A DNA stretch of 63,666 bases from an uncultured Verrucomicrobiota bacterium. GTDB lineage: Bacteria; Verrucomicrobiota; Verrucomicrobiia; Limisphaerales; JAYPEY01. How positions within the stretch are numbered: the first letter of the stretch is position 1; every line of letters begins with the position of its first letter. Under the pieces are notes generated by a model, which was given only the letters and a program-made list of their open reading frames with translations, was not told where the DNA came from and did no database searches. Positions 1 to 63,666 of the stretch are shown here, piece by piece. The stretch covers positions 1 to 63,666 of the forward strand of contig CAZFLK010000012.1 of the NCBI GenBank assembly GCA_964519245.1. The letters are read 5' to 3'. A program made the position numbers and the translations under genes.

Positions 1-3000
1 CGCTATTTTGGCGGCGAACAGAAGTTCTTCACGGATCAGGATCCGAGGGAGCAAACGGGTGATTATCTGCGCATCGCCGGACTCGGCATGACCCAGGACG
101 TCCTGTTCAAGGGCGCGGACAGGGTCACCCTGCACCTCGGCTCCGGCAACGACGCATTTCAGGTCAAGAGCTCCGGCGTCAACGGCGACGACGCCGAGAT
201 CTTCCTCTACACCGGAGCCGGCAATGATGTGATCACGATCCGCTCGGACTACCACTCGCTGGATCACATCATCGGAACGGTTCACGTCGATGCGCAGGGC
301 GGGGATCATAACGAACTGTTGATCAGCGACGCCCATGACGCAGACGCCAATCTGGCGGCCGTCGTGACCGACCACTATGTGACCGGACTGGCTCCGGCGG
401 ACATCTTCTACACGGCCAGCGGCGGCTGGTTCGCAAGTCATTACGACGGCGGCGCGAAGAAGTTTGTCCCGTCCATCACCGTCTACGGCAGCAAAGCCGC
501 CGACACCATCGAAGTGCGCACGACGCGAAACAACCCTGGTGTCCGTGAAGTGACCGAGGTCGATGGCTGGGAGGGCGGCGACACCATCACCGTGACGCAT
601 CAGTTGCCGCGCTATCTGGTCGTGCGGGGTTACACCGGCGGGGACACCCTGAATGCCGAAGCCGCGCGGGTCGGCATCGAAATCTTCGGCCACGAAGGCG
701 ACGACATCATCACCGGCGGCAGCGGACGCGATTTGCTGGTTGGCGATGATGGTGTTGACACCATTGTCGGCAACCAGGGCGATGACGTTCTGTTCGGCGA
801 TCATGCCATCATCGAACGCGAGATGGACTTCAACCTGCAGTTGCTGCAGACGACCAATGATGGCGTTGGCGCGAACGACACCCTGTTCGGCGGCGAAGGT
901 AATGACATTCTCTTCGGCGGGACCGCGAGTGACACGCTCAGTGGCGGCGTGGGTCAGGACATTCTTCTCGGCGACGGCGGTGAGGCCCGACTGGAGTCTG
1001 GCGTCGTCGTTCGTGTGACCGCCTCGAACCACACAGGTGATGGCGGCGATACAATCGATCAGACCGGTTCCGAAGGCGCCGATATCGCATTCGGCGGCAC
1101 GGGGAATGACAAGATTTACGGCGGCTCAGTAGACGCCAGCTCCGATATTCTGGTGGGCGACAATGGCGTCGTCGTGCTGAACGAAGCTGCCAACACTCCG
1201 GCGAACTTCGATATCTACACCCATCAACCGACCTCTGGCGGCGTCGACACCATCGACGGCGGTCTTGGTGATGACTTCATCCTGGGCGGCTCCGGCGGCG
1301 ACGATGTCGCCGGAAACGACGGCGACACCCTGACCGGCGGCCCCGGCCGTGATGTGATCCTCGGCGACGGCGGTTACATCACCCGCGATGCTTCCCGCAA
1401 GGTTACCCAAATCGAATCGAAGGACACCGGCGTGGGCGGCGACGACAAGATCGACCAGACCGGAGCCGGCGGAGCGGACATTGCCATTGGCGGCGCCGGC
1501 AATGACAGGATATCCGGCGGCGAAACGGATACCGCGACCGACATCCTCCTGGGCGATAACGGCGTGGTCTACTTCAACGTCGGCGATGACGACTTCGATT
1601 ACGACGTCTCGACAACGGCCGCCTCGACCGGGGGAATCGACATCATTGACGGCGGTTGGGGCAATGACATTGTCATCGGCGGCGCCGGGGACGATACCCT
1701 GCGCGGCGGACGCGGATCCGACGCAATTCTCGGCGACAACGGCTACATCTGGCGCGACGCCGCCTTGAATGTGCGTCGCGTCGAAACGAGCGACCCCGCT
1801 GTTGGCGGCGACGACGATATTGATGAGACCGGTTTCGAAGGCGCGGATGTGATCTTCGGCGGCTCGGGCGATGATGACATTTACGGCGGCACGGCGACCG
1901 AGGGCGATGTGCTCATCGGCGACAACGGCGTCCTTGCCGGCGGTTCCCCGCTGATCGTTCCCGACGCTGCGTTGGCCGTCGGAGGCGACGTCAACGACAC
2001 CTACACCAAGGACGGAATGCACGGCGGCAACGACCGCATCTTCGGCAGCCTTGGTCCCGACACCATTATGGGCGGCTCCGGTGACGACGATCTCTTTGGC
2101 AATGCCGGCGATGACACCATCTTCGGCGACGGTGGCTATATGGACCGCAACGCCGGCGGCAGCCTGATCACGCTCCGCACGCACGAACCTCAATTCGGCG
2201 GCAACGACCAGATCGATTACATGTCCTACGACGCCGCGAACCCGCATGATCAGACCGCTATTGCGGCCATGGCCTTCACGGATGCGGCGCTGGGCAATGA
2301 CCTGATCTTCGGCGGAACCGGCGGAGACACCATTGACGCCGGTCTCGAAGCGATTTCCCATCGGATCTTCGGCGACAACGGCATGATCGACATTGCCACC
2401 GGGCAGTTGGATTCCACCGACCCCGATCACGGCGGCCCGGACGAAATCACCGGCAGCCCCCTCCGCGACTTCATCATCGGCGGCGCCGGCGGAACGGACG
2501 CGCCGGGCGTCGACGGCGACACTATCGCGGGAATGTCCGGCGATGACGTGATTCTCGGCGACGGCGGCCGTATCGTGTTCGACGCCTTCGGCGACCCGGT
2601 CACGGTGGAAACGCTGCACCCCGCCGCCGGCGGTGACGACCTGATCGATTCGATCGCCCTGCCGCCCGGCAAACGCGCCTACAATACCGAGTACAGCGCT
2701 GCGTTCGCCGGCGATGTGAACGAGGGCGCCGATCTGATCCTGGGCGGCAACGGCAATGATTTGATCGAGGGCGGCGAGGTCGACGACAGCGTGGACGTGC
2801 TGATCGGCGATAACGCCTCGGTGGAAATCGCCAAGCTTGCGGCCTATGTCTCCGTCGTCCTGTTGGACGACACCACCTTCACAATCACCGCGGCCTTCGA
2901 CGGCATTGTCACGACCTCGGCGCTGGGCGGCGACGACGACTTGCTCGGCGGTCGCGGCAACGACGTTCTGCTCGGCGGCCCGGCGAACGATCTCCTGGTC

Positions 3001-6000
3001 GGCGGCGTCGGCAACGATGTCCTGCAGGGCGAAGCCGGCATGGATGTGATGTGGGGCGGTGCGAATCTCCTCGCGGAAAGCAACTTCCGCTTTGTGGACG
3101 CCGCCGATCGTGCGACGAAGCTGGATGTGCCGCCGAACTGGGTCGCTTCCGAGGCGGCGCAACCGACCGGATTTGAGCCCGAACTCATGACGCCGAAGGC
3201 CCTGGCCGGACTGTCCGTGCAGGGCGACGTCATGGACGGGCGCGACACGCTGTTGGGTGGCCCTGATTCAGACTGGTTGTTCGGCGGCGGGGATATCGAC
3301 GGACTCTACGGCGGTCTCGGCGACGACTACCTTGACGGCGGCGTTCACAACGACTACCTCCTCGGAGGCCCCGACAACGACGTGATGCTCGGCGGCGACA
3401 ACGACGACATCATGCGCGGCGACTTCAATCTGGCCGGCGAATTCTCGACCGATGGAACGAAGTTCAAGGGCGTTGATTCCGCAGTGGAATACGAGTTTAC
3501 CACGGCGGGACGCGACCAGATGTTCGGCGGCAAGGGCAGCGACCGGATGTTCGGCGACGGCGGTCCGGACTCGCTCCGCGGCGAACGCCTCTATGGCGGC
3601 GATGACATCGACTTCCTTTATGCCTACTCGCATACGACCGGCGCCTCGACACCGGCTGAGTTCCAGGCGGAGACCCAGATCGGTGGCAGCGAACTTCACG
3701 GCGGTTCCGGTTCGGACTGGCTCTACGGCGGCATCCGGGCGGACATCCTTTACGGCGACAGCGGCGCCGAGTTCATCCACGGCGACTGGCTCTACACCCG
3801 GCGTTACGCGCCCAATCCGAACGCCGACACCCTCGGCGGCGATGACAAGCTCTTTGGCGGCGCGGGCGAGGACCAGCTGCTGGGCGGCGGCGGCAACGAC
3901 GAACTCTGGGGCGGCGCCAATTCGGACTGGCTCCAGGGCCAGGAGGGCAATGACAAGCTCTATGGCGGCGGCAACATCGACATGATCGTCCTCGACAGCG
4001 ACCCCAACTATCGCAACTTCGGCGATGTCTTCGATGGTCACTTCGGAAATCAGTTCCAGTCCGATACGCTGGATGACAATGCAACCGATATCCTGCTGAT
4101 CGAAGGCTCCGACAACCGTGACACGATCTTGATGTCAGAGGAATCCGTGATCCTCGGATCGGTCGAGGTTCCGGAAAGCGGCATGATCGCCGGACAGGCG
4201 ACCTTCACCCTGACGCTCGGCCAGATCAGTCAAACCTTCACTGATATCGATCTGAGCCTCGGCATCGACAACGCGGTGGACGCCCTGAACGTCGCGCTGC
4301 ATGCGGGCAACAGCCCGTTCTTCAATTACGAGGACGCCAATGGCAAGCGGCATGGCCATGTCGAGGCAGTGCGCCGGGGAATGAACATCGCCTTCGTCAC
4401 CCGCAATCAGGGCGACGACACCACCCTCACGCTCAGTGGCGCAAATGACTACGTTAAGAACGTGCTCGGTTTCGCCACGGCCGGCACGGGCCAGGATTCC
4501 GAAAGCTACTTGGTCGTCGACTTCTTCGTCGGCGGCGTCACCGACATCTCCTTCGATCAATGGCCGGCGCGAGGCATCACGACCTCGGCGCCAATCCATT
4601 TCGTCGCGCTGACCAAGTGGCGCTCAGCGAGCGGCGATCCGGCGGTCGAGCAGTTCCGCATCTCGGGCCTCGGCGGCAATGACACGCTCGGCTTCGTTCC
4701 GGGCGCCGCGGCCGTCGACATGACGGTCCTGAGTGACCGCAGCTTTGATTGGGCCGGCGTCGTTGATGGCGGCCCCGGCAATGACACCTTGCTCGGTTCC
4801 TCCGGCCGCGACCGACTGGATGGCGGCTTCGGCAGTGACACCATCTACGGCTTCGACGGAGACGACCGGCTCTTCGGCGATGGCGGTCCGGGTCAGGGAC
4901 TGATCGGCGACGACGATTGGTTGTTCGGCGGTTCGGGCAATGATGACCTGATCGGCGGACAGGGGACCAACCGCATCTACGCCTGGCCGATCGATCCCAA
5001 CATCGGCGGCATCAATGACACCGCCATCACGGAACTGAAGTTCGAGGACGGCTTGGAGGCGTCGGTCACCGACACGAACCGAATCGCCAGCATCCTGTCG
5101 ACAGCCGACGTGCCGGAGGACGGCATCCTCACCGCTGATGCCCACTTCGCCCTGGTTATTGGCGGGCGCTTGTTTGACGTGGTCGTGCCGAAGAGCGCCA
5201 CGGATGGTTCCGCCAACGTGGCCGATGATCCGAACGCCAACATCGACGATCTCGTCGCGGACATCAACGATGCCATTGATAACGCACTTGGAATTCCGGA
5301 TGGCGCCGACAATGGGCTGGTCCGGGCCACGCGGGCAGAAGACGCGAACGGCGGAAAATTGGACCGGATCGTTCTTTCGACGCAGGGCACAACCTTGAGC
5401 ATTACCAACTTGGGGACAGGGAATCCCGCCGCGACGCAGTGGAAGTTCGTCCAAGGGCAGTCCTCCATCGAAGGAGTCATCACCGCCTTGGATGTCGCGC
5501 CCGCCGACGGGAAGATCTCAGGCGGCGACGCCTCGCTCCAGTTGCGGAACAACAACACGGTTGCGACGTTGACCGTTTCCGTGGCGGACACCGATGACAA
5601 CGCGTCCCTCGATGATCTGGTTGACGACATCAACCTGAAGATTGCGGCATCGCCGCTGGCCGATCAGGTGAGCGCTGAGAGCAGCGGCGGACGCATCCTG
5701 TTCCGTTCGTTGACCACATCCATCAAGCTGATTTCCAAGTTCGGCGTCTACCTCAACGAGGACACCGGTCAGTATTACAACCACGACGGCAACGGCCTTT
5801 ACGCCGAGGTCGACACCGGCCTGAACCGCAACCTCGGCAGCCCGAATGACGACCTCCTGTTCGGCGGCACCGGACTGGACTTCCTCTACGGCAATGGCGG
5901 CAACGATACGCTCTACCGCGCCGACGGATCGACATTTGAATCCCTCGATGGCGGTCTCTCCGGCGATGCTTGGAAGGAATACGCGAAGGAAAGCGACAAG

Positions 6001-9000
6001 GTCTGGTACTACCGCGCCACCAACGCGGACGATGTCATCAATGTTGACTTCGTCACCGAGCCCGGCTTGTTCCAGGACCTGCATCTGATCACCCGTCTGA
6101 CGAACAACAACGGCAACTTCACCTTCGCTGCCCAGGTGAAGTTGAACTTCAACGCCACCGACGACGCCGGCAACCCGATCTGGAATCCGGTCGATGCCTA
6201 CACCGACTTCAGCGCATTGCGCATGCAGGCCGAAATGGGCGAACCGGTCGATTCCGGTAATTCCATGGCCGCCGCGAAACTCGAATACCAGCAACAGGAG
6301 ATGGAGAACAACCTCCTGCCGCCGGAGGGCGACTTCATCGCGATCATTGTCGACGCCCTGGGCGGAAACGATCAGATCAACGTCGGGCCTACCGTGCAGA
6401 AGACGGTCTGGGTCGACGCCGGCCCCGGCGACGACACGGTCCAGTTCACCTCGGGCAACGCAATCCTGAGCGACGTGGCCGAGCGGCCGCACCGCAACGA
6501 TATTCCTGACTTCGCCACCGCGCTCGGCGCCGCAGCCCTGATCGGCCGCGCGGACATCTCGGAATTGAAACTCGGCCTGGTCAGCGGCGACGTCGCGAAG
6601 TTCAACCTCGGGTTCAACGGTTCCAACGATGTCTTCGCCCTGAGCCTGCCCTTCGATGGGTTGAACGGTGTCGGCGACAACTCGACGTTGGCGCATCTGG
6701 TCGATGACGTGAATGCGGCGCTGACCTCGGCGGATTTGGCGACCCAGGTCAAGGCCGTCGCCATGGGCGGCCGATTGGCGATCATTCCCACGCTTGGCGG
6801 CAACGTGGTATCCATCCAGATCACGGCTAACGCCGACGACACGTCCGGCGCGCTCGACCAGTTGCAGTTCAAGAACGAGGACATCGCCGGCCAGGCGATC
6901 CTGCTGGCCATGGGCGACGCGCCGGTCAACGGCCAGATTCAGACGGACATTCAGTTCGGCGTGCGCCTGAACAACGGCGCGGCGGTGAACATCACCGTTT
7001 TGGCCAGCGCCACCAACGGTGAGGACGGCGAGGCCAACGCCTCCATTGACGACCTGATCGACGACCTCAACGCGGCCATCGACGAGGCCGGTCTGGAGAG
7101 CTCGTTGCGGGCCGGTCGCGTCGACAACCGCATCCGCCTTTACACCATTGCGCCAATCCAGAATCCGAGCGTCTCGCTGGTGATCCCTGAGAGCAACGCG
7201 ATGATCGATCAGCTCCACTTCGCCAACGGTCAGACCGCCAAGGCGATCTACGTGCTCTCGCGCAACACCAACCTGACCGGTCTGACCATGGACAGCGCTA
7301 CGGACGTGGATTACTTCGTCTTCCAGTTGGGGCATATCCCCGGTGGCGCGCCGCGCATTGAGCTGACCAGCGCCTCGCCGCTCGACGGCCTTGGTATCTC
7401 GATCTTTGACCTGAATCAGTTGGCGGCCAACGCCGCAGTCACCCCGGTCGCCGTCAGTCCGGACGGGCCGGACCTTGACGGCTCAGGCAACAACTCGATC
7501 GCCGACGCCTATCTGCTGCCGGATCTGCGCGACTTGGGGCGGATTACACATCTCAACCTGCACACCGATATGGATGAAGACTTCTTCCATTTCGAGTTGG
7601 AGGCGGACGCCGCGGCCGGCGACAAGATCAGTCTCCTCCAGGGCGGCTTTGAAGGGCTTCTGGAATTGGCCGTTCTGGACCAGGACGGCGCGGTCGTGAC
7701 CTCCGCGCAAACGACCCTTGAAGATGGGCCGGTCATCAGCCTCGCGCTCGATGCGCTGACCAAGGGGGATTACTACCTGCGGGTGAAGCAGGTCGCCGAC
7801 AATGATGGTTCCGGCGCCGTTGATACGGACGAACTGGACGACAACCTCGGCTTGGCTGGCGGCGACGCTTCAACGGCGGCCCTGGGTGTGGTCAATGCCA
7901 ACGGACCTCAGAATGCCTTTACCGTGCGGGCGACATCGAATGGAGCGCAGTTCAACGGAGTGAAGATCATCTTCGAAACCGGCATCGTCACCGCCGGCAA
8001 TGAAACGGCTTCCTACAACTCGACAACCAAGGAGTTGACGCTCTCGATTGAGGATGGAGCATCGACCGCAGCGCAGATCATTGCCGCCATCAAGACCGAC
8101 CCGATGGCGGCCGATTTCACCGCCGAACTCTATGATGTGGGCGGCGGCTATGAGCTCTTCCCGGCCGTCGGCGGCAACGGTTATACGATTCTCAACCTCT
8201 CGGGGCAGTCCAACAGCTCCATCTCCCTGAGCGGCTTGCAGGCCCACACGCCGTATCTGCTCAAGATCGATTCGCCCAACGAAGTGCCGACGATCTACAG
8301 CCTGAATTTCATCCTCGAGGAACCTGCTCAGGAAACGCAGACCATCAACATGGCCGCCACCGTCAACACCGTCCGCAAGGACGTCATCCTCGGCGGAACC
8401 GGCCATGACCGGTTGCAGGGCGGCAGTGGCGAGGATTGGATCTTCGGCGGTCCCGGGAATGACGTGATCACCGGCGGCCTCGATACCCAGAAGAGCGACC
8501 TCCTGTTCGGCGGGCCCGGTGACGACACTTTCCAGATCACCACCGACTACCTGCCAAGCCTGACCAACAACCCGGACGCCACTTTCATCCCGACAACCGT
8601 GGATCGACTGTTCGGCGGCGATGGCGACGACCGTGTCTTCTATCAGGGCGGCGACCTCGACAACCTGAGCCGTCCGATTCCGGACTTCGCCTCGATCCGC
8701 TACAACCGGATCCTGCACCGCTACGAATTTACGACGCTCCTTTGGGATACCGCCAACCAGGAATGGGTCGAGGAGACGTTGCCCGGTTCTTCGCTCGTCG
8801 CCGAGAATAGCCCGACCAGTGTGGACGGACGTCTGGATTCCAACACCACGTTCGAAATCGTCCTCGGCGGTGTGAACTACTCGGTCACCGTTCCGAAGAA
8901 CCTGGGCGACGGCGTTCTCGCGGGCGGCAATGTGGTCGATCTCGACAACGGAGTCAGCCGGACCTTCCGCCTGAGCCTCGGCGCCAACGCTCGATTGACC

Positions 9001-12000
9001 GTCACCGTCACCGGCACCGCCGCGGTGGATGACGCGGACGATTACGCCGCGCAGATCCGTAGCCAGATCGATGCCAGCGAACTGGCGGGGAGCGTCACCG
9101 TCGGATCGGTGGGCAACGCCGGCATGGCCCTCGAGTTCCGTGTGCAGGGCATCGTCGAGGCGGATGAATTGAGCGTCGGGTTGGCGCTCGGCTCCACCGC
9201 CGCGGACCTGGCGGATCTCGGCTTCAATGCCGCGGGCCAGAGCGCGCCGGTCAACAACTCCGCCGGCGATCTCGCCAAGGACATCAAGACGGCCATGCTG
9301 AAGGCGACCAATCAGGATACAACAATGATGGAGGATCTGACCGATCGCCTGGCCGTCGGATCCGACAAGGGCCGTCTGGTGTTCGTTACCAGTGAGCTTG
9401 CCAAGGATGACACACTCGCGATTGCGAGCGGTGGAGCTTTCGGCGACGGCGCGGCTCTCGGCCTGGCCGCCGGGCAAGAGGGCGTTGCGCGGCGCGTGTT
9501 CTCCCAGACCTACGCCTACTACCAAATCAACGAGGTTGAGCGCACGGTGATCGATCTGCGCTCTGGCAACGATGTGTTCCGCGGCGACGCTGAGTATGTC
9601 TTCCGCAACCAGGACGAGGAATGGGGCATCAAGTCCGGCGATGTGCAGCAGGGTGGAGTGATCTCCAATCTCGAGATTCATGGCGGTCCGGGCAACGACC
9701 GGCTGTTCGGCGGCCACTTCGATGACCTGATCTTCGGCAACGACGGCAATGACTTCGTGGCCGGCGGACCGGGCGATGACGTGATCGACGGCGGCCCCGG
9801 CAAGGATCTCCTCGCCGGCAACTCAACCTCTCAGCCGGACGACTTCGAATTTGTCACGCGCAACGCCGTCGATGGCCTGAATGACGACGTCAATTTTGCC
9901 TCCTTCCTGCCCGACCTGACTGCGGGTCTGGAAATCGACGGTCTGACCTTCCACGAGGGCGACCCGGGCGATTGGTACCTGATCCGCACACCGGAGCCGC
10001 TCAAGCAGTTGCTGGAGCCCGGCCAGGGCTGGCTGACTCAGGAAATGATCTCCATCGTGTTCGACGACGCCTTTGAGAACGACCTGTTCAACAACGGCGG
10101 CGGTGGACCGATCCTCGACGACCTTTCGAAGCTCGAGAACACCCGCTACTTCCTCTTTGCGGCCCAGGACACGGACGCCGGCGAGGCCTTGTCCGTCGTT
10201 CCGGTCGAGAAGTTCAGCGGTGTGCCGGAGTATTACCTCCTCCACGTCGTCAACCTCCGCGCACAGCAGGTCAAGGCCGTCGATGCCGGCCCGTCAAACG
10301 GACGCATTCAGGACCCGTCCAAGGCCGACGACGACACCGCGAAGTTCACCCTGATCCTGGACGGCGCCGCCCATGTGATCACCGTCGCCGACGACGCCGG
10401 GAACACCACGCTAGATGACCTCGTCGACGACGTTAATGCCGCCTTCGTCACGGCGAACATCGGCGACCGGGTCTTCGCCTACAATGAGCTTGGCAAGATC
10501 GTGATCAGCCGCGTGGACGCCGGTTCCATCTCCTTCACTGCGGATCCCGGAACGGCTGCCAATGTGCTGGGCTTCCTGCCCGTGGATACCAATGCGGGTC
10601 GCAACCCCGCGATGGGCGGCTACAAGATCGTGTTCAGTGAGGCCGTCGGCAAGACGATCGAAGTCGCGCCGGCCGCCGCCAACCTCACCATCAACTCGCA
10701 GTTCGCCGCCTACCGGCCGGTTGTCATTCCGCTCGGCGACATCAACGGCGACGGCTTCGGGGACTTCGTCGCCGGCATCAGCGACAACATATTCGGAACC
10801 GGGCCGACCCAGATCCGCATCTACCTCGGCGGCCACATTGATGAGGACTTCGACGGCGACGAGATCTTCGATGTCGGCGAGGACCTCAATGCCAATGACA
10901 AGTTCGACACGGCCAGCGCCTACTTCCTGAATAACTCGGACTTCACGCTCGCCCTGCCGGCGCCGGTCCTGCGCGAATCGGTCGGAGCCGACACCGCCAA
11001 GCTGCGCAGTTACTTCAGTGAGCCCGGCGATGTGAACGGCGACAATATCGACGATATCGTGGTGGCGGTTACCCGGATCGACGGCGGCGCCAGCGCTGCC
11101 GCCGCTGTCTACGTGTTGCACGGCCGGGCCGACGATCCCGCGACGCCGCAGCCGGATGGCTGGGCCGCCAATGTCGCCCTCGCCACTGCCGCGGATGTGA
11201 CCGTGGATGTGCCGGACGTGGCGACGGGCAGAATCGCAGCCGCAATCGTTGGCGACCTTAACGGCGACAACAAGGACGACCTCGCGGTCAGTCGCGACAA
11301 CACGCTCTATCTCAAGTCCGGAGCCTCCTTGATGGCGGCTGAGACCCTGACCGCTTGGACCGACAGCTACACACTGGGTGGCGGGACGCTGGGCGACTTT
11401 GGGGCTGTCGGTGATTTCAACGGCAACGGCAATGACGACTTTGGCGTCATCGATGAGACGACGGACCGGCTGCATGTCATCACGAACGAGGCCTTCACAG
11501 GCAATACCGTGGCGTTGGACGCCTCGCCGGCTGAGATGAGGTTCGATCACACAGCCGATCTGGACGGCTATTCCATCGTCGCGCTGGGCAACCTCAACAA
11601 GGATCTCGATACCGGTCGTCCGATCCAGGACTTCGGTGTCACCAGCCAGACCGGCTCCTTCGTTCTGTTGGGGCGGACGGTCAATAGGGCGATGGATCCG
11701 GATGACGCCATCGCCATCGAAGCAGGCGTCCAGCTCGTCAATGCGGGCGACTTCAATGACGACGGTTTCGACGACGTTGCGGCCGTCAAACTGGAGCGGA
11801 CTCCGCGACTGGACGAGAACGGCGGACAGTTCGTGCATTCCGTCGGAATCCTTTATCTCGGAACGATGACGGGCATAGATTCCGCCAGCCCGAACCTGGT
11901 CTTCGAACGTTCCCAGCCGAATTACCTGGCTGAGGCCGGAGCCTCGATCCCGGCGGGTCTGTTCGCCTTCGTCGGCGACGTGAACAACGTCCCGTCCGGC

Positions 12001-15000
12001 GTGGTTGCCACGGGTACGTTCACGCTTGCCGGCGACATGATCACTCTGACAGCGACCAATGCCGGGGTGGTTTACGAGAACGTGACCGTCGTGGTCAATC
12101 CGTCGCTCGGCTCCGGGCCCGTGACCGTGTCGATTAACAAGAGCGGCGGTCCGGCGGCCTATGTCATCACGGTCCATACCTTGATGGATGGCTCGACCAC
12201 GACCGCCGAGGTGGCGATGGCATTGGATACGCTGGCCGACTACAGCGCGACCGGCGGCGATGGCACGGCTTCCGGTATGACCATGGAGACTTTTGCAGGC
12301 GTCACCCAAACGGCGAAGTCCGGTGACGGTCATGCGGATCTGGTCCTGGCCGAGCAACTCGGCTCGACGCTGCGCGTCTATCATGGCGCGGAACTGGAGG
12401 ACTATTTCAACCCGCAGCCCACGCCGGCGTTTGTTCTGCCGCGTCTCTATCGCTTCGATCTTGCGCTGCCGGTCCTGTCGGCGCCGGACGCCAACAATTA
12501 CCAAGGCATCGACATCTCCGGGTCCAACGGCGTCAATAGCCACCCGGATGTCAATGAAGCCTTCGTGATCGAGGGCGTTGACGGCAATGAGCGCCTCGCC
12601 AACCTGATTCCGGTCGGTGACTTCAATGGCGACGACGCCGAAGACTTCCTCGTCTACGGCCGCCTGCGCGCCTATCTCTTCTTCGGTCCGTTCGAGACCA
12701 TCGGGCTGTCCGAGGTGACGGAGCGCGCGGATCACATCTTCGACCTCGCCGCCTTCGGTCGACCCGCCGAAAAGATGGGCGACATCAACGCGGATGGCGT
12801 TGCCGATCTCGCATTCGTTCGTTACGACGCCGGAACGACCACCACGACCGTCACCTATTTCTCAGGCGGTGTGCTGCACGAAGTTCCGCGCGTTGTTAAT
12901 GCGGTTGCCGATCTGGATCCGCGCTACACGCGTCAGATCGTCCTCAGCAATGCGGAAATCGACGGAGCCAACGCCGAGTTGCTCGTCCTGAACTTCCTCG
13001 GCGACATCAACCCGGCCAACAACGTCGCCCACTCCGACATCGTGATCGTCGGCGACACCGCTCGGAACGAGACCCTCTACGGCTACATCTTCAGCGGCGC
13101 CGATCTGAGCGCCGCGCCGCATGTCTACGGTCAGGACCAGGCCATGGCCATCAACTCCTCCAGTGGCGCCAAACGCGTCGATCTGGAATTGTTCACCTCG
13201 ACATTCAGCTCAGGAACAATCAACCAGAGCATTCCGAACTCCGGACAGGGTGCGGAGAACAACCGCCAGTCCGGTCTGATTCCGACCTCGACGGGCAGGG
13301 CCTATCCCTATATTTCGATCGATGGAGTCAATCCCGTCACTCAGGCCTTTGGCTTCCTGGTCAGGGCGGCGGGCGATCCCTACCAGACCACCAATACGAT
13401 GGCGGGCGCTGGAACCACCGCGATCTCAGACTATTCGACCGCTTCCACGACCGTGCCGGTTAGCGGCATTGCCGGCAAGGTCTTCGACGTGGATGTCCGG
13501 ATCCGGCTGAATCATACCTTTGACGGCGACCTGACCATTGTCCTGAGCGCGCCGAACGGCGGTCCTTCCATCACTTTGTTCAACCGCCACGGCGGCGGCG
13601 GTGACAATCTGGGAACGGGGACGGGCGCAAGCACGGTCTTTACGACCTTCGACGATGAGGCGCCGACCTACATCGGAAACGGCGTGGCCCCGTTTGCCTC
13701 AATCCCGTCCGCCTCAAAGTTCATTCCATACACCAGCCTCTCCGCTTTTGACAATTTGGACGGAGCGACGACGGCGGGGAGCGCGACGAACCCGAACGGC
13801 AACTGGACGCTGAGCATCACGGATAACGCCGGAGCCGACCAGGGCGCGCTCGTCGACTGGCAGTTGGTCGTCAAGGCGGAGCCCGCAGCGGCAGTGACAA
13901 CCAATACGCTGAATCTTGGAGCCAACGCCCGGACCGGCAACCTGACCGACGTCGATTTCCGGGTGGCGCTCTATCATCCCAACTTGGCCGATCTGAAAGC
14001 GGAGGTGGTCGTTCCTCGCACGAGTGGAATGACCACGACGGAGGTGGCAAGTTTCACCCTGTTTGACTTTGGCGATCTCGCCGGCAACTGGGTCTGGTAC
14101 AACTGGTTCGACACCGTGGGCGACTTCAGCGCGGCCGATTACCTGCCCTATTATGAATCCGTTCGACCCGTTGACAGCGCCGCCGCATGGAATACGGAGA
14201 TCGGAAAGGTCAATGCCTTTGACGCGATGTCCAACCTTGATTGGACGGGCGACTGGCAACTGAAACTTTCCAGCAAGACTGAGTCCGCCGGCTTCCTCTA
14301 CTTCTGGGAGGCTCTGGCCAAGACCGACGACACCATCAGTTCGGTCATCACGACCGATACCCTCGTGGGCGAGATCAACGATGTGGATGTCGTCCTCAAT
14401 GTCACCCACCCGGATGTCGGCGATCTGGAATTCATCCTGAACTACGATGGCAAGGACCAGGCGGGCATGCCGGCAAGCCGCACGGTCAATCTCGTCAATG
14501 GCAGCGCGAGTCGCGACGGCGCCAACTTCTCCGGCATCACCTTCAGCCAGGAGGACGGCGTCGCCCTGGAGAACAACACCCCGTTCTCCATGATCGTCAA
14601 ACCGGACTCCGGGACGCTCAATAGCCTCCGCGGCCTGGATCCGAACGGTGTCTGGACACTCGAAATCAAGAACGAGGCCGGCGATTACAGCGGCACCCTC
14701 GACAACTGGAGACTGAACATCACCACGAATCCGTCAGTGGCGCGTCTCGACGTGAATGGAGCGCCGGGCACGGTCTCGGATGTGAATGTCCGCGTGTCGC
14801 TGGATTACCCGACCCTCGCCAACCTGCGCCTTGAACTCTACTCACCCGAGGGCACGACGGTGGATCTGGTCCAGCAGGACGATCTGAGCGGCGCCAACCT
14901 GAGCAACATCGAGTTCAACGATGGAGCCTCGGCCTTGTCCGGAGGCGCAGCGCCCTACACCGGCGTCTTCTCGCCGAAGCAGTCCCTCAGCGCCTTCCAG

Positions 15001-18000
15001 GGCGAGGATGTCAATGGCGAGTGGCATTTGCGAATCTACGACGAGGTCGGCACAAGCCTCACCGGAACACTCAAGAGCTGGGATCTCGAATTCGCCTTCG
15101 CGCCCGAAGATCTGGACACGACCGCCATCGGCGACGTCAACGGCGACGGGTTGGAGGATCTCGCCTTCAGCCTCACGCGCTACGATCATCCGAATCCGAC
15201 GCCGACGGATCCGCCCACCACCGCCACGACATTCATCCTGCCCGGCCAGGAAGTCGCGGCGCCGGCCGCCCTTCAGTTGATTCGCGATGGAGGCGCGCTG
15301 GTGTCCGGAACGTCGCTCGGCGGCGGCGCCTACGCCCTCGGCGATCTGAACGGCGATGGTTTCGACGACTTTGCCTTGAGCCGCACCCGCGAGGACAACT
15401 TCCTTGCCCAAGGCGGCTTGCTGGTGTTCCTCGGAACTTCGAAGTATGGCGCCGAGGGCTCAATTGTGCGCCTGACCGACTCGGCCGCGAGCTTCAAGAT
15501 TCGTCAACTCGCCGCCGAGGCCTTTGGCGCCACGACGCTCATCGGCAATCTTTCCGCCACCGCCGGCGACTTCAACGCGGACGGTCAGATGGACCTCGTC
15601 GTGACCCAAGCCTCGGCCCTCCAGACCACGGACTACTCCAATGAACTCAATCCGTCGGTCGTCCTCAGTCAGCAGGAACGCGGCGCGGCCTACATCTTCT
15701 TCTCCATCATGAGCAAGGGCAGCGATCTCACGCTCGCCGACGCCGGCTTCATCGTTGAGGGCGCCGATGAGCACGACCAGCTCGGCGTCCTGTCGCCGGC
15801 GGCCGGCGTTGATCTCGATGGCGACCGCGTCCATGACCTGATCGTCGGCGCCGAATACTCCGAAGGCTTCGTCAGCGGCAATGTCAAGGTGGACGCCGGT
15901 CGCTTACATGTGATGTATGGCGACCACGCGTTGTTCGAGATTCCGCAGGCTTACGCGATCCTTACCAACCGCACGATCAGCGGCAGCGGCGACTTCCTGG
16001 TCAACCTCGGAACCGGCCGGCCTTCGATCTTCCAGGACTCCGACCTCGACGGCGACGGCTTCCCGGATGACACGCGTTATGCGCTGATGTCCGGCGAAAC
16101 CGAACGTTGGTATCGCTTCACCACCCTCGGTGATGGCACGGCCGGCGATTACATCCGTCTCGATCCCGTGTTCGTGGACCGCGAGACCAGGGCTCTGGCG
16201 CCAGTCGACTCTGGCATGTTGGCGGGCGAGGACCCGACCATCACCCTGCTGCCCGACGGCGAAACGCTGGAGATTCGCAGCGCCTTGGGATTGGCCTACA
16301 CCTACTACGAATTCGAGGGCGCGGCGCGGCAGGTGACCTCCTATTATTGGAGTTACGACACCTTCCAGAGTCCGCCGCGCTGGGTCGCGGTGCCCTACAC
16401 CTACACGACAATCGATCTGCCGACGACTCTCGACGCCGCCTTCGCGGCCGGAACGGAGGTCAAGGCGGGGGCCGCGACGCAGGTCGATCTCTCGGTTGCC
16501 CAGCGAAGCAACCAATATGCCGTCCGCTACGAAGGCTACCTCCAGATCACGACGGGCGGCGCATACGACTTCACGCTGAACTCCGACGACGGCAGTCGAC
16601 TCTACCTCGATCTCGACAAAGACGGGACCTTCCAAGCGAACGAGTTGATCGTGAACAATGATGGGATACAGGCGGCCTTGGAGGTGACCTCGGCGTCGCA
16701 CATGCTGGATGCGGACACGGCTTACAAGGTCAAGGTCGAGTACTTCCAGGTTGGCGGCGATGCGGTGTTCGAGTTCACCTACAACGGCCCGGACAACGCC
16801 GCGATCACGGACAAGACCGTCCCGTCCAGCGCCTTTGTCAACACCTTCGCCCAGCGCGTCGGCATCGCCGAATTCGATCTCTCGCCGTATCTTCAGTATC
16901 TCGACGATCCGGAGGCTCTGGAGAGCGTGAAACTGTTCCTGAAGTCCGCGGCCTCGGCGCAGGACTCGCTGCCCACGAATCTGGTCGATATCGCTGTCGT
17001 CGGTTCACAGCTCTTCCTTGTCGGCAACGACACGGCCGCCGCCCAGCCGTATCAGATGTATGTCTCTGACGGAACGCCTTCGGGCACACGCCTGATCGGT
17101 GGGCTGTCCGACCAGCCGAAGCAGTTGGCCGGCGACGGCGACTTTGCCTACTTCGTCATAAAGGACCGCGAGATCTGGCGGACGGGCGGCTCCAGCTTCA
17201 GCCCGATCGACACCTTGGTGAACGGCGACGCCGCAAACCTCACGGGCATTGGCAACAGCCTCTACCTGGTCGAGGTCGTCGCCGGCGACGACAACGACCG
17301 GCTCTGGTTCACCAGCGGCGTCGGCATGCAGCAGGTCCCCACACCGGCCGGAGCCGGCTCGCCGGTCGTCGATCCCGCCGAGTTGACCAAGGGCGCCAAC
17401 GATACGCTTTATTTCGTCGCGGATCATGACGGTGGAACGGCGCTTTTCCGGGCCGATGAGCTCGACGTGACTTTCGTGCGAGGCGACGTCGCCTCCGGCG
17501 CCGACCGTCCGCGCGGGTTGTTCGCCTTCGATGGCGACGTCTATTATGTCGGTGAATCGCAGAGTGAGACCGTCCTGTTCAAGATCTCGGGGACGAGTTC
17601 GGGCTCGATCGGAACCATTGGAGGCTCCGACTTCTACGAGTTCCACGAGGTCGCCATGGCCGGCAATGATCCCAAGGCGGTCTACATCACCGCTTGGAGC
17701 GGGACTCCCGAGAGTCGGACCTCGGTTGGACTCTATCGGTTGACCGCGTCGGATGCCCTGGAGCAGGTCTCCTTCAGCGGCGGCGGCGCGATCCAGACCT
17801 TCACCGATGTCCAAGTCTACAAGAACAAGGTCTATCTCGCGACGACGACCACCGACACCGGCAGCGAGCTGTTCAGGGTCGACGGGCTCAACGCCGCGGT
17901 GGTCAAGAATATCAGGGCTGGCGCGGACGGCTCCAACCCGGCCGAGCTGACCGTGTTCGACAGCCTGCTCTACTTCACCGCCACTTCTGACGGTGCGACG

Positions 18001-21000
18001 ACCAAGCTCTGGCGCAGCAACGGCACGCAAGGGGGCACGACCGAGGTGTCCGGAACGCCGAATGATCCCGCGGGACTGGTGGTCCTCGGCGGTGAAATCT
18101 ACTTTGCCGGAACCAAGACGGCGACCGGCAGGGAACTCTACTACGTGCGGGGCGACACCGACGCCGTCGGGTTCAAGGAAATTCACGCCGGAACAACCAG
18201 CTCCAATCCGATCGATCTGATCGTGGAGGCCGGCGTGTTGATCTTCACGGCCGACGACACGCCTTCGCAGAAGGGGCGGTACGTCTTCGATGGCGATCTT
18301 GCCGGCAGTGATCCGCGTCTGCTGATCGGCGCCAACCCCTCATATAAGGTCGTTGTTCCGGGGCCCAATAATGACTTCACGGTCACCGCGCCAGGCTCAT
18401 CGTCTGAGTATCTCGGAGTCGAGGTGCGCCTGGTCAATGATGTGGCTTCGGGCAGCGAGTCGGTGGTCTACACGGCCGGCTTGAATCCGACCCTTGTAAT
18501 CCACATTGAAGCGGGTGTGACCACCGCCAATGCGCTTGCGACCCTGACCTCGATGCCCGCGGGATGGTCCATCACTGCAGCGGAGGGAGACGGGGCTGCG
18601 AAAGGCACGGGAGTCGTCAATCTGGCGAAGAGCTCAGCCGGAGCCGGCGGCGGCGGCGGCAACGCGTCCGCGACCGTCTCGTTTGCGGGCCCGAACAATG
18701 ATGTGACCTTCACGGCCCTAAACTCCGGCCCGGCCGACAACAACACCGAATTCGTCTTTATCGACACGACCGTTCCAGGCAGCGGCGATGGAGCCGATCG
18801 CCTGACCTATACGGCGGGAGTCAAGGCCAACAAGACGCTTAGCTTCACCAGTGGAGCCTCGCTCGTGGTCACCGCCACCTACTCCGGCGAACTCTACAAC
18901 GGCGTTACGTTCAAGACCGTGAAGGACGCTGCAAACATCTCGAATGACACCGCATTGGTGGATCAAACGGCTACAATGGGAACCTTGGCTGGCGGCAATC
19001 TGACCGTTGTCGTGAAACATGGCTCCAAAACCAAGATGTCCACGATCATCGCGGCAGTGAACCGGGATCTGGCCGCCAATCATGAATTCAGGACCTACTT
19101 CGGACTCTCCTCGTCCAACGTGAAGCAGAAGACCGACGACGCCACGAAGACGGGCTCGACCTCCAACGGAACGAACAGCCGCGTCACGCTGAACATTCAG
19201 AACGGCTTCACTACCGCGAACGCGCTCCGGACGATCGTCAATACGGCCGCCAACTGGCCTGCCAGCGACCAGCGTTTCATGATCGCGAGTGTGACCGCCC
19301 CTGACGGAACAGGCGTCATTCACGACATCGATGACTCCAGCGGAACCAACAACGCCTCGCTCAACCTCGCCGCCGGGGTCGCGTCCAATATCCAGTTCAC
19401 CATCTCCGATGCCGATGCCGCCAAGCTGCTGAGCATCAAGTTCACCATCGGCTCCACGACGGTCGGGCCGATCGATCTTACCTCCGTCACCACCGGGGCC
19501 GGCGTCAAGACCGCGCTAGAAACGCACGCGACGTTCATGGGGGGCAATCCGAGGCTTACGGCGACCTGGGACGACGGAACCAAGAAACTGACCATCACGG
19601 ACGATGGTGTGGACGACTTCAGCGCCATCGCCCTCATCAAGGAGGGCGCCGAGGTTGACAACTCCGTGGCCGTGGCCAACGGAACGGACGCCACGCCCGA
19701 CAAGGTGACCCTGACCGTCGATTCCGCCGCGCTGGCGCCGACCATGGTGTTCAGCATCAAGATCGGAACCGATGCTGTTTCGAACTACACCTTGACCGGC
19801 GTCACCGACCTGGACTCGGTGGCGACCAAGCTCAATGCGGACATGGCGTTTGATGAAAACGGCTCCGGTCTGTTCGCCAAGGTTGACGCCGGCAAGTTGG
19901 TCATTGAAGACCATCAACGCAGGGACCTGAGCATGGCTTCATTGCGGGCCGCGACCGCCATGACCGCCGATACTTACAACGCCGGCGACATGATGACCGC
20001 AGCCACCGCGGTTCTAACCATTGATCCAACCAGGATCGCCGCGAACATGACCGTCCAACTGAAGATCGGCATGAATCCCGTGAAGAGCTATGTGCTGACC
20101 GGTGTCACACCCGGGGACGGCAGCAGCCTCGCCATGACGCTCGGCATGAACGGCATGTTCATGACCGACGGCTTGATGGCGTCGTGGGACATGATGATGA
20201 ATCAGCTCACCATTACGGATGCCGCCCCCGCATCGACTTTGTCGAGCGCCGCCGTCCAAGCTCCGGAGGCGATCACCGCGTCCACTTACGACAACATGGG
20301 CGCGGCGGCGACGGCGGCAACGGCCGTGTTCGACCTGACCGACGCGCAGGTGGCGGCCTTGGCCACCGGACAAATGCTGTTCCACATCGAGATCGATCCG
20401 CCCGTGCCCGCGCCTCCTCCGGGCGGCGCTTCCGCGCCTTCCGACATTGTGATTGATATCTCGGAAACCACCCTCACAGGTTTGACCGGCGGCGCCAGTG
20501 TTGCCGCGATTCTGACAATGAATTCCGCCATCACTGCGTCATACAATGCGACCGCGGACAAGTTGACCATCACCCGGACCAATGGCGATGACTTCAAGAT
20601 GGCCACGGCGTCGCTGAAGACCGTCGAGAAAATCACGGAGCTCGGAGCCAGCAACAAGACCGGAGCTCCGGCGACGGGCACGCTGAAGCCGGGCGGCGCT
20701 ACCGCCAACGACGTCGCCATCACCGCTCAGGACGTCAAGCTGACCAACGAGACGACCAGCCTGGCGCTGGAGGCCTCCATCAACGTGAAGTTCGTCGATG
20801 ACGGGACCATCACCAACAACAATGCGACGGCCACGTATAACAAGACCGCCGCGACGCTGGTGATCAACATCAAGAACGGCGTCACCACCGCCGCCAAGGT
20901 GAAGGCGGCGATTGAAGGCCTGCGCGACGCGGCCACGAATTTGTTGACCTACTCAACGACCACGGCGGCCGTCGGTTCCAACAACATCTTTGTGGCGACC

Positions 21001-24000
21001 AACACGGGAACGGGAACCATTCACACCGCCATGGCCACGGCGACCGGCGCCACCGCCGCCGCTTCGGGGGCCGTGGTCATGAACGCGCCGGATGGCAACA
21101 ATGCGATCCGCTATCAGTTGGCGTCCGGAACCGGCGCCTTCACGATCGAGTATGTGCGCAGCGCGGACGGCATGGTGAGCGTGACCAAGTCGGGATCGGT
21201 CTATGAGATCGCGTTCGTTTCGGGCGTGACGCTGGCCAAGGACATCATTCAGGCCGTCAATGCGGACGGGAAGCTCAGCGCCGAGGACGCCGTTGATTCA
21301 CTGCTGTTCGCCGACATCGATTCCGGGAATTCGTTCACTCTGGCCGGCGACGCCATCACCCTGACCGCGGCGCTGGCCGGAGCTCAGTTCGATGGCGTCG
21401 ATGTCGTGATCGACCCCTCGCTCACCAGCGGCACGGCGGCCGCAAGCATTGACAAGACGGCCGGCGCCGGAGCCTACGTCATCACCGTGACGGTTCGCTC
21501 GGATGGATCCTCCACCACGGCTGAGGTCAAGACGGCGCTGAACAACCTGACCGACTACAACGCCACTGGCGGCGACACCTCGACTGTCGACGGCAGCGCG
21601 ACCAACGACACCACCGGGGTCATTAACGCGAAGGAGGGCGTCACGGTCGATCGACTGGCCGATCTCGACCTCCTTGCCGACACGAATGGAGCCGCATTCA
21701 ACGGCGACTACTACTTCGTGGCGAACAACACCAGGACGAACGGCCCGGACGAGGGCGATACGCTTTGGTTCATCGATGGCTCCTCCGAAGACAAGGTGAA
21801 TCTGGGCGCTGCGAAGACCGCGAGTTCCGACTTTGACATCGAGATCATCGGGGCGACGACAACTCACCTCTACATTCTGCTCGGCGCGAATGGCGCCGGA
21901 GGCGATTCCCGCACGGTCTATACGGTCAGCACGAGCAACATGCTGTCGCAGGTCATGTCCGGCGGCGAGGCGCTTGCACAGGCGTCCAACTTTTCCGCCG
22001 ACGGCGCGAACGCCTGGTTCTCCGCGGTCAAGGCGGACGCTCCGGGCACGGACGGCGTCGAACTCTACCGCTCCTCCTCCGCCAGCGCCGCGACGCTGAT
22101 CGAGGTGGACGCTGACAGCAACGATGACAGCAACCCGATGCGCGCGCTGGTCTCCGGTTCTTTCGCCTACTTTACGGCCGAAGACGATGGGACGCTCGGG
22201 CTGTATCGTGTGTCGACGACCGGAACCTCTGAGGATCTGATCACCGGTCAGGGCATTGTGACCGGTCCGAAGAATCTCACCGCCTTTGGGGACAAGCTGA
22301 TTTTCTCGGTGGCCGACGACGTGTTTATTACCACCGGCAACGGCCTCGAGGTCGATCGATTGATCGATGGGGCCGACCTCGCCGCTGACCCCGATCCGGA
22401 CATCACCGTCACCATGCTCGAGAACTTCACGGTGACGGGCGCCAGCAAGGTCTACTTCACCTCCAACGGCGGCAAGCAGCTCTGGTCGACTACCGGCGTC
22501 ATCGACAACCGGACGCTTGTGGATGTCGGAACTGCGCTTTCCGGCGCCCAGACCTCGGTCGAGAAGATGTTCAATGTGAACGGCAAGCTGTATCTCAAGG
22601 TGAAGACCTCCGGCGACCGCAAGATCTATCACTACGACGGCACATCCACGCTGAACGAGCGTGACAGCTTTGCCGGAGAGTTCGAGCGACTGACCCCGGC
22701 CGGCGACGCCCTGTTCTATGTGAAGAACGGCCAACTCTGGGTGACGGACACGACCACGACCAAGCAGTTGACCGTTGAAGACAATAATGACACCGCGGTC
22801 GGCGTCGACAACGTCACGGCCTTGGCCGCGCTGGCGGACAAGATCTACTTCGGCGCCGACGATGTAAACAACCCGGCCATCGTCGCAGCGCTTCATCGCA
22901 GCGATCCGACTCCGTCCGCCACCGACCGCACAACCAAGCTGCTGGAGGACTTTGGCGGCGGTCTGCTGGCCCCGTTCGTCGTTCATATTCTTAATGGAGA
23001 AGGCGATGGGGTGGTGACGCCGGCTGACGGAACGGCGGCGACGCTCTATTCCTTCGACTCGGATGGTACAACCTCGGAAATCAATCTCACCGGGGCCATG
23101 CGCGACTTCTTCGAACGTGGATGGACGCGCATGACGGTCCGCATCGAGGCCACGACCGCGGAGGGCTTCCAGATTCAGGACTTCACGGGAAGTCGTGATA
23201 CGGGCAGCGTGCTGGAGATTACGCTGGAACAGCAGAGCGGCGTGCTGGCCGATGTCTACACCAACGAGGGGCGTCGCTTCCTCCAGGGGGAAACCCTGAT
23301 CGATCTCCGCAACCTTGAGGGAGGAACCTACTTCATCCGCGTCTACGATCCGTCCGCGGCAATGGGCAGCTCGTCGGTGGCCGACGATCAGGGCTTCGCG
23401 CTCGCCTCGCCGACCGAGGTGGTCGATGTCGCCGGCACGCTGCACTTCCTCTCCGGCGGGAAGCTTTGGCGCACCAGCGGCACGGTCGCCCTCGAGGTGA
23501 TGGACGCCGCGGGCGGCAGCGTCGGCGCCAACGCCTCCAAACTGACCGATGTCAACGGAGTCCTGCACTTCTTCCGGACCAACGGAGCCGCGCGGGAACT
23601 CTGGCGCGTGCTGGACGGCGTCGCCGTGAAGCTGGGCGATCTTTCCGTGGGTGTCGATCCGGCGAATCTGACGGTGGCGGGCGCGCGCCTCTACTTCACC
23701 ATCGGCAACGAGCTTTGGACCGCCAACGAGGATCTGAACGCGGCGACCTCCACCAACAACGCCAGGTTTGAGGTCTCCGTCGATCCGACCAAGATCGCGA
23801 CCACGATGACGTTCCGCCTGACCATTGCGGGAACGCCGACCGGCGCCATCAACCTCACAGGCATCACGGCCATGAATGGGACGTCCTTGGCCGCGGTCCT
23901 GGACGCAGCGTTGACGGCTCTGACGCTGGACGCGACCTGGGACGCCGCCAATAACCAGTTGGACATCGTGGATGCTTCCGGACGCTCGCTGCGTGGCGCG

Positions 24001-27000
24001 GCCTTGTTTGAGACCGGCATGGACGAGACCGCTACTTCCGCGCTTGTCGGAACGCCCTCCTACTCGAAACCCGTCTTCAGCGGCGCGGTGACCATGCTGA
24101 CGGCTACCCTGGCCGACGCCGCGAACTTCGAGGCCGTGGGCGACCGGCTCTACTTCACGCAGGGCATTCCGTCCTCGAGTCTGTTGTATTACACCGACGG
24201 CGGCGCGGTCATGCAGACCTCGGCGGCGGACATGTTCCCCGGCGCGCAGCCTGGCTCGGGCGCCGCCAACATCGGCGGTTTCGTCTACTACCTGGTTGAC
24301 AACGGCGCTTCGAACCGCGTCGAGCTCTGGCGCACGAAACTTGACGCCGCCGCCAACCAGGACGGCACATCGGGCACGCTGGTCAAGGAGCTTCCGGTGA
24401 ACACCGATACGCCCGATCTGCTCGGCGCCGCCAACGGCCTGCTCTACTTCACGGTCAATCAGGGCGCCTCGGTCTTCCTCTGGCAGACCGATGGAACGGC
24501 CGCGGGAACGCGCCTGATCGTTGGGCTGCCCGGGGCGGCGGACCTCCTTTCGGTCGACGATCAGTTCAAGATCCGCCTCGTGCACGATCCCAGTCTCATG
24601 CACGTCTCCGCGACCGTGGACACCAATGTGGTTGCGACTTTCGCCAATGGAACGCTGACCGTGGTCGCGAATATCGACACGGTGGAGACCCAGGATATCG
24701 CGGCCGCGGTGAATTCGCTCTTCGGATTCACCGTTGATCTGGACTCGAATGGAACGTTGCCGAGGGACGGGGTGACGACCGGGCTGCTGACCGGCGGCGA
24801 AGACGCGGTCTACTCCTCCATCGCCGTCTCGCCCGCGGGCGCCGACAACGATTTCGTCATTCGCGCCGTCGTCGACGGTCCGGATTGGGACGGCGCCCTG
24901 CTCGACTTCGTCGATGATGACAATCTGGCGGCGGGAGAAGCGGTTGCGGATCACGTGGTGGTCACCGACCAGAACGGCGCCGTTGTCAGTCGCACGATTG
25001 TTGTCCGCTTCAATGATACGACGACCGCTTCCGCAATCGTCGCCGCGGTGAACGATCTGGACGATTGGAACGCCGCGCTCGTCACGGACGAGAGCGGCGC
25101 GGGAACAGTGGCGATCGCGGATGAAGGGATGCTCACGCGGACCGCGGGCGTGCGCGGCGTGGCCTCCACCGCGAGGCTCGTGATCCCCGGCGCGAACAAT
25201 GACCTCTTGTTTAGCAGCGACCGTCTGGTCGGCGGCATGGCTGACAACGTGGTCAGGGTGAACATCATCGACACCGGCGCGATCTCCACCGGCTTGGCAA
25301 CGGCCAAGTATGACGACACGAACAAGATCCTGACGGTTGATATTCAGGGCGGCGTGACAACGGCCAATGAGGTCGTGGCGACGCTGTTTGCCGTGCCTGG
25401 TTTCTCCGCGGAACTCGACAAATACGACGAGGTGGAGAACGACGGCAAAGGAGCTGTCCGGATGGCGAATCTCGTGCCGGAGGTGGGAAGCTGGACGCTC
25501 GGCGACGCCCATACGGTCACAATCACCCGCGCCACGTTCTACTTCTCCGTCAACAATGGCGGCACGGCCGAATTGTGGCGTGCGATCGAGGACACCGCCC
25601 AGCGGGTCACGACCTCGCCGTCCGGAGCTGTCAGCCATCTCACCAACGTCAATGGCGACCTCTACTTCGTAGGCAACAACGCGAAGGCTCCGAGCCTCTG
25701 GCGCTCCTCGACGGATGCGCTCGGCAACATCACCTACAGTCAGGTCAGCTCGCTGCCGGGAGCGGTCGACAAGGTCTTGGGCGTTGGCGAGCGGATCTAC
25801 CTGGTGATCAACCGGCCGACCCCGGAACGGCCGATGAATTCGGATCTTTGGGTGAGTTATGTCGCAGCGGACGGCTCCCAGCTCACGCGCTACCTCCGCA
25901 GCTTTGGCGGGCCCGTCAATGAGTTGGCGGCCATGGAAACCACCACGTATGTGACCATCGGCAGCCGCACGACCGAACGCACCGCGCGGATCGACGGCGT
26001 GCTGTTCCTGTCGGCCCAGGACAGCGCCGGCGGATCCCAACTGTGGCGAATTCTCGACAACACCGAGCAATACACCGCCAAACTCCTGCTGGCCGACAGC
26101 TCGCCGACCGGCATCGGAAACCTGACCGTCGTCGACAACACCCTCTATGCCCAGGTGGGCAGTTCCGAGATCCAGCGCGTCACCGCCACCAGTGAGGTTG
26201 CCACCCAGTTCCATTCCGGCACGGCGGTCGATCAACTGACCGCCTCCGGCGGCGCGCTCTATTACCGCACCGGCGGCTCGGAACTCCGCCGCGCGGGCGT
26301 GCTGAACGGAAACCTCTTCTACAACATCGACACTTGGGCTCCGTTCGCCGGCGCCGCCCACTCGCAGTCCGATCGCGATTCCATCACGGGCGGCGAAGGC
26401 GCCGATATTATCATCGGCAATGGCGACCGCGACTACCTGTACGGCGGCAGCGGCGAAGACTTCTTCATTGGAGAACCCTATGAAATTCGCGATCGCGGAG
26501 TTGGCGAGAACAGGGTGGATCCGAATCAGTCTGAATTCTCAGTGATACAGCCGCGGCCGATCGATCCGGAGGTCTACATCTTCGATGCAGGGCTGCGCGC
26601 GGCTTTGGCGCGGGCGCTGGATATCGCGACCACCACCGGCTTCGACGGCAACCTCGTTACCCATGGCCGACTCTTCGCCAGCGAGTTGTTCATCCTCACG
26701 CAGTTGAACGCCGCCAACCTCGGGATCGGCGACCTACGCGGACTGCGCTTCGCCAGCAACCTCGAAACCTTGAACCTTAGCGGGAATCCCGTCACCAACC
26801 TGGATGAGCTGATCCCGGCCTTGGATGCCGTGACCGGCGCCTCGGTCGGAATGAAGAACCTGCGCCACCTGGGAATTGATCAATATCGCGCGAACGATCC
26901 GACCAGCGGCGGCTCTGTGGGAACCAAGGCGTCAACCTCCATCTCCTTTGGCGACGGCGTCTTAATCGACGTGACCGCGGCCGCAAACGGAACCGACTAC

Positions 27001-30000
27001 AACGGCGCCACAATCGTGATCCTCCCGGATCTCACCACGGGCATGATCTCGGCGACCCAGACGGGGTCGGCCGGGGATTACGTGATTACCATCCGCGTTT
27101 ACGCCGACGGTTCGTCGACAACCAAGCAGGTGGCCGACGCAATCGACGACTTGGGCGACTGGGACGCCGCGGGTGGCTCCATGACCCAGAAGGTTGTTGG
27201 CGGTAATATCTCCAGGCTCGCCGACGGCCAGATCCGCGCCACCTTGCGCGCCCTGAGCCTCGACAACACCGCCTTCGCCAGCACGGATTACTTCAATATT
27301 CTTACCGGGCTGAACCGCCTGATGTTCCTCAGTGTGAACGACGTTACGCCAGCGATTGGCGGCAACCGTCTTGGCAACCAGATCGGCGGGGGTAAGACCG
27401 TGACATCGTCCGACGGAACGGAAACCGCACTGCTCGCCAACACCGTCATTCTTAGCGCCGGCAACAACGCCGCCTATCGTCTGGACTCCAACGGCGCCGC
27501 CGATGTGGGTGAACAGTTCCAGATCGAGAAGCTCATGAACGGCGACTATCAGGTGACCTTCCTGATCGACGGCGTCACGCAGAAGGTCGAGGAATTCTCG
27601 GGAGCGGCCGCTTTCTACTTCGACGGCGGCGGGGGAGACGATCGACTCATCATCGATCCCAGCGTCGATGTGCCGGTGATCGCCTTCGGCGGCGATGGCA
27701 ATGATTACCTGATCGGATCGAGTGACGCCTCGGTCAACAACAAACTGGATGGCGGCACCGGCGACGATACGCTTGTCAGCACGGCCGCCGCCGACACCTT
27801 GGTTGGCGGCACGGGCAACGACACCTTCATCCTGAAGGCCGGTTGGGGCGACGACACCATCGTGGAACTGCCGGACGAGGGCGACGACACCATCAATCTC
27901 GCCGATCCGAGCCTCGCCAACCTGCAGGTTACGGTGACCTTGACCGCCAACATCACGATCACCGACGGCCTGAACACCCTCAGTCACGCAGGCGCGCGCA
28001 TCGAGAACTTCATTGCCGATCCCGCCGCGGCGGCCCTGCATCGCTTCAACGTCAACCTGCCCGGCTCCGCGTTGACGCTCCGGCCGGACTACCTGACGCC
28101 CGGATCCCGGACGCCGATACAGTATGTCGGATTTGACGCCCTGGAGATCGTGGCGATTGACGGGCAGGTGACCGTTGATGAGCGACTCGAGTTTGCCGGC
28201 GACTTTGTGATCCGCACCGGCAACCTGCAGCTCAATGATTCCATTCGCGCGGCGGGCCTGCTGCTGGATCTCTCACAGATCCTCCGCGTTGTTCAGCCGG
28301 AGTCGCTCGACCATGGATCGGGCAGCCCGATCGTGCTCGATGCCGACAACCTGAGAATCCTGCATGACGCCGGGGTCGGTCAACCGGATCATCCGGTGGT
28401 GATCGACAGCGATGTCTTAGAAGTCATAACCGATGGGACGAATGCCAATGCGGCCGGCGTCTATCTGGTTGAATTGGACGGAACGTCAATCGGTAACGTG
28501 GACATCGACGGCGATATCGCGGGCTACGACCAAGCCGAAACCGATTCCGGCATTCGCACCCTGGGTGGCGACGTTTCCATCCTGAACCTCGGCGGCCAGT
28601 TGGCGGTGGCGAACACCGGCGCTGTCGGCATCGAAGCGGGTGGCGGTGACATCACCCTCACGACTCAACTCATCGATATCCAGGCGCCGTTGCGCAGTTG
28701 GTATCTCTGGAACGAGGGGGCAACCGAGGGCAACGACCTCAACCGTGGCACGCTCCTGATCCAGCCGGTTGATGAGCTCTCGAAGATCGGACTGGCCGAC
28801 GACGCCTACACCGCCCTGAGCGATCAGGACCTCGTGCAGGACAGCATCCTGCACCTCAAGGCATCCGAACTCGATTACATCATCGACGGCTTTGCCGGAA
28901 GCCTGACCGGTGAGTTCGATGGCATCACCATCGGCCGCAGCGATGGCCGCCACAAGGTCGAGATCGGAACCTACGCGTTCCGCGACTCCGTGACCATCCG
29001 CGCGCCGAAGTCGCCCGGCGGCATGAATGTGGTCGGCACGTTCAGCACGATCGCCGACGCGCGTATCCGGTTCATCGGGGCCTTCGCCACCACCGTGCTG
29101 GACGCCGATGTCTATACCAACGGCGACGACAAGCTGTTCAACGACAGCGTCCGTGTCGGCGCCGGCAAGGATGTCGTGGTCAGCACCGGTCCTTTGGGCG
29201 GTGACATCACCATCGAGGGACGTCTGGACGGCACAGCCGACGGCAGCGGTTTGAAGGAAAGTCTCACCATCATCGCCGGCTCCGGCAACCTGGTGATCAA
29301 GGGCGATATCGGCGGCGTTGAACCGCTGGAGAACCTGACCATCATCTCCGCCGGCGAGGTCGCCATCCACGGCAGCGTCAACGTGCGCGGCAAGTTCCGG
29401 ATCATCCGGACCACCGGCGTCACCGATTTGGGCGTCCCGTTGACCGTCGGCGGCCCCGTCGGCGATGTGACCGTGGGCGAACTTGATTTCGCCACCGAGT
29501 CCAACATCGTTTTCGAGGGTAATGTGACCCAGACGGGAACCAATGCGATGGTTCTCGAAACCACTGGCGTCAACGGTTCCGTCACCTTCAAGCAGAACCT
29601 GACCACGGCCGGCGACCTGCGGGTGACGACCGCCGCCAATGTCCTGTTCAGCGGCACGGCCAATATTGGCGGCGCGATGATTCAGAACGCCGGAACCACC
29701 ACGGTGTTCAAGGGCGCGGTCACCGCGGATTCCTACGACATCACCACCGCCGATCTGAGCTTCGACTCCACCGTTGCCGTCGCCGCAGGCAACAACATCC
29801 TGCTTACCGCCAATGAGATCAACTTCAAGGGCGGCGTCGGATCGGTGACCAGCGCTGACATGACCAGCGTCATCACCCTCCGGCCGAATTCACACGTGAT
29901 TCCGATCAACCTCGGTACCGCCGCCGGCGTTAGCTCCAACTCGCTGGACCTCAGCAAGGCCGATCTCGACGCGATTCATTCCAACTTCGCCGAGGTGCGG

Positions 30001-33000
30001 ATTGGCTGGAACGAATTGACCACGGTGAGCTCCGGCGGCGCGGACAACGCCAAGGCCGCGGTAGAGATCGTCTCGCCAGGCGTCCTCAACGACCTGATCT
30101 TCACTGCGCGCGTCGACGGCGCGGCCTTCAACGGCGTCATCGTCCAGATCTTCGATGACGGAACCTTCACGACAAACGTCGCCGAGGCGCGCTACTTTGA
30201 CGCCACCAAGATCCTGGCCATCAATGTCAGCCTGACGAACACGACAGCGGCGACCGTTTTGGATGCAGTGAACAACCACACCAAAATGAACCTCACCGCC
30301 ACGGAATACACCGCCGCGACGCGGCCGTTCACGGTCTCGGGTGGAGCCGACTATGGGGCGGGAACCGGCGACTTTGTCACGGTGATCAGCGATGTGACCG
30401 CGGGCGGCTCCGATGCGGCCAAGGCGACCGGTGTCCTGGAGATTTCCGGATTGATAGGCGGGGCTGTCAATGACCTGAACTTGACCGCGGACGCAAACGG
30501 CGCGGCCTCGAACGGAACGCTCTTCAAGCTGGTCAACGCAAATGTGGCCATGCCGACCGCCATGGAGGCCGGCGGCGTGATCACGGTCACCGCACGGTTG
30601 TCCGACTACGGCGCCGACCTCGCCCATGGCATCGCCGACATCATCACGGCGATCGACACGACTTCCTTCACCGCGCTCGCGGCGGCGACTGATCCGGATC
30701 TGAGCGGAACCCTCGAGATCGGCGAAGGAGCCATCGGCAGCAAGGCCGTCTTCCATGCCAAGAGCATCGAAGTCACCGGCAACTTCTCGGTGGCGGACGA
30801 GGCGACCCTCAACGCGATTTACGGCGATGTCGAAACGCCGGGATTGGCCGTCCTTACGACGACGGATCTCAACGTGAACGCCGCCGGCTCCATTCGACTG
30901 AACACCGCGGTCGCAGACATCGACGCCCATGCCTCGGCCAACGGCAATATCGTCATCAGCGAGGCCGATTCGATCGACGTCACACGACTCCTTGCGGTGA
31001 ATGGCGATATCTCCCTCTTCACTGCGGCCGGCAATATCACGCTGACCGCGGCCGGCAGCGGCATCACGGCGCTGGGCAGCGATGTGATTCTGCAAGCGGC
31101 GGACTCCGTGCAGCAGGACAACGTCATCGTCAGCAGTTCCGGTTCGATCGGCGTTGAGGCGGTTGCCGGATCGGTCGCCATGGGGGCCGGAACATCGACA
31201 ACCACCGGGGGCGGCAACATCCGCTACGCTGCGGCGCAGGATCTCAGCCTCACCACGCTTGATGCGGGCGCCGGCAAGGTCAGCCTGATCGCAACGTCCG
31301 GTTCGGTGAATGATGTGAACGGCGCCACACTGAACATCACCGCAGCCGCACTGCGCTTCGAAGTTGGGGCCGCTCTCGCCTCGGGCGCAGATCCGCTGGA
31401 GATCACGGTCGACATGCTGGCGGGCTCCGCGGCGACGGGCGCCTTCATCAACGAGGCGGACGGACTTGAGATCACGGACGTGTCGGTTGTGACGACCTTC
31501 CTGAACAGCAACCTCGTCATGACCACGCAAACCGACGACACGTTGTCCGGAGTTGCCACGACGAACGATGGTCCGGTGATCGTCGAGGTCGCCATGGGCG
31601 ATCTGACCGTGAGTTCGCCGGTTGCGGCGCACGGCTCCGGCAACGTCCGCCTTGCCGCGCTGGCCGGTGGTTCCACCGCGACGGTCAATGCGGCGGTCGG
31701 TTCCGGGGCGGGCCACATCACCCTGTTGGCCCAGATGAATATCAGCCTGGGCGCCGGCGGCTCGCTCATGACCACCGGCGGCACGATCGATGTCGAGGCC
31801 GAAGAGGCTGGCGGCACGATTTCAATGACCAACGGCGCGGTGACCCGCACGGACGGCGGCGTGATCCGCTATGCCGCGGACGGCGATATCTCGATCGCGG
31901 GCCTCGAAGCTGGCGGCGGTTCGATCAGCGTGGTGTCCACGAATGGCGCAATCCTCGACAACGGCGACGGCGCGGTCGATCTGGTGGCGGACAACCTGCG
32001 CCTTGTGTCGGGTGATTCGATCGGCCTGCCGGGCAACGCGCTGGACACCCGAGTGACGACGTTCGCCGCATCGGCCGGCGATGGCGGCCTGTTCCTCTCC
32101 GAGGCGGATGGTCTGGTTGTTGATGAAGTTTCCGCGATCACCGTGAACCGGGTTGCGGCCGACGCAACGACCCCGGTCGGCATGCAGAAAACGGATGACG
32201 CACTCAGTGACCTGGTCGCGACCGGAGCTGGTCATCTCACGGTGTCGACCCTGAACGGATCGCTCACCATCAACGATGGCAACACCGACCTCATGGGCGC
32301 CACCGGCATCGGCGTCCAGTCCGCGAATGGGAATATCTTGCTCCGCGCCGCGACCTCCGAGGGCAATGACAAGGACATCACCTTGAACGCTGCGGTGAAA
32401 TCAGCCGCCGGCAGCATCAGCGTCATCGCCAACAACAGTGTGACGATCGAGGCTGACGGCGACATCCAGACGGCGGGAGTCGGAACGGTCGAAGTCGAGG
32501 CGACGAATGGCGGCGTGACCATGAACGGCGATGCGATGGGATCGGACGCCGCTTCCATCTCGACGGCCAACCAGAACATCCGCGTCAAGGCGGCCAGCGA
32601 CATCCTGCTCGGCATGGTCGACGCCGGATCTGGAGAGGTCAGCTTGGAAGCCCTTTCCGGAACGATAACCGATAACGGCGACATCGCGCTTGATGTGATT
32701 GCCGGTTCCGCCCGACTCAAGGCGTCGATCGGCATTGGAGCGAGCGGCAATCCGTTGGAGATCGAAACCGGAACATTGGCGGCTTCAGCCGGATTCGGCG
32801 GCGTCTATCTCACGGAACAGACAGCCGTGACGATCGGCGAGGTGGGAATCGTTGCCGCGAATCGGGTGAACGCCATGGGCGCCGTCGTCGCCGTCAATGA
32901 CGCCGCGATTCTGGAAGGCCTGAAGACTGTTGCCTCGAACGGTCGCATCGTGCTGGTGACTGTGGACGGTTCCATATCGGTGGTTCGCACAGTGCAGTCA

Positions 33001-36000
33001 CACGGAACGGGCAACATCCTGCTCAAAGCCGGAACCGCCGGCGCGAACGACAAGGATATTGATCTGAACGCCCCGGTGATGTCCTCCGGCGGCCGCATCA
33101 CGATTCTGGCGAACAATGACGTTGCACAATCGATCGCCATGGTCGGCGCGACGCAGGGCGATATCACGACCCCGGGCGGTGGCATCGATGTCGAGGCGAC
33201 ACACGGCTCCATCACGATGACGAACGGCGTGAAGACCCAAGCCGATGGCGGAGTGATCCGCTACAAGGCGGCCGGTGATGTTTCCATCGGCGGGTTGCTC
33301 GCTGCGGGCGGTTCGGTGAGCGTTATTGCCACAACCGGCGACATCCTGGATCTGGGCGATGCGCACAAGGATATTGTCGCCAACGAGTCCCGCCTGGTCG
33401 CTGGCGCTGGCATTGGCGAAAGCGACGATCATCTGGAGATCGCCGTCACGACCGTCGCGGCGCAGGCCGCCGGCGATGGCATTTACTTGCTGGACGACGA
33501 CGCGATCACCGTCGGCGCCGTGGGGCCGGTCGCTTTCCATCGGGTGGCGGCCACCGGCGCGGCGTCCGTGCAGACGGATGCCCAACTGACCGGCGCGGGC
33601 ACAACTGCGGGCAACGGCAACATCGTGGTCGGCACGGTTGCCGGCGGCGTGACCGTGTCCCAGAGCGTCGTGGCGCACGGAGCCGGGAACATTCTGCTGC
33701 GGGCCGTCGGCGCGACTTCGGATATCGCCCTGACCGCTCCCGTTTCGACCTCGACCGGCAGCATTTCAGTGATCGCCGATCGCAATGTGCGCCAAGAGGT
33801 GAAAGGCGATCTGACGGTCGGCGGAACCGGAACCATCGACGTCGAGGCGGCGGGCGGCACGATCGTGATGGTCGACGACCAGGCCGCCATGAATCCGGAC
33901 AGCGCCACCGCGACGACCGCGGGCGGCTCCATCCTCTACGTCGCGGAAGGCGATATTACGCTCGGAGCTTTGAACGTCGGCGCGACGGGAGCCATCCAGA
34001 TCGATTCCGCAAGCGGGTCGGTCCTGGACGCGGGAGACACTGAAGTCGACGTCACGGCAATGACTGTTCGCTTTACCGCAGGAAACGGCGTCGGGACAGG
34101 CGATGCATTGGATCTGGCTGTGGATGTGTTGGCGGCGAGCGCCGGAAACGGCGGGGTCTTCCTGCTCGACCGGGATGCGGTGACCGTTGGTTCGGTCGCA
34201 GGAGCGCAGGTGAGCCGGGTCGGGGGCATGGGGATCGCCAGCGATCATCCGGTCGCAGCGGCGGCCGACCTCGTCGGTGTCATGACCGTCGCTGTGGCGC
34301 CGGGCGTGGGCGTGTTCGTCTCGGCCGTTGATGGCGTCACAGCCAACGGTGCGGCGGCGGCCAATGCCACACTTGAACTCCTTTCCACCGGAGCCATCAA
34401 TGACATCCTGTTCGAAGCGCGGGAGACCGGCGTGGAATGGAACGGCGCCGAGATCCGGATCGAGGACGATGCGGCGTTGAGCGGCGATGTTGCGGAAGTC
34501 CGGTTCTATGACGAAGCCAATCCGCTCGATCCGATGGATGCGCGGAAGATCCTCGTCATCAAAGTCAGCTTCAACGAAACCACCGCGGCCACGGTCATCG
34601 ACGCGGTGAATGCTCACACGTTGAAGAATGGCGCCGCGGTCGAATTCACGCCGGCTGAGCGTCCGTTCACGGCCTCTCCGGGCGGCGACTTTGGCGCTGT
34701 CGGCGGCCACGTCGCCGTGCGGACGACCAATGGTTCCCTTACGGTCAGTGAGGCCGTCAGTGGCGCGGGCGCCAGCAACATCCTGCTCGAAGCCGGGACC
34801 ACGGCCGCCAATGACAAGGACGTTGTCCTCGGCGCCGCGGTCACATCCGGCGGCGGCAGCGTGACCATCCTGGCCAATCACGACATTCTGCAGGCCGCGG
34901 CCGCCGACATCACGACCATGGGCGACGGCACGATCGAGATGGAAGCGACCCACGGGTCCATCACCATGAGCGACGCCGCGGCGGACAGCGCCTTCGCGAC
35001 CACGGCAGGCGGCAACATTCGCCTCCTCGCCGGAATGGATGTCAATCTGGGCGGCGTCGACGCGTCCGGCGGCGACGTCAGTGTTGTTGCGGCGGGCGGT
35101 TCGATCACGGACAACGGCGATTCGGCGGTGGATGTGACGGCTGCTTCGTTGAGGCTGGAGGCGGCCAACGGCATCGGGACGGGCGCCGGCCATCTGGACG
35201 TTGCCGTTGAGAGGATTGCCGCCCAGGCGGCCGGCGGCGGCGTGTTTGTCACCGAGGCCGATGGCGTGACCGTGGATTCCATCCCGGGTGTCGCGGTCCA
35301 TCGCGTGGCGTCGCTGGGTTCGACTTCGACGGTGACGAACGATCAGGCCTTGGCCGGCTTGAGGACTACGCAGGGCAGCGGGGACATCGTTCTGGCGACC
35401 TTGGCCGGCGATCTCGCCGTCGTCCAACCAGTGACCGCGCATGGCGCCGGAAATATCCGCGTCGATGCCTTCAACGATCTGGCCGTTCAGGCTGCCATCG
35501 GGAGCACGAGCGGAAACATCTCACTCAGCGCCGGCGGCAGCCTGACGCAGACATCCGCCGGCGTCATCGCCACCGGCGACGGCACGATTGATGTTCAGGC
35601 GACGACCGGTTCGATCGCTATGAGCGCCGGCGCTGTCGCGGTGACCTTGAACCGCAACATCCGCTACCAGGCGGGAACGGATGTCAGCCTTGGCCTGCTC
35701 AACGCTGGCTCCGGGAACGTGGCGGTGATCGCCGGCGGATCCATCAGCGACAACGATGCGGAGGCCTTGAACGTATCGGGCGCCGAAGTCCGGTTGGAGG
35801 CCGCCGCCGGAATCGGAACGGGCTCCAACGCGATCGATGTCGCCGCTGGAACCCTCGCCGTCGCGGGCGGCGCGGACGGTGTCTTCCTGAGCGAAGCCGA
35901 TGCCCTGACGGTCGGTGAAGTGGCGGATGTCCGCATCTCTCGCGTGCAACTGGATGGGTCGGATGTCCTCACACCGGTGGTTGCAGGACCGAATCTGGCG

Positions 36001-39000
36001 GGCATCGCGGCCGTTGGCGGCGACGGTTCGATCGTGCTGCGGACGAAGAACGGCAGCCTGATTGTGGATCGGGCAATCTCGGCCGCTGGACTCGGCAATG
36101 TTCTCCTACAGGCCCGGTCCGGATCGGCGACCCATGACAAGGATCTGACGATCAACGCGTCCGTCAGTTCCGTCATGGGCAGCGTCAGCCTGATCGCCGA
36201 CCGCGATATTCTGCAGAATGTCGCGGGCGATGTGACGGTTGGCGGCGCGGGCACGATCGATGCCCAGGCGCAGAACGGCTCCATCACGATGGTTGACAAT
36301 GCCGCCGACAGCGCGGCCGCGACGACGGCGGGCGGCAACGTTCGTTACGTCGCCTCGGGCGATGTCCTGGTCGGCTCCTTGAACGCCGCCGCCGGAAACA
36401 TCAGCGTCATCGCAGGCGGCGACATTCTCGACAATGGCGACACCCTGGCCGACCTGATCGGCGTGAACCTGAGACTGGACGCCGCCGGCTCCGTGGCGCG
36501 CGGTTCGAATCATCTGGAAACGGCCGTTGCCACCCTGGCCGCCCGCGCCGTGAAGGGACTCTACCTGACCGAGGTCAGCGACCTGGCGATCGACACGGTT
36601 TCGGCGATCTCGGTCAATCGCGTCGACATGGACGGAACGGTTCCGGCCGGCATGATCCGGACGAACATTGCCCTGAGCGAGATTCGCATCACCGAGAATG
36701 GCAACCTGGTTCTCGATCTGACGAATGGAACGCTTTCGGTCGAGAAAGCGATCGTCACCGAAGGCAATGGCAACATCCGCTTGACCGCGCAGACAACGGG
36801 CGCCAACGACAAGGACATCGCGCTGAACGCGCCGGTCACCTCGACGACGCGCAATGTCACCTTGATTGCCAACCGCAATGTCACCCAGACTCCTGCGGGC
36901 GATGTCACGGCCGGCGGAACGTTGGACGTTGAGGCGGAGTCCGGTTCGATCGTGATGACGGACGGAGCCGTGTCGCAGACGCAGGGCGGAGCGATTCGTT
37001 TGCGCGCAGCGCAGAATGTGACCCTCGGAGGATTGATCGGCGGCGACGGCGACGTCAGTGTGACGGCGGTTGCGGGCTCGATCGTCAGCGCCGGTACGAT
37101 GGACACGGAGATCATGGCCGGTCGGGCGCGGTTGAATGCCGGCATCGGCATCGGCCTTGGCGCGGACCACCTCCAGACGGCCGTCGATGTCCTGGCTGCG
37201 CGGGCGACCTCCGGCGGCGTCTTCCTGCAGGACGGGGACAATCTGACCGTGGATGCGATCGGTGCCATCTCCGTCAGTCGCGTCGACTCCAACGGCTCCA
37301 CACCGACCTTGTTGCGCCAGACCGACGCCGCCCTGACCGAGGTCCGCACGTCTGCGGGCAATGGAGCCATCGTCCTCAGCACGGCGGATGGAACGCTGAC
37401 GTTGAACCAGGCGGTGGTTGCACATGGCGCAGGCCCTGTTCGCCTCGAATCGAAGACCTCCGGCGCCAACGACAAGGATATCGCGCTGAACGCTGCGGTT
37501 GCTTCGGGAACCGGCGACATCAGCATCCTCGCCAATCGGAATATCAGTCAGATCGTGGTCGGCGACGTCAACACGAATGGCGGCACGATCGACCTGCTGG
37601 CGAGCAACGGTTCGGTCAACATGGCCAATGGCGCGGTGACCAACGCCGCGTCCGGAGCGATCCGGGTCGAGGCGGCCGTGAACGTCACGCTCGGAGGCCT
37701 GGCGGCGAACGCAGTCAGCGTGATCGCAACCAACGGAGCCATCCTTGACGGCGGCGATCAGGATGTCGATGTGGCGGCCGGACGCGCGCGCCTGGTGTCC
37801 TCGAATGGAATCGGAACCGGTTCCGACGCCCTGGAGACTGCGGTGACGACCCTGGCGGCGAACGCCGGAACCGGCGGTCAGTTCTACCTCGAACTGGACG
37901 GCATGGTCATCGATACCGTGGCTGCGATCACCGTGAACCGCATCGACGTCGATGGCGGCATCGCCTCGATGCCGACGGACGCCGCCTTGAGCGACCTGGT
38001 TGCGGACGGCCACATCGTCCTGCAGACCCTGGACGGCTCCATCACGGTGAACGAGGGATTGGCGCCGCTTGGCGGCCTGGTTTCGCTCGGCGGCAACATC
38101 CTCCTCGAGGCCCGCACCGCCGGCGCGGATGACAAGTTCATCCAGATCAACGCTCCGATCGCCGCGAATGCCGGCTCGATCTCCCTGTTGGCCAACCAGG
38201 ACGTCAATCAGGCGGCGGCGGGCGACCTCTCCGTTGGGATGGCCGGAACCATCGATGTCCAGGCCAGGACTGGAAGCGTAACCATGGTTGACGGGGCCAC
38301 GGCGACCACGGCTGGCAGAAATATCCGTTACGAGGCGGAAGTCGATGTCACGCTCGGAGGCCTGGACGCGGCGACCGGCGCGGTTGTTGTCGAAGCCGGG
38401 CGCAACGTGATCGACGGCGGATCGATGGACAAGGATGTGATGGCTTCCGCCCTGCGCATTGTCGCCGGCAGCGGGATCGGAACGCTCGCCAACGCCCTCG
38501 ACACTGCGGTCGACGCGGTGGCTGCATTGTCCGGCAATGGCGGCGTCTTCCTGACGGACGACAATGATCTGGCGGTCGGCGTCGTGGCGGGGGCGCAGGT
38601 CGGGCGGGTGACCCGTTCCGGCGCGATAACGCCACATCTCGACCCGGCTTCGGACGATCTCTCCGGGATCGTCACCGGCGCGACCGGGCAGGTGGTTCTC
38701 ACCTCGTTGGCCGGAACGCTCACGACCGTGAACGCGACCATCGAAACCGATGTCTTGACCGCCGCCGCGCCCGGTCAGATCTCCCTGGATACGAACGTCA
38801 ATGAGATCGTGGCCGAGACGACCGGCGACAGCCCGATCGAGATTCGCGAGTTCGACGGACTTACCGCGGTCGACATCGACGCCGGCGCGAACGACGTCAC
38901 GTTGACGGCCGGCGGTTCGGTGACGGATGGCGACGCCATGGTCGACGTGCAGGCGCGGACGCTGACCGCGACGGTGAACGGCGGCGTGGGGACCGGCGAT

Positions 39001-42000
39001 CATCGCCTCCAGACCGCCGTAACAAACCTCAATCTCGACACCTCCTTGGCGGATGGAGACCAATGGCTCGATGAGTCGGATGCGTTGGCTTCGTTGAACT
39101 TGGACGCCGGAATCGGAAACGTCGATCTGCTGGCGGGCGGAGCCATTCTCGATGGCGACATGGATGCGGATGTTCGCGCCACGACGTTGACGGTATTCAT
39201 CGATGGGGACTTCGGAGCCGGAACCGGCGCCGATGAAGCCATTGACACGGACGTGTCTCATCTGAACGTCGACACCACCCGGAACATGGCAAATGGCAGC
39301 CAGTGGATCGATGAGACGGACGGCTTGTCTACGTTGAACCTCAACGCCGGAATGGGCGATGTGACCTTGAGCGCCGACGGCAGTGTGCTGGACGGTGACG
39401 CCGAGGCCGATGTTCGCGCCACGACTCTCACGGCGACGGTCACTGGCGACTTCGGCGGTGGAGCGGCGGCCGACGACGCCATCGACACGGCCGTTGACAA
39501 TCTCAACGTGGACACCGCCGCGGTTGACGGCAGCCAATGGATCGACGAGGCCGATGGCTTGGCCACGCTGGATCTGGACGCCGGACTCGGCAATGTGACC
39601 CTGACCAGCGGCGGCGCGGTGACGGATGGCGACGCTCAATCGGATGTCCAGGCGATGACCCTGACCGCGGTCATCCAAGGCGCATTTGGCGCGCCGGGCG
39701 GCGGCGACAACAGCATCGACACGGCTGTGACGAACCTGAACGTCGATACAACCCATAACGCCGCCAACGGCAGTCAGTGGATTGACGAGACCAACGGCTT
39801 GGACACCTTGGACCTCAACGCGGGAACGGGTGATGTCACCCTGAGCGCGGGCGGGACGGTGGCCGATGGCGACGCCGGGGTGGATGTTCGCGCCACGACC
39901 CTGACGGCGACGATCGACGGCGACTTTGGCGCGATGGGCGGCGCGGATGCCGCCATCGACACTGCGGTGACCAACCTGAACGTGGACACGACGCTCAATA
40001 TGGCCGCCGGCAGCCAGTGGATCGATGAAGTCGATGGTTTGGAGACGTTGGATCTGGACGCTGGAACCGGTTCGGTGAATTTGAACAGCGGCGGCAAGGT
40101 GGTTGACGGCGATGACCAGGTTGACGTCCAAGCGACCACGCTGATTGCAACGATCGACGGCGACTTCGGAGCGATGGGCGGCGGGGACGCGAGCATCGAC
40201 ACCGCAGTGGATCACCTGAGCATCGACACAACGGTGGGTGGAGTGGATGGCGCCCAGTGGATTGACGAAGCGGATGGCCTCCTGACGTTGAACCTCAACG
40301 CTGGAACGGGCTCCATCACCTTGAACAGCGGCGGTCCCGTGATCGACGGCGATGCGGACGCCGACGTGCGGGCCATGACGCTGACGGCGACGATCGAGGG
40401 TGACTTCGGCGCCATGGGCGGCGGCGGCGCCAGCATCGACACGGCAGTTACCCACCTGAACGTGGATACCACGATCAATGGAGCCGACGGCAGCCAGTGG
40501 ATTGACGAGACCGATAGCTTGAGTTCCCTGGGCCTGGATGCCGGAACCGGCAACGTGACGTTGAACAGCGGGGGCTCGGTGACGGACGGCGATGCGCAGA
40601 CGGATGTGAACGCAACCACGCTGACGGCAACGATCAATGGTAATTTTGGCGCCGCCACAATGGCTGATGACGCCATCGATACGGCGGTCGAGAACCTGAA
40701 TGTGGATACCAGCCAGGCCAATGGCAGCCAGTGGCTCGACGAGGCCGATGGCTTGGCAACGCTCGACCTGAACGCCGGCGCCGGCGATGTGACGCTGACC
40801 AGTGGGGGCGCCGTGACGGATGGCGATGATCAGCCGGACGTGCGGGCGACTACCCTGACAGCGCGGATCGAAGGCGACTTCGGCGCGACGGGCGGCGGGG
40901 ACGCGAGCATCGACACCGCGGTCACTCACCTGAATGTGGACACGACGTTCAATATGGCCAACGGCAGCCAGTGGATCGACGAGGCCGATGGGCTGATGAC
41001 CCTGGATCTGAACGCTGGAACGGGTTCGGTGACGCTGAACAGCGGCGGTTCGGTGACGGACGGTGAAGCTCAAGCGGACGTCCGGGCGACCACTCTGACC
41101 GCGACGATCGAGGGCGACTTCGGCGCCATGGGCGGCGGCGACGCGGCGGTCGACACCGTTGTGACCCATTTGAATATCGACACGACGATCAACGGAGCTG
41201 ACGGCAGTCAGTGGATCGATGAGGCGGATGGTCTGGCCACGTTGGATCTGGCGGCGGGCGCGGGCAATGTGACTCTTAACAGCGGCGGCGCGGTGACGGA
41301 TGGCGACGCCGGGACGGACGTTCAGGCGGATGTGTTTGTCGCGGCCATCAAGGGCGCCTTCGGCGTCGTGGGCGGCGGCGACAACAGCATCGACACCGAT
41401 GTTTCGCAGTTGATCGTGGACACCGCGTTTGGCGGAGCCAACGGCAGCCAATGGATCGACGAGGTGGATGGATTGGCCGGCTTTGACCTGAACGCGGGGA
41501 CCGGCGATGTCACCCTGAATGCCGGAGGTTCGGTTCGTGATGGCGACGCCGCCCTGGACGTCCGGGCCACAACCTTCACGGCGACGATTGCGGGCGCTCT
41601 TGGAGGTCCTTCCGGCGGTTCGGACAGCATCGACACCAAGGTCGCTCACCTCAACGTCGATACGGCCATCGCGAATGGCGACCAGTGGGTCGATGAAGTC
41701 GATGATTTGATGTCGATTGATCTGGATGCCGGGGCTGGTTCGATCAACCTCGAGGCTGGCGGCTCCATTGAGGATGGCGACGCCGCGATCGATGTGGTCG
41801 CAGCGGCGGTCGCGTTCACTGCGGTAACCGGCATTGGCGCGCTGGCCCCGTTGGCCACGAACGTCCAGCAGATCTCGGCCGTCACTGGCAATGGCGACAT
41901 TGACATCGACAATGTTTCCGCAACCGCGGTGACGGCGACGCTCCTGCAGACCGGCGTTGGCGCAGTCGATCTCAGTCAGACCGGCGCGGGTTCGCTGACC

Positions 42001-45000
42001 GTGCAAGTAGCGGAAACATCCCTGGGCTCCATTGGTATCGACTCCGATGCGGACCTGACGGCGCTTTCGGTGGATGCCCGCGGCTTGGGCAGCGATGTCA
42101 TGCTGACGACGCGGGTTGGCGGCGTGTTCGTTGATCGGGTGATCGCGACGGATCGCATCGCGGTTCTCTCGGCGGGAGCCATCGAGGAGTCCGGCTCGGA
42201 TCCGGACGCTGAGTTTGATGCGGTGACGCTCGGCTTGGGCGCGGTGGACGGCATCGGCTCCTTGGGAACCATCGAAACCATGGTCGATAACCTGACCGCG
42301 GCGACGCTCTCAGGCGGGGTCGACCTCATGAACACGGGCGCCTTGATCGTCAACAGCGCGAATGTCATGGCCTCCGGCGGCATTTCCATCGTGGCGACCG
42401 CCGCGGTGACCGTGGTCGGCAATGTGAGCGCGCCGGATGCGATCCTGCTGCAGGCCGGCGAGATCAGCGACGCGCCGGTGTGGGCGGATGATTTGACCGT
42501 CCGCACAGGCGTCACCGTGCAATCCACCGGCGCGGGCGTCACGCTGCGGGCGGGCGACGACGTCTTGCTGGAGGCCGGCTCCTTTATCCGGGGCGCAGGA
42601 ATGGTCACGATTGCGGCCGGTTACGCCGACCTGGACGGCGGCGCGGAAGCATCGCTGCTGGGCACGATCGTCGCGGACGGCGGGTTGGGCGTGACCGCCT
42701 TGGGTGATCTGATCGTGGGCGCAATCGTGGCGGACGGAGCGGTCGTTTCCCTCGATACGCAGAATGGCGCCATTCTGGACGGCAACGGCGCTGGAGTTGT
42801 CAACGTGACGGCCGCAGGCCTGGTTGGCGGCGCGGCAACCGGGATTGCCCTCGATACGGCTGTTTCGAGCCTCGATCTTGATTCGGATGGCAACGACATC
42901 GAAGTGGTCAACACCTCGGCCACCGCGTCCACCGCCAACCTCCTGGTTGCCGGAATGGGGCGCATCAAACTCGACCAAACGGGCGGCGGCGATCTGAGTG
43001 TCGATTCGGCGCAAACCGGCGATGGCGATATTCTGATTGTCCTGGATGAAGGGGCTTTGGCCGTGAAGAGCGTCATCGCTGGCGCGGACGGCAATGTGCT
43101 GTTGCAGGCCGGCGATGCGCTGGTCCCCGGATCTTCGTCGATCGAGATACTGGATGCGGTCACCAGCTCCGGCGGTCATATCACCCTGCGCTCAGCGAAT
43201 GCGGTCACCCTGAACGCCCAGACGACGATTGCCACCCTCGGCGACGGAACCATCGATGTGCTGGCGGCCGGCAATCTGGAGCAGCACGATGACAGTCGTT
43301 TCGCTGCGGTTGATGGCGACGTGGCCTTGTTTGCGAACCGCATCCTGTTGGGCGGCGTCTCAACCGGCGGCAACGTCGTCCTGTCCGCGAACGCCGTCGT
43401 TGATCAGGGCGACCTCGGCGGGGCGGATGTGGCGGCCGACGGATTGTTGGTCCTGGGCGGCGCCGGAGTCGACGTCGCCGCGGTCGACGCATTGGAAACC
43501 GACATCGCCGTCCTGGCTGGATCGCTCAGTTCCACCGGACTGTTCGTGACCGAGCTTGACGGCCTTGAGGTGGGCGTTGCCGGGGCTCTCACCCAGCGTG
43601 TCGGCGAGGACGGTCTGCTGTCGCCGAATACAACGACTTCGGTGACCGGTCTTGAGGTCCGGGGCAATCATACCGTCGCGCTGCGCTCGCTCTCCGGAGA
43701 CCTGCGGGTGGCGGAGGCGATCGGGCCCGTTGGCATGATCGTTCTGGGGTCGGGCGAACAGCCCGCCGGCGCCCTGCTCGAATCGGCCGCCGCAGACGCC
43801 GATGTCATCTTGTCGGCCGATGTCGAAATCGGCGGGCCGGTGAGTATCCTGGGCGGCCGCGAAGTCACCCTCGGCGGGAATTTCACTTTGAGCAGCGGAG
43901 CCTCCGTGGATGTGGAAGCGGGAACGGGTTCGGTGGTGATGGATGCGACTTCGAGCATTCTGAGCCCGCTGGCCGGTCACATTCGTATCGCCGCCATGAA
44001 CAACGTCGTTCTGGGAACGGTCGACGCTGGCGCGGGCAACGTCGGCATCACGGCCTACATCGGGTCCATTCTGGAGGCCACGGACCCCTCGGCGACTGCA
44101 ACGCACATTACCGGGGCGGCGGTAGCGCTCCGGGCCGGTAACTCAATCGGCGGCTTCAGCGTTCGGGAGTATCGCTTCGAGTTCTCCACGAACCTGCGGG
44201 ATTGGACCAGCTTGGCGACGGTTGTCTCGGCGGATGATCGGGTCGCCTACACGGCCCCGAACCCGGGCACGAGCTTCGGGTTCTATCGCGTGGTCCTGCC
44301 CGACGAGAATGCGACCACGGTCTGGGTGGCGCCGCAGGTTCTGCCCACCGGTGAGTTCCTGCTCGATTTGGATCGGGCGTTCGTCGGGCCGTTCCAGGGC
44401 ACGAATGCTCTTGAGGTCGAGGCGCAGACGCTCTCGGCGTCGGCGGGCGTGGGCGGTGTCAATGTGGTGGATGTTAGCGGCGTGGCCATTTCGGGCTCCG
44501 TGGTGAGCGTGGAGCGGGTCGGGGCCGATGGCGCGACGACGGCGGTCGTGGATTCGGCGTTGAACGGGGTCAGCACAACCGATCGCGGCTCGATTGTGAC
44601 CCGGACGGCCGCGGGCGACTTGACGGTCAATCAGGCGGTCTTCGCCGACGGCGATGGTCAGGTCCGCTTGGAAGCCGGCGGCCTGGGCGGCGCGCTCGAG
44701 ATCAATGCAAACGTCGCCTCGGTCTTTGGCAATATCAGCCTCTCGGCTGACTCGGGAGTCGCCCTCATGGCCGACGTGACCACCGGTCGGGACGGCGATA
44801 TCGATGTCCATGTTGCGAACGGCGGATTGACCCAGGCCGAGGGAACGACCGTTCGGGCTGTCTCCGGCGACATTCGGATCGTCGCCCAGAGCGACATTGC
44901 GTTGGCTTCGGTGGCCACGGACGCCAATGTCAGCATCACGTCGGCCATGGGCTCCGTGAGCGACGCCGGTGATCAGGCCGTGGATGTCCGGGCGTCCTCT

Positions 45001-47133: not shown

Positions 47134-47140
47134 GGCTTGG

Positions 47141-47761
47141 TCACTCCCTCCGCGTTGCGCTCGTCGGTTTGAAATCGACCCGCCACATGCCGCGAAGTTC
47201 TCCGAACTTGAAGCCGGTCGCCTCATCCTTGGGATACAGCTTCTTCAACAGCTTCAAGGCCTCCGGTTTGATCTCCTTGCCCGGAACGCCGTGACAGTTT
47301 AGGCAGAGGGGGTTGTTCAGCGGGATCGGGGCAAAGTAGGTTGCAGCGCCGTTGGCGTGCGTCCGGACGATTGGCGATGGCTTCTCTCCCGCGGCCAGTT
47401 TTTCGCTGAAGGCCTGGAGGATCATGAGCTCGGAGGCATCGGCCTTGTTCTTCGGGTTGCGCGCCTTGTGGGAGACCCGGCGCAACACGACGGGTTCGCC
47501 TTCCACCACGGAGCGGGTCAATGGCAACGCCCTGGTCGAGCAGAAGCTCAGCGCGTTGGTCACGCCGCCTTCGGCAACGGCCTGCATGAGATTGGAGCTC
47601 AACAGTTTGAACGCGCGTTGGGTAATCGCCTGGCCGCGTTCGCGGAGGCTGGCGACGCGTTGATCCTGCCGGGAGGCGGCGCCCGAGGAGGGGGCGTCCT
47701 GTCCGAAGGCGGAGGCGGCGACGGACACGGCCGCGGTGATGGTGAGAATCGTTCGTTTCAT
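47141..47761 (-). CDS. Secreted c-type heme protein, DUF3365/Tll0287-like
   Basis: Likely start MKRTILTITAAVSVAASAFG (signal peptide). ALSFC, RRVSHKARNPKN, CLNCH (CxxCH), YPKDEATGFKFGELRGMW. Confidence 0.85.
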   Translation of the reverse strand: MKRTILTITAAVSVAASAFGQDAPSSGAASRQDQRVASLRERGQAITQRAFKLLSSNLMQAVAEGGVTNALSFCSTRALPLTRSVVEGEPVVLRRVSHKARNPKNKADASELMILQAFSEKLAAGEKPSPIVRTHANGAATYFAPIPLNNPLCLNCHGVPGKEIKPEALKLLKKLYPKDEATGFKFGELRGMWRVDFKPTSATRRE

Positions 47762-47953
47762 GGGCGGGTTTGCTGAAAGGGTTCCAATGCGTAATGCCGG
47801 CAAGATGTGCCATCCGATCTGCTTGTTGGCAATGACACTTTTGGTTCGAGGCGCTAGGTTCGCAAGGCTGCCGGCCGGCGCGTTTGCCAACCCATGCCGG
47901 CAGCATGATTTAGATCGTTTGTGCAGCGGGAATTCGTAAGCTTCAGTCGAAAT

Positions 47954-49210
47954 ATGAATCTGAGAAATCGCAGAATTGAAGATGCCCTAACCACCGAGGA
48001 CCTCTGGAAGCTGATGCGGCGGCGGGTGCCGCCGATCGTGTCGGAGTATTTTCGGGGCGGAGCCGACGCGGAAACCACCATGCGCGGCAATGTGCGGGCT
48101 TTCCAGCAGTCGCAGACTACGGCCTACGGAGCCCAGAAGTTCTCCGAGTTGGACATGAGCACGACGGTGGTGGGCCAGAAACTCGATGTGCCTTGGTTTG
48201 TCTCACCGGTCGGCAGTCTGCGATCCCTCTATCCCAAGGCGGACTCGATCGCCTCACGGGTGGCGGGTGAGTACGGCACGGTGATGGCGCTCTCCACCTT
48301 GTCCGGAACGCCCATGGAGGAGGTCGCCACCGCGTCCAACGGCGATTGCTGGTTCCAACTCTACCTTTGCGGCGGCCGGGACACGGCGTTGCGGGGCCTC
48401 GACCGGGCGAAGCGCGCGGGATTCAAAGGGTTGATCCTGACGATGGATACCGGCGTCGCCGGGATGCGCGCGATGCACGCCAGAATGAAGCCCATGGAGG
48501 CCGCCGCTTCCTTCAGCGGTCTCGAATTTTTTGACATGGTCAAGCTGGCCTGGAGAAAGGTCGCCCTTGCGCCGCAGATGATCCCCCGTCTGCCCTGGGT
48601 CATCAATCACTTCATGGACGGCGGTTTGATCAAGTTTGTGAACGTGATCGACGAGAACGGCGAACCGATGCCCTACACCGACATCGGTCAGCAGTTGGCC
48701 GCGTCGGCCGTGACCTGGGACGACCTCAAATGGGTCAAGGAAGCCTGGGGAGACGAGCTTCCACTGATCATCAAGGGCGTTCATTGCGCGGAAGACGCGA
48801 AGAGGGCGGAACAGTTGGGCGCCTCGGGCGTCGTCTGGTCCAATCACGGTGGACGCCAGCAGGACCGCGTGCCGCCGGCCCTGCACATCGTGGCCAATGA
48901 GATGCCCAAGGTCGGGAAAACGAAGCTCGATTTCATGATGGACGGGGGCATTCGGAATGGGACGGACATTCTGATCGCCCTGTCCTATGGGTTGAAAGCT
49001 GTCGGCATTGGACGTGTCGCCGCCGCCGGCGTCGGGGCCGGAGGCTATCCGGGAATGAAACGGGTGTTTGAGATCCTGAGTTCAGAATTCGATCGGGCGA
49101 TGCGCCTGGTGGGCGTTCAAAGCGTCGAGGAGATCCGCTCGCGGGGCGCGGAATTGCGGCGTGAGAGTCTCCTGGGTGGGGACGGCCATTTGCCGCCCTT
49201 CGAGTTCTGA
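47954..49210 (+). CDS. FMN-dependent alpha-hydroxy acid dehydrogenase/oxidase (LldD/glycolate oxidase family)
   Basis: YFRGGADAETTMRGN, WFQLY, LTMD, IKGV, SNHGGRQ, DGGIRNGTD motifs. ATG 47954 preferred over GTG 47921. Confidence 0.9.
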   Translation: MNLRNRRIEDALTTEDLWKLMRRRVPPIVSEYFRGGADAETTMRGNVRAFQQSQTTAYGAQKFSELDMSTTVVGQKLDVPWFVSPVGSLRSLYPKADSIASRVAGEYGTVMALSTLSGTPMEEVATASNGDCWFQLYLCGGRDTALRGLDRAKRAGFKGLILTMDTGVAGMRAMHARMKPMEAAASFSGLEFFDMVKLAWRKVALAPQMIPRLPWVINHFMDGGLIKFVNVIDENGEPMPYTDIGQQLAASAVTWDDLKWVKEAWGDELPLIIKGVHCAEDAKRAEQLGASGVVWSNHGGRQQDRVPPALHIVANEMPKVGKTKLDFMMDGGIRNGTDILIALSYGLKAVGIGRVAAAGVGAGGYPGMKRVFEILSSEFDRAMRLVGVQSVEEIRSRGAELRRESLLGGDGHLPPFEF

Positions 49211-49254
49211 TCCCGGCGACGGGTAGGGACGCGCGGCGGTGAGATAGCCCCCGC

Positions 49255-49965
49255 TTACTCTTCCGCGATCCAGACCATGGCGCCGGAGGGGGTGTTGTCG
49301 AAGAGCTTCACCAGGTCGCGATCATTGAGATGCACGCAACCATGCGACGCCGGGCGGCCGATGCTGGATTGGTCGCCCGTGCCGTGGATGTAGACGTAGC
49401 GGGCGTGGGTATCGACGTTGCCGCCGCGATTGAATCCGGGCTCCAGGCCGTCGAGCCACAGGATGCGGGTGGTGATCCCGGCGTCGGGATCATCCCGCCA
49501 GGTGTAGCCCACCGCCCGGCGGCTCTTGAAGATCGTTCCCATCGGCATGCCGTCGCCGATCTTCTCCTTCACCCGATGCAATCCCAGCGGCGTGCGGTAG
49601 GAATCCTTCTCCTGGCCGATGCCGAACTTGGAGGTGGAACAGACAAATGTTTCCCTCAGCGTGTAGGACCCGGGCGCGCTGGATCCGAAGCCGCGATACC
49701 AGCGCAGTCGCTGTTCGCCGATGCTCACGCACAGGAGATCGCTGCTGGGCTCCAGGTTGAGCGCGCGGCATTTCTCGAACAGCGCGGCGGGAGGGCGGGG
49801 CGACTGGGACGACGGCGCTTGCGGGATCCGCGAAATGGAGCGAGCCGGGGAACGTGTCGTTGGCGTCGTCGAACAGCCACTCAGCAACGCCACCGCCAAC
49901 AGCAGCAGGGCGGCGCGGCAGTTCGCGCGGGCTTGGAATTCTGGCGGCTGCGGATGGGTTGGCAT
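49255..49965 (-). CDS. L,D-transpeptidase (YkuD family) lipoprotein
   Basis: Lipobox LLSGC. VSIGEQRL, STSKFG, TPLG, YIHGT...SHGCVHL (HxX14-17[S/T]HGC). Start uncertain. Confidence 0.88.
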   Translation of the reverse strand: MPTHPQPPEFQARANCRAALLLLAVALLSGCSTTPTTRSPARSISRIPQAPSSQSPRPPAALFEKCRALNLEPSSDLLCVSIGEQRLRWYRGFGSSAPGSYTLRETFVCSTSKFGIGQEKDSYRTPLGLHRVKEKIGDGMPMGTIFKSRRAVGYTWRDDPDAGITTRILWLDGLEPGFNRGGNVDTHARYVYIHGTGDQSSIGRPASHGCVHLNDRDLVKLFDNTPSGAMVWIAEE

Positions 49966-50048
49966 CGAAAGCCGGAATCGTTCACGAACCCCCGGCAAAT
50001 GCGAGCAGAATTCACCGAGGAAGCCCCTGTCGACGTCGCCCGATCCCC

Positions 50049-50186
50049 GTAGGCGCGCTCGTAAGAGCGTGGGCGACACGCGTCCGCGGCAGCTTTTGCT
50101 TTCTGCCTTCGCTCCACCTTCTCACGAAGGCGGCTACGTTGCCTGATGCACGTAGGCGCCCACGCTCTTGCGAGCGCAGCTTCTAC
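50049..50186. repeat. Cluster of GTAG-family REP-like palindromes
   Basis: GTAGGCGCGCTCGTAAGAGCGTGGGCG (50049-50075, +) and its inverted relative at 50157-50186. GTAGCCGCCTTCGTGAGAAGGTGG (50114-50137, -). Confidence 0.65.
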
Positions 50187-50485
50187 GGCAATGCCGAAAA
50201 AATCCCGCCACCCTTTCGCAATCGCGCACCTCCGCGCCCGCGCGGTTCTCAGACTGTGGGCATGCCGTAGCCCAGGGATTTGAGCGCCTTGCGGAAGGCC
50301 TTTTCCTTGTCCGGGGCGTCGACAAGATGGCGGTCGCCGCTCCGTTGACAGAGCTTCCCGGCGGTCGGGTCCTTGGCCACGGTTTCGGCGACGGTTGGGG
50401 CCGCGCATTCTATCAGGTGGACCATGCCTCGGAGCCGGCAGGCCGTGGCGCGTCGTTCCGGCTCCGACAGGGGTTGATCGCGTGT

Positions 50486-51214
50486 TCAGAGTTGTGAGAT
50501 GGGTTGGACCATCGGCCAGAGGGTGACCTCTTCGGTGACCAGGTGGGCCGGTCGTTCGGCGATCTGCACGATGAGCTTTCCGAGTTCTTCGGGCGCGATG
50601 CACTTCTCCAGAATCCCGCTCTCGCGGGCGCCGAGGCCGCAGGAGTCGGTGAACTCGGTCTGTCCCCAGGATGGAATCACGGAGGTAACCCGCACCCCGC
50701 TGGGGCGCAGTTCGGTAAGCAGGCAGCGGGTGAACTGCAACAGGCCGGCCTTGGCCGCGGAGTAGACGCTCCATTCCCCCCAGGCGTGCTTCGCGCAGAC
50801 GCTGCCGATGTTGACGATCAGTCCCGATTGCTGGCCGACCATCACGGCAGCGGCCCTTCGGCAGCCGAGGATCGCGCCGGTGAGATTCGTCGCCAGCGAC
50901 CGTTCGATCGCCTCGTCACTTTGTTCCGTCAGTGGCGCAATGCTCACGCCCTCGCCCGCATTGTTGATGAGGATATCGAGGCGATCCCGGGCCCCGGTGA
51001 CCTCCGAAATCAAGCGATCCCAGGCGGCGCCATCGTTGACGTCCGCCACAAAGGGCGTGGCGCCGGTTTCCCGGGCGGCGTTTTCAAGGGTCTCCGCGTT
51101 GCGTCCGGTGATCCATACCCTGGCGCCCGCATGGGTCAGGGCCTGGGCGATTCCTTTGCCATAGCCGCGAGAGGCTCCGGTAACGATGGCTGTCTGGTTC
51201 TCAAGCGATTTCAT
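50486..51214 (-). CDS. Short-chain dehydrogenase/reductase (SDR)
   Basis: TGASRGYG cofactor motif, NNAG, YSAAK catalytic motif. Start MKSLENQ at 51214; the longer ORF-track start runs into the REP region. Confidence 0.92.
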   Translation of the reverse strand: MKSLENQTAIVTGASRGYGKGIAQALTHAGARVWITGRNAETLENAARETGATPFVADVNDGAAWDRLISEVTGARDRLDILINNAGEGVSIAPLTEQSDEAIERSLATNLTGAILGCRRAAAVMVGQQSGLIVNIGSVCAKHAWGEWSVYSAAKAGLLQFTRCLLTELRPSGVRVTSVIPSWGQTEFTDSCGLGARESGILEKCIAPEELGKLIVQIAERPAHLVTEEVTLWPMVQPISQL

Positions 51215-51316
51215 GTCTTTCTGGTCTGCGTCAGTCCATCCTGCATCCACGATACAGGCGATGCCAGTCTTGTTGGTTGGAAAGGAGCGGGCGCACGTCA
51301 CGATTGTGCGGAACAA

Positions 51317-51510
51317 AGCCCCAAGGGGCGGTCCCATGTCAGCCCAGGGCATCGCTCTGGGAAACCGGTTCAACAATGGTTGAGCCCCAACGGGGCGGCC
51401 CGATAACATTGTCGGCGGGCGATAGGGCCGCCCCGTTGGGGCTCAGCTTGTATTGCTCTTCTACTACCCAGGCCGTTGGCCTGGGCTGACATAGGGTTGG
51501 CCCGTTGGGC
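51317..51510. repeat. Nested inverted-repeat (REP/BIME-like) element
   Basis: Perfect 21-bp IR 51381-51401 / 51425-51445 (TGAGCCCCAACGGGGCGGCCC), flanked by an outer IR ATGTCAGCCCAGG 51336-51348 / 51480-51492. Internal palindromes CCCAGGGCATCGCTCTGGG and CCCAGGCCGTTGGCCTGGG. Confidence 0.85.
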
Positions 51511-51664
51511 CGGAACTTGGCACAAAACTGACATGAGCCCGAAAGGAGCGGGCATGTCAGCAATCGCAACATCCCGTCCCTCCGGGACATGGAACTGTGC
51601 CCGTCCCGTCACGGCGGGTTCGTCGGCTTGATCGATGGCCGCGTCGCCATCAGGATGGCGGCGC

Positions 51665-53203
51665 ATGAGCGTATGCCAATACTACGAGTTCCAGGCGCTC
51701 GATCGTCGCCTGAGCGAGGAGGATACGGACGAGCTGCGCAAGTCTTCATCGCGAGCCAGCATCACGCCGACCAGCTTCGCCAACGAGTATCACTACGGCA
51801 GTTTCAAGGGGAATGAAGACGGCTGAATGGAGAAGTATTTCGACGCCTTCCTGTATGTGGCCAACTGGGGAACGCGAAAGCTTCAGTTCAGCCTGCCTGA
51901 AACGTTGTTGTCGGAAGAGGCGGCGGATCCGTATGAAGCCGGCGACGCGGCGTGCTTTCGGGATCGGGGCGGCGACTTGATTTTCACCTTCTACTCGGAA
52001 GAGGAAGGGGGCGGCGGTTGGGAGGAAGGCGAAGGAGTGTTGGGCGGCATACTGCCCGTTCGCGATGAACTGGCCCGCGGCGGCCTGAGGGCACTTTATC
52101 TTGGTTGGCTGCTCGGCCTCGAACAGGGCGAACACGACGACGACGAACAGGAACCGCCCGTGCCGCCCGGTCTCGGGGATCTGTCCCCGGCGCTGGAGGC
52201 GTTTGCGGAATTCCTGCGCATCGATGATGATCTCCTGGATGCGGCGGCCGAGGCGAGCGCGCCTCTTGAGGACGCGCGGGCCGATCGATCCGAACTGACC
52301 GCGTGGGTGGCCTCGCTCCCGGATGACGAAAAGGACGATCTTCTCGTGCGATCGATGGAAGGGGCTCCCCATGTGGAGGCCGAACTCTGCGCCCGTTTTG
52401 CCGCCACGCGGGCGTCGGACGCTGGGCGCGCGGACTCGCCCCGGCGCATGGTGGGGGAACTGCGGTTGGCGGCTGAAGCACGGGCGGAAAAACGTCGTCA
52501 GGCGGCGGCGCGTCGCGCGGCCGCGGAGAAGGCGCGCCGGGAGAAGAAAGCGGCGCTCGCCCGGGAGAAACATCTGGATTCCCTTGAAGGAAAGGAGGGG
52601 GAGCTCCGGGATGAAGTCCATTCACTCATCGCCACCCGCCTGCCCAAGAACTACGACCAGGCGATTGAGCATCTGAAGGACCTGCGCGATCTCGCCGGAC
52701 GTCATGGCGGTGAGAAGAGCTTCGCAGGGTTGATTGCCGCGTTGCGCGAGGCGCACGCGCGCAAGCCGAGATTTCTCGAGCGGCTTGACGCCGTTGATGG
52801 AACCGTCGAGGACCTGGTCGCGACGACCCGACGCGTCATCGCCGACGCCACCGCGTTCGACGAGAAGCATCGCAACCGCGATTTTCAATACGATTGGGAG
52901 GCCTATAAGACGGTTGAGGACAACTTCAAGCGGTTGCTCGACGCCGGCAAGCTGGTCGAAGTGATGCAACTGGCTGTGGAATTGATGAGGCTTGGCAGTC
53001 TCCAGGTCGAGGCCAGCGATGTGGGGATGATGATGGAGGAGCTTGAGGACTGTCTGTGCGTCGCGATTGAAGCCGTCGTCGACAGCGGTCTTCCAGCCGA
53101 AGATGTGGTTCTTTGGGGCAATCGAATGAAAGGCGCCGATCGGGTACAATGCATCTGCGAAGACGCATTGGCTGAAATGCAGAGGCGGTTCAAGCCGACG
53201 TAA
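51665..53203 (+). pseudogene. Conserved hypothetical gene (QYYEF...YFDAFLYxANWG family) with in-frame TGA at 51824-51826, apparently fused to a second hypothetical domain
   Basis: 51665-51823 (MSVCQYYEFQALDRRL...EYHYGSFKGNEDG) is in frame with 51827 (MEKYFDAFLYVANWGTR); only TGA separates them. Composition changes after RKPRFLERLDA (~52790). Confidence 0.7.
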
Positions 53204-53361
53204 GGAGGCTCATGCCAGCCGTTCCGGCGCAGCGCGCTGCGGAAGGCAGAAAGCGAGAGTCTCGTTACCTCGGCTGCTACGCGAGCCGGATCCAAGCCGA
53301 GGTAGCAGCTGACGTAAGGAGGCTCATGCCAGCCGCTCCGGCGCAGCGCGCTGCGGAAGGC
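53197..53361. repeat. 51-bp direct repeat built on GTAG REP units, plus an inverted REP
   Basis: 53197-53247 and 53311-53361 are identical except one base. GTAGCAGCTGACGTAAGGAGGCTC at 53302-53325 (+) and GTAGCAGCCGAGGTAACGAGACTC at 53257-53280 (-). Confidence 0.9.
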
Positions 53362-53369
53362 GGGAAGCG

Positions 53370-53702
53370 GAACTGAAGCCTCTGACCGACGAAGAGAAGG
53401 CGGCCATCGCCCGCCATCGCGAGGAAGCCGCGCGGAATCTCAAGCTCGCGCGGCTCCTTGGTGAAGGCGGTTTCGAATCCGAGGCCCGACCGCCCCTGCT
53501 GGCCGCGATTCTCGCAGCCGGTCGCGGGATCGCCGTCGAGCATCGGCTCCCGGAGCCGTCCGAGATCGAAGCCTGCTTCTGCGAGCCCTTGGCACGGCAT
53601 TGGTCCGACCTTGAGTCCTTGCGCGAATTCGCCGGATCGGAATCCGGGGATTGGCGCGCCGCGGCCGATGCGCTTGCGGGGCAGGTTCAGGATGCCGGTT
53701 GA
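53370..53702 (+). pseudogene. Start-less C-terminal gene fragment (helical; unknown family)
   Basis: Protein-like frame ELKPLTDEEKAAIARHREEAARNLKLARLLGEGGFESEARPPLLAA...HRLPEPSE...QVQDAG-TGA begins immediately after the REP repeat and stops 5 nt before the next ATG. Confidence 0.55.
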
Positions 53703-53707
53703 TTGAA

Positions 53708-54026
53708 ATGCCCAAGAAGAACTTCATCCCAGACAAGTTGAAGCCGTGGATCGAGGCGCGGAAGAAGTTTCGTCTCAGCCACGCGCAGATCCAGATGGCC
53801 CGCGAGTTGGGCCTAAACCCGAAGGAATTCGGAGGCCTGGCCAACCACAAACAGCAACCGTGGAAGGCGCCGCTGCCGGAATTCATCGAATAGCTACCGG
53901 AAACAATTCGGGCGGGAGCAGCCGGAAGACGTCCGTCCATTGGAAGTCAAAGAGGCGGAAAAACGGGAGAAGAAAGCTCTGAGCAAGAAGGCTCGGCGGG
54001 AACAGGACATCGATCAGCCGTTTTGA
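53708..54026 (+). pseudogene. Small basic conserved hypothetical protein, frameshifted at ~53890
   Basis: MPKKNFIP...WIEARKKFRLSHAQIQMARELGLNPKEFGGLANHKQQPWKAPLPEFIE-TAG. The +1 frame continues SYRKQFGREQPEDVRPLEVKEAEKREKK...QPF-TGA (54026). Confidence 0.7.
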
Positions 54027-54067
54027 GCGGAGCGGTCGTCCCGTCACCCAGACGCCTTCGCAAGAAA

Positions 54068-54091
54068 GTAGCGGCCTTCGCAAGAAGGTGG
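54068..54091 (+). repeat. GTAG-family REP-like unit
   Basis: GTAGCGGCCTTCGCAAGAAGGTGG, close to the reverse-strand unit at 50114-50137. Confidence 0.65.
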
Positions 54092-54294
54092 TCGGCCTTC
54101 GCCGTCAGCCCGACGTCGAGATTGCAACCGGGATGCGGGGCGCGGAATTCATTCCGCCTCAACACTGACAGTCCCGTCGCATCGGCAAGGCTGGGGACAA
54201 TCTGTTTCCGAAGGTGGAAGCATCTGCGGAAACGAATTGGCTGACTTGCGCCTTCGGCGGTGATCCGCTGGAGTTCCAGTGAATATGGTTGAAA

Positions 54295-54398
54295 ACATGT
54301 CGATGAATTTCAGTTTTATCGACATATATCGTTGATCTGTCGTCCTCATCGACATATGTTGCAAACACGTCGATAGAATTGATTTTTTTAAACATGTC
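54295..54398 (+). promoter_or_regulatory. Putative operator array (ATCGACAT x4) upstream of fic
   Basis: ATGTCGAT 54297-54304, ATCGACAT 54318-54325, ATCGACAT 54348-54355 and ACGTCGAT 54367-54374 in an AT-rich intergenic region. Confidence 0.55.
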
Positions 54399-55479
54399 CT
54401 GCGATCCAACGATTCCGTTCAACGATCTGCCCGCGTTGCCGCCGGAGCGGGAGTTGGAGACGCCGCGTGTGTTGAAGCAGTGCATCCGTTCGCGGACTGT
54501 GCTGGCCGAACTGGAGCAGTCGGCGAATTTTCTTCCCAACAAGTCCCTGCTGATCAACGTGATGCCGCTGTTGGAGGCGCAGGCCAGTTCGGAAATCGAG
54601 AACATCGTGACGACGAAGGACAAGCTGTTTCGCAGCTCCCTTTTGGAACAGGCGCCGGACCCGGCGACCAAGGAGGCGCTGAACTACCGGGAAGCGCTTC
54701 GGGAAGGCTTCCAACAGCTTCGCGCCAGGCCTCTCTGCACGACCACGGCCGAGCGGGTCTGCTCCGTGATCAAGGGAAAGCCGATGACGGTGCGGAGCTT
54801 CCCCGGAACGGCGTTGGCGAATGCCGCCACGGGAGAAGTGATGTACACGCCACCGGAAGGCGAGGACCTGCTGCGGGACAAACTCGCGAACTGGGAACGA
54901 TTCATCAATCAGCCGACCGAACTGGATCCGCTCGTGGTCATGGCGGTGGCTCACTACCAGTTTGAGGCGATTCATCCGTTCGCGGACGGCAACGGCCGGA
55001 CCGGTCGGGTGTTGAACCTGCTTCAGCTTGTGCAGGACGGGCTCCTTTCGTTGCCGATCCTCTACCACAGCCGCGGCATCATCCGGCGCAAGGCGGATTA
55101 CTATCGGAACCTGCGCGCCGTGACCTTTCAGGAGAACTGGGAGGATTGGATTCTTTACGCGCTCGAGGTGGTCGAGGAATCGGCCCGATGGACGAACGAG
55201 AAGATCCGGGCGATCCGCGAACTGCGCTCCCGTTTGAAGACGGACCTGAAGGCCGGGTTGCCGAAGATCTACTCGGCGGAACTGCTCGACGTGTTGCTTG
55301 GAATGCCCTATTGCCGCATAGGAGATCTGGTGGACGCCGGCATTGCCAAACGGCAGGCGGCGGCCGGCTATCTGAAGCAACTGGTGGACGTCGGCATTCT
55401 GACCGAGGAGAAAGTCGGCCGTGAGAAGTTGTTCATCCACAATGATTACCTGCGCCTGCTCCTGAGCGAAAACGCATGA
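54394..55479 (+). CDS. fic: Fic-domain protein adenylyltransferase (SoFic-like, class II, C-terminal HTH)
   Basis: HPFADGNGRTGR Fic motif, N-terminal inhibitory SSEIENI, PFNDLP N-terminus, C-terminal RQAAAGYLKQLVDVGIL...GREKLF. Confidence 0.93.
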   Translation: MSCDPTIPFNDLPALPPERELETPRVLKQCIRSRTVLAELEQSANFLPNKSLLINVMPLLEAQASSEIENIVTTKDKLFRSSLLEQAPDPATKEALNYREALREGFQQLRARPLCTTTAERVCSVIKGKPMTVRSFPGTALANAATGEVMYTPPEGEDLLRDKLANWERFINQPTELDPLVVMAVAHYQFEAIHPFADGNGRTGRVLNLLQLVQDGLLSLPILYHSRGIIRRKADYYRNLRAVTFQENWEDWILYALEVVEESARWTNEKIRAIRELRSRLKTDLKAGLPKIYSAELLDVLLGMPYCRIGDLVDAGIAKRQAAAGYLKQLVDVGILTEEKVGREKLFIHNDYLRLLLSENA

Positions 55480-55556
55480 ACGAAGCCGAAACACGCGCGG
55501 AATTGATCGACCCGGCCCTCAAGGCCGCTGGCTGGGAGGTGGTGGACGGTTCGAAG
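55476..55556 (+). pseudogene. hsdR: N-terminal stub of a type I restriction endonuclease R subunit
   Basis: MNEAETRAELIDPALKAAGWEVVDGSK matches the typical start of EcoAI/EcoEI-type HsdR (recalled). It is coupled to fic by ATGA overlap, and similarity is lost after ~27 codons. Confidence 0.7.
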
Positions 55557-55771
55557 AGCGAAGGCTGGAGCCAGCTGTCGGGGTCGGCTGTTGCAGGGCC
55601 TGATTTCGGAACAAAAGACCCCGGTTTTATTGATGATTCAAGCCAACTCGCCCACAGCTCGCGCGAGCTCTTTCACTGCCCTTTGCTGACAGTTTTGCTG
55701 ACGGTTGGAGAGGCTGCTTCAGGACGTGAGGCGCTGTCGGCAAAGCTCGACCTTTACTTCAGTGGAAGTCG

Positions 55772-56437
55772 TCACGCTTCGGGCGGCAGCGCCAGCTTCA
55801 CGATGGTCAATCGAAGGTCGTTCGCAAAGGCGCGCAGATCGGCAGGGGCAATGTCCTTGATCATCCAATCAGGGCTTTCGTCGATGTCCAGTCCTCCGAG
55901 CAGCATGGCAACAACAGCTGGATCCCAGCCGCCGTCTTTTTTTTGGGCGTCGGAAACGGCGGCGGTAATGTCGTGTCCTTCCCGATCAAGAAAGTAGAGA
56001 TCCACCAGATCCTTCAACTCCGTGCGACTGATCAGGGTGGTGAGCTTGTTGGCGATGATCTCCCGAAGTGTATCAACCCGAACGTCGCCGAACGTCTCCT
56101 TTTCAGAGTCGAGTTGAGGCGCGCGGTCCACGACCACATCCACCAACTCCCGCTCTTCGCCACGTGTGATACGAAAACGATGGAAATCCGGAGCCGTCCG
56201 CACGGCCTCGCATTTGGCCCCGATTTCAGACGCGACCTGAAGCGCGAGACTTTGCGCCTCCTTTGCTTCCACATCCTTGTCGGTGAAAAGGTCGAGATCG
56301 TAGGATCGACGGTGATCCAGATAGAACATGCCCCGCGCGCTGCCGCCGGTCAGGAAGAAGCGTTGATCGCGTTCAAACCAGGCGCGAAGGAAATCACGCT
56401 TGAGCGGGGTGCCGGCTTCAGACTCTTCCCAGTTCAT
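55772..56437 (-). CDS. AbiEii/AbiGii-family nucleotidyltransferase toxin (type IV TA)
   Basis: FFLTGGSA...YLDHRRSYDLDLF, IIANKL, ELKDLVDLY motifs. Confidence 0.85.
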   Translation of the reverse strand: MNWEESEAGTPLKRDFLRAWFERDQRFFLTGGSARGMFYLDHRRSYDLDLFTDKDVEAKEAQSLALQVASEIGAKCEAVRTAPDFHRFRITRGEERELVDVVVDRAPQLDSEKETFGDVRVDTLREIIANKLTTLISRTELKDLVDLYFLDREGHDITAAVSDAQKKDGGWDPAVVAMLLGGLDIDESPDWMIKDIAPADLRAFANDLRLTIVKLALPPEA

Positions 56438-56699
56438 GGGCGGCGTTGAGCAGGCTTTCCCAGACTGGAAGGCGACGCCCCAGGCGGGGCCGAAGTTGAG
56501 GGAATCGTTCGGCCACTTCTTCCAAGGTCAGGAAATTCCAGACTTCTTCGGTGCGCGCTTCGCGCATGATCCATGCCGCCGTGTTCAGCCACTGCTGGCC
56601 GGATTCCTGCGCCAACCGCCGGCGCAATGATTCCGCTGTCTCGGGACGGTCCCAGGCGAAATCGAGATTGTCGGCCGGCATGATGTCAGGAGCTGCCAT
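56418..56699 (-). CDS. Small putative antitoxin partner of the nucleotidyltransferase
   Basis: 93 aa, overlaps the toxin start by 20 nt. FAWD...AWIMREARTEEVWNFL pattern like the small helical partners of AbiEii genes. Confidence 0.7.
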   Translation of the reverse strand: MAAPDIMPADNLDFAWDRPETAESLRRRLAQESGQQWLNTAAWIMREARTEEVWNFLTLEEVAERFPQLRPRLGRRLPVWESLLNAAHELGRV

Positions 56700-56821
56700 G
56701 AGTCAGACAATTCCACGTCAAATGGGGAACTTCAAGCGGGCAGTTTGGAAGGATTCCGAAGTGTGCTTTCAATATACGATCTTGACGGATTCGTGTCGAT
56801 CGCCGTGGAGTTGCCGGTCGG

Positions 56822-57135
56822 ATGGAGAAGGCCGGAAGAACTGCAGCATCGAAGGGCGGGGATACTTTCGGGACGACCCGATGGACGGTCGTGTTGAACG
56901 CCAAGGATGGAGATGCAACGCGGGCGATGCGGGCGCTGGCCGCCTTGTGTCAGACCGACTGGTATCCGGTCTACGCATTTGCGCTGCGTCGTGGACGGTC
57001 TCCGCAGGATGCGGAGGATCTCGCGCAGAGTTTCTTCGCCCGGTTCATCGACGCCCCCCTGCAGTCTGTGGATCGTTCAAAAGGAAAGTTTCGTACATTT
57101 CTGAAAGTGGCCGTGCGGAACTTCATGGCGAAGTG
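56822..57135 (+). pseudogene. 5' fragment of a PVC-type ECF sigma factor (region 2 only)
   Basis: FGTTRWTVVL...ALAALCQTDWYPVYAFALRRG.SPQDAEDLAQSFFARF...KGKFRTFLKVAVRNF. No region 4 follows; the downstream frame is non-protein-like. Confidence 0.8.
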
Positions 57136-57230
57136 TCCAACCGGTTATCGGGTTCCCAATCACGCGCCCAACTTTACCCGCCGTCTTGGTGTGGTTGCCT
57201 GTCAACATCGGCGGGAACTTTTCCTTCGGT

Positions 57231-59612
57231 TCAGTTCCGAGGTGGGAGAGGCGCGGCTTCGGGTCGCGCTTTTGAGAACCATCGCTGTTCTTCAATGGTT
57301 GGGCCGCCGCGATCGTGCAGGGCATCGGCTGGCGTGTGGCGCGGATGGAATTCCCAAAGGCGCGCCTGCCCATCTTTCGAGGCGCACGCGATCAGGCTGC
57401 CGCTGGGGCTGAAGGTCAGGGTGGATGGTTCGGCCAGCAGACCGCGCACTTCCGCGAACCGGGTTTCCGTGTGGAGGTCCCAGACGCGGATGTTTAAGTC
57501 GGCGGAGCCGGAGGCGACGATCGGCCTGGTGGGATGCCAGGCCAGAGCTTTGATGGGACCGTTGTGGGCGCGGATTTCCCGCTGAACGGTCAATGTGGCG
57601 CTGTCCAGAATGCGCACCCAGGTTTCATTGCCGGCCACGGCGATGCGGTTGCCATCGGGCGATATGGCGAGAGCGTCCATCATGCCGGTGAAGTTGGTCT
57701 CTTGCAGGATCTCGCCGGAATCGGCGTCCCATATGACGACCCTGTCTGTGGCTCCGGAATTGTCTTGAAGAGTCCCTTGGTCGCTGACCAATCCCAGTAG
57801 GCGGTCATTTCTCACCCAACCAAGATTCAAGACCCGTTTGCCATTTGTCTCATCGAGTTTGACCGAGGGCGCTCCCGTTTTCCGGTCGTACAACTCAGGA
57901 CGACCGCCCCCGGTCAACATGGCGAGACGTTCGCCGTTCGGACTCATGCTTAGTTTGAACACGGTCTTTGAATGGGTGATCGCGCCGACTTGCTCTATCG
58001 ACGACCCTCGTTTTTGAAGAAACATGATGGAGGCTGGGGAGTCGATGTTGCAGATCGCCGCACACCGGCCGTCCTGGCTGACGCTGATGTCAAAGTGATT
58101 TGTTGAGGGCGGGGTCCAAAGGGTCTCGGAACCGACGGGACCGAGCCGCTGAAGGGCGATAGGAAAACCTTCGTGAGGCGCGAAAACCATGTCGTCGTCC
58201 CCCCAGAAAGCGACGTTGGAAAGTTTTCCATCGCCATAGTATCCGGACCAAGTTTTTGGGAGCCCGATCAGGTCCCAGACGGCCGGGTTCCGTCCGTAGA
58301 CGAACAACTCGCCGGAAAGCGGATGCACACAGATTCCGCGAATGCCACCTTCGCCCCCCATCAGGGGCTGAAGCAACGCCCCGGTGCGCGCATTCCGGTG
58401 ATGGATTCGGCTTCTCCCGTCAGGCCATCTTCCCACCATGACAAAGCTTTCGCCATCCGGGACAAACGCGATTCGGAATCCCCGGTTCTCTGAAAACTTC
58501 ATATTCTGCGCCGGAATCGTGAACAATTCCTTCCCGTCAGGGAGGGACTCGGCCAAGCCGGCATCAGATTCGAGGAGCATGCTCACGATCATCGTCCCCT
58601 CCGGATGGACGGCGGCGTTGCTTCGTAGCAGCGGGCTCACTTGTCGAACCACGGAGCCATCGTGGGTGTCCAGAAGCTGGAGCCCCTCACTGTCCGTGGT
58701 GATCAGCATCATCCGGCTGTCAGGGAGAAGGTTTCCCTGGTTTCGGGTTCCGTATTCGCGGCTCCAGCGGATTTTGCCGGTGGCGGAGTCCCACGCGGTC
58801 AGGAACGAATCGCTATCGCTTGTTCGGTAGTTCGAGCCCAACAGCAAATGGCCATCGCGGCTGAACTTGAGCCGTCTCACCAAGTTGCCTTCCCAGGCGA
58901 TGATTCTTTGACCGTCCCGGGCGCTGTGGATCGCAATTCCCGCGCCGCCTTTCATGTTTCCGATGGCGATGCGTTCCCCGTCTGCTGAAATGGCCATCAC
59001 GTGTTCTTTCCCCCGACCCTTCGGGGGGGCGGCGTTGAACTCCAGCAAACGGGAGCCTGTGCGCACATTCATGAGAACAACGCGACCGGACTTTCCCGCC
59101 ATCGCGAAAACGCCGGGAAGACGCGGGTGCGGGACGACGCCCGTAGTATTTTTTGTGCCGAGGTTGATGCGTGCGATGGAGCTGTCGGCTTGTGAGAGCA
59201 GATAACGCCACTCCGAGTCGCGCAGATCTTCCGGCACGCCATCAAGGGCCGCCCGCATGGCCGCGCCGTTCTCTTCACGCATGGCCGCCAGGGCCAGTGA
59301 TTTCGCGGATCTTGCGAGCGCCCTGCGGGTGGATTCCTGTTCCCGCTTTGCCAGCGTCTCGGCCTCGCGTGCCCGCGCGGCCTCCAGCTTTGCCTCAAGG
59401 GCATTGGCATCGGCGCGGATGGCATGCGCTGTCGCCTTCTTTTCGCTGGACACCACCTTGATCATGTAGACGAGCGTCAACACCGCGATGAGCGCCGTGG
59501 CGGCGGCAGGGACCCGGTGCCGCCGGACGAACAGCCTGGCCGAGGTCAGGGCCGCCGTATCCTCGGCGCTCGTGAGATAACCGCCCATGTAGGCGGTGAT
59601 GTCCGCCTCCAC
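57231..59612 (-). pseudogene. WD40-repeat protein; 5'-truncated Ser/Thr kinase-TM-coiled-coil-WD40 gene
   Basis: Begins with the kinase-tail pattern ADITAYMGGYLTSAE...LFVRRHR, then a TM segment, coiled coil, RDSEWRYL and WD40 repeats (AHNGPIKALAWHP...SGSADLNIRVWD; FSPSG...SKDGQARLWE). No catalytic kinase motifs. Confidence 0.75.
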
Positions 59613-59614
59613 CC

Positions 59615-59655
59615 AAAGTGTCTCAAACCAAAATCTAGTAGGTTTGAGATACTTT
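59615..59655. other. 15-bp inverted repeat with 11-nt spacer (recombination-site- or operator-like)
   Basis: AAAGTGTCTCAAACC (59615-59629) / GGTTTGAGATACTTT (59641-59655), one mismatch, AT-rich spacer AAAATCTAGTA. Confidence 0.75.
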
Positions 59656-59939
59656 TTTCTTCATAAGTCGCTCAAAAGAGAGGGTATTCGACCTGATTCG
59701 GCTTAATTCGGGATGATTCGACTTTGTCCCAAACCGGATGAGAAGATAGTGCCCTCGCCTTCAGAAATCGATTGCGCAACGAGGCCTCAGCGAGGAGAGC
59801 ATCCGAACGATAGGCTGAGCGCAGACACCCAATGATGATTTCTTCATTTGGGATGTAACATTTGCAATCAGACTTTCGTTTGAGTTGGGTGAAAGGCGTC
59901 AATTGAATTGCGGGCTTTGAACAAGAAAGAAAAAACAAC

Positions 59940-60102
59940 GCTGGGTGCCTATATCGATGTGCTGCCCAGTGACACGGTCCCGGTCATCGCCGGATCGACA
60001 ACCTATCACGTGTCGGATGGGGTCAACTACCTGTCCGAGAGCAATGGCGGTGTGATCCGCTACAAAGTTGTCTCCAAACTGAACTGCAAGTTCTCCTCGT
60101 AA
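59940..60102 (+). pseudogene. Possible C-terminal fragment of a DUF6515-like protein
   Basis: YIDVLPSDTVPVIAGSTTYHVSDGVNYL...RYKVVS resembles the LP...V...G.TY....G..Y...Y.VV unit; no convincing start. Confidence 0.35.
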
Positions 60103-60135
60103 TCCGAACCACTGATGGAATCTTTGGCGCACTGA

Positions 60136-60702
60136 ATGTCAGATTACGAAGACTTGGTCAGCGGAGCCAAAAACGGGTCGACGGAGGATTTCCAGCAGCT
60201 CGTGCGGCGACACCAGCGTCACGTCTTTGCGATACTCTCACGGTATGAACGCGACCAGCACTGGGTGGAAGACTTGGCGCAAGAAACCTTCGTCAAAGCC
60301 TGGCGTGGTTTGGCGGGGTTCGACGGGCGCAAGCCCTTCGAAAATTGGATCGGGCGCATTGCGACCAATGCCGCTTTGGATCATCTGCGCCGCCGCAAAC
60401 GACGCCAAAGCGAAATTGGCATTGAAGATCTGGGAGACGCCACCCTGGATTGGTTGCAAAGTGAAGAAGCCGATCGGGCTCCGCGGGTTCAGGAAGCGCG
60501 GGAGATACTGGATGTCGCGATGTCCGGGCTTTCACCCGAGGATCGGCTTGTGATAACCCTCCAAGAAATCGAAGGCCGTAGCCTCAAGGAAATCAGTGCC
60601 CTTACGGGTTGGTCGGCCGTAAGCACGAGGGTGCGGGCCCATCGGGCCAAAACCCGTCTGCAAAAGGCGCTGGAGAAAATGGAAGAACGATCCAATGGAT
60701 GA
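60136..60702 (+). CDS. ECF RNA polymerase sigma-70 factor
   Basis: FQQLVRRH...VEDLAQETFVKAW...FENWIGRIATNAALDHLR (region 2) and LSPEDRLVITLQEIEGRSLKEIS...VRAHRAK (region 4). Confidence 0.93.
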   Translation: MSDYEDLVSGAKNGSTEDFQQLVRRHQRHVFAILSRYERDQHWVEDLAQETFVKAWRGLAGFDGRKPFENWIGRIATNAALDHLRRRKRRQSEIGIEDLGDATLDWLQSEEADRAPRVQEAREILDVAMSGLSPEDRLVITLQEIEGRSLKEISALTGWSAVSTRVRAHRAKTRLQKALEKMEERSNG

Positions 60703-60988
60703 ACATAAACTGAAGCAATTGTTCGACACCTTGCGAGATGAGCCGGCGCTGGATCCGCCGGCGGATTTCGACCAAGATGTGATGAGACAACTCCAAGCGC
60801 AGCGCCAAACGGATGACATCTCTCTCTGGGTAACACTGGAGAATCTGTTTCCGCGTCTGATCTGGAGTCCTCTGGCACTGATACTGGTCTGCGCCATCGT
60901 TGAACTTCGTGATCGGGCGGACGGGGTCGGCAGTCTGACAGCCGCAACTGGCGCGTTGGCCGAGCACATTCTGCATCACGGAATCTGA
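60695..60988 (+). CDS. Putative membrane anti-sigma factor
   Basis: Overlaps the sigma stop. PPADFDQDVM motif and one hydrophobic segment (LIWSPLALILVCAIV). Confidence 0.65.
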   Translation: MDEHKLKQLFDTLRDEPALDPPADFDQDVMRQLQAQRQTDDISLWVTLENLFPRLIWSPLALILVCAIVELRDRADGVGSLTAATGALAEHILHHGI

Positions 60989-61377
60989 TGATGAGCTTCA
61001 ATTCGGCAAAACCGTGGTTACTTCTATTGGCGGTCTTCGTCGCGGGCGCAATGGTTGGCGGCATCGTCACACGTCACATCGCAGTTCGCGCGATCGAGGG
61101 AGTGATCCGGAATCCCGAAATTGTGCGAACGTTGGTTGAAAAACGCCTGTTGCGGGATTTGGACCTGACGCCGAAACAACAAGATTCCGTCGCCCGGATC
61201 CTCAAGAATACACAGGCTGAACTCACGAAACGGAGACAAGAACTGCGACCGGAGATCGAAAAGCTCCTGAAGGAAATGCGGCAACAAATCGCCGCCGAAC
61301 TTTCGGATGCCCAGCGCGCCAAATTCGACAAAATGGCGGACGAAAATCTCGCACTGCTGCGCGAACGAAAGGAATAG
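60988..61377 (+). CDS. Periplasmic helical sensor/chaperone (Spy/CpxP/heavy-metal sensor-like)
   Basis: N-terminal TM (LLLLAVFVAGAMVGG), LDLTPKQQ and LSDAQRAKF (LTxxQ motifs); TGATG coupling. Confidence 0.75.
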   Translation: MMSFNSAKPWLLLLAVFVAGAMVGGIVTRHIAVRAIEGVIRNPEIVRTLVEKRLLRDLDLTPKQQDSVARILKNTQAELTKRRQELRPEIEKLLKEMRQQIAAELSDAQRAKFDKMADENLALLRERKE

Positions 61378-61495
61378 GGTGGCAGATTCGCGAAGAAGAC
61401 AACTTCGCTGGTAACATTCTTCAGCCACCATCCGTTTGTGATGATGAACAGGACGAACCCTTTGCTGTTCCTGGAAACACACGAATCAAAACATC

Positions 61496-61891
61496 ATGAA
61501 AAACACCCTCATCGTACTACTTCTCTCCTTCACCATCTACGGCGCTTCGGGAGCAGAAAAGCCCGCCGCTGAAACATCTCGGGACGAGCTTTCCGCCCGC
61601 GTGCAGGAAGCCAAAGAAAAGATTGGCATGTCGGAAGAACAGGCCGCGAAATTCAAAGAAATCCTGGAAAAACGATTCGAGGCCTTGAAGGCCCTTGCAG
61701 GCAGACGGGAGCGAGCATCCGGTTTCCGAGAGAAACGCAAGCTGCGGGCCGAGTATCGTTCAATCACAAAGAACTCGGACAAAGAGATCGCCAAGGTCCT
61801 TGACGACAAGCAATACAAGGAGTTCAAAAAGATCCAGACTGGCTGGCAGAAAGAGATGCGCGACGGAATCAAGGGGCGTCGCGGAAACTGA
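61496..61891 (+). CDS. Secreted helical LTxxQ-like protein
   Basis: Signal peptide MKNTLIVLLLSFTIYGASG; MSEEQ and LDDKQYKEF motifs; highly charged. Confidence 0.7.
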   Translation: MKNTLIVLLLSFTIYGASGAEKPAAETSRDELSARVQEAKEKIGMSEEQAAKFKEILEKRFEALKALAGRRERASGFREKRKLRAEYRSITKNSDKEIAKVLDDKQYKEFKKIQTGWQKEMRDGIKGRRGN

Positions 61892-61982
61892 AGCAATCAT
61901 TCCAATCGAATCTTCAACAACCCACATTGGCGTAAGGATGGAATCGGACATCCGCAACCGCAGTAGCAACACCGTCGACCCG

Positions 61983-63367
61983 ATGAGACTCCTGATCGCC
62001 TGTTGTCTTGCACCCGCTGTTCTGGCCATGGCCATCGCGGCCAGACCGCCTGGCGGTCAGGCGGCACGCTTGAACATGGTGGTGGTGTTCATCGACGATA
62101 TGGGCTGGGGGGATTTTTCGTGTTTCGGCAACCAAGAGGCCAAGACACCGAACATCGATCAAATGGCGGCCGACGGAATTGCGTTCGAGCAGTTTTATGT
62201 GAACTCGCCCATCTGTTCGCCATCCCGCGTGGCCATCTCCACCGGCACCTACCCGCAGCGCTGGAACATCACTTCATTTCTGATGACGCGCAGAGCGAAC
62301 AAACAACGCGGCATGGCCGACTGGTTGGATCCGGGTGCGCCGATGGTCGCCCGGAGTTTGCAGCGCGCCGGATATGCCACCGGTCATTTCGGCAAGTGGC
62401 ACATGGGCGGTCAGCACGACGTCGCCAATGCTCCGGCGATCCGGGAATACGGCTTCGATGAATCCCTGTCGAATTTCGAAGGCATGGGACCCAAGCTGTT
62501 GCCGCTGATCACCCGCAAGGATGGCACGGTCGGTCGCATTTATCCATGGCAACATCTGGGTCCGTTCACCTGGATGCAACGCTCCAACATCACCACCGGA
62601 TTCATCGATGCAGCGATCCCGTTCATGGAGAAGGCGAAGAAGGACGGCAAGCCGTTCTACCTCAACCTGTGGCCGGATGATGTGCATGGCCCGTTCTGGC
62701 CTTCCCTCGCGCGACTAAAGCAGGCGCGCAATTCCCGGGAACTCTACTTGGCTGTCCTCGAAGAATTGGACGCCCAACTCGCCAAGCTCTTTGACCACAT
62801 CAAGAACGATGTGGAACTCCGAGGGAACACGATCATACTGATCTGCTCGGACAACGGTCCGAGTCGCGGAGCCGGTTCAGTCGGCAGATTTAAAGGCTAC
62901 AAGTCCCATCTTTACGAAGGCGGCATCCGCTCTCCCTTGATCGTATGGCCCCCCGGGCTCATGCCACCGGATCGTCGCGGCACTCGCAATACCGACTCCG
63001 TGTTCTCCGCCATGGATCTTGTTCCATCACTCCTCGCACTGGCCGGCGTGACGGGGGAGAAGACACCAAATACGATGGCGAAAATGTCGCCGAAACGCTC
63101 CTTGGACGATCCAAACGCTCGCGTCAGCAACCGCTCTTCTTCAGTCGCCCGCCCGATCGCAAGAGCTTTTACGGATTTCAAAACCTCCCCGACTTGGCCG
63201 TGCGTCACGGCAAATGGAAGCTGTTATGTGACTACGATGGTAGTCTTCCGCAACTGTACGATCTTTCAGTCGATCCCGGCGAATCGAAAAACCTGACCGA
63301 TTCTCAGCCAGAAGTAGCTAGAGAGTTGGTGGGAAAAGTCGTGGCGTGGCACAGATCAATAAAATAG
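61983..63367 (+). pseudogene. Formylglycine-dependent sulfatase (S1), frameshifted at a G5 run (63053-63057)
   Basis: Signal peptide, FIDDMGWGD, CSPSR (CxPxR), GKWHMG, SDNG, YEGGIRSP. The C-terminus (YDGEN...GKWKL...QLYDLSVDPGESKNL) is in the frame of ORF 62945..63367; adding one G restores a single ORF. Confidence 0.88.
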
Positions 63368-63512
63368 AGGGTGTGTATGCGCTGTTCGCACCGGTGCAGG
63401 TATTTAAGATCTCATGCCGCATCTCGCCACGAAGCCTTTATTGGATCTCCACGGTGAAGGAAATCGAGAAACTCTACAACATTCTTTGCATCCTTGAGTT
63501 AAATCTACGCGA

Positions 63513-63666
63513 ATGAAAACGTATTCTTCCCTTCTCTCCATTCTGCTTCTTTTTACTATTAGTTCTAACCAAGCTTCGTGCGAACCTAGTATTCAGTCAG
63601 CCTATCTAGGAGCTCTTGATGTCCCTCCATTCTTGCTAAGCATCGTCACAGGCTGTCCCCAAAACT
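63513..63666 (+). CDS. Putative secreted protein, 3'-partial
   Basis: Open from ATG 63513 to the window end: MKTYSSLLSILLLFTISSNQASCEPSIQSAYLGALDVPPF...; signal-peptide-like, low GC. Confidence 0.45.
   Translation, partial: MKTYSSLLSILLLFTISSNQASCEPSIQSAYLGALDVPPFLLSIVTGCPQN

Follow-up and report, generated by a model that had tools for sequence, protein, structure and literature searches.

A probable ~93-kb gene for a LEPR-XLL-class surface protein with modules nested in host loops from a salt-marsh/estuary verrucomicrobium

The giant frame, its neighborhood and its continuation on a second contig

The window, which is the whole stretch of 63,666 nucleotides that was analyzed, is an entire contig (C12; CAZFLK010000012.1) of the draft genome G000 (GCA_964519245.1; 403 contigs) from an uncultured Verrucomicrobiota bacterium. 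Positions 1–47133 of the forward strand are occupied by a single frame of 15,710 codons that is open at the 5′ contig edge, terminates with a stop codon at positions 47131–47133, and contains no N and no cysteine. As the window is a complete contig, position 1 marks an edge of the assembly rather than a gene start. Genes for sulfatases, GH2/GH43 enzymes, a symporter and an AraC-type regulator are located upstream of the giant gene, and a sulfatase gene is located downstream. Secretion-system genes were not found within 20 kb upstream (nine frames) or 16.5 kb downstream (10 frames), and type I secretion genes, that is, those for an ABC transporter, a membrane fusion protein and an outer-membrane factor, were absent among these 19 neighboring frames.

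A second contig of the same genome, C11, terminates in a 3′-open frame of 15,341 codons with a LEPR-XLL motif at its start (NF012209; 26.7 bits compared to a cut-off of 17; residues 41–62 of the C11 frame, outside the window). The terminal C11 residue and the initial C12 residue align with residues 15366 and 15369, respectively, of the orthologue in genome G003, and with residues 12358 and 12361 of G041a, the first of two tandem genes in genome G041. As single contigs of these two relatives cross the C11–C12 junction, the gene is deduced to specify ~31,022 amino acids with ~2 codons missing before C12. This orthologue-guided join positions the N-terminal 15,310 codons at G000:C11:20464-66393 and the C-terminal 15,710 codons at 1–47133 of the window. 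A six-frame translation of the genome contains the motif [YF]xGGEQK at two places only, namely these ends of C11 and C12, and a contig crossing the first base of the window was found in four of four sequencing runs. No overlap of 21–127 nt was detected between the contig ends: the putative join is drawn from the orthologues, and G000 itself provides no bridging sequence. Overall, the 47-kb frame is the back half of a ~93-kb gene. The window by itself displays half of the gene, which calls for caution in annotation.

The first-pass annotation reported one uninterrupted frame of >15,700 codons, an observation that is upheld. Collinear frames of 28,751, 27,799 and 28,355 codons are present in G003, G004 and G034, respectively. 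When 2,280 codons were compared with the 90%-identical orthologue in G003, differences at the first, second and third codon positions numbered 158, 110 and 718, respectively, and the third-position bias of substitutions was evident in all five stretches tested. The collinear orthologue frames and the concentration of differences at third codon positions indicate that the frame is real coding sequence. The 21 sequencing runs listed are recorded as DNA or guessed DNA in every case, and none as RNA.

Domain families and feature layout

The frame was cut into 20 chunks of ≤1000 aa and scanned against Pfam and NCBIfam. HMMER was run with --max throughout the later searches because default filters lost true matches in these compositionally biased giants. 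RTX repeats (PF00353) scored above the cut-off in seven of the 20 chunks, FG-GAP repeats (PF01839) also exceeded theirs (27.4 and 46.4 bits), and P_proprotein (94.5 and 74.7 bits; aa ~4480–5031) and PA14 (39.7 bits; aa 5504–5600) domains were recognized. These four families of the first-pass motif list therefore stand. In contrast, PPC (19.8 bits) and LRR_4 (21.7 bits) fell below the Pfam cut-offs of 25.9 and 27 bits, respectively, and no Pfam or NCBIfam family names the "beta-helix" arrays. ELWxxDGT repeats (TIGR04534) were matched at aa 5942–5986, 6031–6075 and 8146–8173 with E values of 3e-12 to 5e-6, but the best scores per 1000-aa chunk (46.4, 30.2 and 26.4 bits) lie under the curated cut-off of 65 so that the repeats are present without membership of TIGR04534. 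The strict form of an ELWxxDGT regular expression found no sites and a looser form found three, and a profile built from these sites recovered just the same three. ELWxxDGT repeats 2,157 aa apart fall in two separate repeat regions rather than in evident halves of one domain. Nine of the 20 chunks lacked any Pfam match, among them all eight that span aa 9601–15710. An Ig-like family was not detected in any chunk, and the arrays had no Pfam or NCBIfam match. A strict motif search for calcium loops identified eight FG-GAP loops, and more were apparent on reading by eye.

The features described below are all on the forward strand. Positions 1–9900 (aa 1–3300) alternate between RTX beta-roll blocks and unnamed modules of ~100 aa. 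This region is the best conserved part of the frame, with aa 1001–1800 being 67–95% identical to the orthologues. In the 15,710-aa frame no RTX match occurs beyond aa ~9246–9275, and the terminal 6,400 aa, free of RTX matches, end in another domain. FG-GAP propeller 1 (10678–12540; aa ~3560–4180; four FG-GAP stretches, E 3.4e-8) bears seven calcium-loop motifs discerned by eye at aa ~3580, 3667, 3752, 3805, 3865, 3917 and 3991. The calcium loop of blade 7 contains the first copy of an unnamed domain of ~95–100 aa, designated module X (11986–12336; aa 3996–4112). Blades 1–3 of FG-GAP propeller 2 (12556–13110; aa 4186–4370) are separated from the remaining blades (15112–16110; aa 5038–5370) by an insert of ~668 aa with approximately four proprotein-convertase P-domains at the boundary of blades 3 and 4 (13111–15111; aa 4371–5037). 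A small unnamed host domain follows (16111–16995; aa 5371–5399 and 5620–5665) and is interrupted by a PA14-containing block of ~220 aa (16198–16857; aa 5400–5619). The first ELWxxDGT-type repeat region (16996–18390; aa ~5666–6130), module X copy 2 (21325–21624; aa 7109–7208) and the second ELWxxDGT-type repeat region (21688–24600; aa ~7230–8200), which carries a weak PPC-like insert at aa 7651–7803, precede an internalin-like LRR domain (26683–27375; aa 8895–8972 and 9069–9125) that is split by module X copy 3 (26917–27204; aa 8973–9068).

The C-terminal repeat array (30898–46500; aa ~10300–15500) includes 13 units of ~80 aa (38788–41826; aa 12930–13942) with up to 75% mutual identity. The frame ends in a non-repetitive C-terminal domain (46498–47130; aa 15500–15710) whose nearest Atlas cluster comprises hypothetical proteins of verrucomicrobia; DUF11 is no more than a lead. 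Plain tandem repeat arrays account for ~5,200 aa of the window frame and, in the upstream half, for ~9,700 aa with a period near 123 aa, and thus for approximately half of the protein. A sequence search of the PDB with aa 3501–5700 returned a single weak PA14 match (E 0.0061). Homologues were sought with an 800-aa query among database proteins of 1,401–4,000 aa. Fragments with a matching family mix combined RTX with FG-GAP, P_proprotein or Laminin_G_3, were mostly marked partial, and were named as "LEPR-XLL domain-containing", "FG-GAP repeat", "ELWxxDGT repeat" or "calcium-binding" proteins.

Modules within host domains and rival readings of the frame

The first-pass annotation proposed that many motifs are split with their second halves 100–2,400 aa downstream, that the protein grew by repeated insertion into surface loops, and that homologues should differ by indels at these loops. 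Split motifs were borne out at five sites with spans of ~96 to 668 aa, but a split of ~2,400 aa was not found. The anticipated polymorphism is evident as modules that are present or absent among five orthologues. The calcium-loop motif in blade 7 of propeller 1 is cut by 112 aa (module X) only in G000 and G003, and is contiguous without module X in G004, G034 and G041a. The LRR domain is interrupted by 96 aa (module X) only in G000, G003 and G004; in G034 and G041a it aligns continuously over the insertion site. Similarly, the PA14 block is present in G000, G003 and G004, and the small host is contiguous in G034 and G041a. The latter host, taken from G034 (116 aa), gave no Pfam match at E≤1 and appeared "PPC-like" by eye only; as no family match rose beyond noise, the term host domain is derived here from the alignment. 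In propeller 2, aa 4186–4370 and 5038–5252 align ~26 aa apart in a homologue from G001 that is contiguous and scores as FG-GAP (five stretches, E 7.8e-20). The three blades before the P-domains and the four or five after match blades 1–3 and 4–6, respectively, of the G001 propeller. A loop in the ELWxxDGT propeller (aa ~7905–8040) has three alternative contents: a ~125-aa module in G000, module X in G034 and G041a, and a near-empty loop in G004.

Profile searches with module X produced four matches each in G000, G003 and G004, two in G034 and one in G041a, and none in the C11 half or in G041b, the second of the tandem genes. Module X was found at five different sites across the five orthologues, with three tandem copies at the copy-2 site in G004. 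No Pfam match to module X was better than E 0.32. Atlas placed it in unnamed clusters, with a phage tail-sheath beta-sandwich at 0.82 as a lead only. The module was modeled by AlphaFold2 as a compact unit (pLDDT ~70–90). Module X sits in a calcium loop of an FG-GAP propeller, in the LRR solenoid, in a loop of the ELWxxDGT propeller and in a linker between modules, and close relatives differ in which of these sites they carry. The aligned sequences indicate that ~100-aa modules, chiefly module X, are gained, lost and relocated in frame, and that the gene diversifies in this way.

Two segments were modeled with AlphaFold2. The model of aa 4180–5379 (five sequences) had a mean pLDDT of 45.2 and a pTM of 0.29 with values of 25–35 in the propeller blades. 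The G001 row was excluded from the folding alignment as MAFFT smeared this insert-free sequence over the P-domains. The model of aa 8851–9140 (11 rows) had a mean pLDDT of 64.9, decreasing to ~40 in the part after module X. A fold search with the latter model named the LRR part alone, whose N-terminal portion matched Listeria internalins (E 4.6e-4), and returned nothing for module X. Neither model displayed a host closing around its insert, and both were weak on the host domains. Thus, the branched scaffold that the first-pass annotation envisaged is not supported by the models. On the sequence comparison, the inserted modules would project sideways from their hosts.

An alternative is a protein made up of domains strung in purely linear order, in which the split motifs are degenerate or partial repeats beside independent domains, and the differences between orthologues reflect tandem gain and loss of beads. 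Approximately half of the protein is indeed plain tandem array, neither structure model has a host enclosing an insert, module X occurs in triplicate in G004, and the additional module that G003 and G004 carry at aa ~3147 comes after one that resembles it, which gives this difference the look of tandem gain or loss. However, the blade-7 calcium loop itself is cut by 112 aa and is whole in three orthologues, the LRR and PA14 hosts run without a gap over the insertion points in G034 and G041a, and the blades that flank the P-domains match one contiguous propeller in G001. Moreover, FG-GAP propellers with three or four blades are not known. The purely linear string is considered unlikely. Instead, comparison of the sequences indicates that nesting is real but local, involving several sites in the central region, with a single level of nesting detected. 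Growth by insertion into loops accordingly stands for whole modules within host loops, but not for the long repeat arrays, which are linear, or for instances of bead gain and loss.

The frame might also comprise two genes that are merged by a missed stop codon or an assembly join, the first terminating near aa 9400 and the next running from aa ~9100 with a separate LEPR-XLL start. This arrangement exists in G041, in which a complete frame of 21,260 codons (gene a) is followed 150 nt on by a frame of 5,520 codons (gene b) that bears a separate N-terminal motif and shares the C-terminal domain of G000. Furthermore, positions 27370–28176 of the window (forward strand; aa ~9124–9392) match gene a at its end and also gene b at its start. 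In contrast, the reading is open and collinear across aa 9000–10600 in each of G000, G003, G004 and G034. A single frame is thus common to four separate assemblies, and two merged genes are very unlikely. The assembly chimera that the first-pass annotation raised as a caveat, whether of repeat-rich genes in a metagenome bin or as a collapsed repeat, is less credible still: the genome is a draft in which many further long frames are broken by contig ends, depth is low (~3–8) in the public contigs examined, and the 80-aa units reach 75% identity with one another, but order and frame are kept over ~13,000 window codons in three other assemblies and over the full length of the two G041 genes, identity to G003 is 74–97% per 300-aa window with only two exceptions (60%, at an indel, and 68%), and substitutions are biased to third positions in every stretch tested. 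As the G003, G004 and G034 contigs all break in or near the 80-aa array, the copy number of this array is uncertain. One gene of ~93 kb that encodes a LEPR-XLL-class surface protein of ~31,022 aa, with central modules nested in host loops, is therefore the probable arrangement in this salt-marsh/estuary bacterium.

Known systems and proposed role

The predicted product is a cysteine-free, acidic, extracellular surface protein that would be calcium-dependent and bind ligands. The protein would begin with the LEPR-XLL motif followed by the ~9,700 aa of repeats with the period near 123 aa. A center of ~14,000 aa would present RTX beta-rolls, two FG-GAP propellers, ELWxxDGT-type regions, the LRR domain, P-domains and two PA14 domains, and would be succeeded by a ~5,200-aa repeat array that contains the 80-aa units and then by the ~200-aa terminal domain. 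Both repeat arrays may act as spacers and the central region may be the ligand-binding part. As sulfatase and glycoside-hydrolase genes flank the gene, the central region probably binds glycans or particles.

RTX adhesins, including Aeromonas hydrophila AhLap, Vibrio cholerae FrhA and MpIBP, resemble the G000 protein in being giant, calcium-binding, repeat-rich surface proteins that possess PA14 and lectin-type modules and use long repeat arrays as extenders. Ligand-binding domains of RTX adhesins bud from "split domains" for which crystal structures are published: a carbohydrate-binding module, vWFA domain or short RTX roll leaves a host that is completed afterward, with nesting of up to three levels (beta-roll, vWFA and insert) (PMC12077191). 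Thus, loop-inserted domains are an already published design and not an undescribed principle, and the suggestion of an undescribed system is not sustained. The G000 protein differs in size (~31,000 aa compared to ~5,000 aa for AhLap), in hosts (FG-GAP and ELWxxDGT propellers, LRR and the unnamed small domain rather than Ig-like extenders) and in RTX blocks that are central instead of C-terminal. The LEPR-XLL N-terminus, the verrucomicrobial source organism and the absence of type I secretion genes nearby further distinguish it. The N-terminal motif is common to the uncharacterized LEPR-XLL giants of Planctomycetota and Verrucomicrobiota (NF012209), although the length of the G000 protein greatly exceeds what the "8K" in that model's name suggests. 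No LEPR-XLL protein with a tested function was found in the literature searched, where the term appears only in passing.

Integrin alpha subunits with an I-domain combine an FG-GAP propeller and calcium loops with a whole ligand-binding domain in an inter-blade loop. In the bacterial protein, by comparison, propeller 2 has approximately four P-domains inserted where blade 3 passes to blade 4, and the other propeller has its insert inside a calcium loop.

Giant genes of the PVC group resemble the G000 gene in being very long, in specifying predicted surface proteins and in being broken by assembly. The largest planctomycete gene reported is 36,239 bp (Kohn 2016, PMC5177795), PVC proteins of >30,000 aa are described in Omnitrophota only, and fragmented genomes are noted to hide long frames (West-Roberts 2023, bioRxiv 10.1101/2023.11.21.568195). 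If the join of C11 and C12 holds, a Verrucomicrobiota protein of ~31,000 aa passes 30,000 aa, a class that West-Roberts 2023 describe, among PVC phyla, for Omnitrophota only.

The set of five orthologues, with 40–90% identity, reveals the entry and exit of domains in loops of other domains, as well as a pair of giant genes that have either fused or separated. Binding domains can be sought by the "split domain" rule, which is here extended from Ig-like hosts to propellers and LRRs, and small host-plus-insert constructs are now defined with which loop-displayed modules can be tested as ligand-binding parts. More speculatively, module X may be an intragenic mobile cassette that is copied in frame into unrelated host folds, thereby reshuffling the binding modules of the scaffold between populations; this is a tentative possibility. 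If true, it would amount to cassette-like variation of surface specificity on the largest PVC protein (~31,000 aa) outside Omnitrophota.

Extent and orthology of the giant gene

The frame at window 1-47133 on the forward strand comprises 15,710 codons followed by a stop and is open at its 5′ end. The window spans contig C12, one of 403 in a 6.4-Mb draft, from end to end, so its base 1 is an assembly edge. The window contains no N. The product lacks cysteine entirely and is enriched in glycine (12.6%), alanine (12.4%), aspartate (9.7%) and threonine (9.4%). The first-pass annotation described an uninterrupted frame of >15,700 codons, which was borne out, although its size was understated, as the frame is half of a gene of double that length. 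When all contig ends in the genome were scanned, contig C11 proved to finish in a 3′-open frame of 15,341 codons (C11:20371-66393, outside the window) that carries the N-terminal half of the gene. Its N-terminus is of the LEPR-XLL type, matched by NCBIfam NF012209 at 26.7 bits compared to a cut-off of 17. Translation of the genome in six frames yields the motif [YF]xGGEQK at just two places, one 13 codons short of the C11 end and the other at C12 codon 2. The related genome G003 possesses a single frame of 28,751 codons on one contig, in which residues 15366 and 15369 align with the last residue of C11 and the first of C12, respectively. The equivalent positions in a complete 21,260-codon frame of the more distant G041 are 12358 and 12361. 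A contig crosses the first base of the window in four of four public runs. No overlap of 21-127 nt between the ends of C11 and C12 was found and no sequence from the genome itself bridges the gap, and therefore the join is inferred from the orthologues. The full gene product comprises about 31,022 aa (15,310 + 2 + 15,710) counted from the first Met downstream of the upstream stop.

Within window 1-2000, positions ~177-198 and ~1435-1455 showed several-fold higher depth (~45) in public contigs and led into unlike sequence, which likely is due to RTX-coding words common to other genes or organisms. The first 3 kb was present at least partly in 20 of the 21 runs listed, with at least half of its words in 10; the runs that carry it derive from 17 studies, chiefly of salt marsh, estuary and seawater. 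In the draft, no fewer than 38 other frames of ~900-4,200 codons leave contig ends, and C307, C313, C249 and C352 are among the contigs that are open from end to end. Thus, the genome holds additional broken giant genes.

Collinear orthologous frames are found in G004 (27,799 codons) and G034 (28,355 codons), both of which are cut off by a contig end within or close to the C-terminal repeats. Among 121 genomes sampled within the taxonomic order, five, including that of the window, matched conserved aa 1001-1800 (residues of the window frame, as throughout) at E ≤ 1e-60. Differences from G003 at the three codon positions were 158/110/718, 77/29/280, 25/5/123, 29/12/126 and 104/51/403 in five stretches; judged at the sequence level, the frame is real coding sequence. 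G041 instead has tandem giant genes (C71:25249-105737, loci L058-L062) of 21,260 and 5,520 codons separated by a 150 nt gap. A separate LEPR-XLL-like start is present in the second gene, which shares a C-terminal domain with the window frame. Window aa 1-9392 correspond to the first gene and aa 9124-15710 to the second, with a duplicated segment that forms the end of the former and the start of the latter. The other four frames are open across the aa 9124-9392 zone. The arrangement reflects either fusion in the lineage of the window or fission in G041.

Domain content and genomic surroundings

A Pfam scan of the window frame in 20 overlapping chunks upheld part of the motif set proposed originally. 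RTX (mainly aa 1-3300 and 8790-9275), P_proprotein (aa ~4480-5031), FG-GAP (aa ~3750-3814 and ~5177-5203) and PA14 (aa 5504-5600) exceeded cut-offs. PPC (aa 2525-2596) and LRR_4 (aa 8899-8937) fell below them, as did the NCBIfam ELWxxDGT repeats (aa 5942-5986, 6031-6075 and 8146-8173; 65-bit cut-off). Residues 9601-15710 yielded no Pfam matches and form a repeat array that includes 13 units of ~80 aa (aa 12930-13942). The C11 half includes repeats over ~9,700 aa with a period near 123 aa, one RTX block, a full-length PA14 domain (107 bits) and weak lipase-like α/β-hydrolase matches at residues ~410-540, all below cut-offs. As both halves harbor repeat arrays, approximately half of the protein is a plain tandem array.

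Genes for Msr, an AraC/XylR-type regulator, two SDRs, a sodium:solute symporter, a GH2/GH43 protein and two sulfatase proteins lie upstream of the giant gene, with the sulfatase and GH2/GH43 genes at 9166-19012 (L038). The downstream flank encodes an FMN-dependent dehydrogenase, a YkuD L,D-transpeptidase and a sulfatase (window 47921-50079 and 61695-63296), a Fic/DOC family protein with Fic_N and SoFic-like C-terminal domains (54379-55479, forward), a 793-aa protein with WD40 and PQQ-like propellers (57231-59612, reverse) and, adjoining the latter, an ECF-type sigma factor (60136-60702, forward). An unnamed 173-codon frame overlaps the end of the Fic/DOC gene by four bases. No secretion genes were seen in either flank. 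Such a neighborhood suggests that sulfated glycans are degraded.

Insertions of domains into other domains

Nesting was assessed, as proposed in the first-pass annotation, in a MAFFT alignment of five orthologues over aa 1-9400 with and without inserts. Propeller 1 has seven FG-GAP calcium-loop motifs, the last of which is interrupted by 112 aa (aa 3996-4107) that are missing from G004, G034 and the first G041 gene, in which the loop is contiguous. This block is a copy of an unnamed unit of ~95 aa, module X, and is 60% identical to aa 7111-7192. Module X also splits the LRR domain (aa 8973-9068) in the window genome, G003 and G004; the LRR is unbroken in G034 and the first G041 gene. These two likewise have contiguous versions of a small domain, itself devoid of a family match, inside which, in the window frame, a PA14-bearing block of ~220 aa (aa 5400-5619) sits. 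Three FG-GAP blades (aa 4186-4370) and a further four or five that start at aa 5038 flank ~668 aa in which about four P-domains lie. The two blade sets match stretches of a 7,321-codon G001 homologue (BLAST E 1e-30 and 2e-9) that are separated by just ~26 aa, within a region that scores as FG-GAP (five stretches, E 7.8e-20). The loop between two ELWxxDGT-type blades (aa ~7905-8040) has one module in the window genome and G003, module X in G034 and the first G041 gene, and is nearly empty in G004. Propeller 1 of the first G041 gene bears two other between-blade inserts (~100 and ~170 aa) that the window frame lacks. A profile of module X, itself a unit with no family match, detected four copies each in the window genome, G003 and G004, two in G034 and one in the first G041 gene, at five different sites, and none in the C11 half or the second G041 gene. 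An additional module at aa ~3147 in G003 and G004 resembles tandem gain or loss.

AlphaFold modeled the P-domains (pLDDT 60-82) and module X (pLDDT ~70-90) as compact units, and the LRR model matched internalins over its first 100 residues (rmsd 2.0 over 105 columns, E 4.6e-4). Mean pLDDT for aa 4180-5379 was 45.2 and values downstream of module X in the LRR model were ~40; thus, both models failed on the hosts. Overall, the orthologue comparison sustains insertion into loops at five or more sites, but the scope was overstated: one level of nesting was found rather than domains within nested domains, and no split approached the 2,400 aa suggested. ELWxxDGT motifs do lie 2,157 aa apart, but in two separate repeat regions.

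Comparison with known giant proteins

The PVC group is already known to harbor giant genes. In Kohn (2016; PMC5177795), the longest gene from a planctomycete measured 36,239 bp. West-Roberts (2023; bioRxiv 10.1101/2023.11.21.568195) describe Omnitrophota proteins that reach 85,804 aa and, with the caveat that genomes are fragmented, no protein >30,000 aa in the remaining PVC phyla. Database relatives of 1,401-4,000 aa have the same family mix and mostly are partial. The protein falls outside the type I secreted RTX adhesins, as its RTX blocks are not C-terminal, Ig-like extenders are missing, no secretion genes are nearby and the N-terminus is LEPR-XLL. The designation of an undescribed system did not survive, as split domains that project ligand-binding domains are already published for RTX adhesins (PMC12077191); in AhLap, a vWFA domain hosted by a β-roll itself hosts an insert. 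Thus, nesting is not new in principle and, from its sequence, the giant protein may work in a manner like that of RTX adhesins with split domains.

Follow-up and report, generated by a model that had tools for sequence, protein, structure and literature searches.

The integrin alpha I (von Willebrand A) domain is inserted in an FG-GAP beta-propeller. It is a folded domain that sits in a propeller loop and projects outward. Although domain insertion is common in static surveys, it is rarely seen as a process. The parts of an ECOD survey cited here describe A1-B-A2 architectures with compact, sometimes nested inserts of 50-200 aa whose termini lie near each other, and with domains versatile both as hosts and as inserts (PMC13114784). 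In the cited sections on giant flagellins, growth by stepwise duplication plus insertion is described (PMC6248924), and D5 of the Geovibrio thiophilus flagellin is presented, in the cited text, as a duplicate of D4 placed in one D4 loop (PMC11532411). Finally, the cited portion of a preprint on Omnitrophota giant genes proposes elongation by domain duplication and reports that, in its data, none of the other PVC phyla has a protein longer than 30,000 aa (10.1101/2023.11.21.568195).

Here we describe one orthologous gene in which the process itself can be followed. The window, a 63,666-nucleotide stretch of DNA from an uncultured Verrucomicrobiota bacterium, is dominated by a single frame:

Positions 1..47133, + strand: giant open reading frame, 15,710 codons within the window, one stop-free frame with an open 5' end.

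The contig start truncates this frame, and its continuation was found on contig C11. Joined, the two would encode a predicted surface protein of roughly 31,000 residues. Its regions within the window include RTX, FG-GAP, P-domain, PA14, ELWxxDGT, LRR and beta-solenoid sequences; like the Omnitrophota giants, as portrayed in the cited part of the preprint, it is very large, repetitive, rich in beta-helix and predicted to lie at the surface, but phylum and domain content differ. No export-system gene was found downstream of the frame within the window. Our preferred reading, to which we give a probability of roughly 0.75, is that an insertable flagellin-type domain has been duplicated and pasted in frame within this gene, then kept by selection.

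In the frame the module (~90-105 aa) occurs as 12 full copies, as an outer copy interrupted by an inner one, and as 2-3 weak partial units; by profile matching the domain, roughly 95 residues long, appears about 14 times in the protein. Leave-one-out HMMs, from which the closest paralog of each copy was also dropped, recovered 12/12 full copies at E values of 1e-6 to 3e-18, and each copy outscored all 200 of its own shuffles. A previous sequence-only reading had listed nine loci, eight of which are significant copies by HMM; the ninth (21080-21290) retains a weak match to the C-terminal half of the module (iE 0.0017), but profile A1 gives none at E≤1e-3. Four full copies had escaped it (12007-12279, 21334-21612, 26938-27207 and 30439-30714). 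The size it gave, ~100-140 aa, suits inserts with their linkers (96-137 aa) but not the core module, which spans only ~85-107 aa.

The module is best explained as a small self-contained alpha/beta domain, ordered strand1-strand2-strand3-strand4-strand5-helix-strand6. A covariation contact between positions 4 and 83 ranked 10 of 3,828 and stayed in the top 45 in 19/25 bootstraps, less stable than the core contacts, which recurred in 25/25. From covariation, the first and last strands would adjoin and bring the termini together, so that a host fold could close around a pasted copy.

Single copies gave nothing meaningful in Pfam and NCBIfam at E≤10, and the module is, at the level of sequence, a family without a name in either. 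Nothing significant was found for the 12 copies in PHROGs, where the best match was a tail sheath (E 0.82, for 1/12). PDB sequence searches reached a best E of 0.19 with a 12-row profile and of 0.03 with a 40-row profile, the latter an OspA hairpin that we judged a chance match. In four fold searches with model 1, comprising a host domain and the module, matches to the host domain (residues 1-85) dominated. The same model, host domain included, matched nothing in a viral fold library at E≤0.001, and none of the 50 matches listed is a sheath. The resemblance to phage tail sheaths proposed earlier finds no support in PHROGs or in this fold search, which the host domain dominated. A search with a single copy for related loci returned close relatives only.

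A profile built from the copies, which align significantly, retrieved 702 representative proteins at E≤1e-3, defining a widespread domain family. Here the flagellin kinship noticed beforehand held up: among the best 150 of the 702, 58 N-termini are flagellin-type and 8 FliD-type, and a Pfam scan of 33 matches found Flagellin_N in 18/33 and FliD_N plus FliD_C in 1/33. In flagellin-family and FliD proteins the module copies are internal, between conserved N- and C-terminal regions. The nearest known counterparts are the hypervariable outer domains of giant flagellins and FliD caps, such as D4/D5 of the G. thiophilus flagellin and, in Oceanospirillales giant flagellins, a 'DE region' that has been duplicated. 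In our best explanation, the other family members make up the exposed outer region of giant flagellin-family proteins and of FliD caps. The family is also repeated many times in large non-flagellar surface proteins. It connects non-flagellar giant proteins with the outer surface of FliD caps and giant flagellins, and bears on the origin of flagellar outer domains. Unlike the giant flagellins, the protein that carries the module here is non-flagellar, and a search of its genome turned up neither a flagellin nor a FliD gene. Solved flagellin and FliD sequences gave no match to the module (A1 best E 0.19; A5 best E 0.03), and alignment of 9AU6 with match P0029 shows solved flagellins aligning at the termini only.

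The module's 'TTAxxVxxAIN' helix resembles, by our visual judgement, the Flagellin_IN motif. The Flagellin_IN model (PF07196), for its part, matched none of 10 stretches at E≤10 (8 full copies, the nested pair and one reduced copy). It occurs in 3/33 scanned matches (P0025, P0029 and P0066), in stretches that do not overlap module copies. We also considered a tract that would be Flagellin_IN-like throughout and dropped the idea: ~100-aa units at aa 6425-6889 and short variants gave no match.

Most module copies are not inserts, and several are plain tandem domains:

7879..8142, + strand: copy aa 2627-2714, after a PPC/collagen-binding-type sandwich (aa ~2525-2598).
18334..18621, + strand: copy aa 6112-6207, opening the tandem tract that follows an ELWxxDGT blade region.
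18661..19272, + strand: nested pair, an outer copy split around inner copy aa 6286-6373.
20668..20985, + strand: copy aa 6890-6995, inside the tandem tract.
21199..21285, + strand: weak partial match, aa 7067-7095, confined to the C-terminal half (broad HMM).
21334..21612, + strand: copy aa 7112-7203, closest paralog of the FG-GAP insert (60% identity).
24559..24750, + strand: weak partial unit aa 8187-8250, directly before the next pair (iE 1e-4).
24814..25098, + strand: copy aa 8272-8366, between ELWxxDGT-type sequences.
25165..25458, + strand: copy aa 8389-8486, in tandem with the preceding copy.
30055..30348, + strand: copy aa 10019-10116, bordering the solenoid region on its N-terminal side.
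30439..30714, + strand: copy aa 10147-10238, divergent, in tandem with the preceding copy.

Most of these are stable 1:1 orthologs among relatives: copy 10019 was found in every ortholog examined, and copy 2627 is present in genomes G000, G003, G004 and G034. Several placements advanced by the sequence-only reading are not supported here. It had placed the copy at ~7890-8130 after a PPC strand; there the whole Pfam PPC profile (1-69 of 70) is matched ahead of the module, and no host strand returns after it in the predicted model. A PPC-hairpin host, which we had read from the sequence (GDYYLRVKQ ... GYELF, against the neighbour's TPYLLKIDSPNEVPTIYSLNF), was not borne out, the segment after the module being modelled as low-confidence coil. 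A PDB sequence search with the host segment of this site was uninformative. Insertion into ELWxxDGT blades is not shown: copies aa 6112-7203 form a tandem tract between two blade regions, and copies 8272 and 8389 may or may not interrupt a blade, an iterative blade HMM having recovered only two blades. The copy at 30060-30350, assigned to the inside of the beta-helix repeats, lies at the solenoid's edge. Taken by themselves, the tandem tract, the paired copies 10019 and 10147 and the complete PPC model followed by coil would suit a protein in which all copies are beads on a string and no host fold is interrupted.

Three further copies, listed here with the solenoid array that contains the last of them, decide against that arrangement:

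11989..12321, + strand: FG-GAP insert (aa 3997-4107, 111 aa; module core aa 4003-4093), which splits the DxNxDGxxD loop of one FG-GAP repeat.
26917..27204, + strand: LRR insert (aa 8973-9068, 96 aa; module core aa 8980-9068), which interrupts one leucine-rich repeat at its variable loop.
31063..38679, + strand: beta-solenoid array of one partial and ten full ~222-aa units (aa 10355-12893).
34294..34704, + strand: solenoid insert of ~137 aa (aa 11432-11568), between units 5 and 6.

At all three sites, host sequence is uninterrupted in the orthologs where the module is missing. The breaks fall within an FG-GAP calcium-loop motif, in the interior of an LRR and where coils of a single solenoid array meet, and in the solenoid model a continuous beta-helix spans the insert. 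Comparison of orthologs thus shows true loop or inter-coil insertion in three host folds, and we regard the beads-on-a-string arrangement as quite improbable for the protein as a whole. The earlier claim of insertion into at least four unrelated folds stands for these three, together with a module within a module, but not for the PPC domain or the blades.

The solenoid site is the clearest. Its units are separated by gaps of 1-11 aa, with the single exception of 138 aa that holds copy aa 11455; the lengthened repeat reported at this last copy was exact. The insert consists of a 23-aa linker, module 11455-11561 and a tail. It occurs only in G000 and G003 and is missing from six other orthologs in five families, the unit gap being 3 aa without the insert against 138 aa with it. 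In the predicted structure (pTM 0.79), continuous beta-helices align across the insert over 284-329 residues, spanning model positions ~4-582, which shows, at the level of the model, one continuous solenoid passing a looped-out insert and the host fold closing around it. The module itself is modelled less surely (model 2; pLDDT 50-72, with the linker below 50). An Ala-Val codon pair flanks the insert in G000 and G003, and we do not regard it as significant at such divergence.

In the phylogeny of copies, the solenoid insert branches inside the copy 10019 clade (support 100/99), by sequence its source lineage. An older origin is not rejected by the AU test (p 0.17), which leaves parsimony as the basis for dating the gain. 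The LRR insert is found in four genomes of one genus (G000, G003, G002 and G004), and its site is empty in five orthologs of four other families (G034, G070, G177, G252 and G152). The FG-GAP insert is present in G000, G003 and G152 and absent from G004, G034, G252 and G070, with contiguous matches across the site in G177, G176 and G153. Occupancy here is patchy, G152 belonging to another family and the empty G004 to the same genus; therefore at least two events are needed. AU tests gave p 0.46 for both groupings and do not choose between them. The FG-GAP loops of G004 and G252 are 5-6 aa longer than canonical, and could, as one interpretation, be deletion scars.

Could the inserts all be ancient, their patchiness reflecting repeated precise deletions and no gains in these lineages? 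An old origin is allowed by the AU tests (p 0.17 and p 0.46), the FG-GAP insert occupies the same position in G152 and in G000/G003, and the longer loops may be scars. This history would nevertheless require many independent exact deletions, each restoring canonical host sequence, at the solenoid and LRR sites, and the solenoid insert is nested in the copy 10019 clade; we consider it unlikely. Spread of insert-bearing segments between genomes or paralogous repeats by homologous recombination or gene conversion, with no new illegitimate insertion, strikes us as doubtful. It would account for the equal insert geometry in G152 and G000/G003 with G004 lacking it, and for copy 4003 resembling copy 7112 of its own genome (60%) more than the same-site copy of G152 (46%). 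Yet G152 shows no excess similarity to G000 in its flanks (49-62%, where those of G004 reach 54-73%), vertical descent fits the solenoid and LRR patterns, and the first appearance of any insert would be left unexplained. Gain of copies inside loops of three host folds, probably with losses as well, remains our preferred history. By sequence comparison, the inserted copies derive from paralogs within the same gene; for the close paralogs 4003 and 7112 (60%) we assign no copying direction.

All compared genomes (G000, G003 and others) are metagenome bins, G152 being a single-contig genome; the bin of the giant gene comprises 403 contigs, with the frame split over two of them. A highly repetitive gene in such a bin invites the suspicion of mis-assembly. 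Independent assemblies agree, however: G000 and G003 at all three sites, G002 and G004 at the LRR site and G152 at the FG-GAP site. Moreover, inserts in different genomes differ by substitutions, with a dN/dS of 0.05-0.16 that indicates purifying selection on the inserted copies. Mis-assembly is thus very hard to credit.

Under the preferred reading, a copy-coding segment of ~300-400 nt would occasionally be duplicated, and the duplicate set in frame into another part of the gene, most likely via illegitimate recombination or template switching and not through a mobility function of its own. A paste would survive where it lands in an exposed loop or turn, the host fold closing thanks to the adjacent termini, and the new copy would then be retained by purifying selection, with later deletion possible. 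In the giant protein the module would presumably be surface-exposed, with a putative binding or spacing role. Neither target-site duplication nor convincing microhomology was found at the DNA junctions, which the sequence-only reading had proposed to inspect, and paralog and insert have only ~60% of DNA columns in common, so the mechanism stays a proposal. The intragenic mobile domain of that reading is borne out in the source of the inserts, which are intragenic paralogs, but most copies are stable and show neither target duplication nor mobility machinery. That the module is itself a selfish element (intein, homing element or transposon remnant) would explain its appearance at new in-frame sites and nothing else. 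Pfam, NCBIfam and PHROGs hold no match, flanking duplications are lacking, the module is kept in the mature reading frame under purifying selection, and it is a structural outer domain of flagellin-family proteins; we give this idea next to no weight.

A bolder and rather unlikely extension would have domain-coding segments recurrently copied and pasted in giant surface-protein genes, for example by template switching as so long and repetitive a gene is replicated, with a preference for loop-coding positions (intragenic domain transposition). If so, the flagellar-type domain would serve as a combinatorial surface decoration, and the same FG-GAP loop occupied in distant lineages would reflect site preference, not shared descent. 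In the giant protein the module would presumably be surface-exposed, with a putative binding or spacing role.

Compared with the integrin case, the inserted fold differs and the host is not eukaryotic; the DxNxDGxxD calcium loop itself is split, and occupancy varies among relatives. The module shares compact size and nesting with the ECOD architectures. The survey, in its cited parts, is static; here the same gene is occupied or empty among relatives, sources are intragenic and the family lies outside Pfam and NCBIfam. The gene therefore offers a natural experiment, both on the sites at which insertion is tolerated and on the growth of giant surface proteins. The module, as a natural 'plug-in', is a candidate scaffold for engineering proteins by loop insertion.

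Finally, the module also hosts itself. In the nested pair the outer halves, aa 6221-6258 and aa 6384-6424, correspond to HMM positions 1-39 and 41-84, and the inner copy to 13-95. This recalls D5 nested in a D4 loop of the G. thiophilus flagellin (PDB 9AU6); D4 and D5 are described as DUF992-like beta-sandwiches and the module has a helix, the comparison being one of sequence and description. The same half/full/half layout is present in flagellin-family matches P0020 and P0066.

A single stop-free frame of 15,710 codons (window 1-47133, forward strand), open at the contig start, carries the module copies of the window. Pfam and NCBIfam cover only some stretches: RTX nonapeptides, FG-GAP, proprotein-convertase P domains, PA14, ELWxxDGT repeats and LRR. 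The remainder has no name in either database; a beta-solenoid array built from 222-aa units belongs to it. Seven of the copies proposed in the sequence-only reading could be aligned, and an HMM built from these seven retrieved more. Searching the genome with a 12-copy profile, we found in the giant ORF 12 full copies and, from one copy that is split, the N-terminal half; two further units, weak and partial, come from a 40-sequence profile (aa 7067-7095 and aa 8187-8250, numbered along the ORF). The copies align significantly: when each was left out of the HMM together with its closest paralog, all 12 were recovered at E-values of 1e-6 to 3e-18, each above all 200 of its own shuffles. Eight of the nine loci of the sequence-only reading are copies, the ninth (21080-21290) being a reduced partial unit, and its list had overlooked the full copies at 12007-12279, 21334-21612, 26938-27207 and 30439-30714.

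In a structural model of aa 2515-2728 (pLDDT 79.6), the module follows the order strand1-strand2-strand3-strand4-strand5-helix-strand6. Mean-field covariation over 622 distinct module copies agrees with this topology: it pairs strand 3 in parallel with strand 5 and strand 4 with strand 5 as a hairpin, and it packs the helix against strands 5 and 2. Covariation also puts the N- and C-terminal strands in contact through pair 4-83, ranked 10 of 3,828; 19 of 25 bootstraps keep this pair within the top 45 (core contacts, 25 of 25). Fold searches used the structural model, and their matches were taken up by its host domain. A second model (aa 11206-11790; pLDDT 85.8, pTM 0.79) places both solenoid units at ~95 and predicts the insert between them poorly.

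Orthologs of the giant ORF are present in relatives' genomes. Comparison with them bears out the core of the earlier interpretation, that of an insertable domain: genuine insertions are seen in three unrelated folds, a leucine-rich repeat, a solenoid and FG-GAP. Copies are named below by their first residue; the window's own genome (G000) forms one genus with G002, G003 and G004. Flank mapping places copy 8980 in all four, while its flanks abut in G034. By alignment, this ~96-aa insert interrupts a leucine-rich repeat at its variable loop, with an LRR_4 match (E 1.3e-6) just upstream. The empty site of the G034 type matched contiguously in four of the five queried genomes (G070, G177, G252 and G152). 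Empty sites in these and in G034 make this a gain within the genus of G000-G004.

The solenoid units are spaced by 1-11 aa, with the sole exception of a 138-aa gap containing copy 11455, whose flanks directly abut in a neighbouring unit. One partial and ten full units make up the array in 4/4 genomes covering it, and units 5 and 6 are separated by 3 aa in G004 and G034 versus 138 aa in G000 and G003, with a clean junction alignment. No module was found 3' of the tandem pair preceding the array in G152, G252, G070 and G177. The inserted pair (G000/G003) clusters with the orthologs of copy 10019, ~1,400 aa upstream (support 100/99); insert and copy 10019 share 47% protein identity and ~60% identical DNA columns. 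A 9-aa loop extension is common to the insert and to the copy-10019 orthologs of G004 and G034, and was lost from copy 10019 of G000. It is by parsimony that the gain falls on the G000/G003 branch, since the AU test leaves an older origin standing (p 0.17).

Copy 4003 splits a calcium-loop motif of FG-GAP: G000 and G003 read GDVNN[111 aa]GDGHADLV, G034 reads GDVNGDGHNDV and G070 GDVNGDGLVDV. An empty-site probe, which matched 11 of 301 genomes altogether, is contiguous in G177, G070, G176, G004, G252 and G153; in G000, G003 and G152 its downstream half alone matches. The module of G152 sits at this same position and shares the 10-aa left linker. The loops of G004 and G252 exceed the canonical length by 5-6 aa and could be deletion scars; the site would then have been gained once, long ago, and lost twice. 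The pattern could also come from two gains independent of each other or from a transfer, and AU tests favour neither grouping of the copies (p 0.46 both ways). Copy 4003 has its nearest paralog in copy 7112, at 60% identity.

Between G000 and G003, dN/dS is 0.05-0.16 for the inserted copies and 0.03-0.30 for their flanks; the inserted copies are therefore maintained. The broader claim of general mobility is wrong or unproven: insert junctions show no target duplication, and Pfam, NCBIfam and PHROGs yield no mobility gene in the module copies. As the likeliest mechanism, a domain-coding segment would occasionally be duplicated within the long repetitive gene and enter a new position by in-frame illegitimate recombination, surviving insertions being filtered by host-loop tolerance. 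This fits the rule published in PMC13114784, by which inserts found in nature are compact and have their termini close together. Taking flagellar outer domains as the analogy, we favour exposed binding or spacing as the role of the module.

Insertion at the PPC and ELWxxDGT blade sites is likewise wrong or unproven. Two ELWxxDGT regions flank the tandem run at aa 6112-7203, which is mixed in G000; its counterparts in relatives hold six to eight head-to-tail module copies:
G004 aa 6905-7536, tandem module tract
G034 aa 6697-7338, tandem module tract
G252 aa 2622-3445, tandem module tract
The region is unalignable between these three genomes, which points to rapid turnover via tandem duplication. 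At the PPC site, where copy 2627 lies 3' of a PPC-like domain, G034 has, at aa ~3277-3445 (loci L026/L027), one additional tandem copy, and the turn between module strands 4 and 5 holds a D/G/N-rich insert of ~115 aa that is not a module; the module is therefore able to act as a host too. The half/full/half layout of the nested pair matches that of the flagellin-family proteins P0020 and P0066 and, as published in PMC11532411, of D4/D5 in the G. thiophilus flagellin. Its recurrence makes the nesting an inherited architecture and not a local event.

The PPC-like domain is joined to the module by a linker, DNDGSGAVDTDE (window 7798-7833, aa 2600-2611), that by eye fits the EF-hand calcium-loop pattern, with weak support from Pfam EF-hand_5 (E 0.06) and EF-hand proteins (E 1.4-1.8). 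A second repeat family occupies window 19318-20640 (aa ~6440-6880) as four ~100-aa units with '...LTITD' ends. A related unit lies among ELWxxDGT-type sequences at window 23665-23961 (aa 7889-7987; E 3e-8 against aa 6642-6736). The family has no Pfam match and may be the other insertion family of the sequence-only reading.

Module copies gave zero matches in Pfam and NCBIfam at E<=10. Flagellin_IN, a lead for their identity, was rejected by the same Pfam search; it is present in three module-bearing proteins, without overlapping the module copies. Among 1.84 billion representative proteins, a profile search found the module in 702 (E<=1e-3); the count falls to 292 at 1e-10 and to 55 at 1e-30. 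A single protein holds up to 26 modules. The proposed link to flagellar proteins is well founded: in a Pfam scan of 33 module proteins, 18 have Flagellin_N (12 of these also Flagellin_C), one has FliD and 14 have no flagellar family; by local terminus HMM, the best 150 of the 702 divide into 58 flagellin-type, 8 FliD-type and 84 with neither N-terminus. PHROGs gave no backing for the suggested resemblance to phage tail sheaths. Against solved structures, neither profile gave a sequence match (best E 0.19 and 0.03), and the match of solved flagellins, including 9AU6, to a module-bearing flagellin is confined to its termini. Ten module proteins bear generic public names: 'beta strand repeat-containing protein', 'hypothetical protein' and, in one case, 'FlgL'.

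In the window's own genome, 100% complete by markers, neither Flagellin_N nor FliD_C was found, control profiles having matched. Its other module-bearing ORFs look like signal-peptide surface proteins. On contig C9 (13892-18916, reverse strand), two adjoining open frames of 961 and 698 aa both carry module copies; a short masked or gapped stretch reading X lies between them, and the two may belong to a single larger surface protein bearing a signal peptide. Domain insertion as such is well known; new here are an unnamed family and gains and losses readable directly from orthologs. The main texts of a limited literature collection gave no description of the module family in non-flagellar giant proteins.

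The 5' continuation of the giant ORF is contig C11 (C11:60691-66393 plus window 1-255, with the G003 ortholog as probe). This contig terminates in an open frame of 15,341 aa, and the gap of ~2 residues to the window is bridged by contiguous G003 sequence. Joined in this way, the whole protein therefore measures ~31,000 aa at most, the combined frame of ~31,050 aa being an upper bound. According to preprint 10.1101/2023.11.21.568195, proteins of >30,000 aa are absent, in its data, from PVC phyla besides Omnitrophota. No type I secretion genes were found within the window; 3' of the giant ORF lie:
54379-55479, forward strand, Fic-family gene
57231-59612, reverse strand, WD40/PQQ-type beta-propeller protein
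60136-60702, forward strand, ECF-type sigma factor
In the single-contig genome G152 (C1 ~998,000-1,038,000), the orthologous gene consists of two open frames of 20,890 and 6,802 aa, which could stem from a genuine split, from a frameshift or from a sequencing error.

Follow-up and report, generated by a model that had tools for sequence, protein, structure and literature searches.

A 112-residue insert nested in a predicted calcium loop of the FG-GAP propeller of a giant Verrucomicrobial protein

The calcium loop of an integrin-type beta-propeller, D-x-N-G-D-G-x-x-D, normally spans nine residues, and in the 63,666-nt stretch of Verrucomicrobial DNA analyzed here (the window) one such loop seems to occur in two pieces. 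It is then natural to ask whether the pieces form a single loop, where the sequence between them came from and what it may do there. The first half-motif, GDVN (GGC GAC GTG AAC, nt 11974-11985), ends the segment FAFVGDVN of the seventh FG-GAP blade, while the second, GDGHAD (GGT GAC GGT CAT GCG GAT), begins at nt 12322 and opens the segment GDGHADLVLAE. The 336 nt between them (nt 11986-12321) encode 112 residues in frame within one ORF. The break falls between loop positions 3 (N) and 4 (G), and the blade 7 loop is therefore not a compact, contiguous nine-residue hairpin, since these two positions are 112 residues apart. The residues of the first half-motif (G433, D434, V435 and N436 in model numbering) were invariant across five orthologs, and the C-terminal half of the blade aligned to the canonical loops of the ortholog in genome G034 and of other homologs. 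In a 741-residue AF2 model, the flanking strands of blade 7 (residues 429-433, 554-558 and 564-568) had pLDDT values of ~79-92, with ~90 for the latter two, and showed the same pattern as every canonical blade. Since the two halves are contiguous in orthologs such as G034 and their flanking strands are canonical, they belong to one blade rather than to different blades, and the reading of the preliminary description, that GDVN and GDGHADL are one calcium loop split by 112 residues, was borne out. When the junction sequence was inspected by eye, no direct repeat suggesting a target-site duplication was seen. The GD codon pair on each side of the insert belongs to the canonical motif, which contains two GDs.

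The ORF carrying the loop is uninterrupted across 47 kb (Table 1) and has Pfam matches to RTX repeats, P_proprotein, FG-GAP and PA14. Orthologous open frames span 28,751 aa in G003, 27,799 aa in G004 and 28,355 aa in G034. The host itself is a giant protein of ~31,000 aa that the Verrucomicrobial bacterium secretes or carries at its surface. The host region matched the Pfam FG-GAP model with 41.1 bits (E 1.6e-10; cut-off 22.1), and a motif scan identified six canonical GDxNGDxxxD-type loops flanking the split loop (aa 3579-4206). In one blade after another, a hairpin of the Dx[DN]xDGxxD type links strands 1 and 2; the same strand-loop-strand order was present in the model, where most propeller blades had pLDDT >90. 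The best PDB matches of the propeller model in Foldseek were integrin alpha chains (E 3.5e-7 to 1e-5, prob 1.00), for which the TM score normalised to the query was only 0.2-0.33 because the query also contains the insert and low-confidence linkers. By its Pfam match, repeated loops and modelled fold the region is assigned to the FG-GAP, integrin-type propellers, and Ca2+ binding is predicted.

Table 1. Positions of the giant ORF, the split blade and the copies of the insert family in the window.
Feature	Position (nt)	Strand	Remarks
Giant ORF	1..47133	+	15,710 codons/aa; 5'-open at contig end; stop 47131-47133
Integrin-type FG-GAP beta-propeller region	10678..12900	+	aa 3560-4300 of the ORF as read; Pfam, AF2, Foldseek
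N-terminal half of blade 7 (LFAFVGDVN)	11959..11985	+	strand 1 and loop positions 1-3; strand at model residues 429-433
112-aa insert	11986..12321	+	predicted folded core ~nt 11998-12279; linker-like ends of ~5 residues (N-terminal) and ~14 (C-terminal)
C-terminal half of blade 7	12322..12390	+	loop positions 4-9 (GDGHAD), strands 2 and 3 (DLVLA, LRVYH)
Nearest paralog to the insert; duplication probably from this type	21319..21621	+	aa 7107-7207; groups with inserts in domain tree
Second close paralog	26926..27195	+	aa 8976-9065; sister group of the insert/7107 group in domain tree
More distant family copy	7876..8157	+	iterated HMM within protein
Further full copies	18334-18606, 18823-19116, 20668-20970, 24499-24768, 24811-25107		iterated HMM within protein
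Further full copies, continued	25162-25443, 30052-30327, 30433-30699, 34363-34665		iterated HMM within protein

When the insert was modelled alone by AF2 with a 50-row paralog alignment, it reached a pLDDT of 80 and a pTM of 0.75, with strands at residues 7-14, 17-26, 34-40, 47-51, 60-66 and 86-90 and a helix at 73-80; residues 1-3 and 106-112 scored pLDDT <50. Inside the 741-residue propeller model it was poorly predicted (pLDDT 26-52). The insert is thus modelled as a self-folding module of ~90 residues with six strands and one helix. Its GC content was 63.1% versus 62.5% in the remaining propeller, and its GC3 was 80% versus 75-81%; a foreign origin was rejected, the composition being the same as that of the host. 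The amino acid identity of the insert between genomes was 81-84%, and that of the flanking propeller parts was 91-96%. Three pairwise comparisons gave dN/dS of 0.14-0.18 in the insert versus 0.04-0.11 in the propeller, and these ratios show the insert to be under purifying selection.

When all six frames of the entire 6.4-Mb genome were searched with the insert, three matches were returned, including the insert itself. The other two, at nt 21325-21621 (54% identity, E 2e-22) and nt 26953-27189 (41% identity, E 1.4e-10), are the paralogs near 21.3 kb and 26.9 kb that had been described earlier; they are real and far above chance, and phmmer within the protein agreed. Alignment of the three copies gave protein matches for both paralogs and a DNA match for the 21.3-kb copy only (65.7% identical over 245 nt, E 1.6e-12), while comparison with the 26.9-kb copy at the DNA level gave no significant match. 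Recent duplication was rejected at this DNA identity to the nearest copy. In the domain tree (92 columns, 52 rows), the inserts and the 7107-type copies formed a group of 7 (SH-aLRT 81), which, together with the 8976 type, made up a larger group of 11 (support 92); the tree did not resolve the three insert copies as a clade. The insert and the two named paralogs belong to a larger family of ~16 copies in the protein (16 matches, three of them partial), and the insert, which was itself among the seed sequences, matched the iterated family HMM with an i-E of 1.1e-20.

The insert was present at the same site in three other genomes, G002, G003 and G041. While G003 and G002 are 92% and 89% identical to the host, G041/L020 is only 53-54% identical, and its insert, at 47% identity, has kept the frame and the fold-defining pattern. 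Homologs with an unsplit loop were sought and found: G034 reads GDVNGDGHND, GLGDVNGDGHNDVGIAE, G043/L040 has GDMDMDGDAD without an insert, and the consensus of 35 homologs at the site is GDVNxDGxxD. Only 6-7 extra residues each were found in G004, of the same genus (GDVN-RVDGAP-DGFSD), and in G042/L022 (GDIN-RSDSGVL-DGFAD). Among 828 family copies matched, taken from 476 sequences (locus ORFs, the top 150 database hits and four giant ORFs, with several sequences occurring in more than one row), split FG-GAP half-motifs flanked only this orthologous set. The best propeller tree placed the insert-less G004 within the insert bearers (80/88 support), so that a gain and a loss, or two gains, are needed. 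A one-change history occurred in just 8% of bootstrap trees, and a single clade of insert bearers survived the AU test (p 0.14); only two independent insert-bearing lineages are represented in these data. A match in G001, whose genome is 88% complete, covered residues 627-737 only at 46% identity and was rejected as an ortholog since it lies in a different giant protein. When JGI metagenomes were scanned with the junction alignment, 296 pattern matches were obtained, none of which was confirmed as an insert bearer, and scanning with the C-terminal propeller part yielded only distant loci, 17 in number (25-41% identity). Searching 5.8 billion proteins with the junction region gave no match at 362-2,000 aa (E<=1e-10) or at 113-361 aa (E<=1e-8), size ranges below that of true orthologs (>2,000 aa).

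No model in Pfam, NCBIfam or PHROGs matched the insert domain above threshold. Foldseek of the insert against the PDB gave nothing at E<=0.001, the family profile against PDB sequences reached at best E 0.012 (a cell-surface protein over 59 columns), and none of 50,697 phage records was matched by tblastn at E<=0.05. The VWA model matched 1 of 50 family members (E 0.036 only), and the insertion is not of the integrin alpha-I type. With the A3 family profile, 1,172 representative proteins were recovered at E<=1e-3, of which 117 also passed E<=1e-30. Of the 150 top-ranked representative hits, all with whole-protein E values of 1.6e-26 or lower, 58 were flagellin-like proteins of 727-1,676 aa; Pfam Flagellin_N was detected in 6 of 15 hits tested and Flagellin_C also in 4 of those 6. 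By profile search, the insert therefore shares a domain family with the variable central region (outer domains) of giant flagellins. There the copies are arrayed in tandem in the exposed center, whereas here a propeller loop holds one copy and the others are scattered along a giant non-flagellar protein. Pfam PF07196 (Flagellin_IN) matched 1 of 50 family members (E 0.0066), and the database hit P0146 scored 22.3 bits, below the cut-off of 22.7. Several weak signals pointed to phage sheath domains. Pfam PF17481 (Phage_sheath_domII) scored 11.7 bits against the insert (E 0.38), below its cut-off of 31.4 bits, and matched 2 of 50 family members weakly (best E 0.027); a PHROG 'tail sheath' entry matched 1 of 50 (E 7e-4), a PF17481 cluster was among the ESM-feature neighbours (0.82), and BFVD gave matches to uncharacterised phage proteins (E 6e-4, TM 0.61-0.64). 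The PF17481 domain and the insert are also alike in size and element count, both being surface-exposed and nested in another domain. Profile-profile comparison (hhalign) with a 28-row sheath alignment gave a probability of 0.95% (E 0.057) over 33 columns only, and with one sheath protein of the phylum 0.2%, and none of the sheath tests was significant. In the order, none of 121 genomes had PF17481 itself, and in the phylum 1 of 301 did. We regard sheath-domain kinship as a lead and not as membership.

The insert is probably an intragenic duplicate that is shown on the tip of blade 7 as an extra surface module, nested at positions 3/4. It would have arisen a single time, when a 7107-type copy was duplicated inside the gene, and the target loop may already have been lengthened by 6-7 residues in the lineage. 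The short low-confidence ends of the folded core would serve as linkers, and the blade halves could close beneath the module. On the face of the propeller that bears the calcium loops, the module may provide an additional exposed surface for binding or decoration, as is presumed for its paralogs and flagellin-borne relatives; for the domain family, the context suggests such a role. One may object that the gene is highly repetitive and its assembly fragmented (403 contigs), and that the insert could be a misassembled repeat copy within the propeller or a non-coding frame. We consider this extremely improbable: the same junctions are found in four separately assembled genomes with an insert identity of 47-87%, which makes a chimera unlikely, the 65.7% DNA identity to the nearest paralog is too distant for collapse or chimera, and the ORF frame is unbroken over 47 kb. 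A duplicate carried along in a tolerant loop as a neutral passenger, contributing nothing, is also unlikely, though less so. Such a passenger would fit the faster evolution of the insert relative to its host, as well as the gene of G004, which lacks it without visible harm, and the other modules that orthologs have at other propeller sites, which indicate that the propeller tolerates insertions. Against it stand the dN/dS of the insert, which was low in all three comparisons, its confident stand-alone fold in AF2, and the frame and fold-defining pattern retained in G041.

The preliminary description had further suggested that the insert may be allosterically coupled to Ca2+ binding. In its explicit form, Ca2+ in the split loop would clamp the ends of the insert, so that Ca2+ would govern how the module is positioned or ordered, or how stable blade 7 is. 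The ligand positions D1, N3, D5, G6 and D9 (D434, N436, D550, G551 and D554) are all retained in G000 (the present genome), G002 and G003; however, this conservation says little because these sequences are 89-92% identical overall. The same five ligands are retained in G004 and G042, so that lengthening the loop at position 4 does not preclude ligand retention; the low-scoring ends of the insert likewise fit flexible linkers permitting loop closure. The sole divergent insert bearer, G041, nevertheless reads GNVN...IPSNADL and has lost D1, D5 and G6, while seven other loops of its propeller keep the canonical motif on reading the sequence by eye. Since G041 has the insert without these ligands, the suggested coupling was left without support, and we hold Ca2+ gating to be quite improbable. 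Slightly more doubtful again is a working clamp in which Ca2+, bound through D434/N436 and D550/H552(O)/D554, ties the module ends so that environmental calcium switches the display of an adhesive module, the module representing an ancient 'insertable' class of surface domain found in contractile-tail sheaths, phage virion proteins, giant flagellins and giant adhesins. Nothing shows a calcium-switch role of the insert, which is not supported. With the insert read as a displayed duplicate, Ca2+ may still bind in G000, G002 and G003, where the ligands are kept, and would not be needed for its retention.

The integrin alpha propeller with an alpha-I domain likewise has seven FG-GAP blades and Dx[DN]xDG calcium hairpins, and one of its loops houses a complete folded domain. 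That domain, alpha-I, has a VWA fold and separates blades 2 and 3, whereas here the module is an unrelated one of six predicted strands and one helix, lies inside the calcium loop of blade 7 and would come from the same gene; the comparison is offered as an analogy only. The integrin I-domain is described as a lineage-specific acquisition (PMC12422189). Dx[DN]xDG loops at the blade tips of integrin, rhamnogalacturonan lyase, PilY1 and a fungal lectin have been termed 'calcium blades' (Rigden et al. 2011, PMC3123361), and the host loop is of this type, with compact canonical motifs in the neighbouring blades. The calcium blades described there are compact, while here 112 residues part positions 3 and 4; for a subtilisin, the paper mentions the motif within a 25-residue insertion, not a domain within the motif. 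We found no report of a domain inside a Dx[DN]xDG loop in the open-access literature searched. What is new is this case, as domain nesting in an integrin-type propeller is already a known kind, and the established view of propellers and calcium binding is left unchanged. It shows that a hairpin usually deemed indivisible and compact can open at position 4 in a conserved protein under selection, and it offers an evolutionarily datable case of domain nesting. Related genomes show the states before, intermediate and after, namely a canonical loop, 6-7 extra residues and a whole domain, so that the stepwise route of domain insertion and its cost to the metal site are directly testable. It also defines a domain family that has no model, with at least 1,172 representative proteins, among them giant flagellins as well as giant surface proteins of Verrucomicrobial and other origin, and this family merits a family model and a structure. 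In the G043 propeller another copy of the family sits between two blades (E 7.3e-8), indicating that the module tolerates nesting elsewhere too.

We confirmed that the 112-residue insert in blade 7 of the FG-GAP propeller is real, selected and datable, with a family-internal module nested in a calcium hairpin; what is new is a variant of domain nesting, which is already known in integrin-type propellers. The propeller scored 41.1 bits against Pfam FG-GAP (cut-off 22.1) and contained six canonical loops of the GDxNGDxxxD type. Its AlphaFold2 model, built with 35 homologs, had pLDDT values above 90 in most blades, and the best PDB matches of the model were integrin alpha propellers (E 3.5e-7, probability 1.00). 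The preliminary description had reported that a GDVN/GDGHAD loop is split here, and the window sequence and its translation bore this out at the positions listed below. In loop numbering the order is D1-V2-N3-[insert]-G4-D5-G6-H7-A8-D9.

Features of the giant ORF that bear on the split calcium loop
Feature	Position	Strand	Description
Giant ORF	nt 1-47133	+	single open frame of 15,710 codons, 5'-open at the contig end
FG-GAP propeller	aa 3560-4300, nt 10678-12900	+	recognized by Pfam, motif scan, structural model and Foldseek
Blade 7 split	GDVN nt 11974-11985; second half from nt 12322	+	LFAFVGDVN + 112 residues + GDGHADLVLAEQLGSTLRVYHG
Close paralog 1	aa 7107-7207, nt 21319-21621	+	54% identity to the insert, E 2e-22
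Close paralog 2	aa 8976-9065, nt 26926-27195	+	41% identity to the insert, E 1.4e-10

Since the half-motifs are contiguous in some orthologous propellers, sequence and model together indicate that they form one blade. The unsplit loop reads GLGDVNGDGHNDVGIAE in G034, a genome of the same order and another family, and GDMDMDGDAD in the related genome G043 (locus L040), and the consensus across 35 homologs is GDVNxDGxxD. In the model, the strands around the insert (residues 429-433 before it, 554-558 and 564-568 after it) followed the canonical strand-loop-strand-strand pattern of a blade, and therefore modelling did not place the halves in different blades, the outcome named beforehand as contradicting the one-blade reading. 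Mean confidence in 10-residue blocks of the flanking strands was 92 and 79 before the insert and 91 and 90 after it. Rigden et al. (PMC3123361) treat the Dx[DN]xDG loop as a compact blade-tip element, whereas the loop of blade 7 holds 112 residues between positions 3 and 4. None of the papers listed by searches of an open-access library described a domain nested within a Dx[DN]xDG loop. Among 828 copies of the insert family in 476 partly redundant sequences (ORFs from the fetched loci, the best 150 database matches and four giant ORFs), split FG-GAP half-motifs flanked family copies in this orthologous set only. The propeller of G043 (L040 aa 1100-1600) carried a family copy between two blades, after blade 2 (E 7.3e-8). 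That of G034 (L016 / L008+L011, G034:C30:24300-27100) had a flagellin-IN-like module after blade 2 and, further on, a jelly-roll-like module of about 190 aa with a GWxIDD motif. Insertion after blade 2 is reminiscent of where integrins carry their alpha-I domain.

Modelled alone with a 50-row alignment of its paralogs and orthologs (A3), the insert gave pLDDT 80 and pTM 0.75, with six strands, a helix between the last two of them, and floppy ends (residues 1-3 and 106-112, pLDDT below 50). Confidence in it was low inside the 741-aa propeller model (block means 26-52), a consequence of its presence in just four rows of that alignment. No match to a curated family was found in Pfam, NCBIfam or PDB sequences. 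The A3 profile, searched against 1.84 billion representative proteins, matched 1,172 at E<=1e-3, 480 at E<=1e-10 and 117 at E<=1e-30, with up to 27 copies per protein. A flagellin-like start was present in 58 of the best 150 matches, these being 727-1,676 aa long; Pfam Flagellin_N was found in 6 of 15 matches tested, four of which also had Flagellin_C, and one match carries the source name 'flagellin-like hook-associated protein FlgL'. Judged by these flagellin-like matches, the insert module is the repeat occupying the exposed central part of giant flagellins, and it is likewise present in giant proteins that are not flagellins, the window ORF among them. A useful by-product is an unnamed domain family common to giant flagellins and a giant surface protein. 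Several hints, all of them weak, lead to contractile-tail sheath proteins and their outer nested domain: Pfam PF17481 matched 2 of the 50 family members (best E 0.027), and a PHROG 'tail sheath' family matched one of the 50 (E 7e-4). Among language-model neighbours a PF17481 cluster stood at 0.82, below three unnamed clusters at 0.94-0.95, the first wholly viral. BFVD matches were uncharacterised phage proteins (E 6e-4 and 7e-4, TM 0.61-0.64).

An iterated HMM found 16 family matches in the window protein, three of them partial, and the two close paralogs were the nearest members. In a domain tree (52 copies, 92 columns) drawn from four giant orthologs, the three inserts examined grouped with the 7107-type copies (named, like the 8976 type, by start residue in the window ORF) of the window genome (G000), G003 and G004 (n=7, SH-aLRT 81). 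This group was nested in one of 11 that also contained the 8976 type (support 92), and monophyly of the inserts was neither shown nor excluded in this tree. At the DNA level the insert was 65.7% identical to the 7107 copy over 245 nt, indicating an old duplication. Its GC content (63.1% vs 62.5%) and GC3 (80% vs 75-81%) equalled those of the host. The best reading is that the insert would be an intragenic duplicate of a 7107-type unit.

The insert lies at the same codon in G003 and G002, of the same genus (92% and 89% identity over the 741-aa propeller), and at the same place in G041 (L020), which is 53-54% identical. G004, also of the same genus, and G042 (L022) lack the domain; at that point their loops are 6-7 residues longer (GDVN-RVDGAP-DGFSD and GDIN-RSDSGVL-DGFAD, respectively). 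A maximum likelihood propeller tree without the insert columns (16 rows, 571 columns) had the topology (G042,(G041,(G004,(G000,G002,G003)))), the two inner forks being supported at 80/84 and 80/88. Insert state changed twice on this tree and once in 8% of bootstrap trees, and a single clade of insert bearers was not rejected (AU test p 0.14). The history may therefore be either one gain, or one gain followed by loss in G004. The longer loops of G042 and G004 would fit a loop that loosened before the domain arrived. Comparison of G000, G003 and G002 gave dN/dS of 0.14-0.18 for the insert (core 0.12-0.16), 0.06-0.11 for the N-terminal part of the propeller and 0.04-0.09 for its C-terminal part. 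Purifying selection acts on the insert, somewhat less strictly than on its host propeller, and in G041 frame and fold pattern are preserved at 47% identity.

All five site-defining motif positions were kept in G000, G002 and G003, as expected anyway at 89-92% overall identity, and also in G004 and G042 with their short loop extensions. G041, the sole divergent insert bearer, has GNVN...IPSNADL and has lost D1, D5 and G6; as we read its sequence, the canonical motif is kept in seven further loops of this propeller. This argues, from one lineage, that the calcium site may be dispensable once the domain is present, the opposite of conserved coupling. The observation and one-blade reading of the preliminary description stood, and its interpretation was supported in part: the suggested allosteric coupling to calcium binding found no support.

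The window spans the initial 63,666 bases of contig G000:C12. Along the giant ORF, Pfam identified RTX calcium repeats, a proprotein-convertase P-domain, FG-GAP repeats and PA14. The orthologs G003:C13 and G004:C30 (loci L096-L104) were used to estimate gene length. The G004 frame has a MDRQRKYGFELEQLEQRLLLSADG start following a stop and 18,972 aa up to the propeller start, from which the window frame runs 12,151 aa to its stop codon; the G003 frame is open for 28,751 aa and runs off the contig end. The complete gene probably spans about 31,000 codons. A preprint (10.1101/2023.11.21.568195) reports proteins above 30,000 aa as unseen in PVC phyla except Omnitrophota. The G041 ortholog, L020, is open for 21,975 aa across its entire 65,925-nt contig. 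Its database label, Klebsiella pneumoniae, is contradicted by gene content and is probably wrong; other close loci are labelled as Verrucomicrobiales, Verrucomicrobia or Limisphaerales metagenome-assembled genomes, and L022 as Lentisphaeria.

Repeat units with the pattern 'F.L.L.G....V.V......S..DLV.DIN.AL' occupy aa 1400-2420, 2930-3140 and 3430-3520 (about nt 4200-10560) and resemble the flagellin hook IN motif. The iterated insert-family HMM matched one unit weakly (aa 3435-3493, E 0.06). Recurring 'ELWRSDGT/LWxTDGT'-like motifs were seen by eye in the translation at aa 5680-6100, 7240-7650, 7800-8170 and 8500-8780 (about nt 17000-26300). Pfam named nothing in these blocks at E<=1e-5; they are probably further propellers with insert-family copies interspersed between them. 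A giant protein of G001 (L017, G001:C45:2106-20000), with an open frame of 5,965 aa in the fetched DNA, was rejected as an ortholog of the window gene, being a different protein. It shares the 'LEPLEVRVLLSADG'-type N-terminal start and, by eye, contains RTX repeats, FG-GAP blades and laminin-G/LamG-like stretches.
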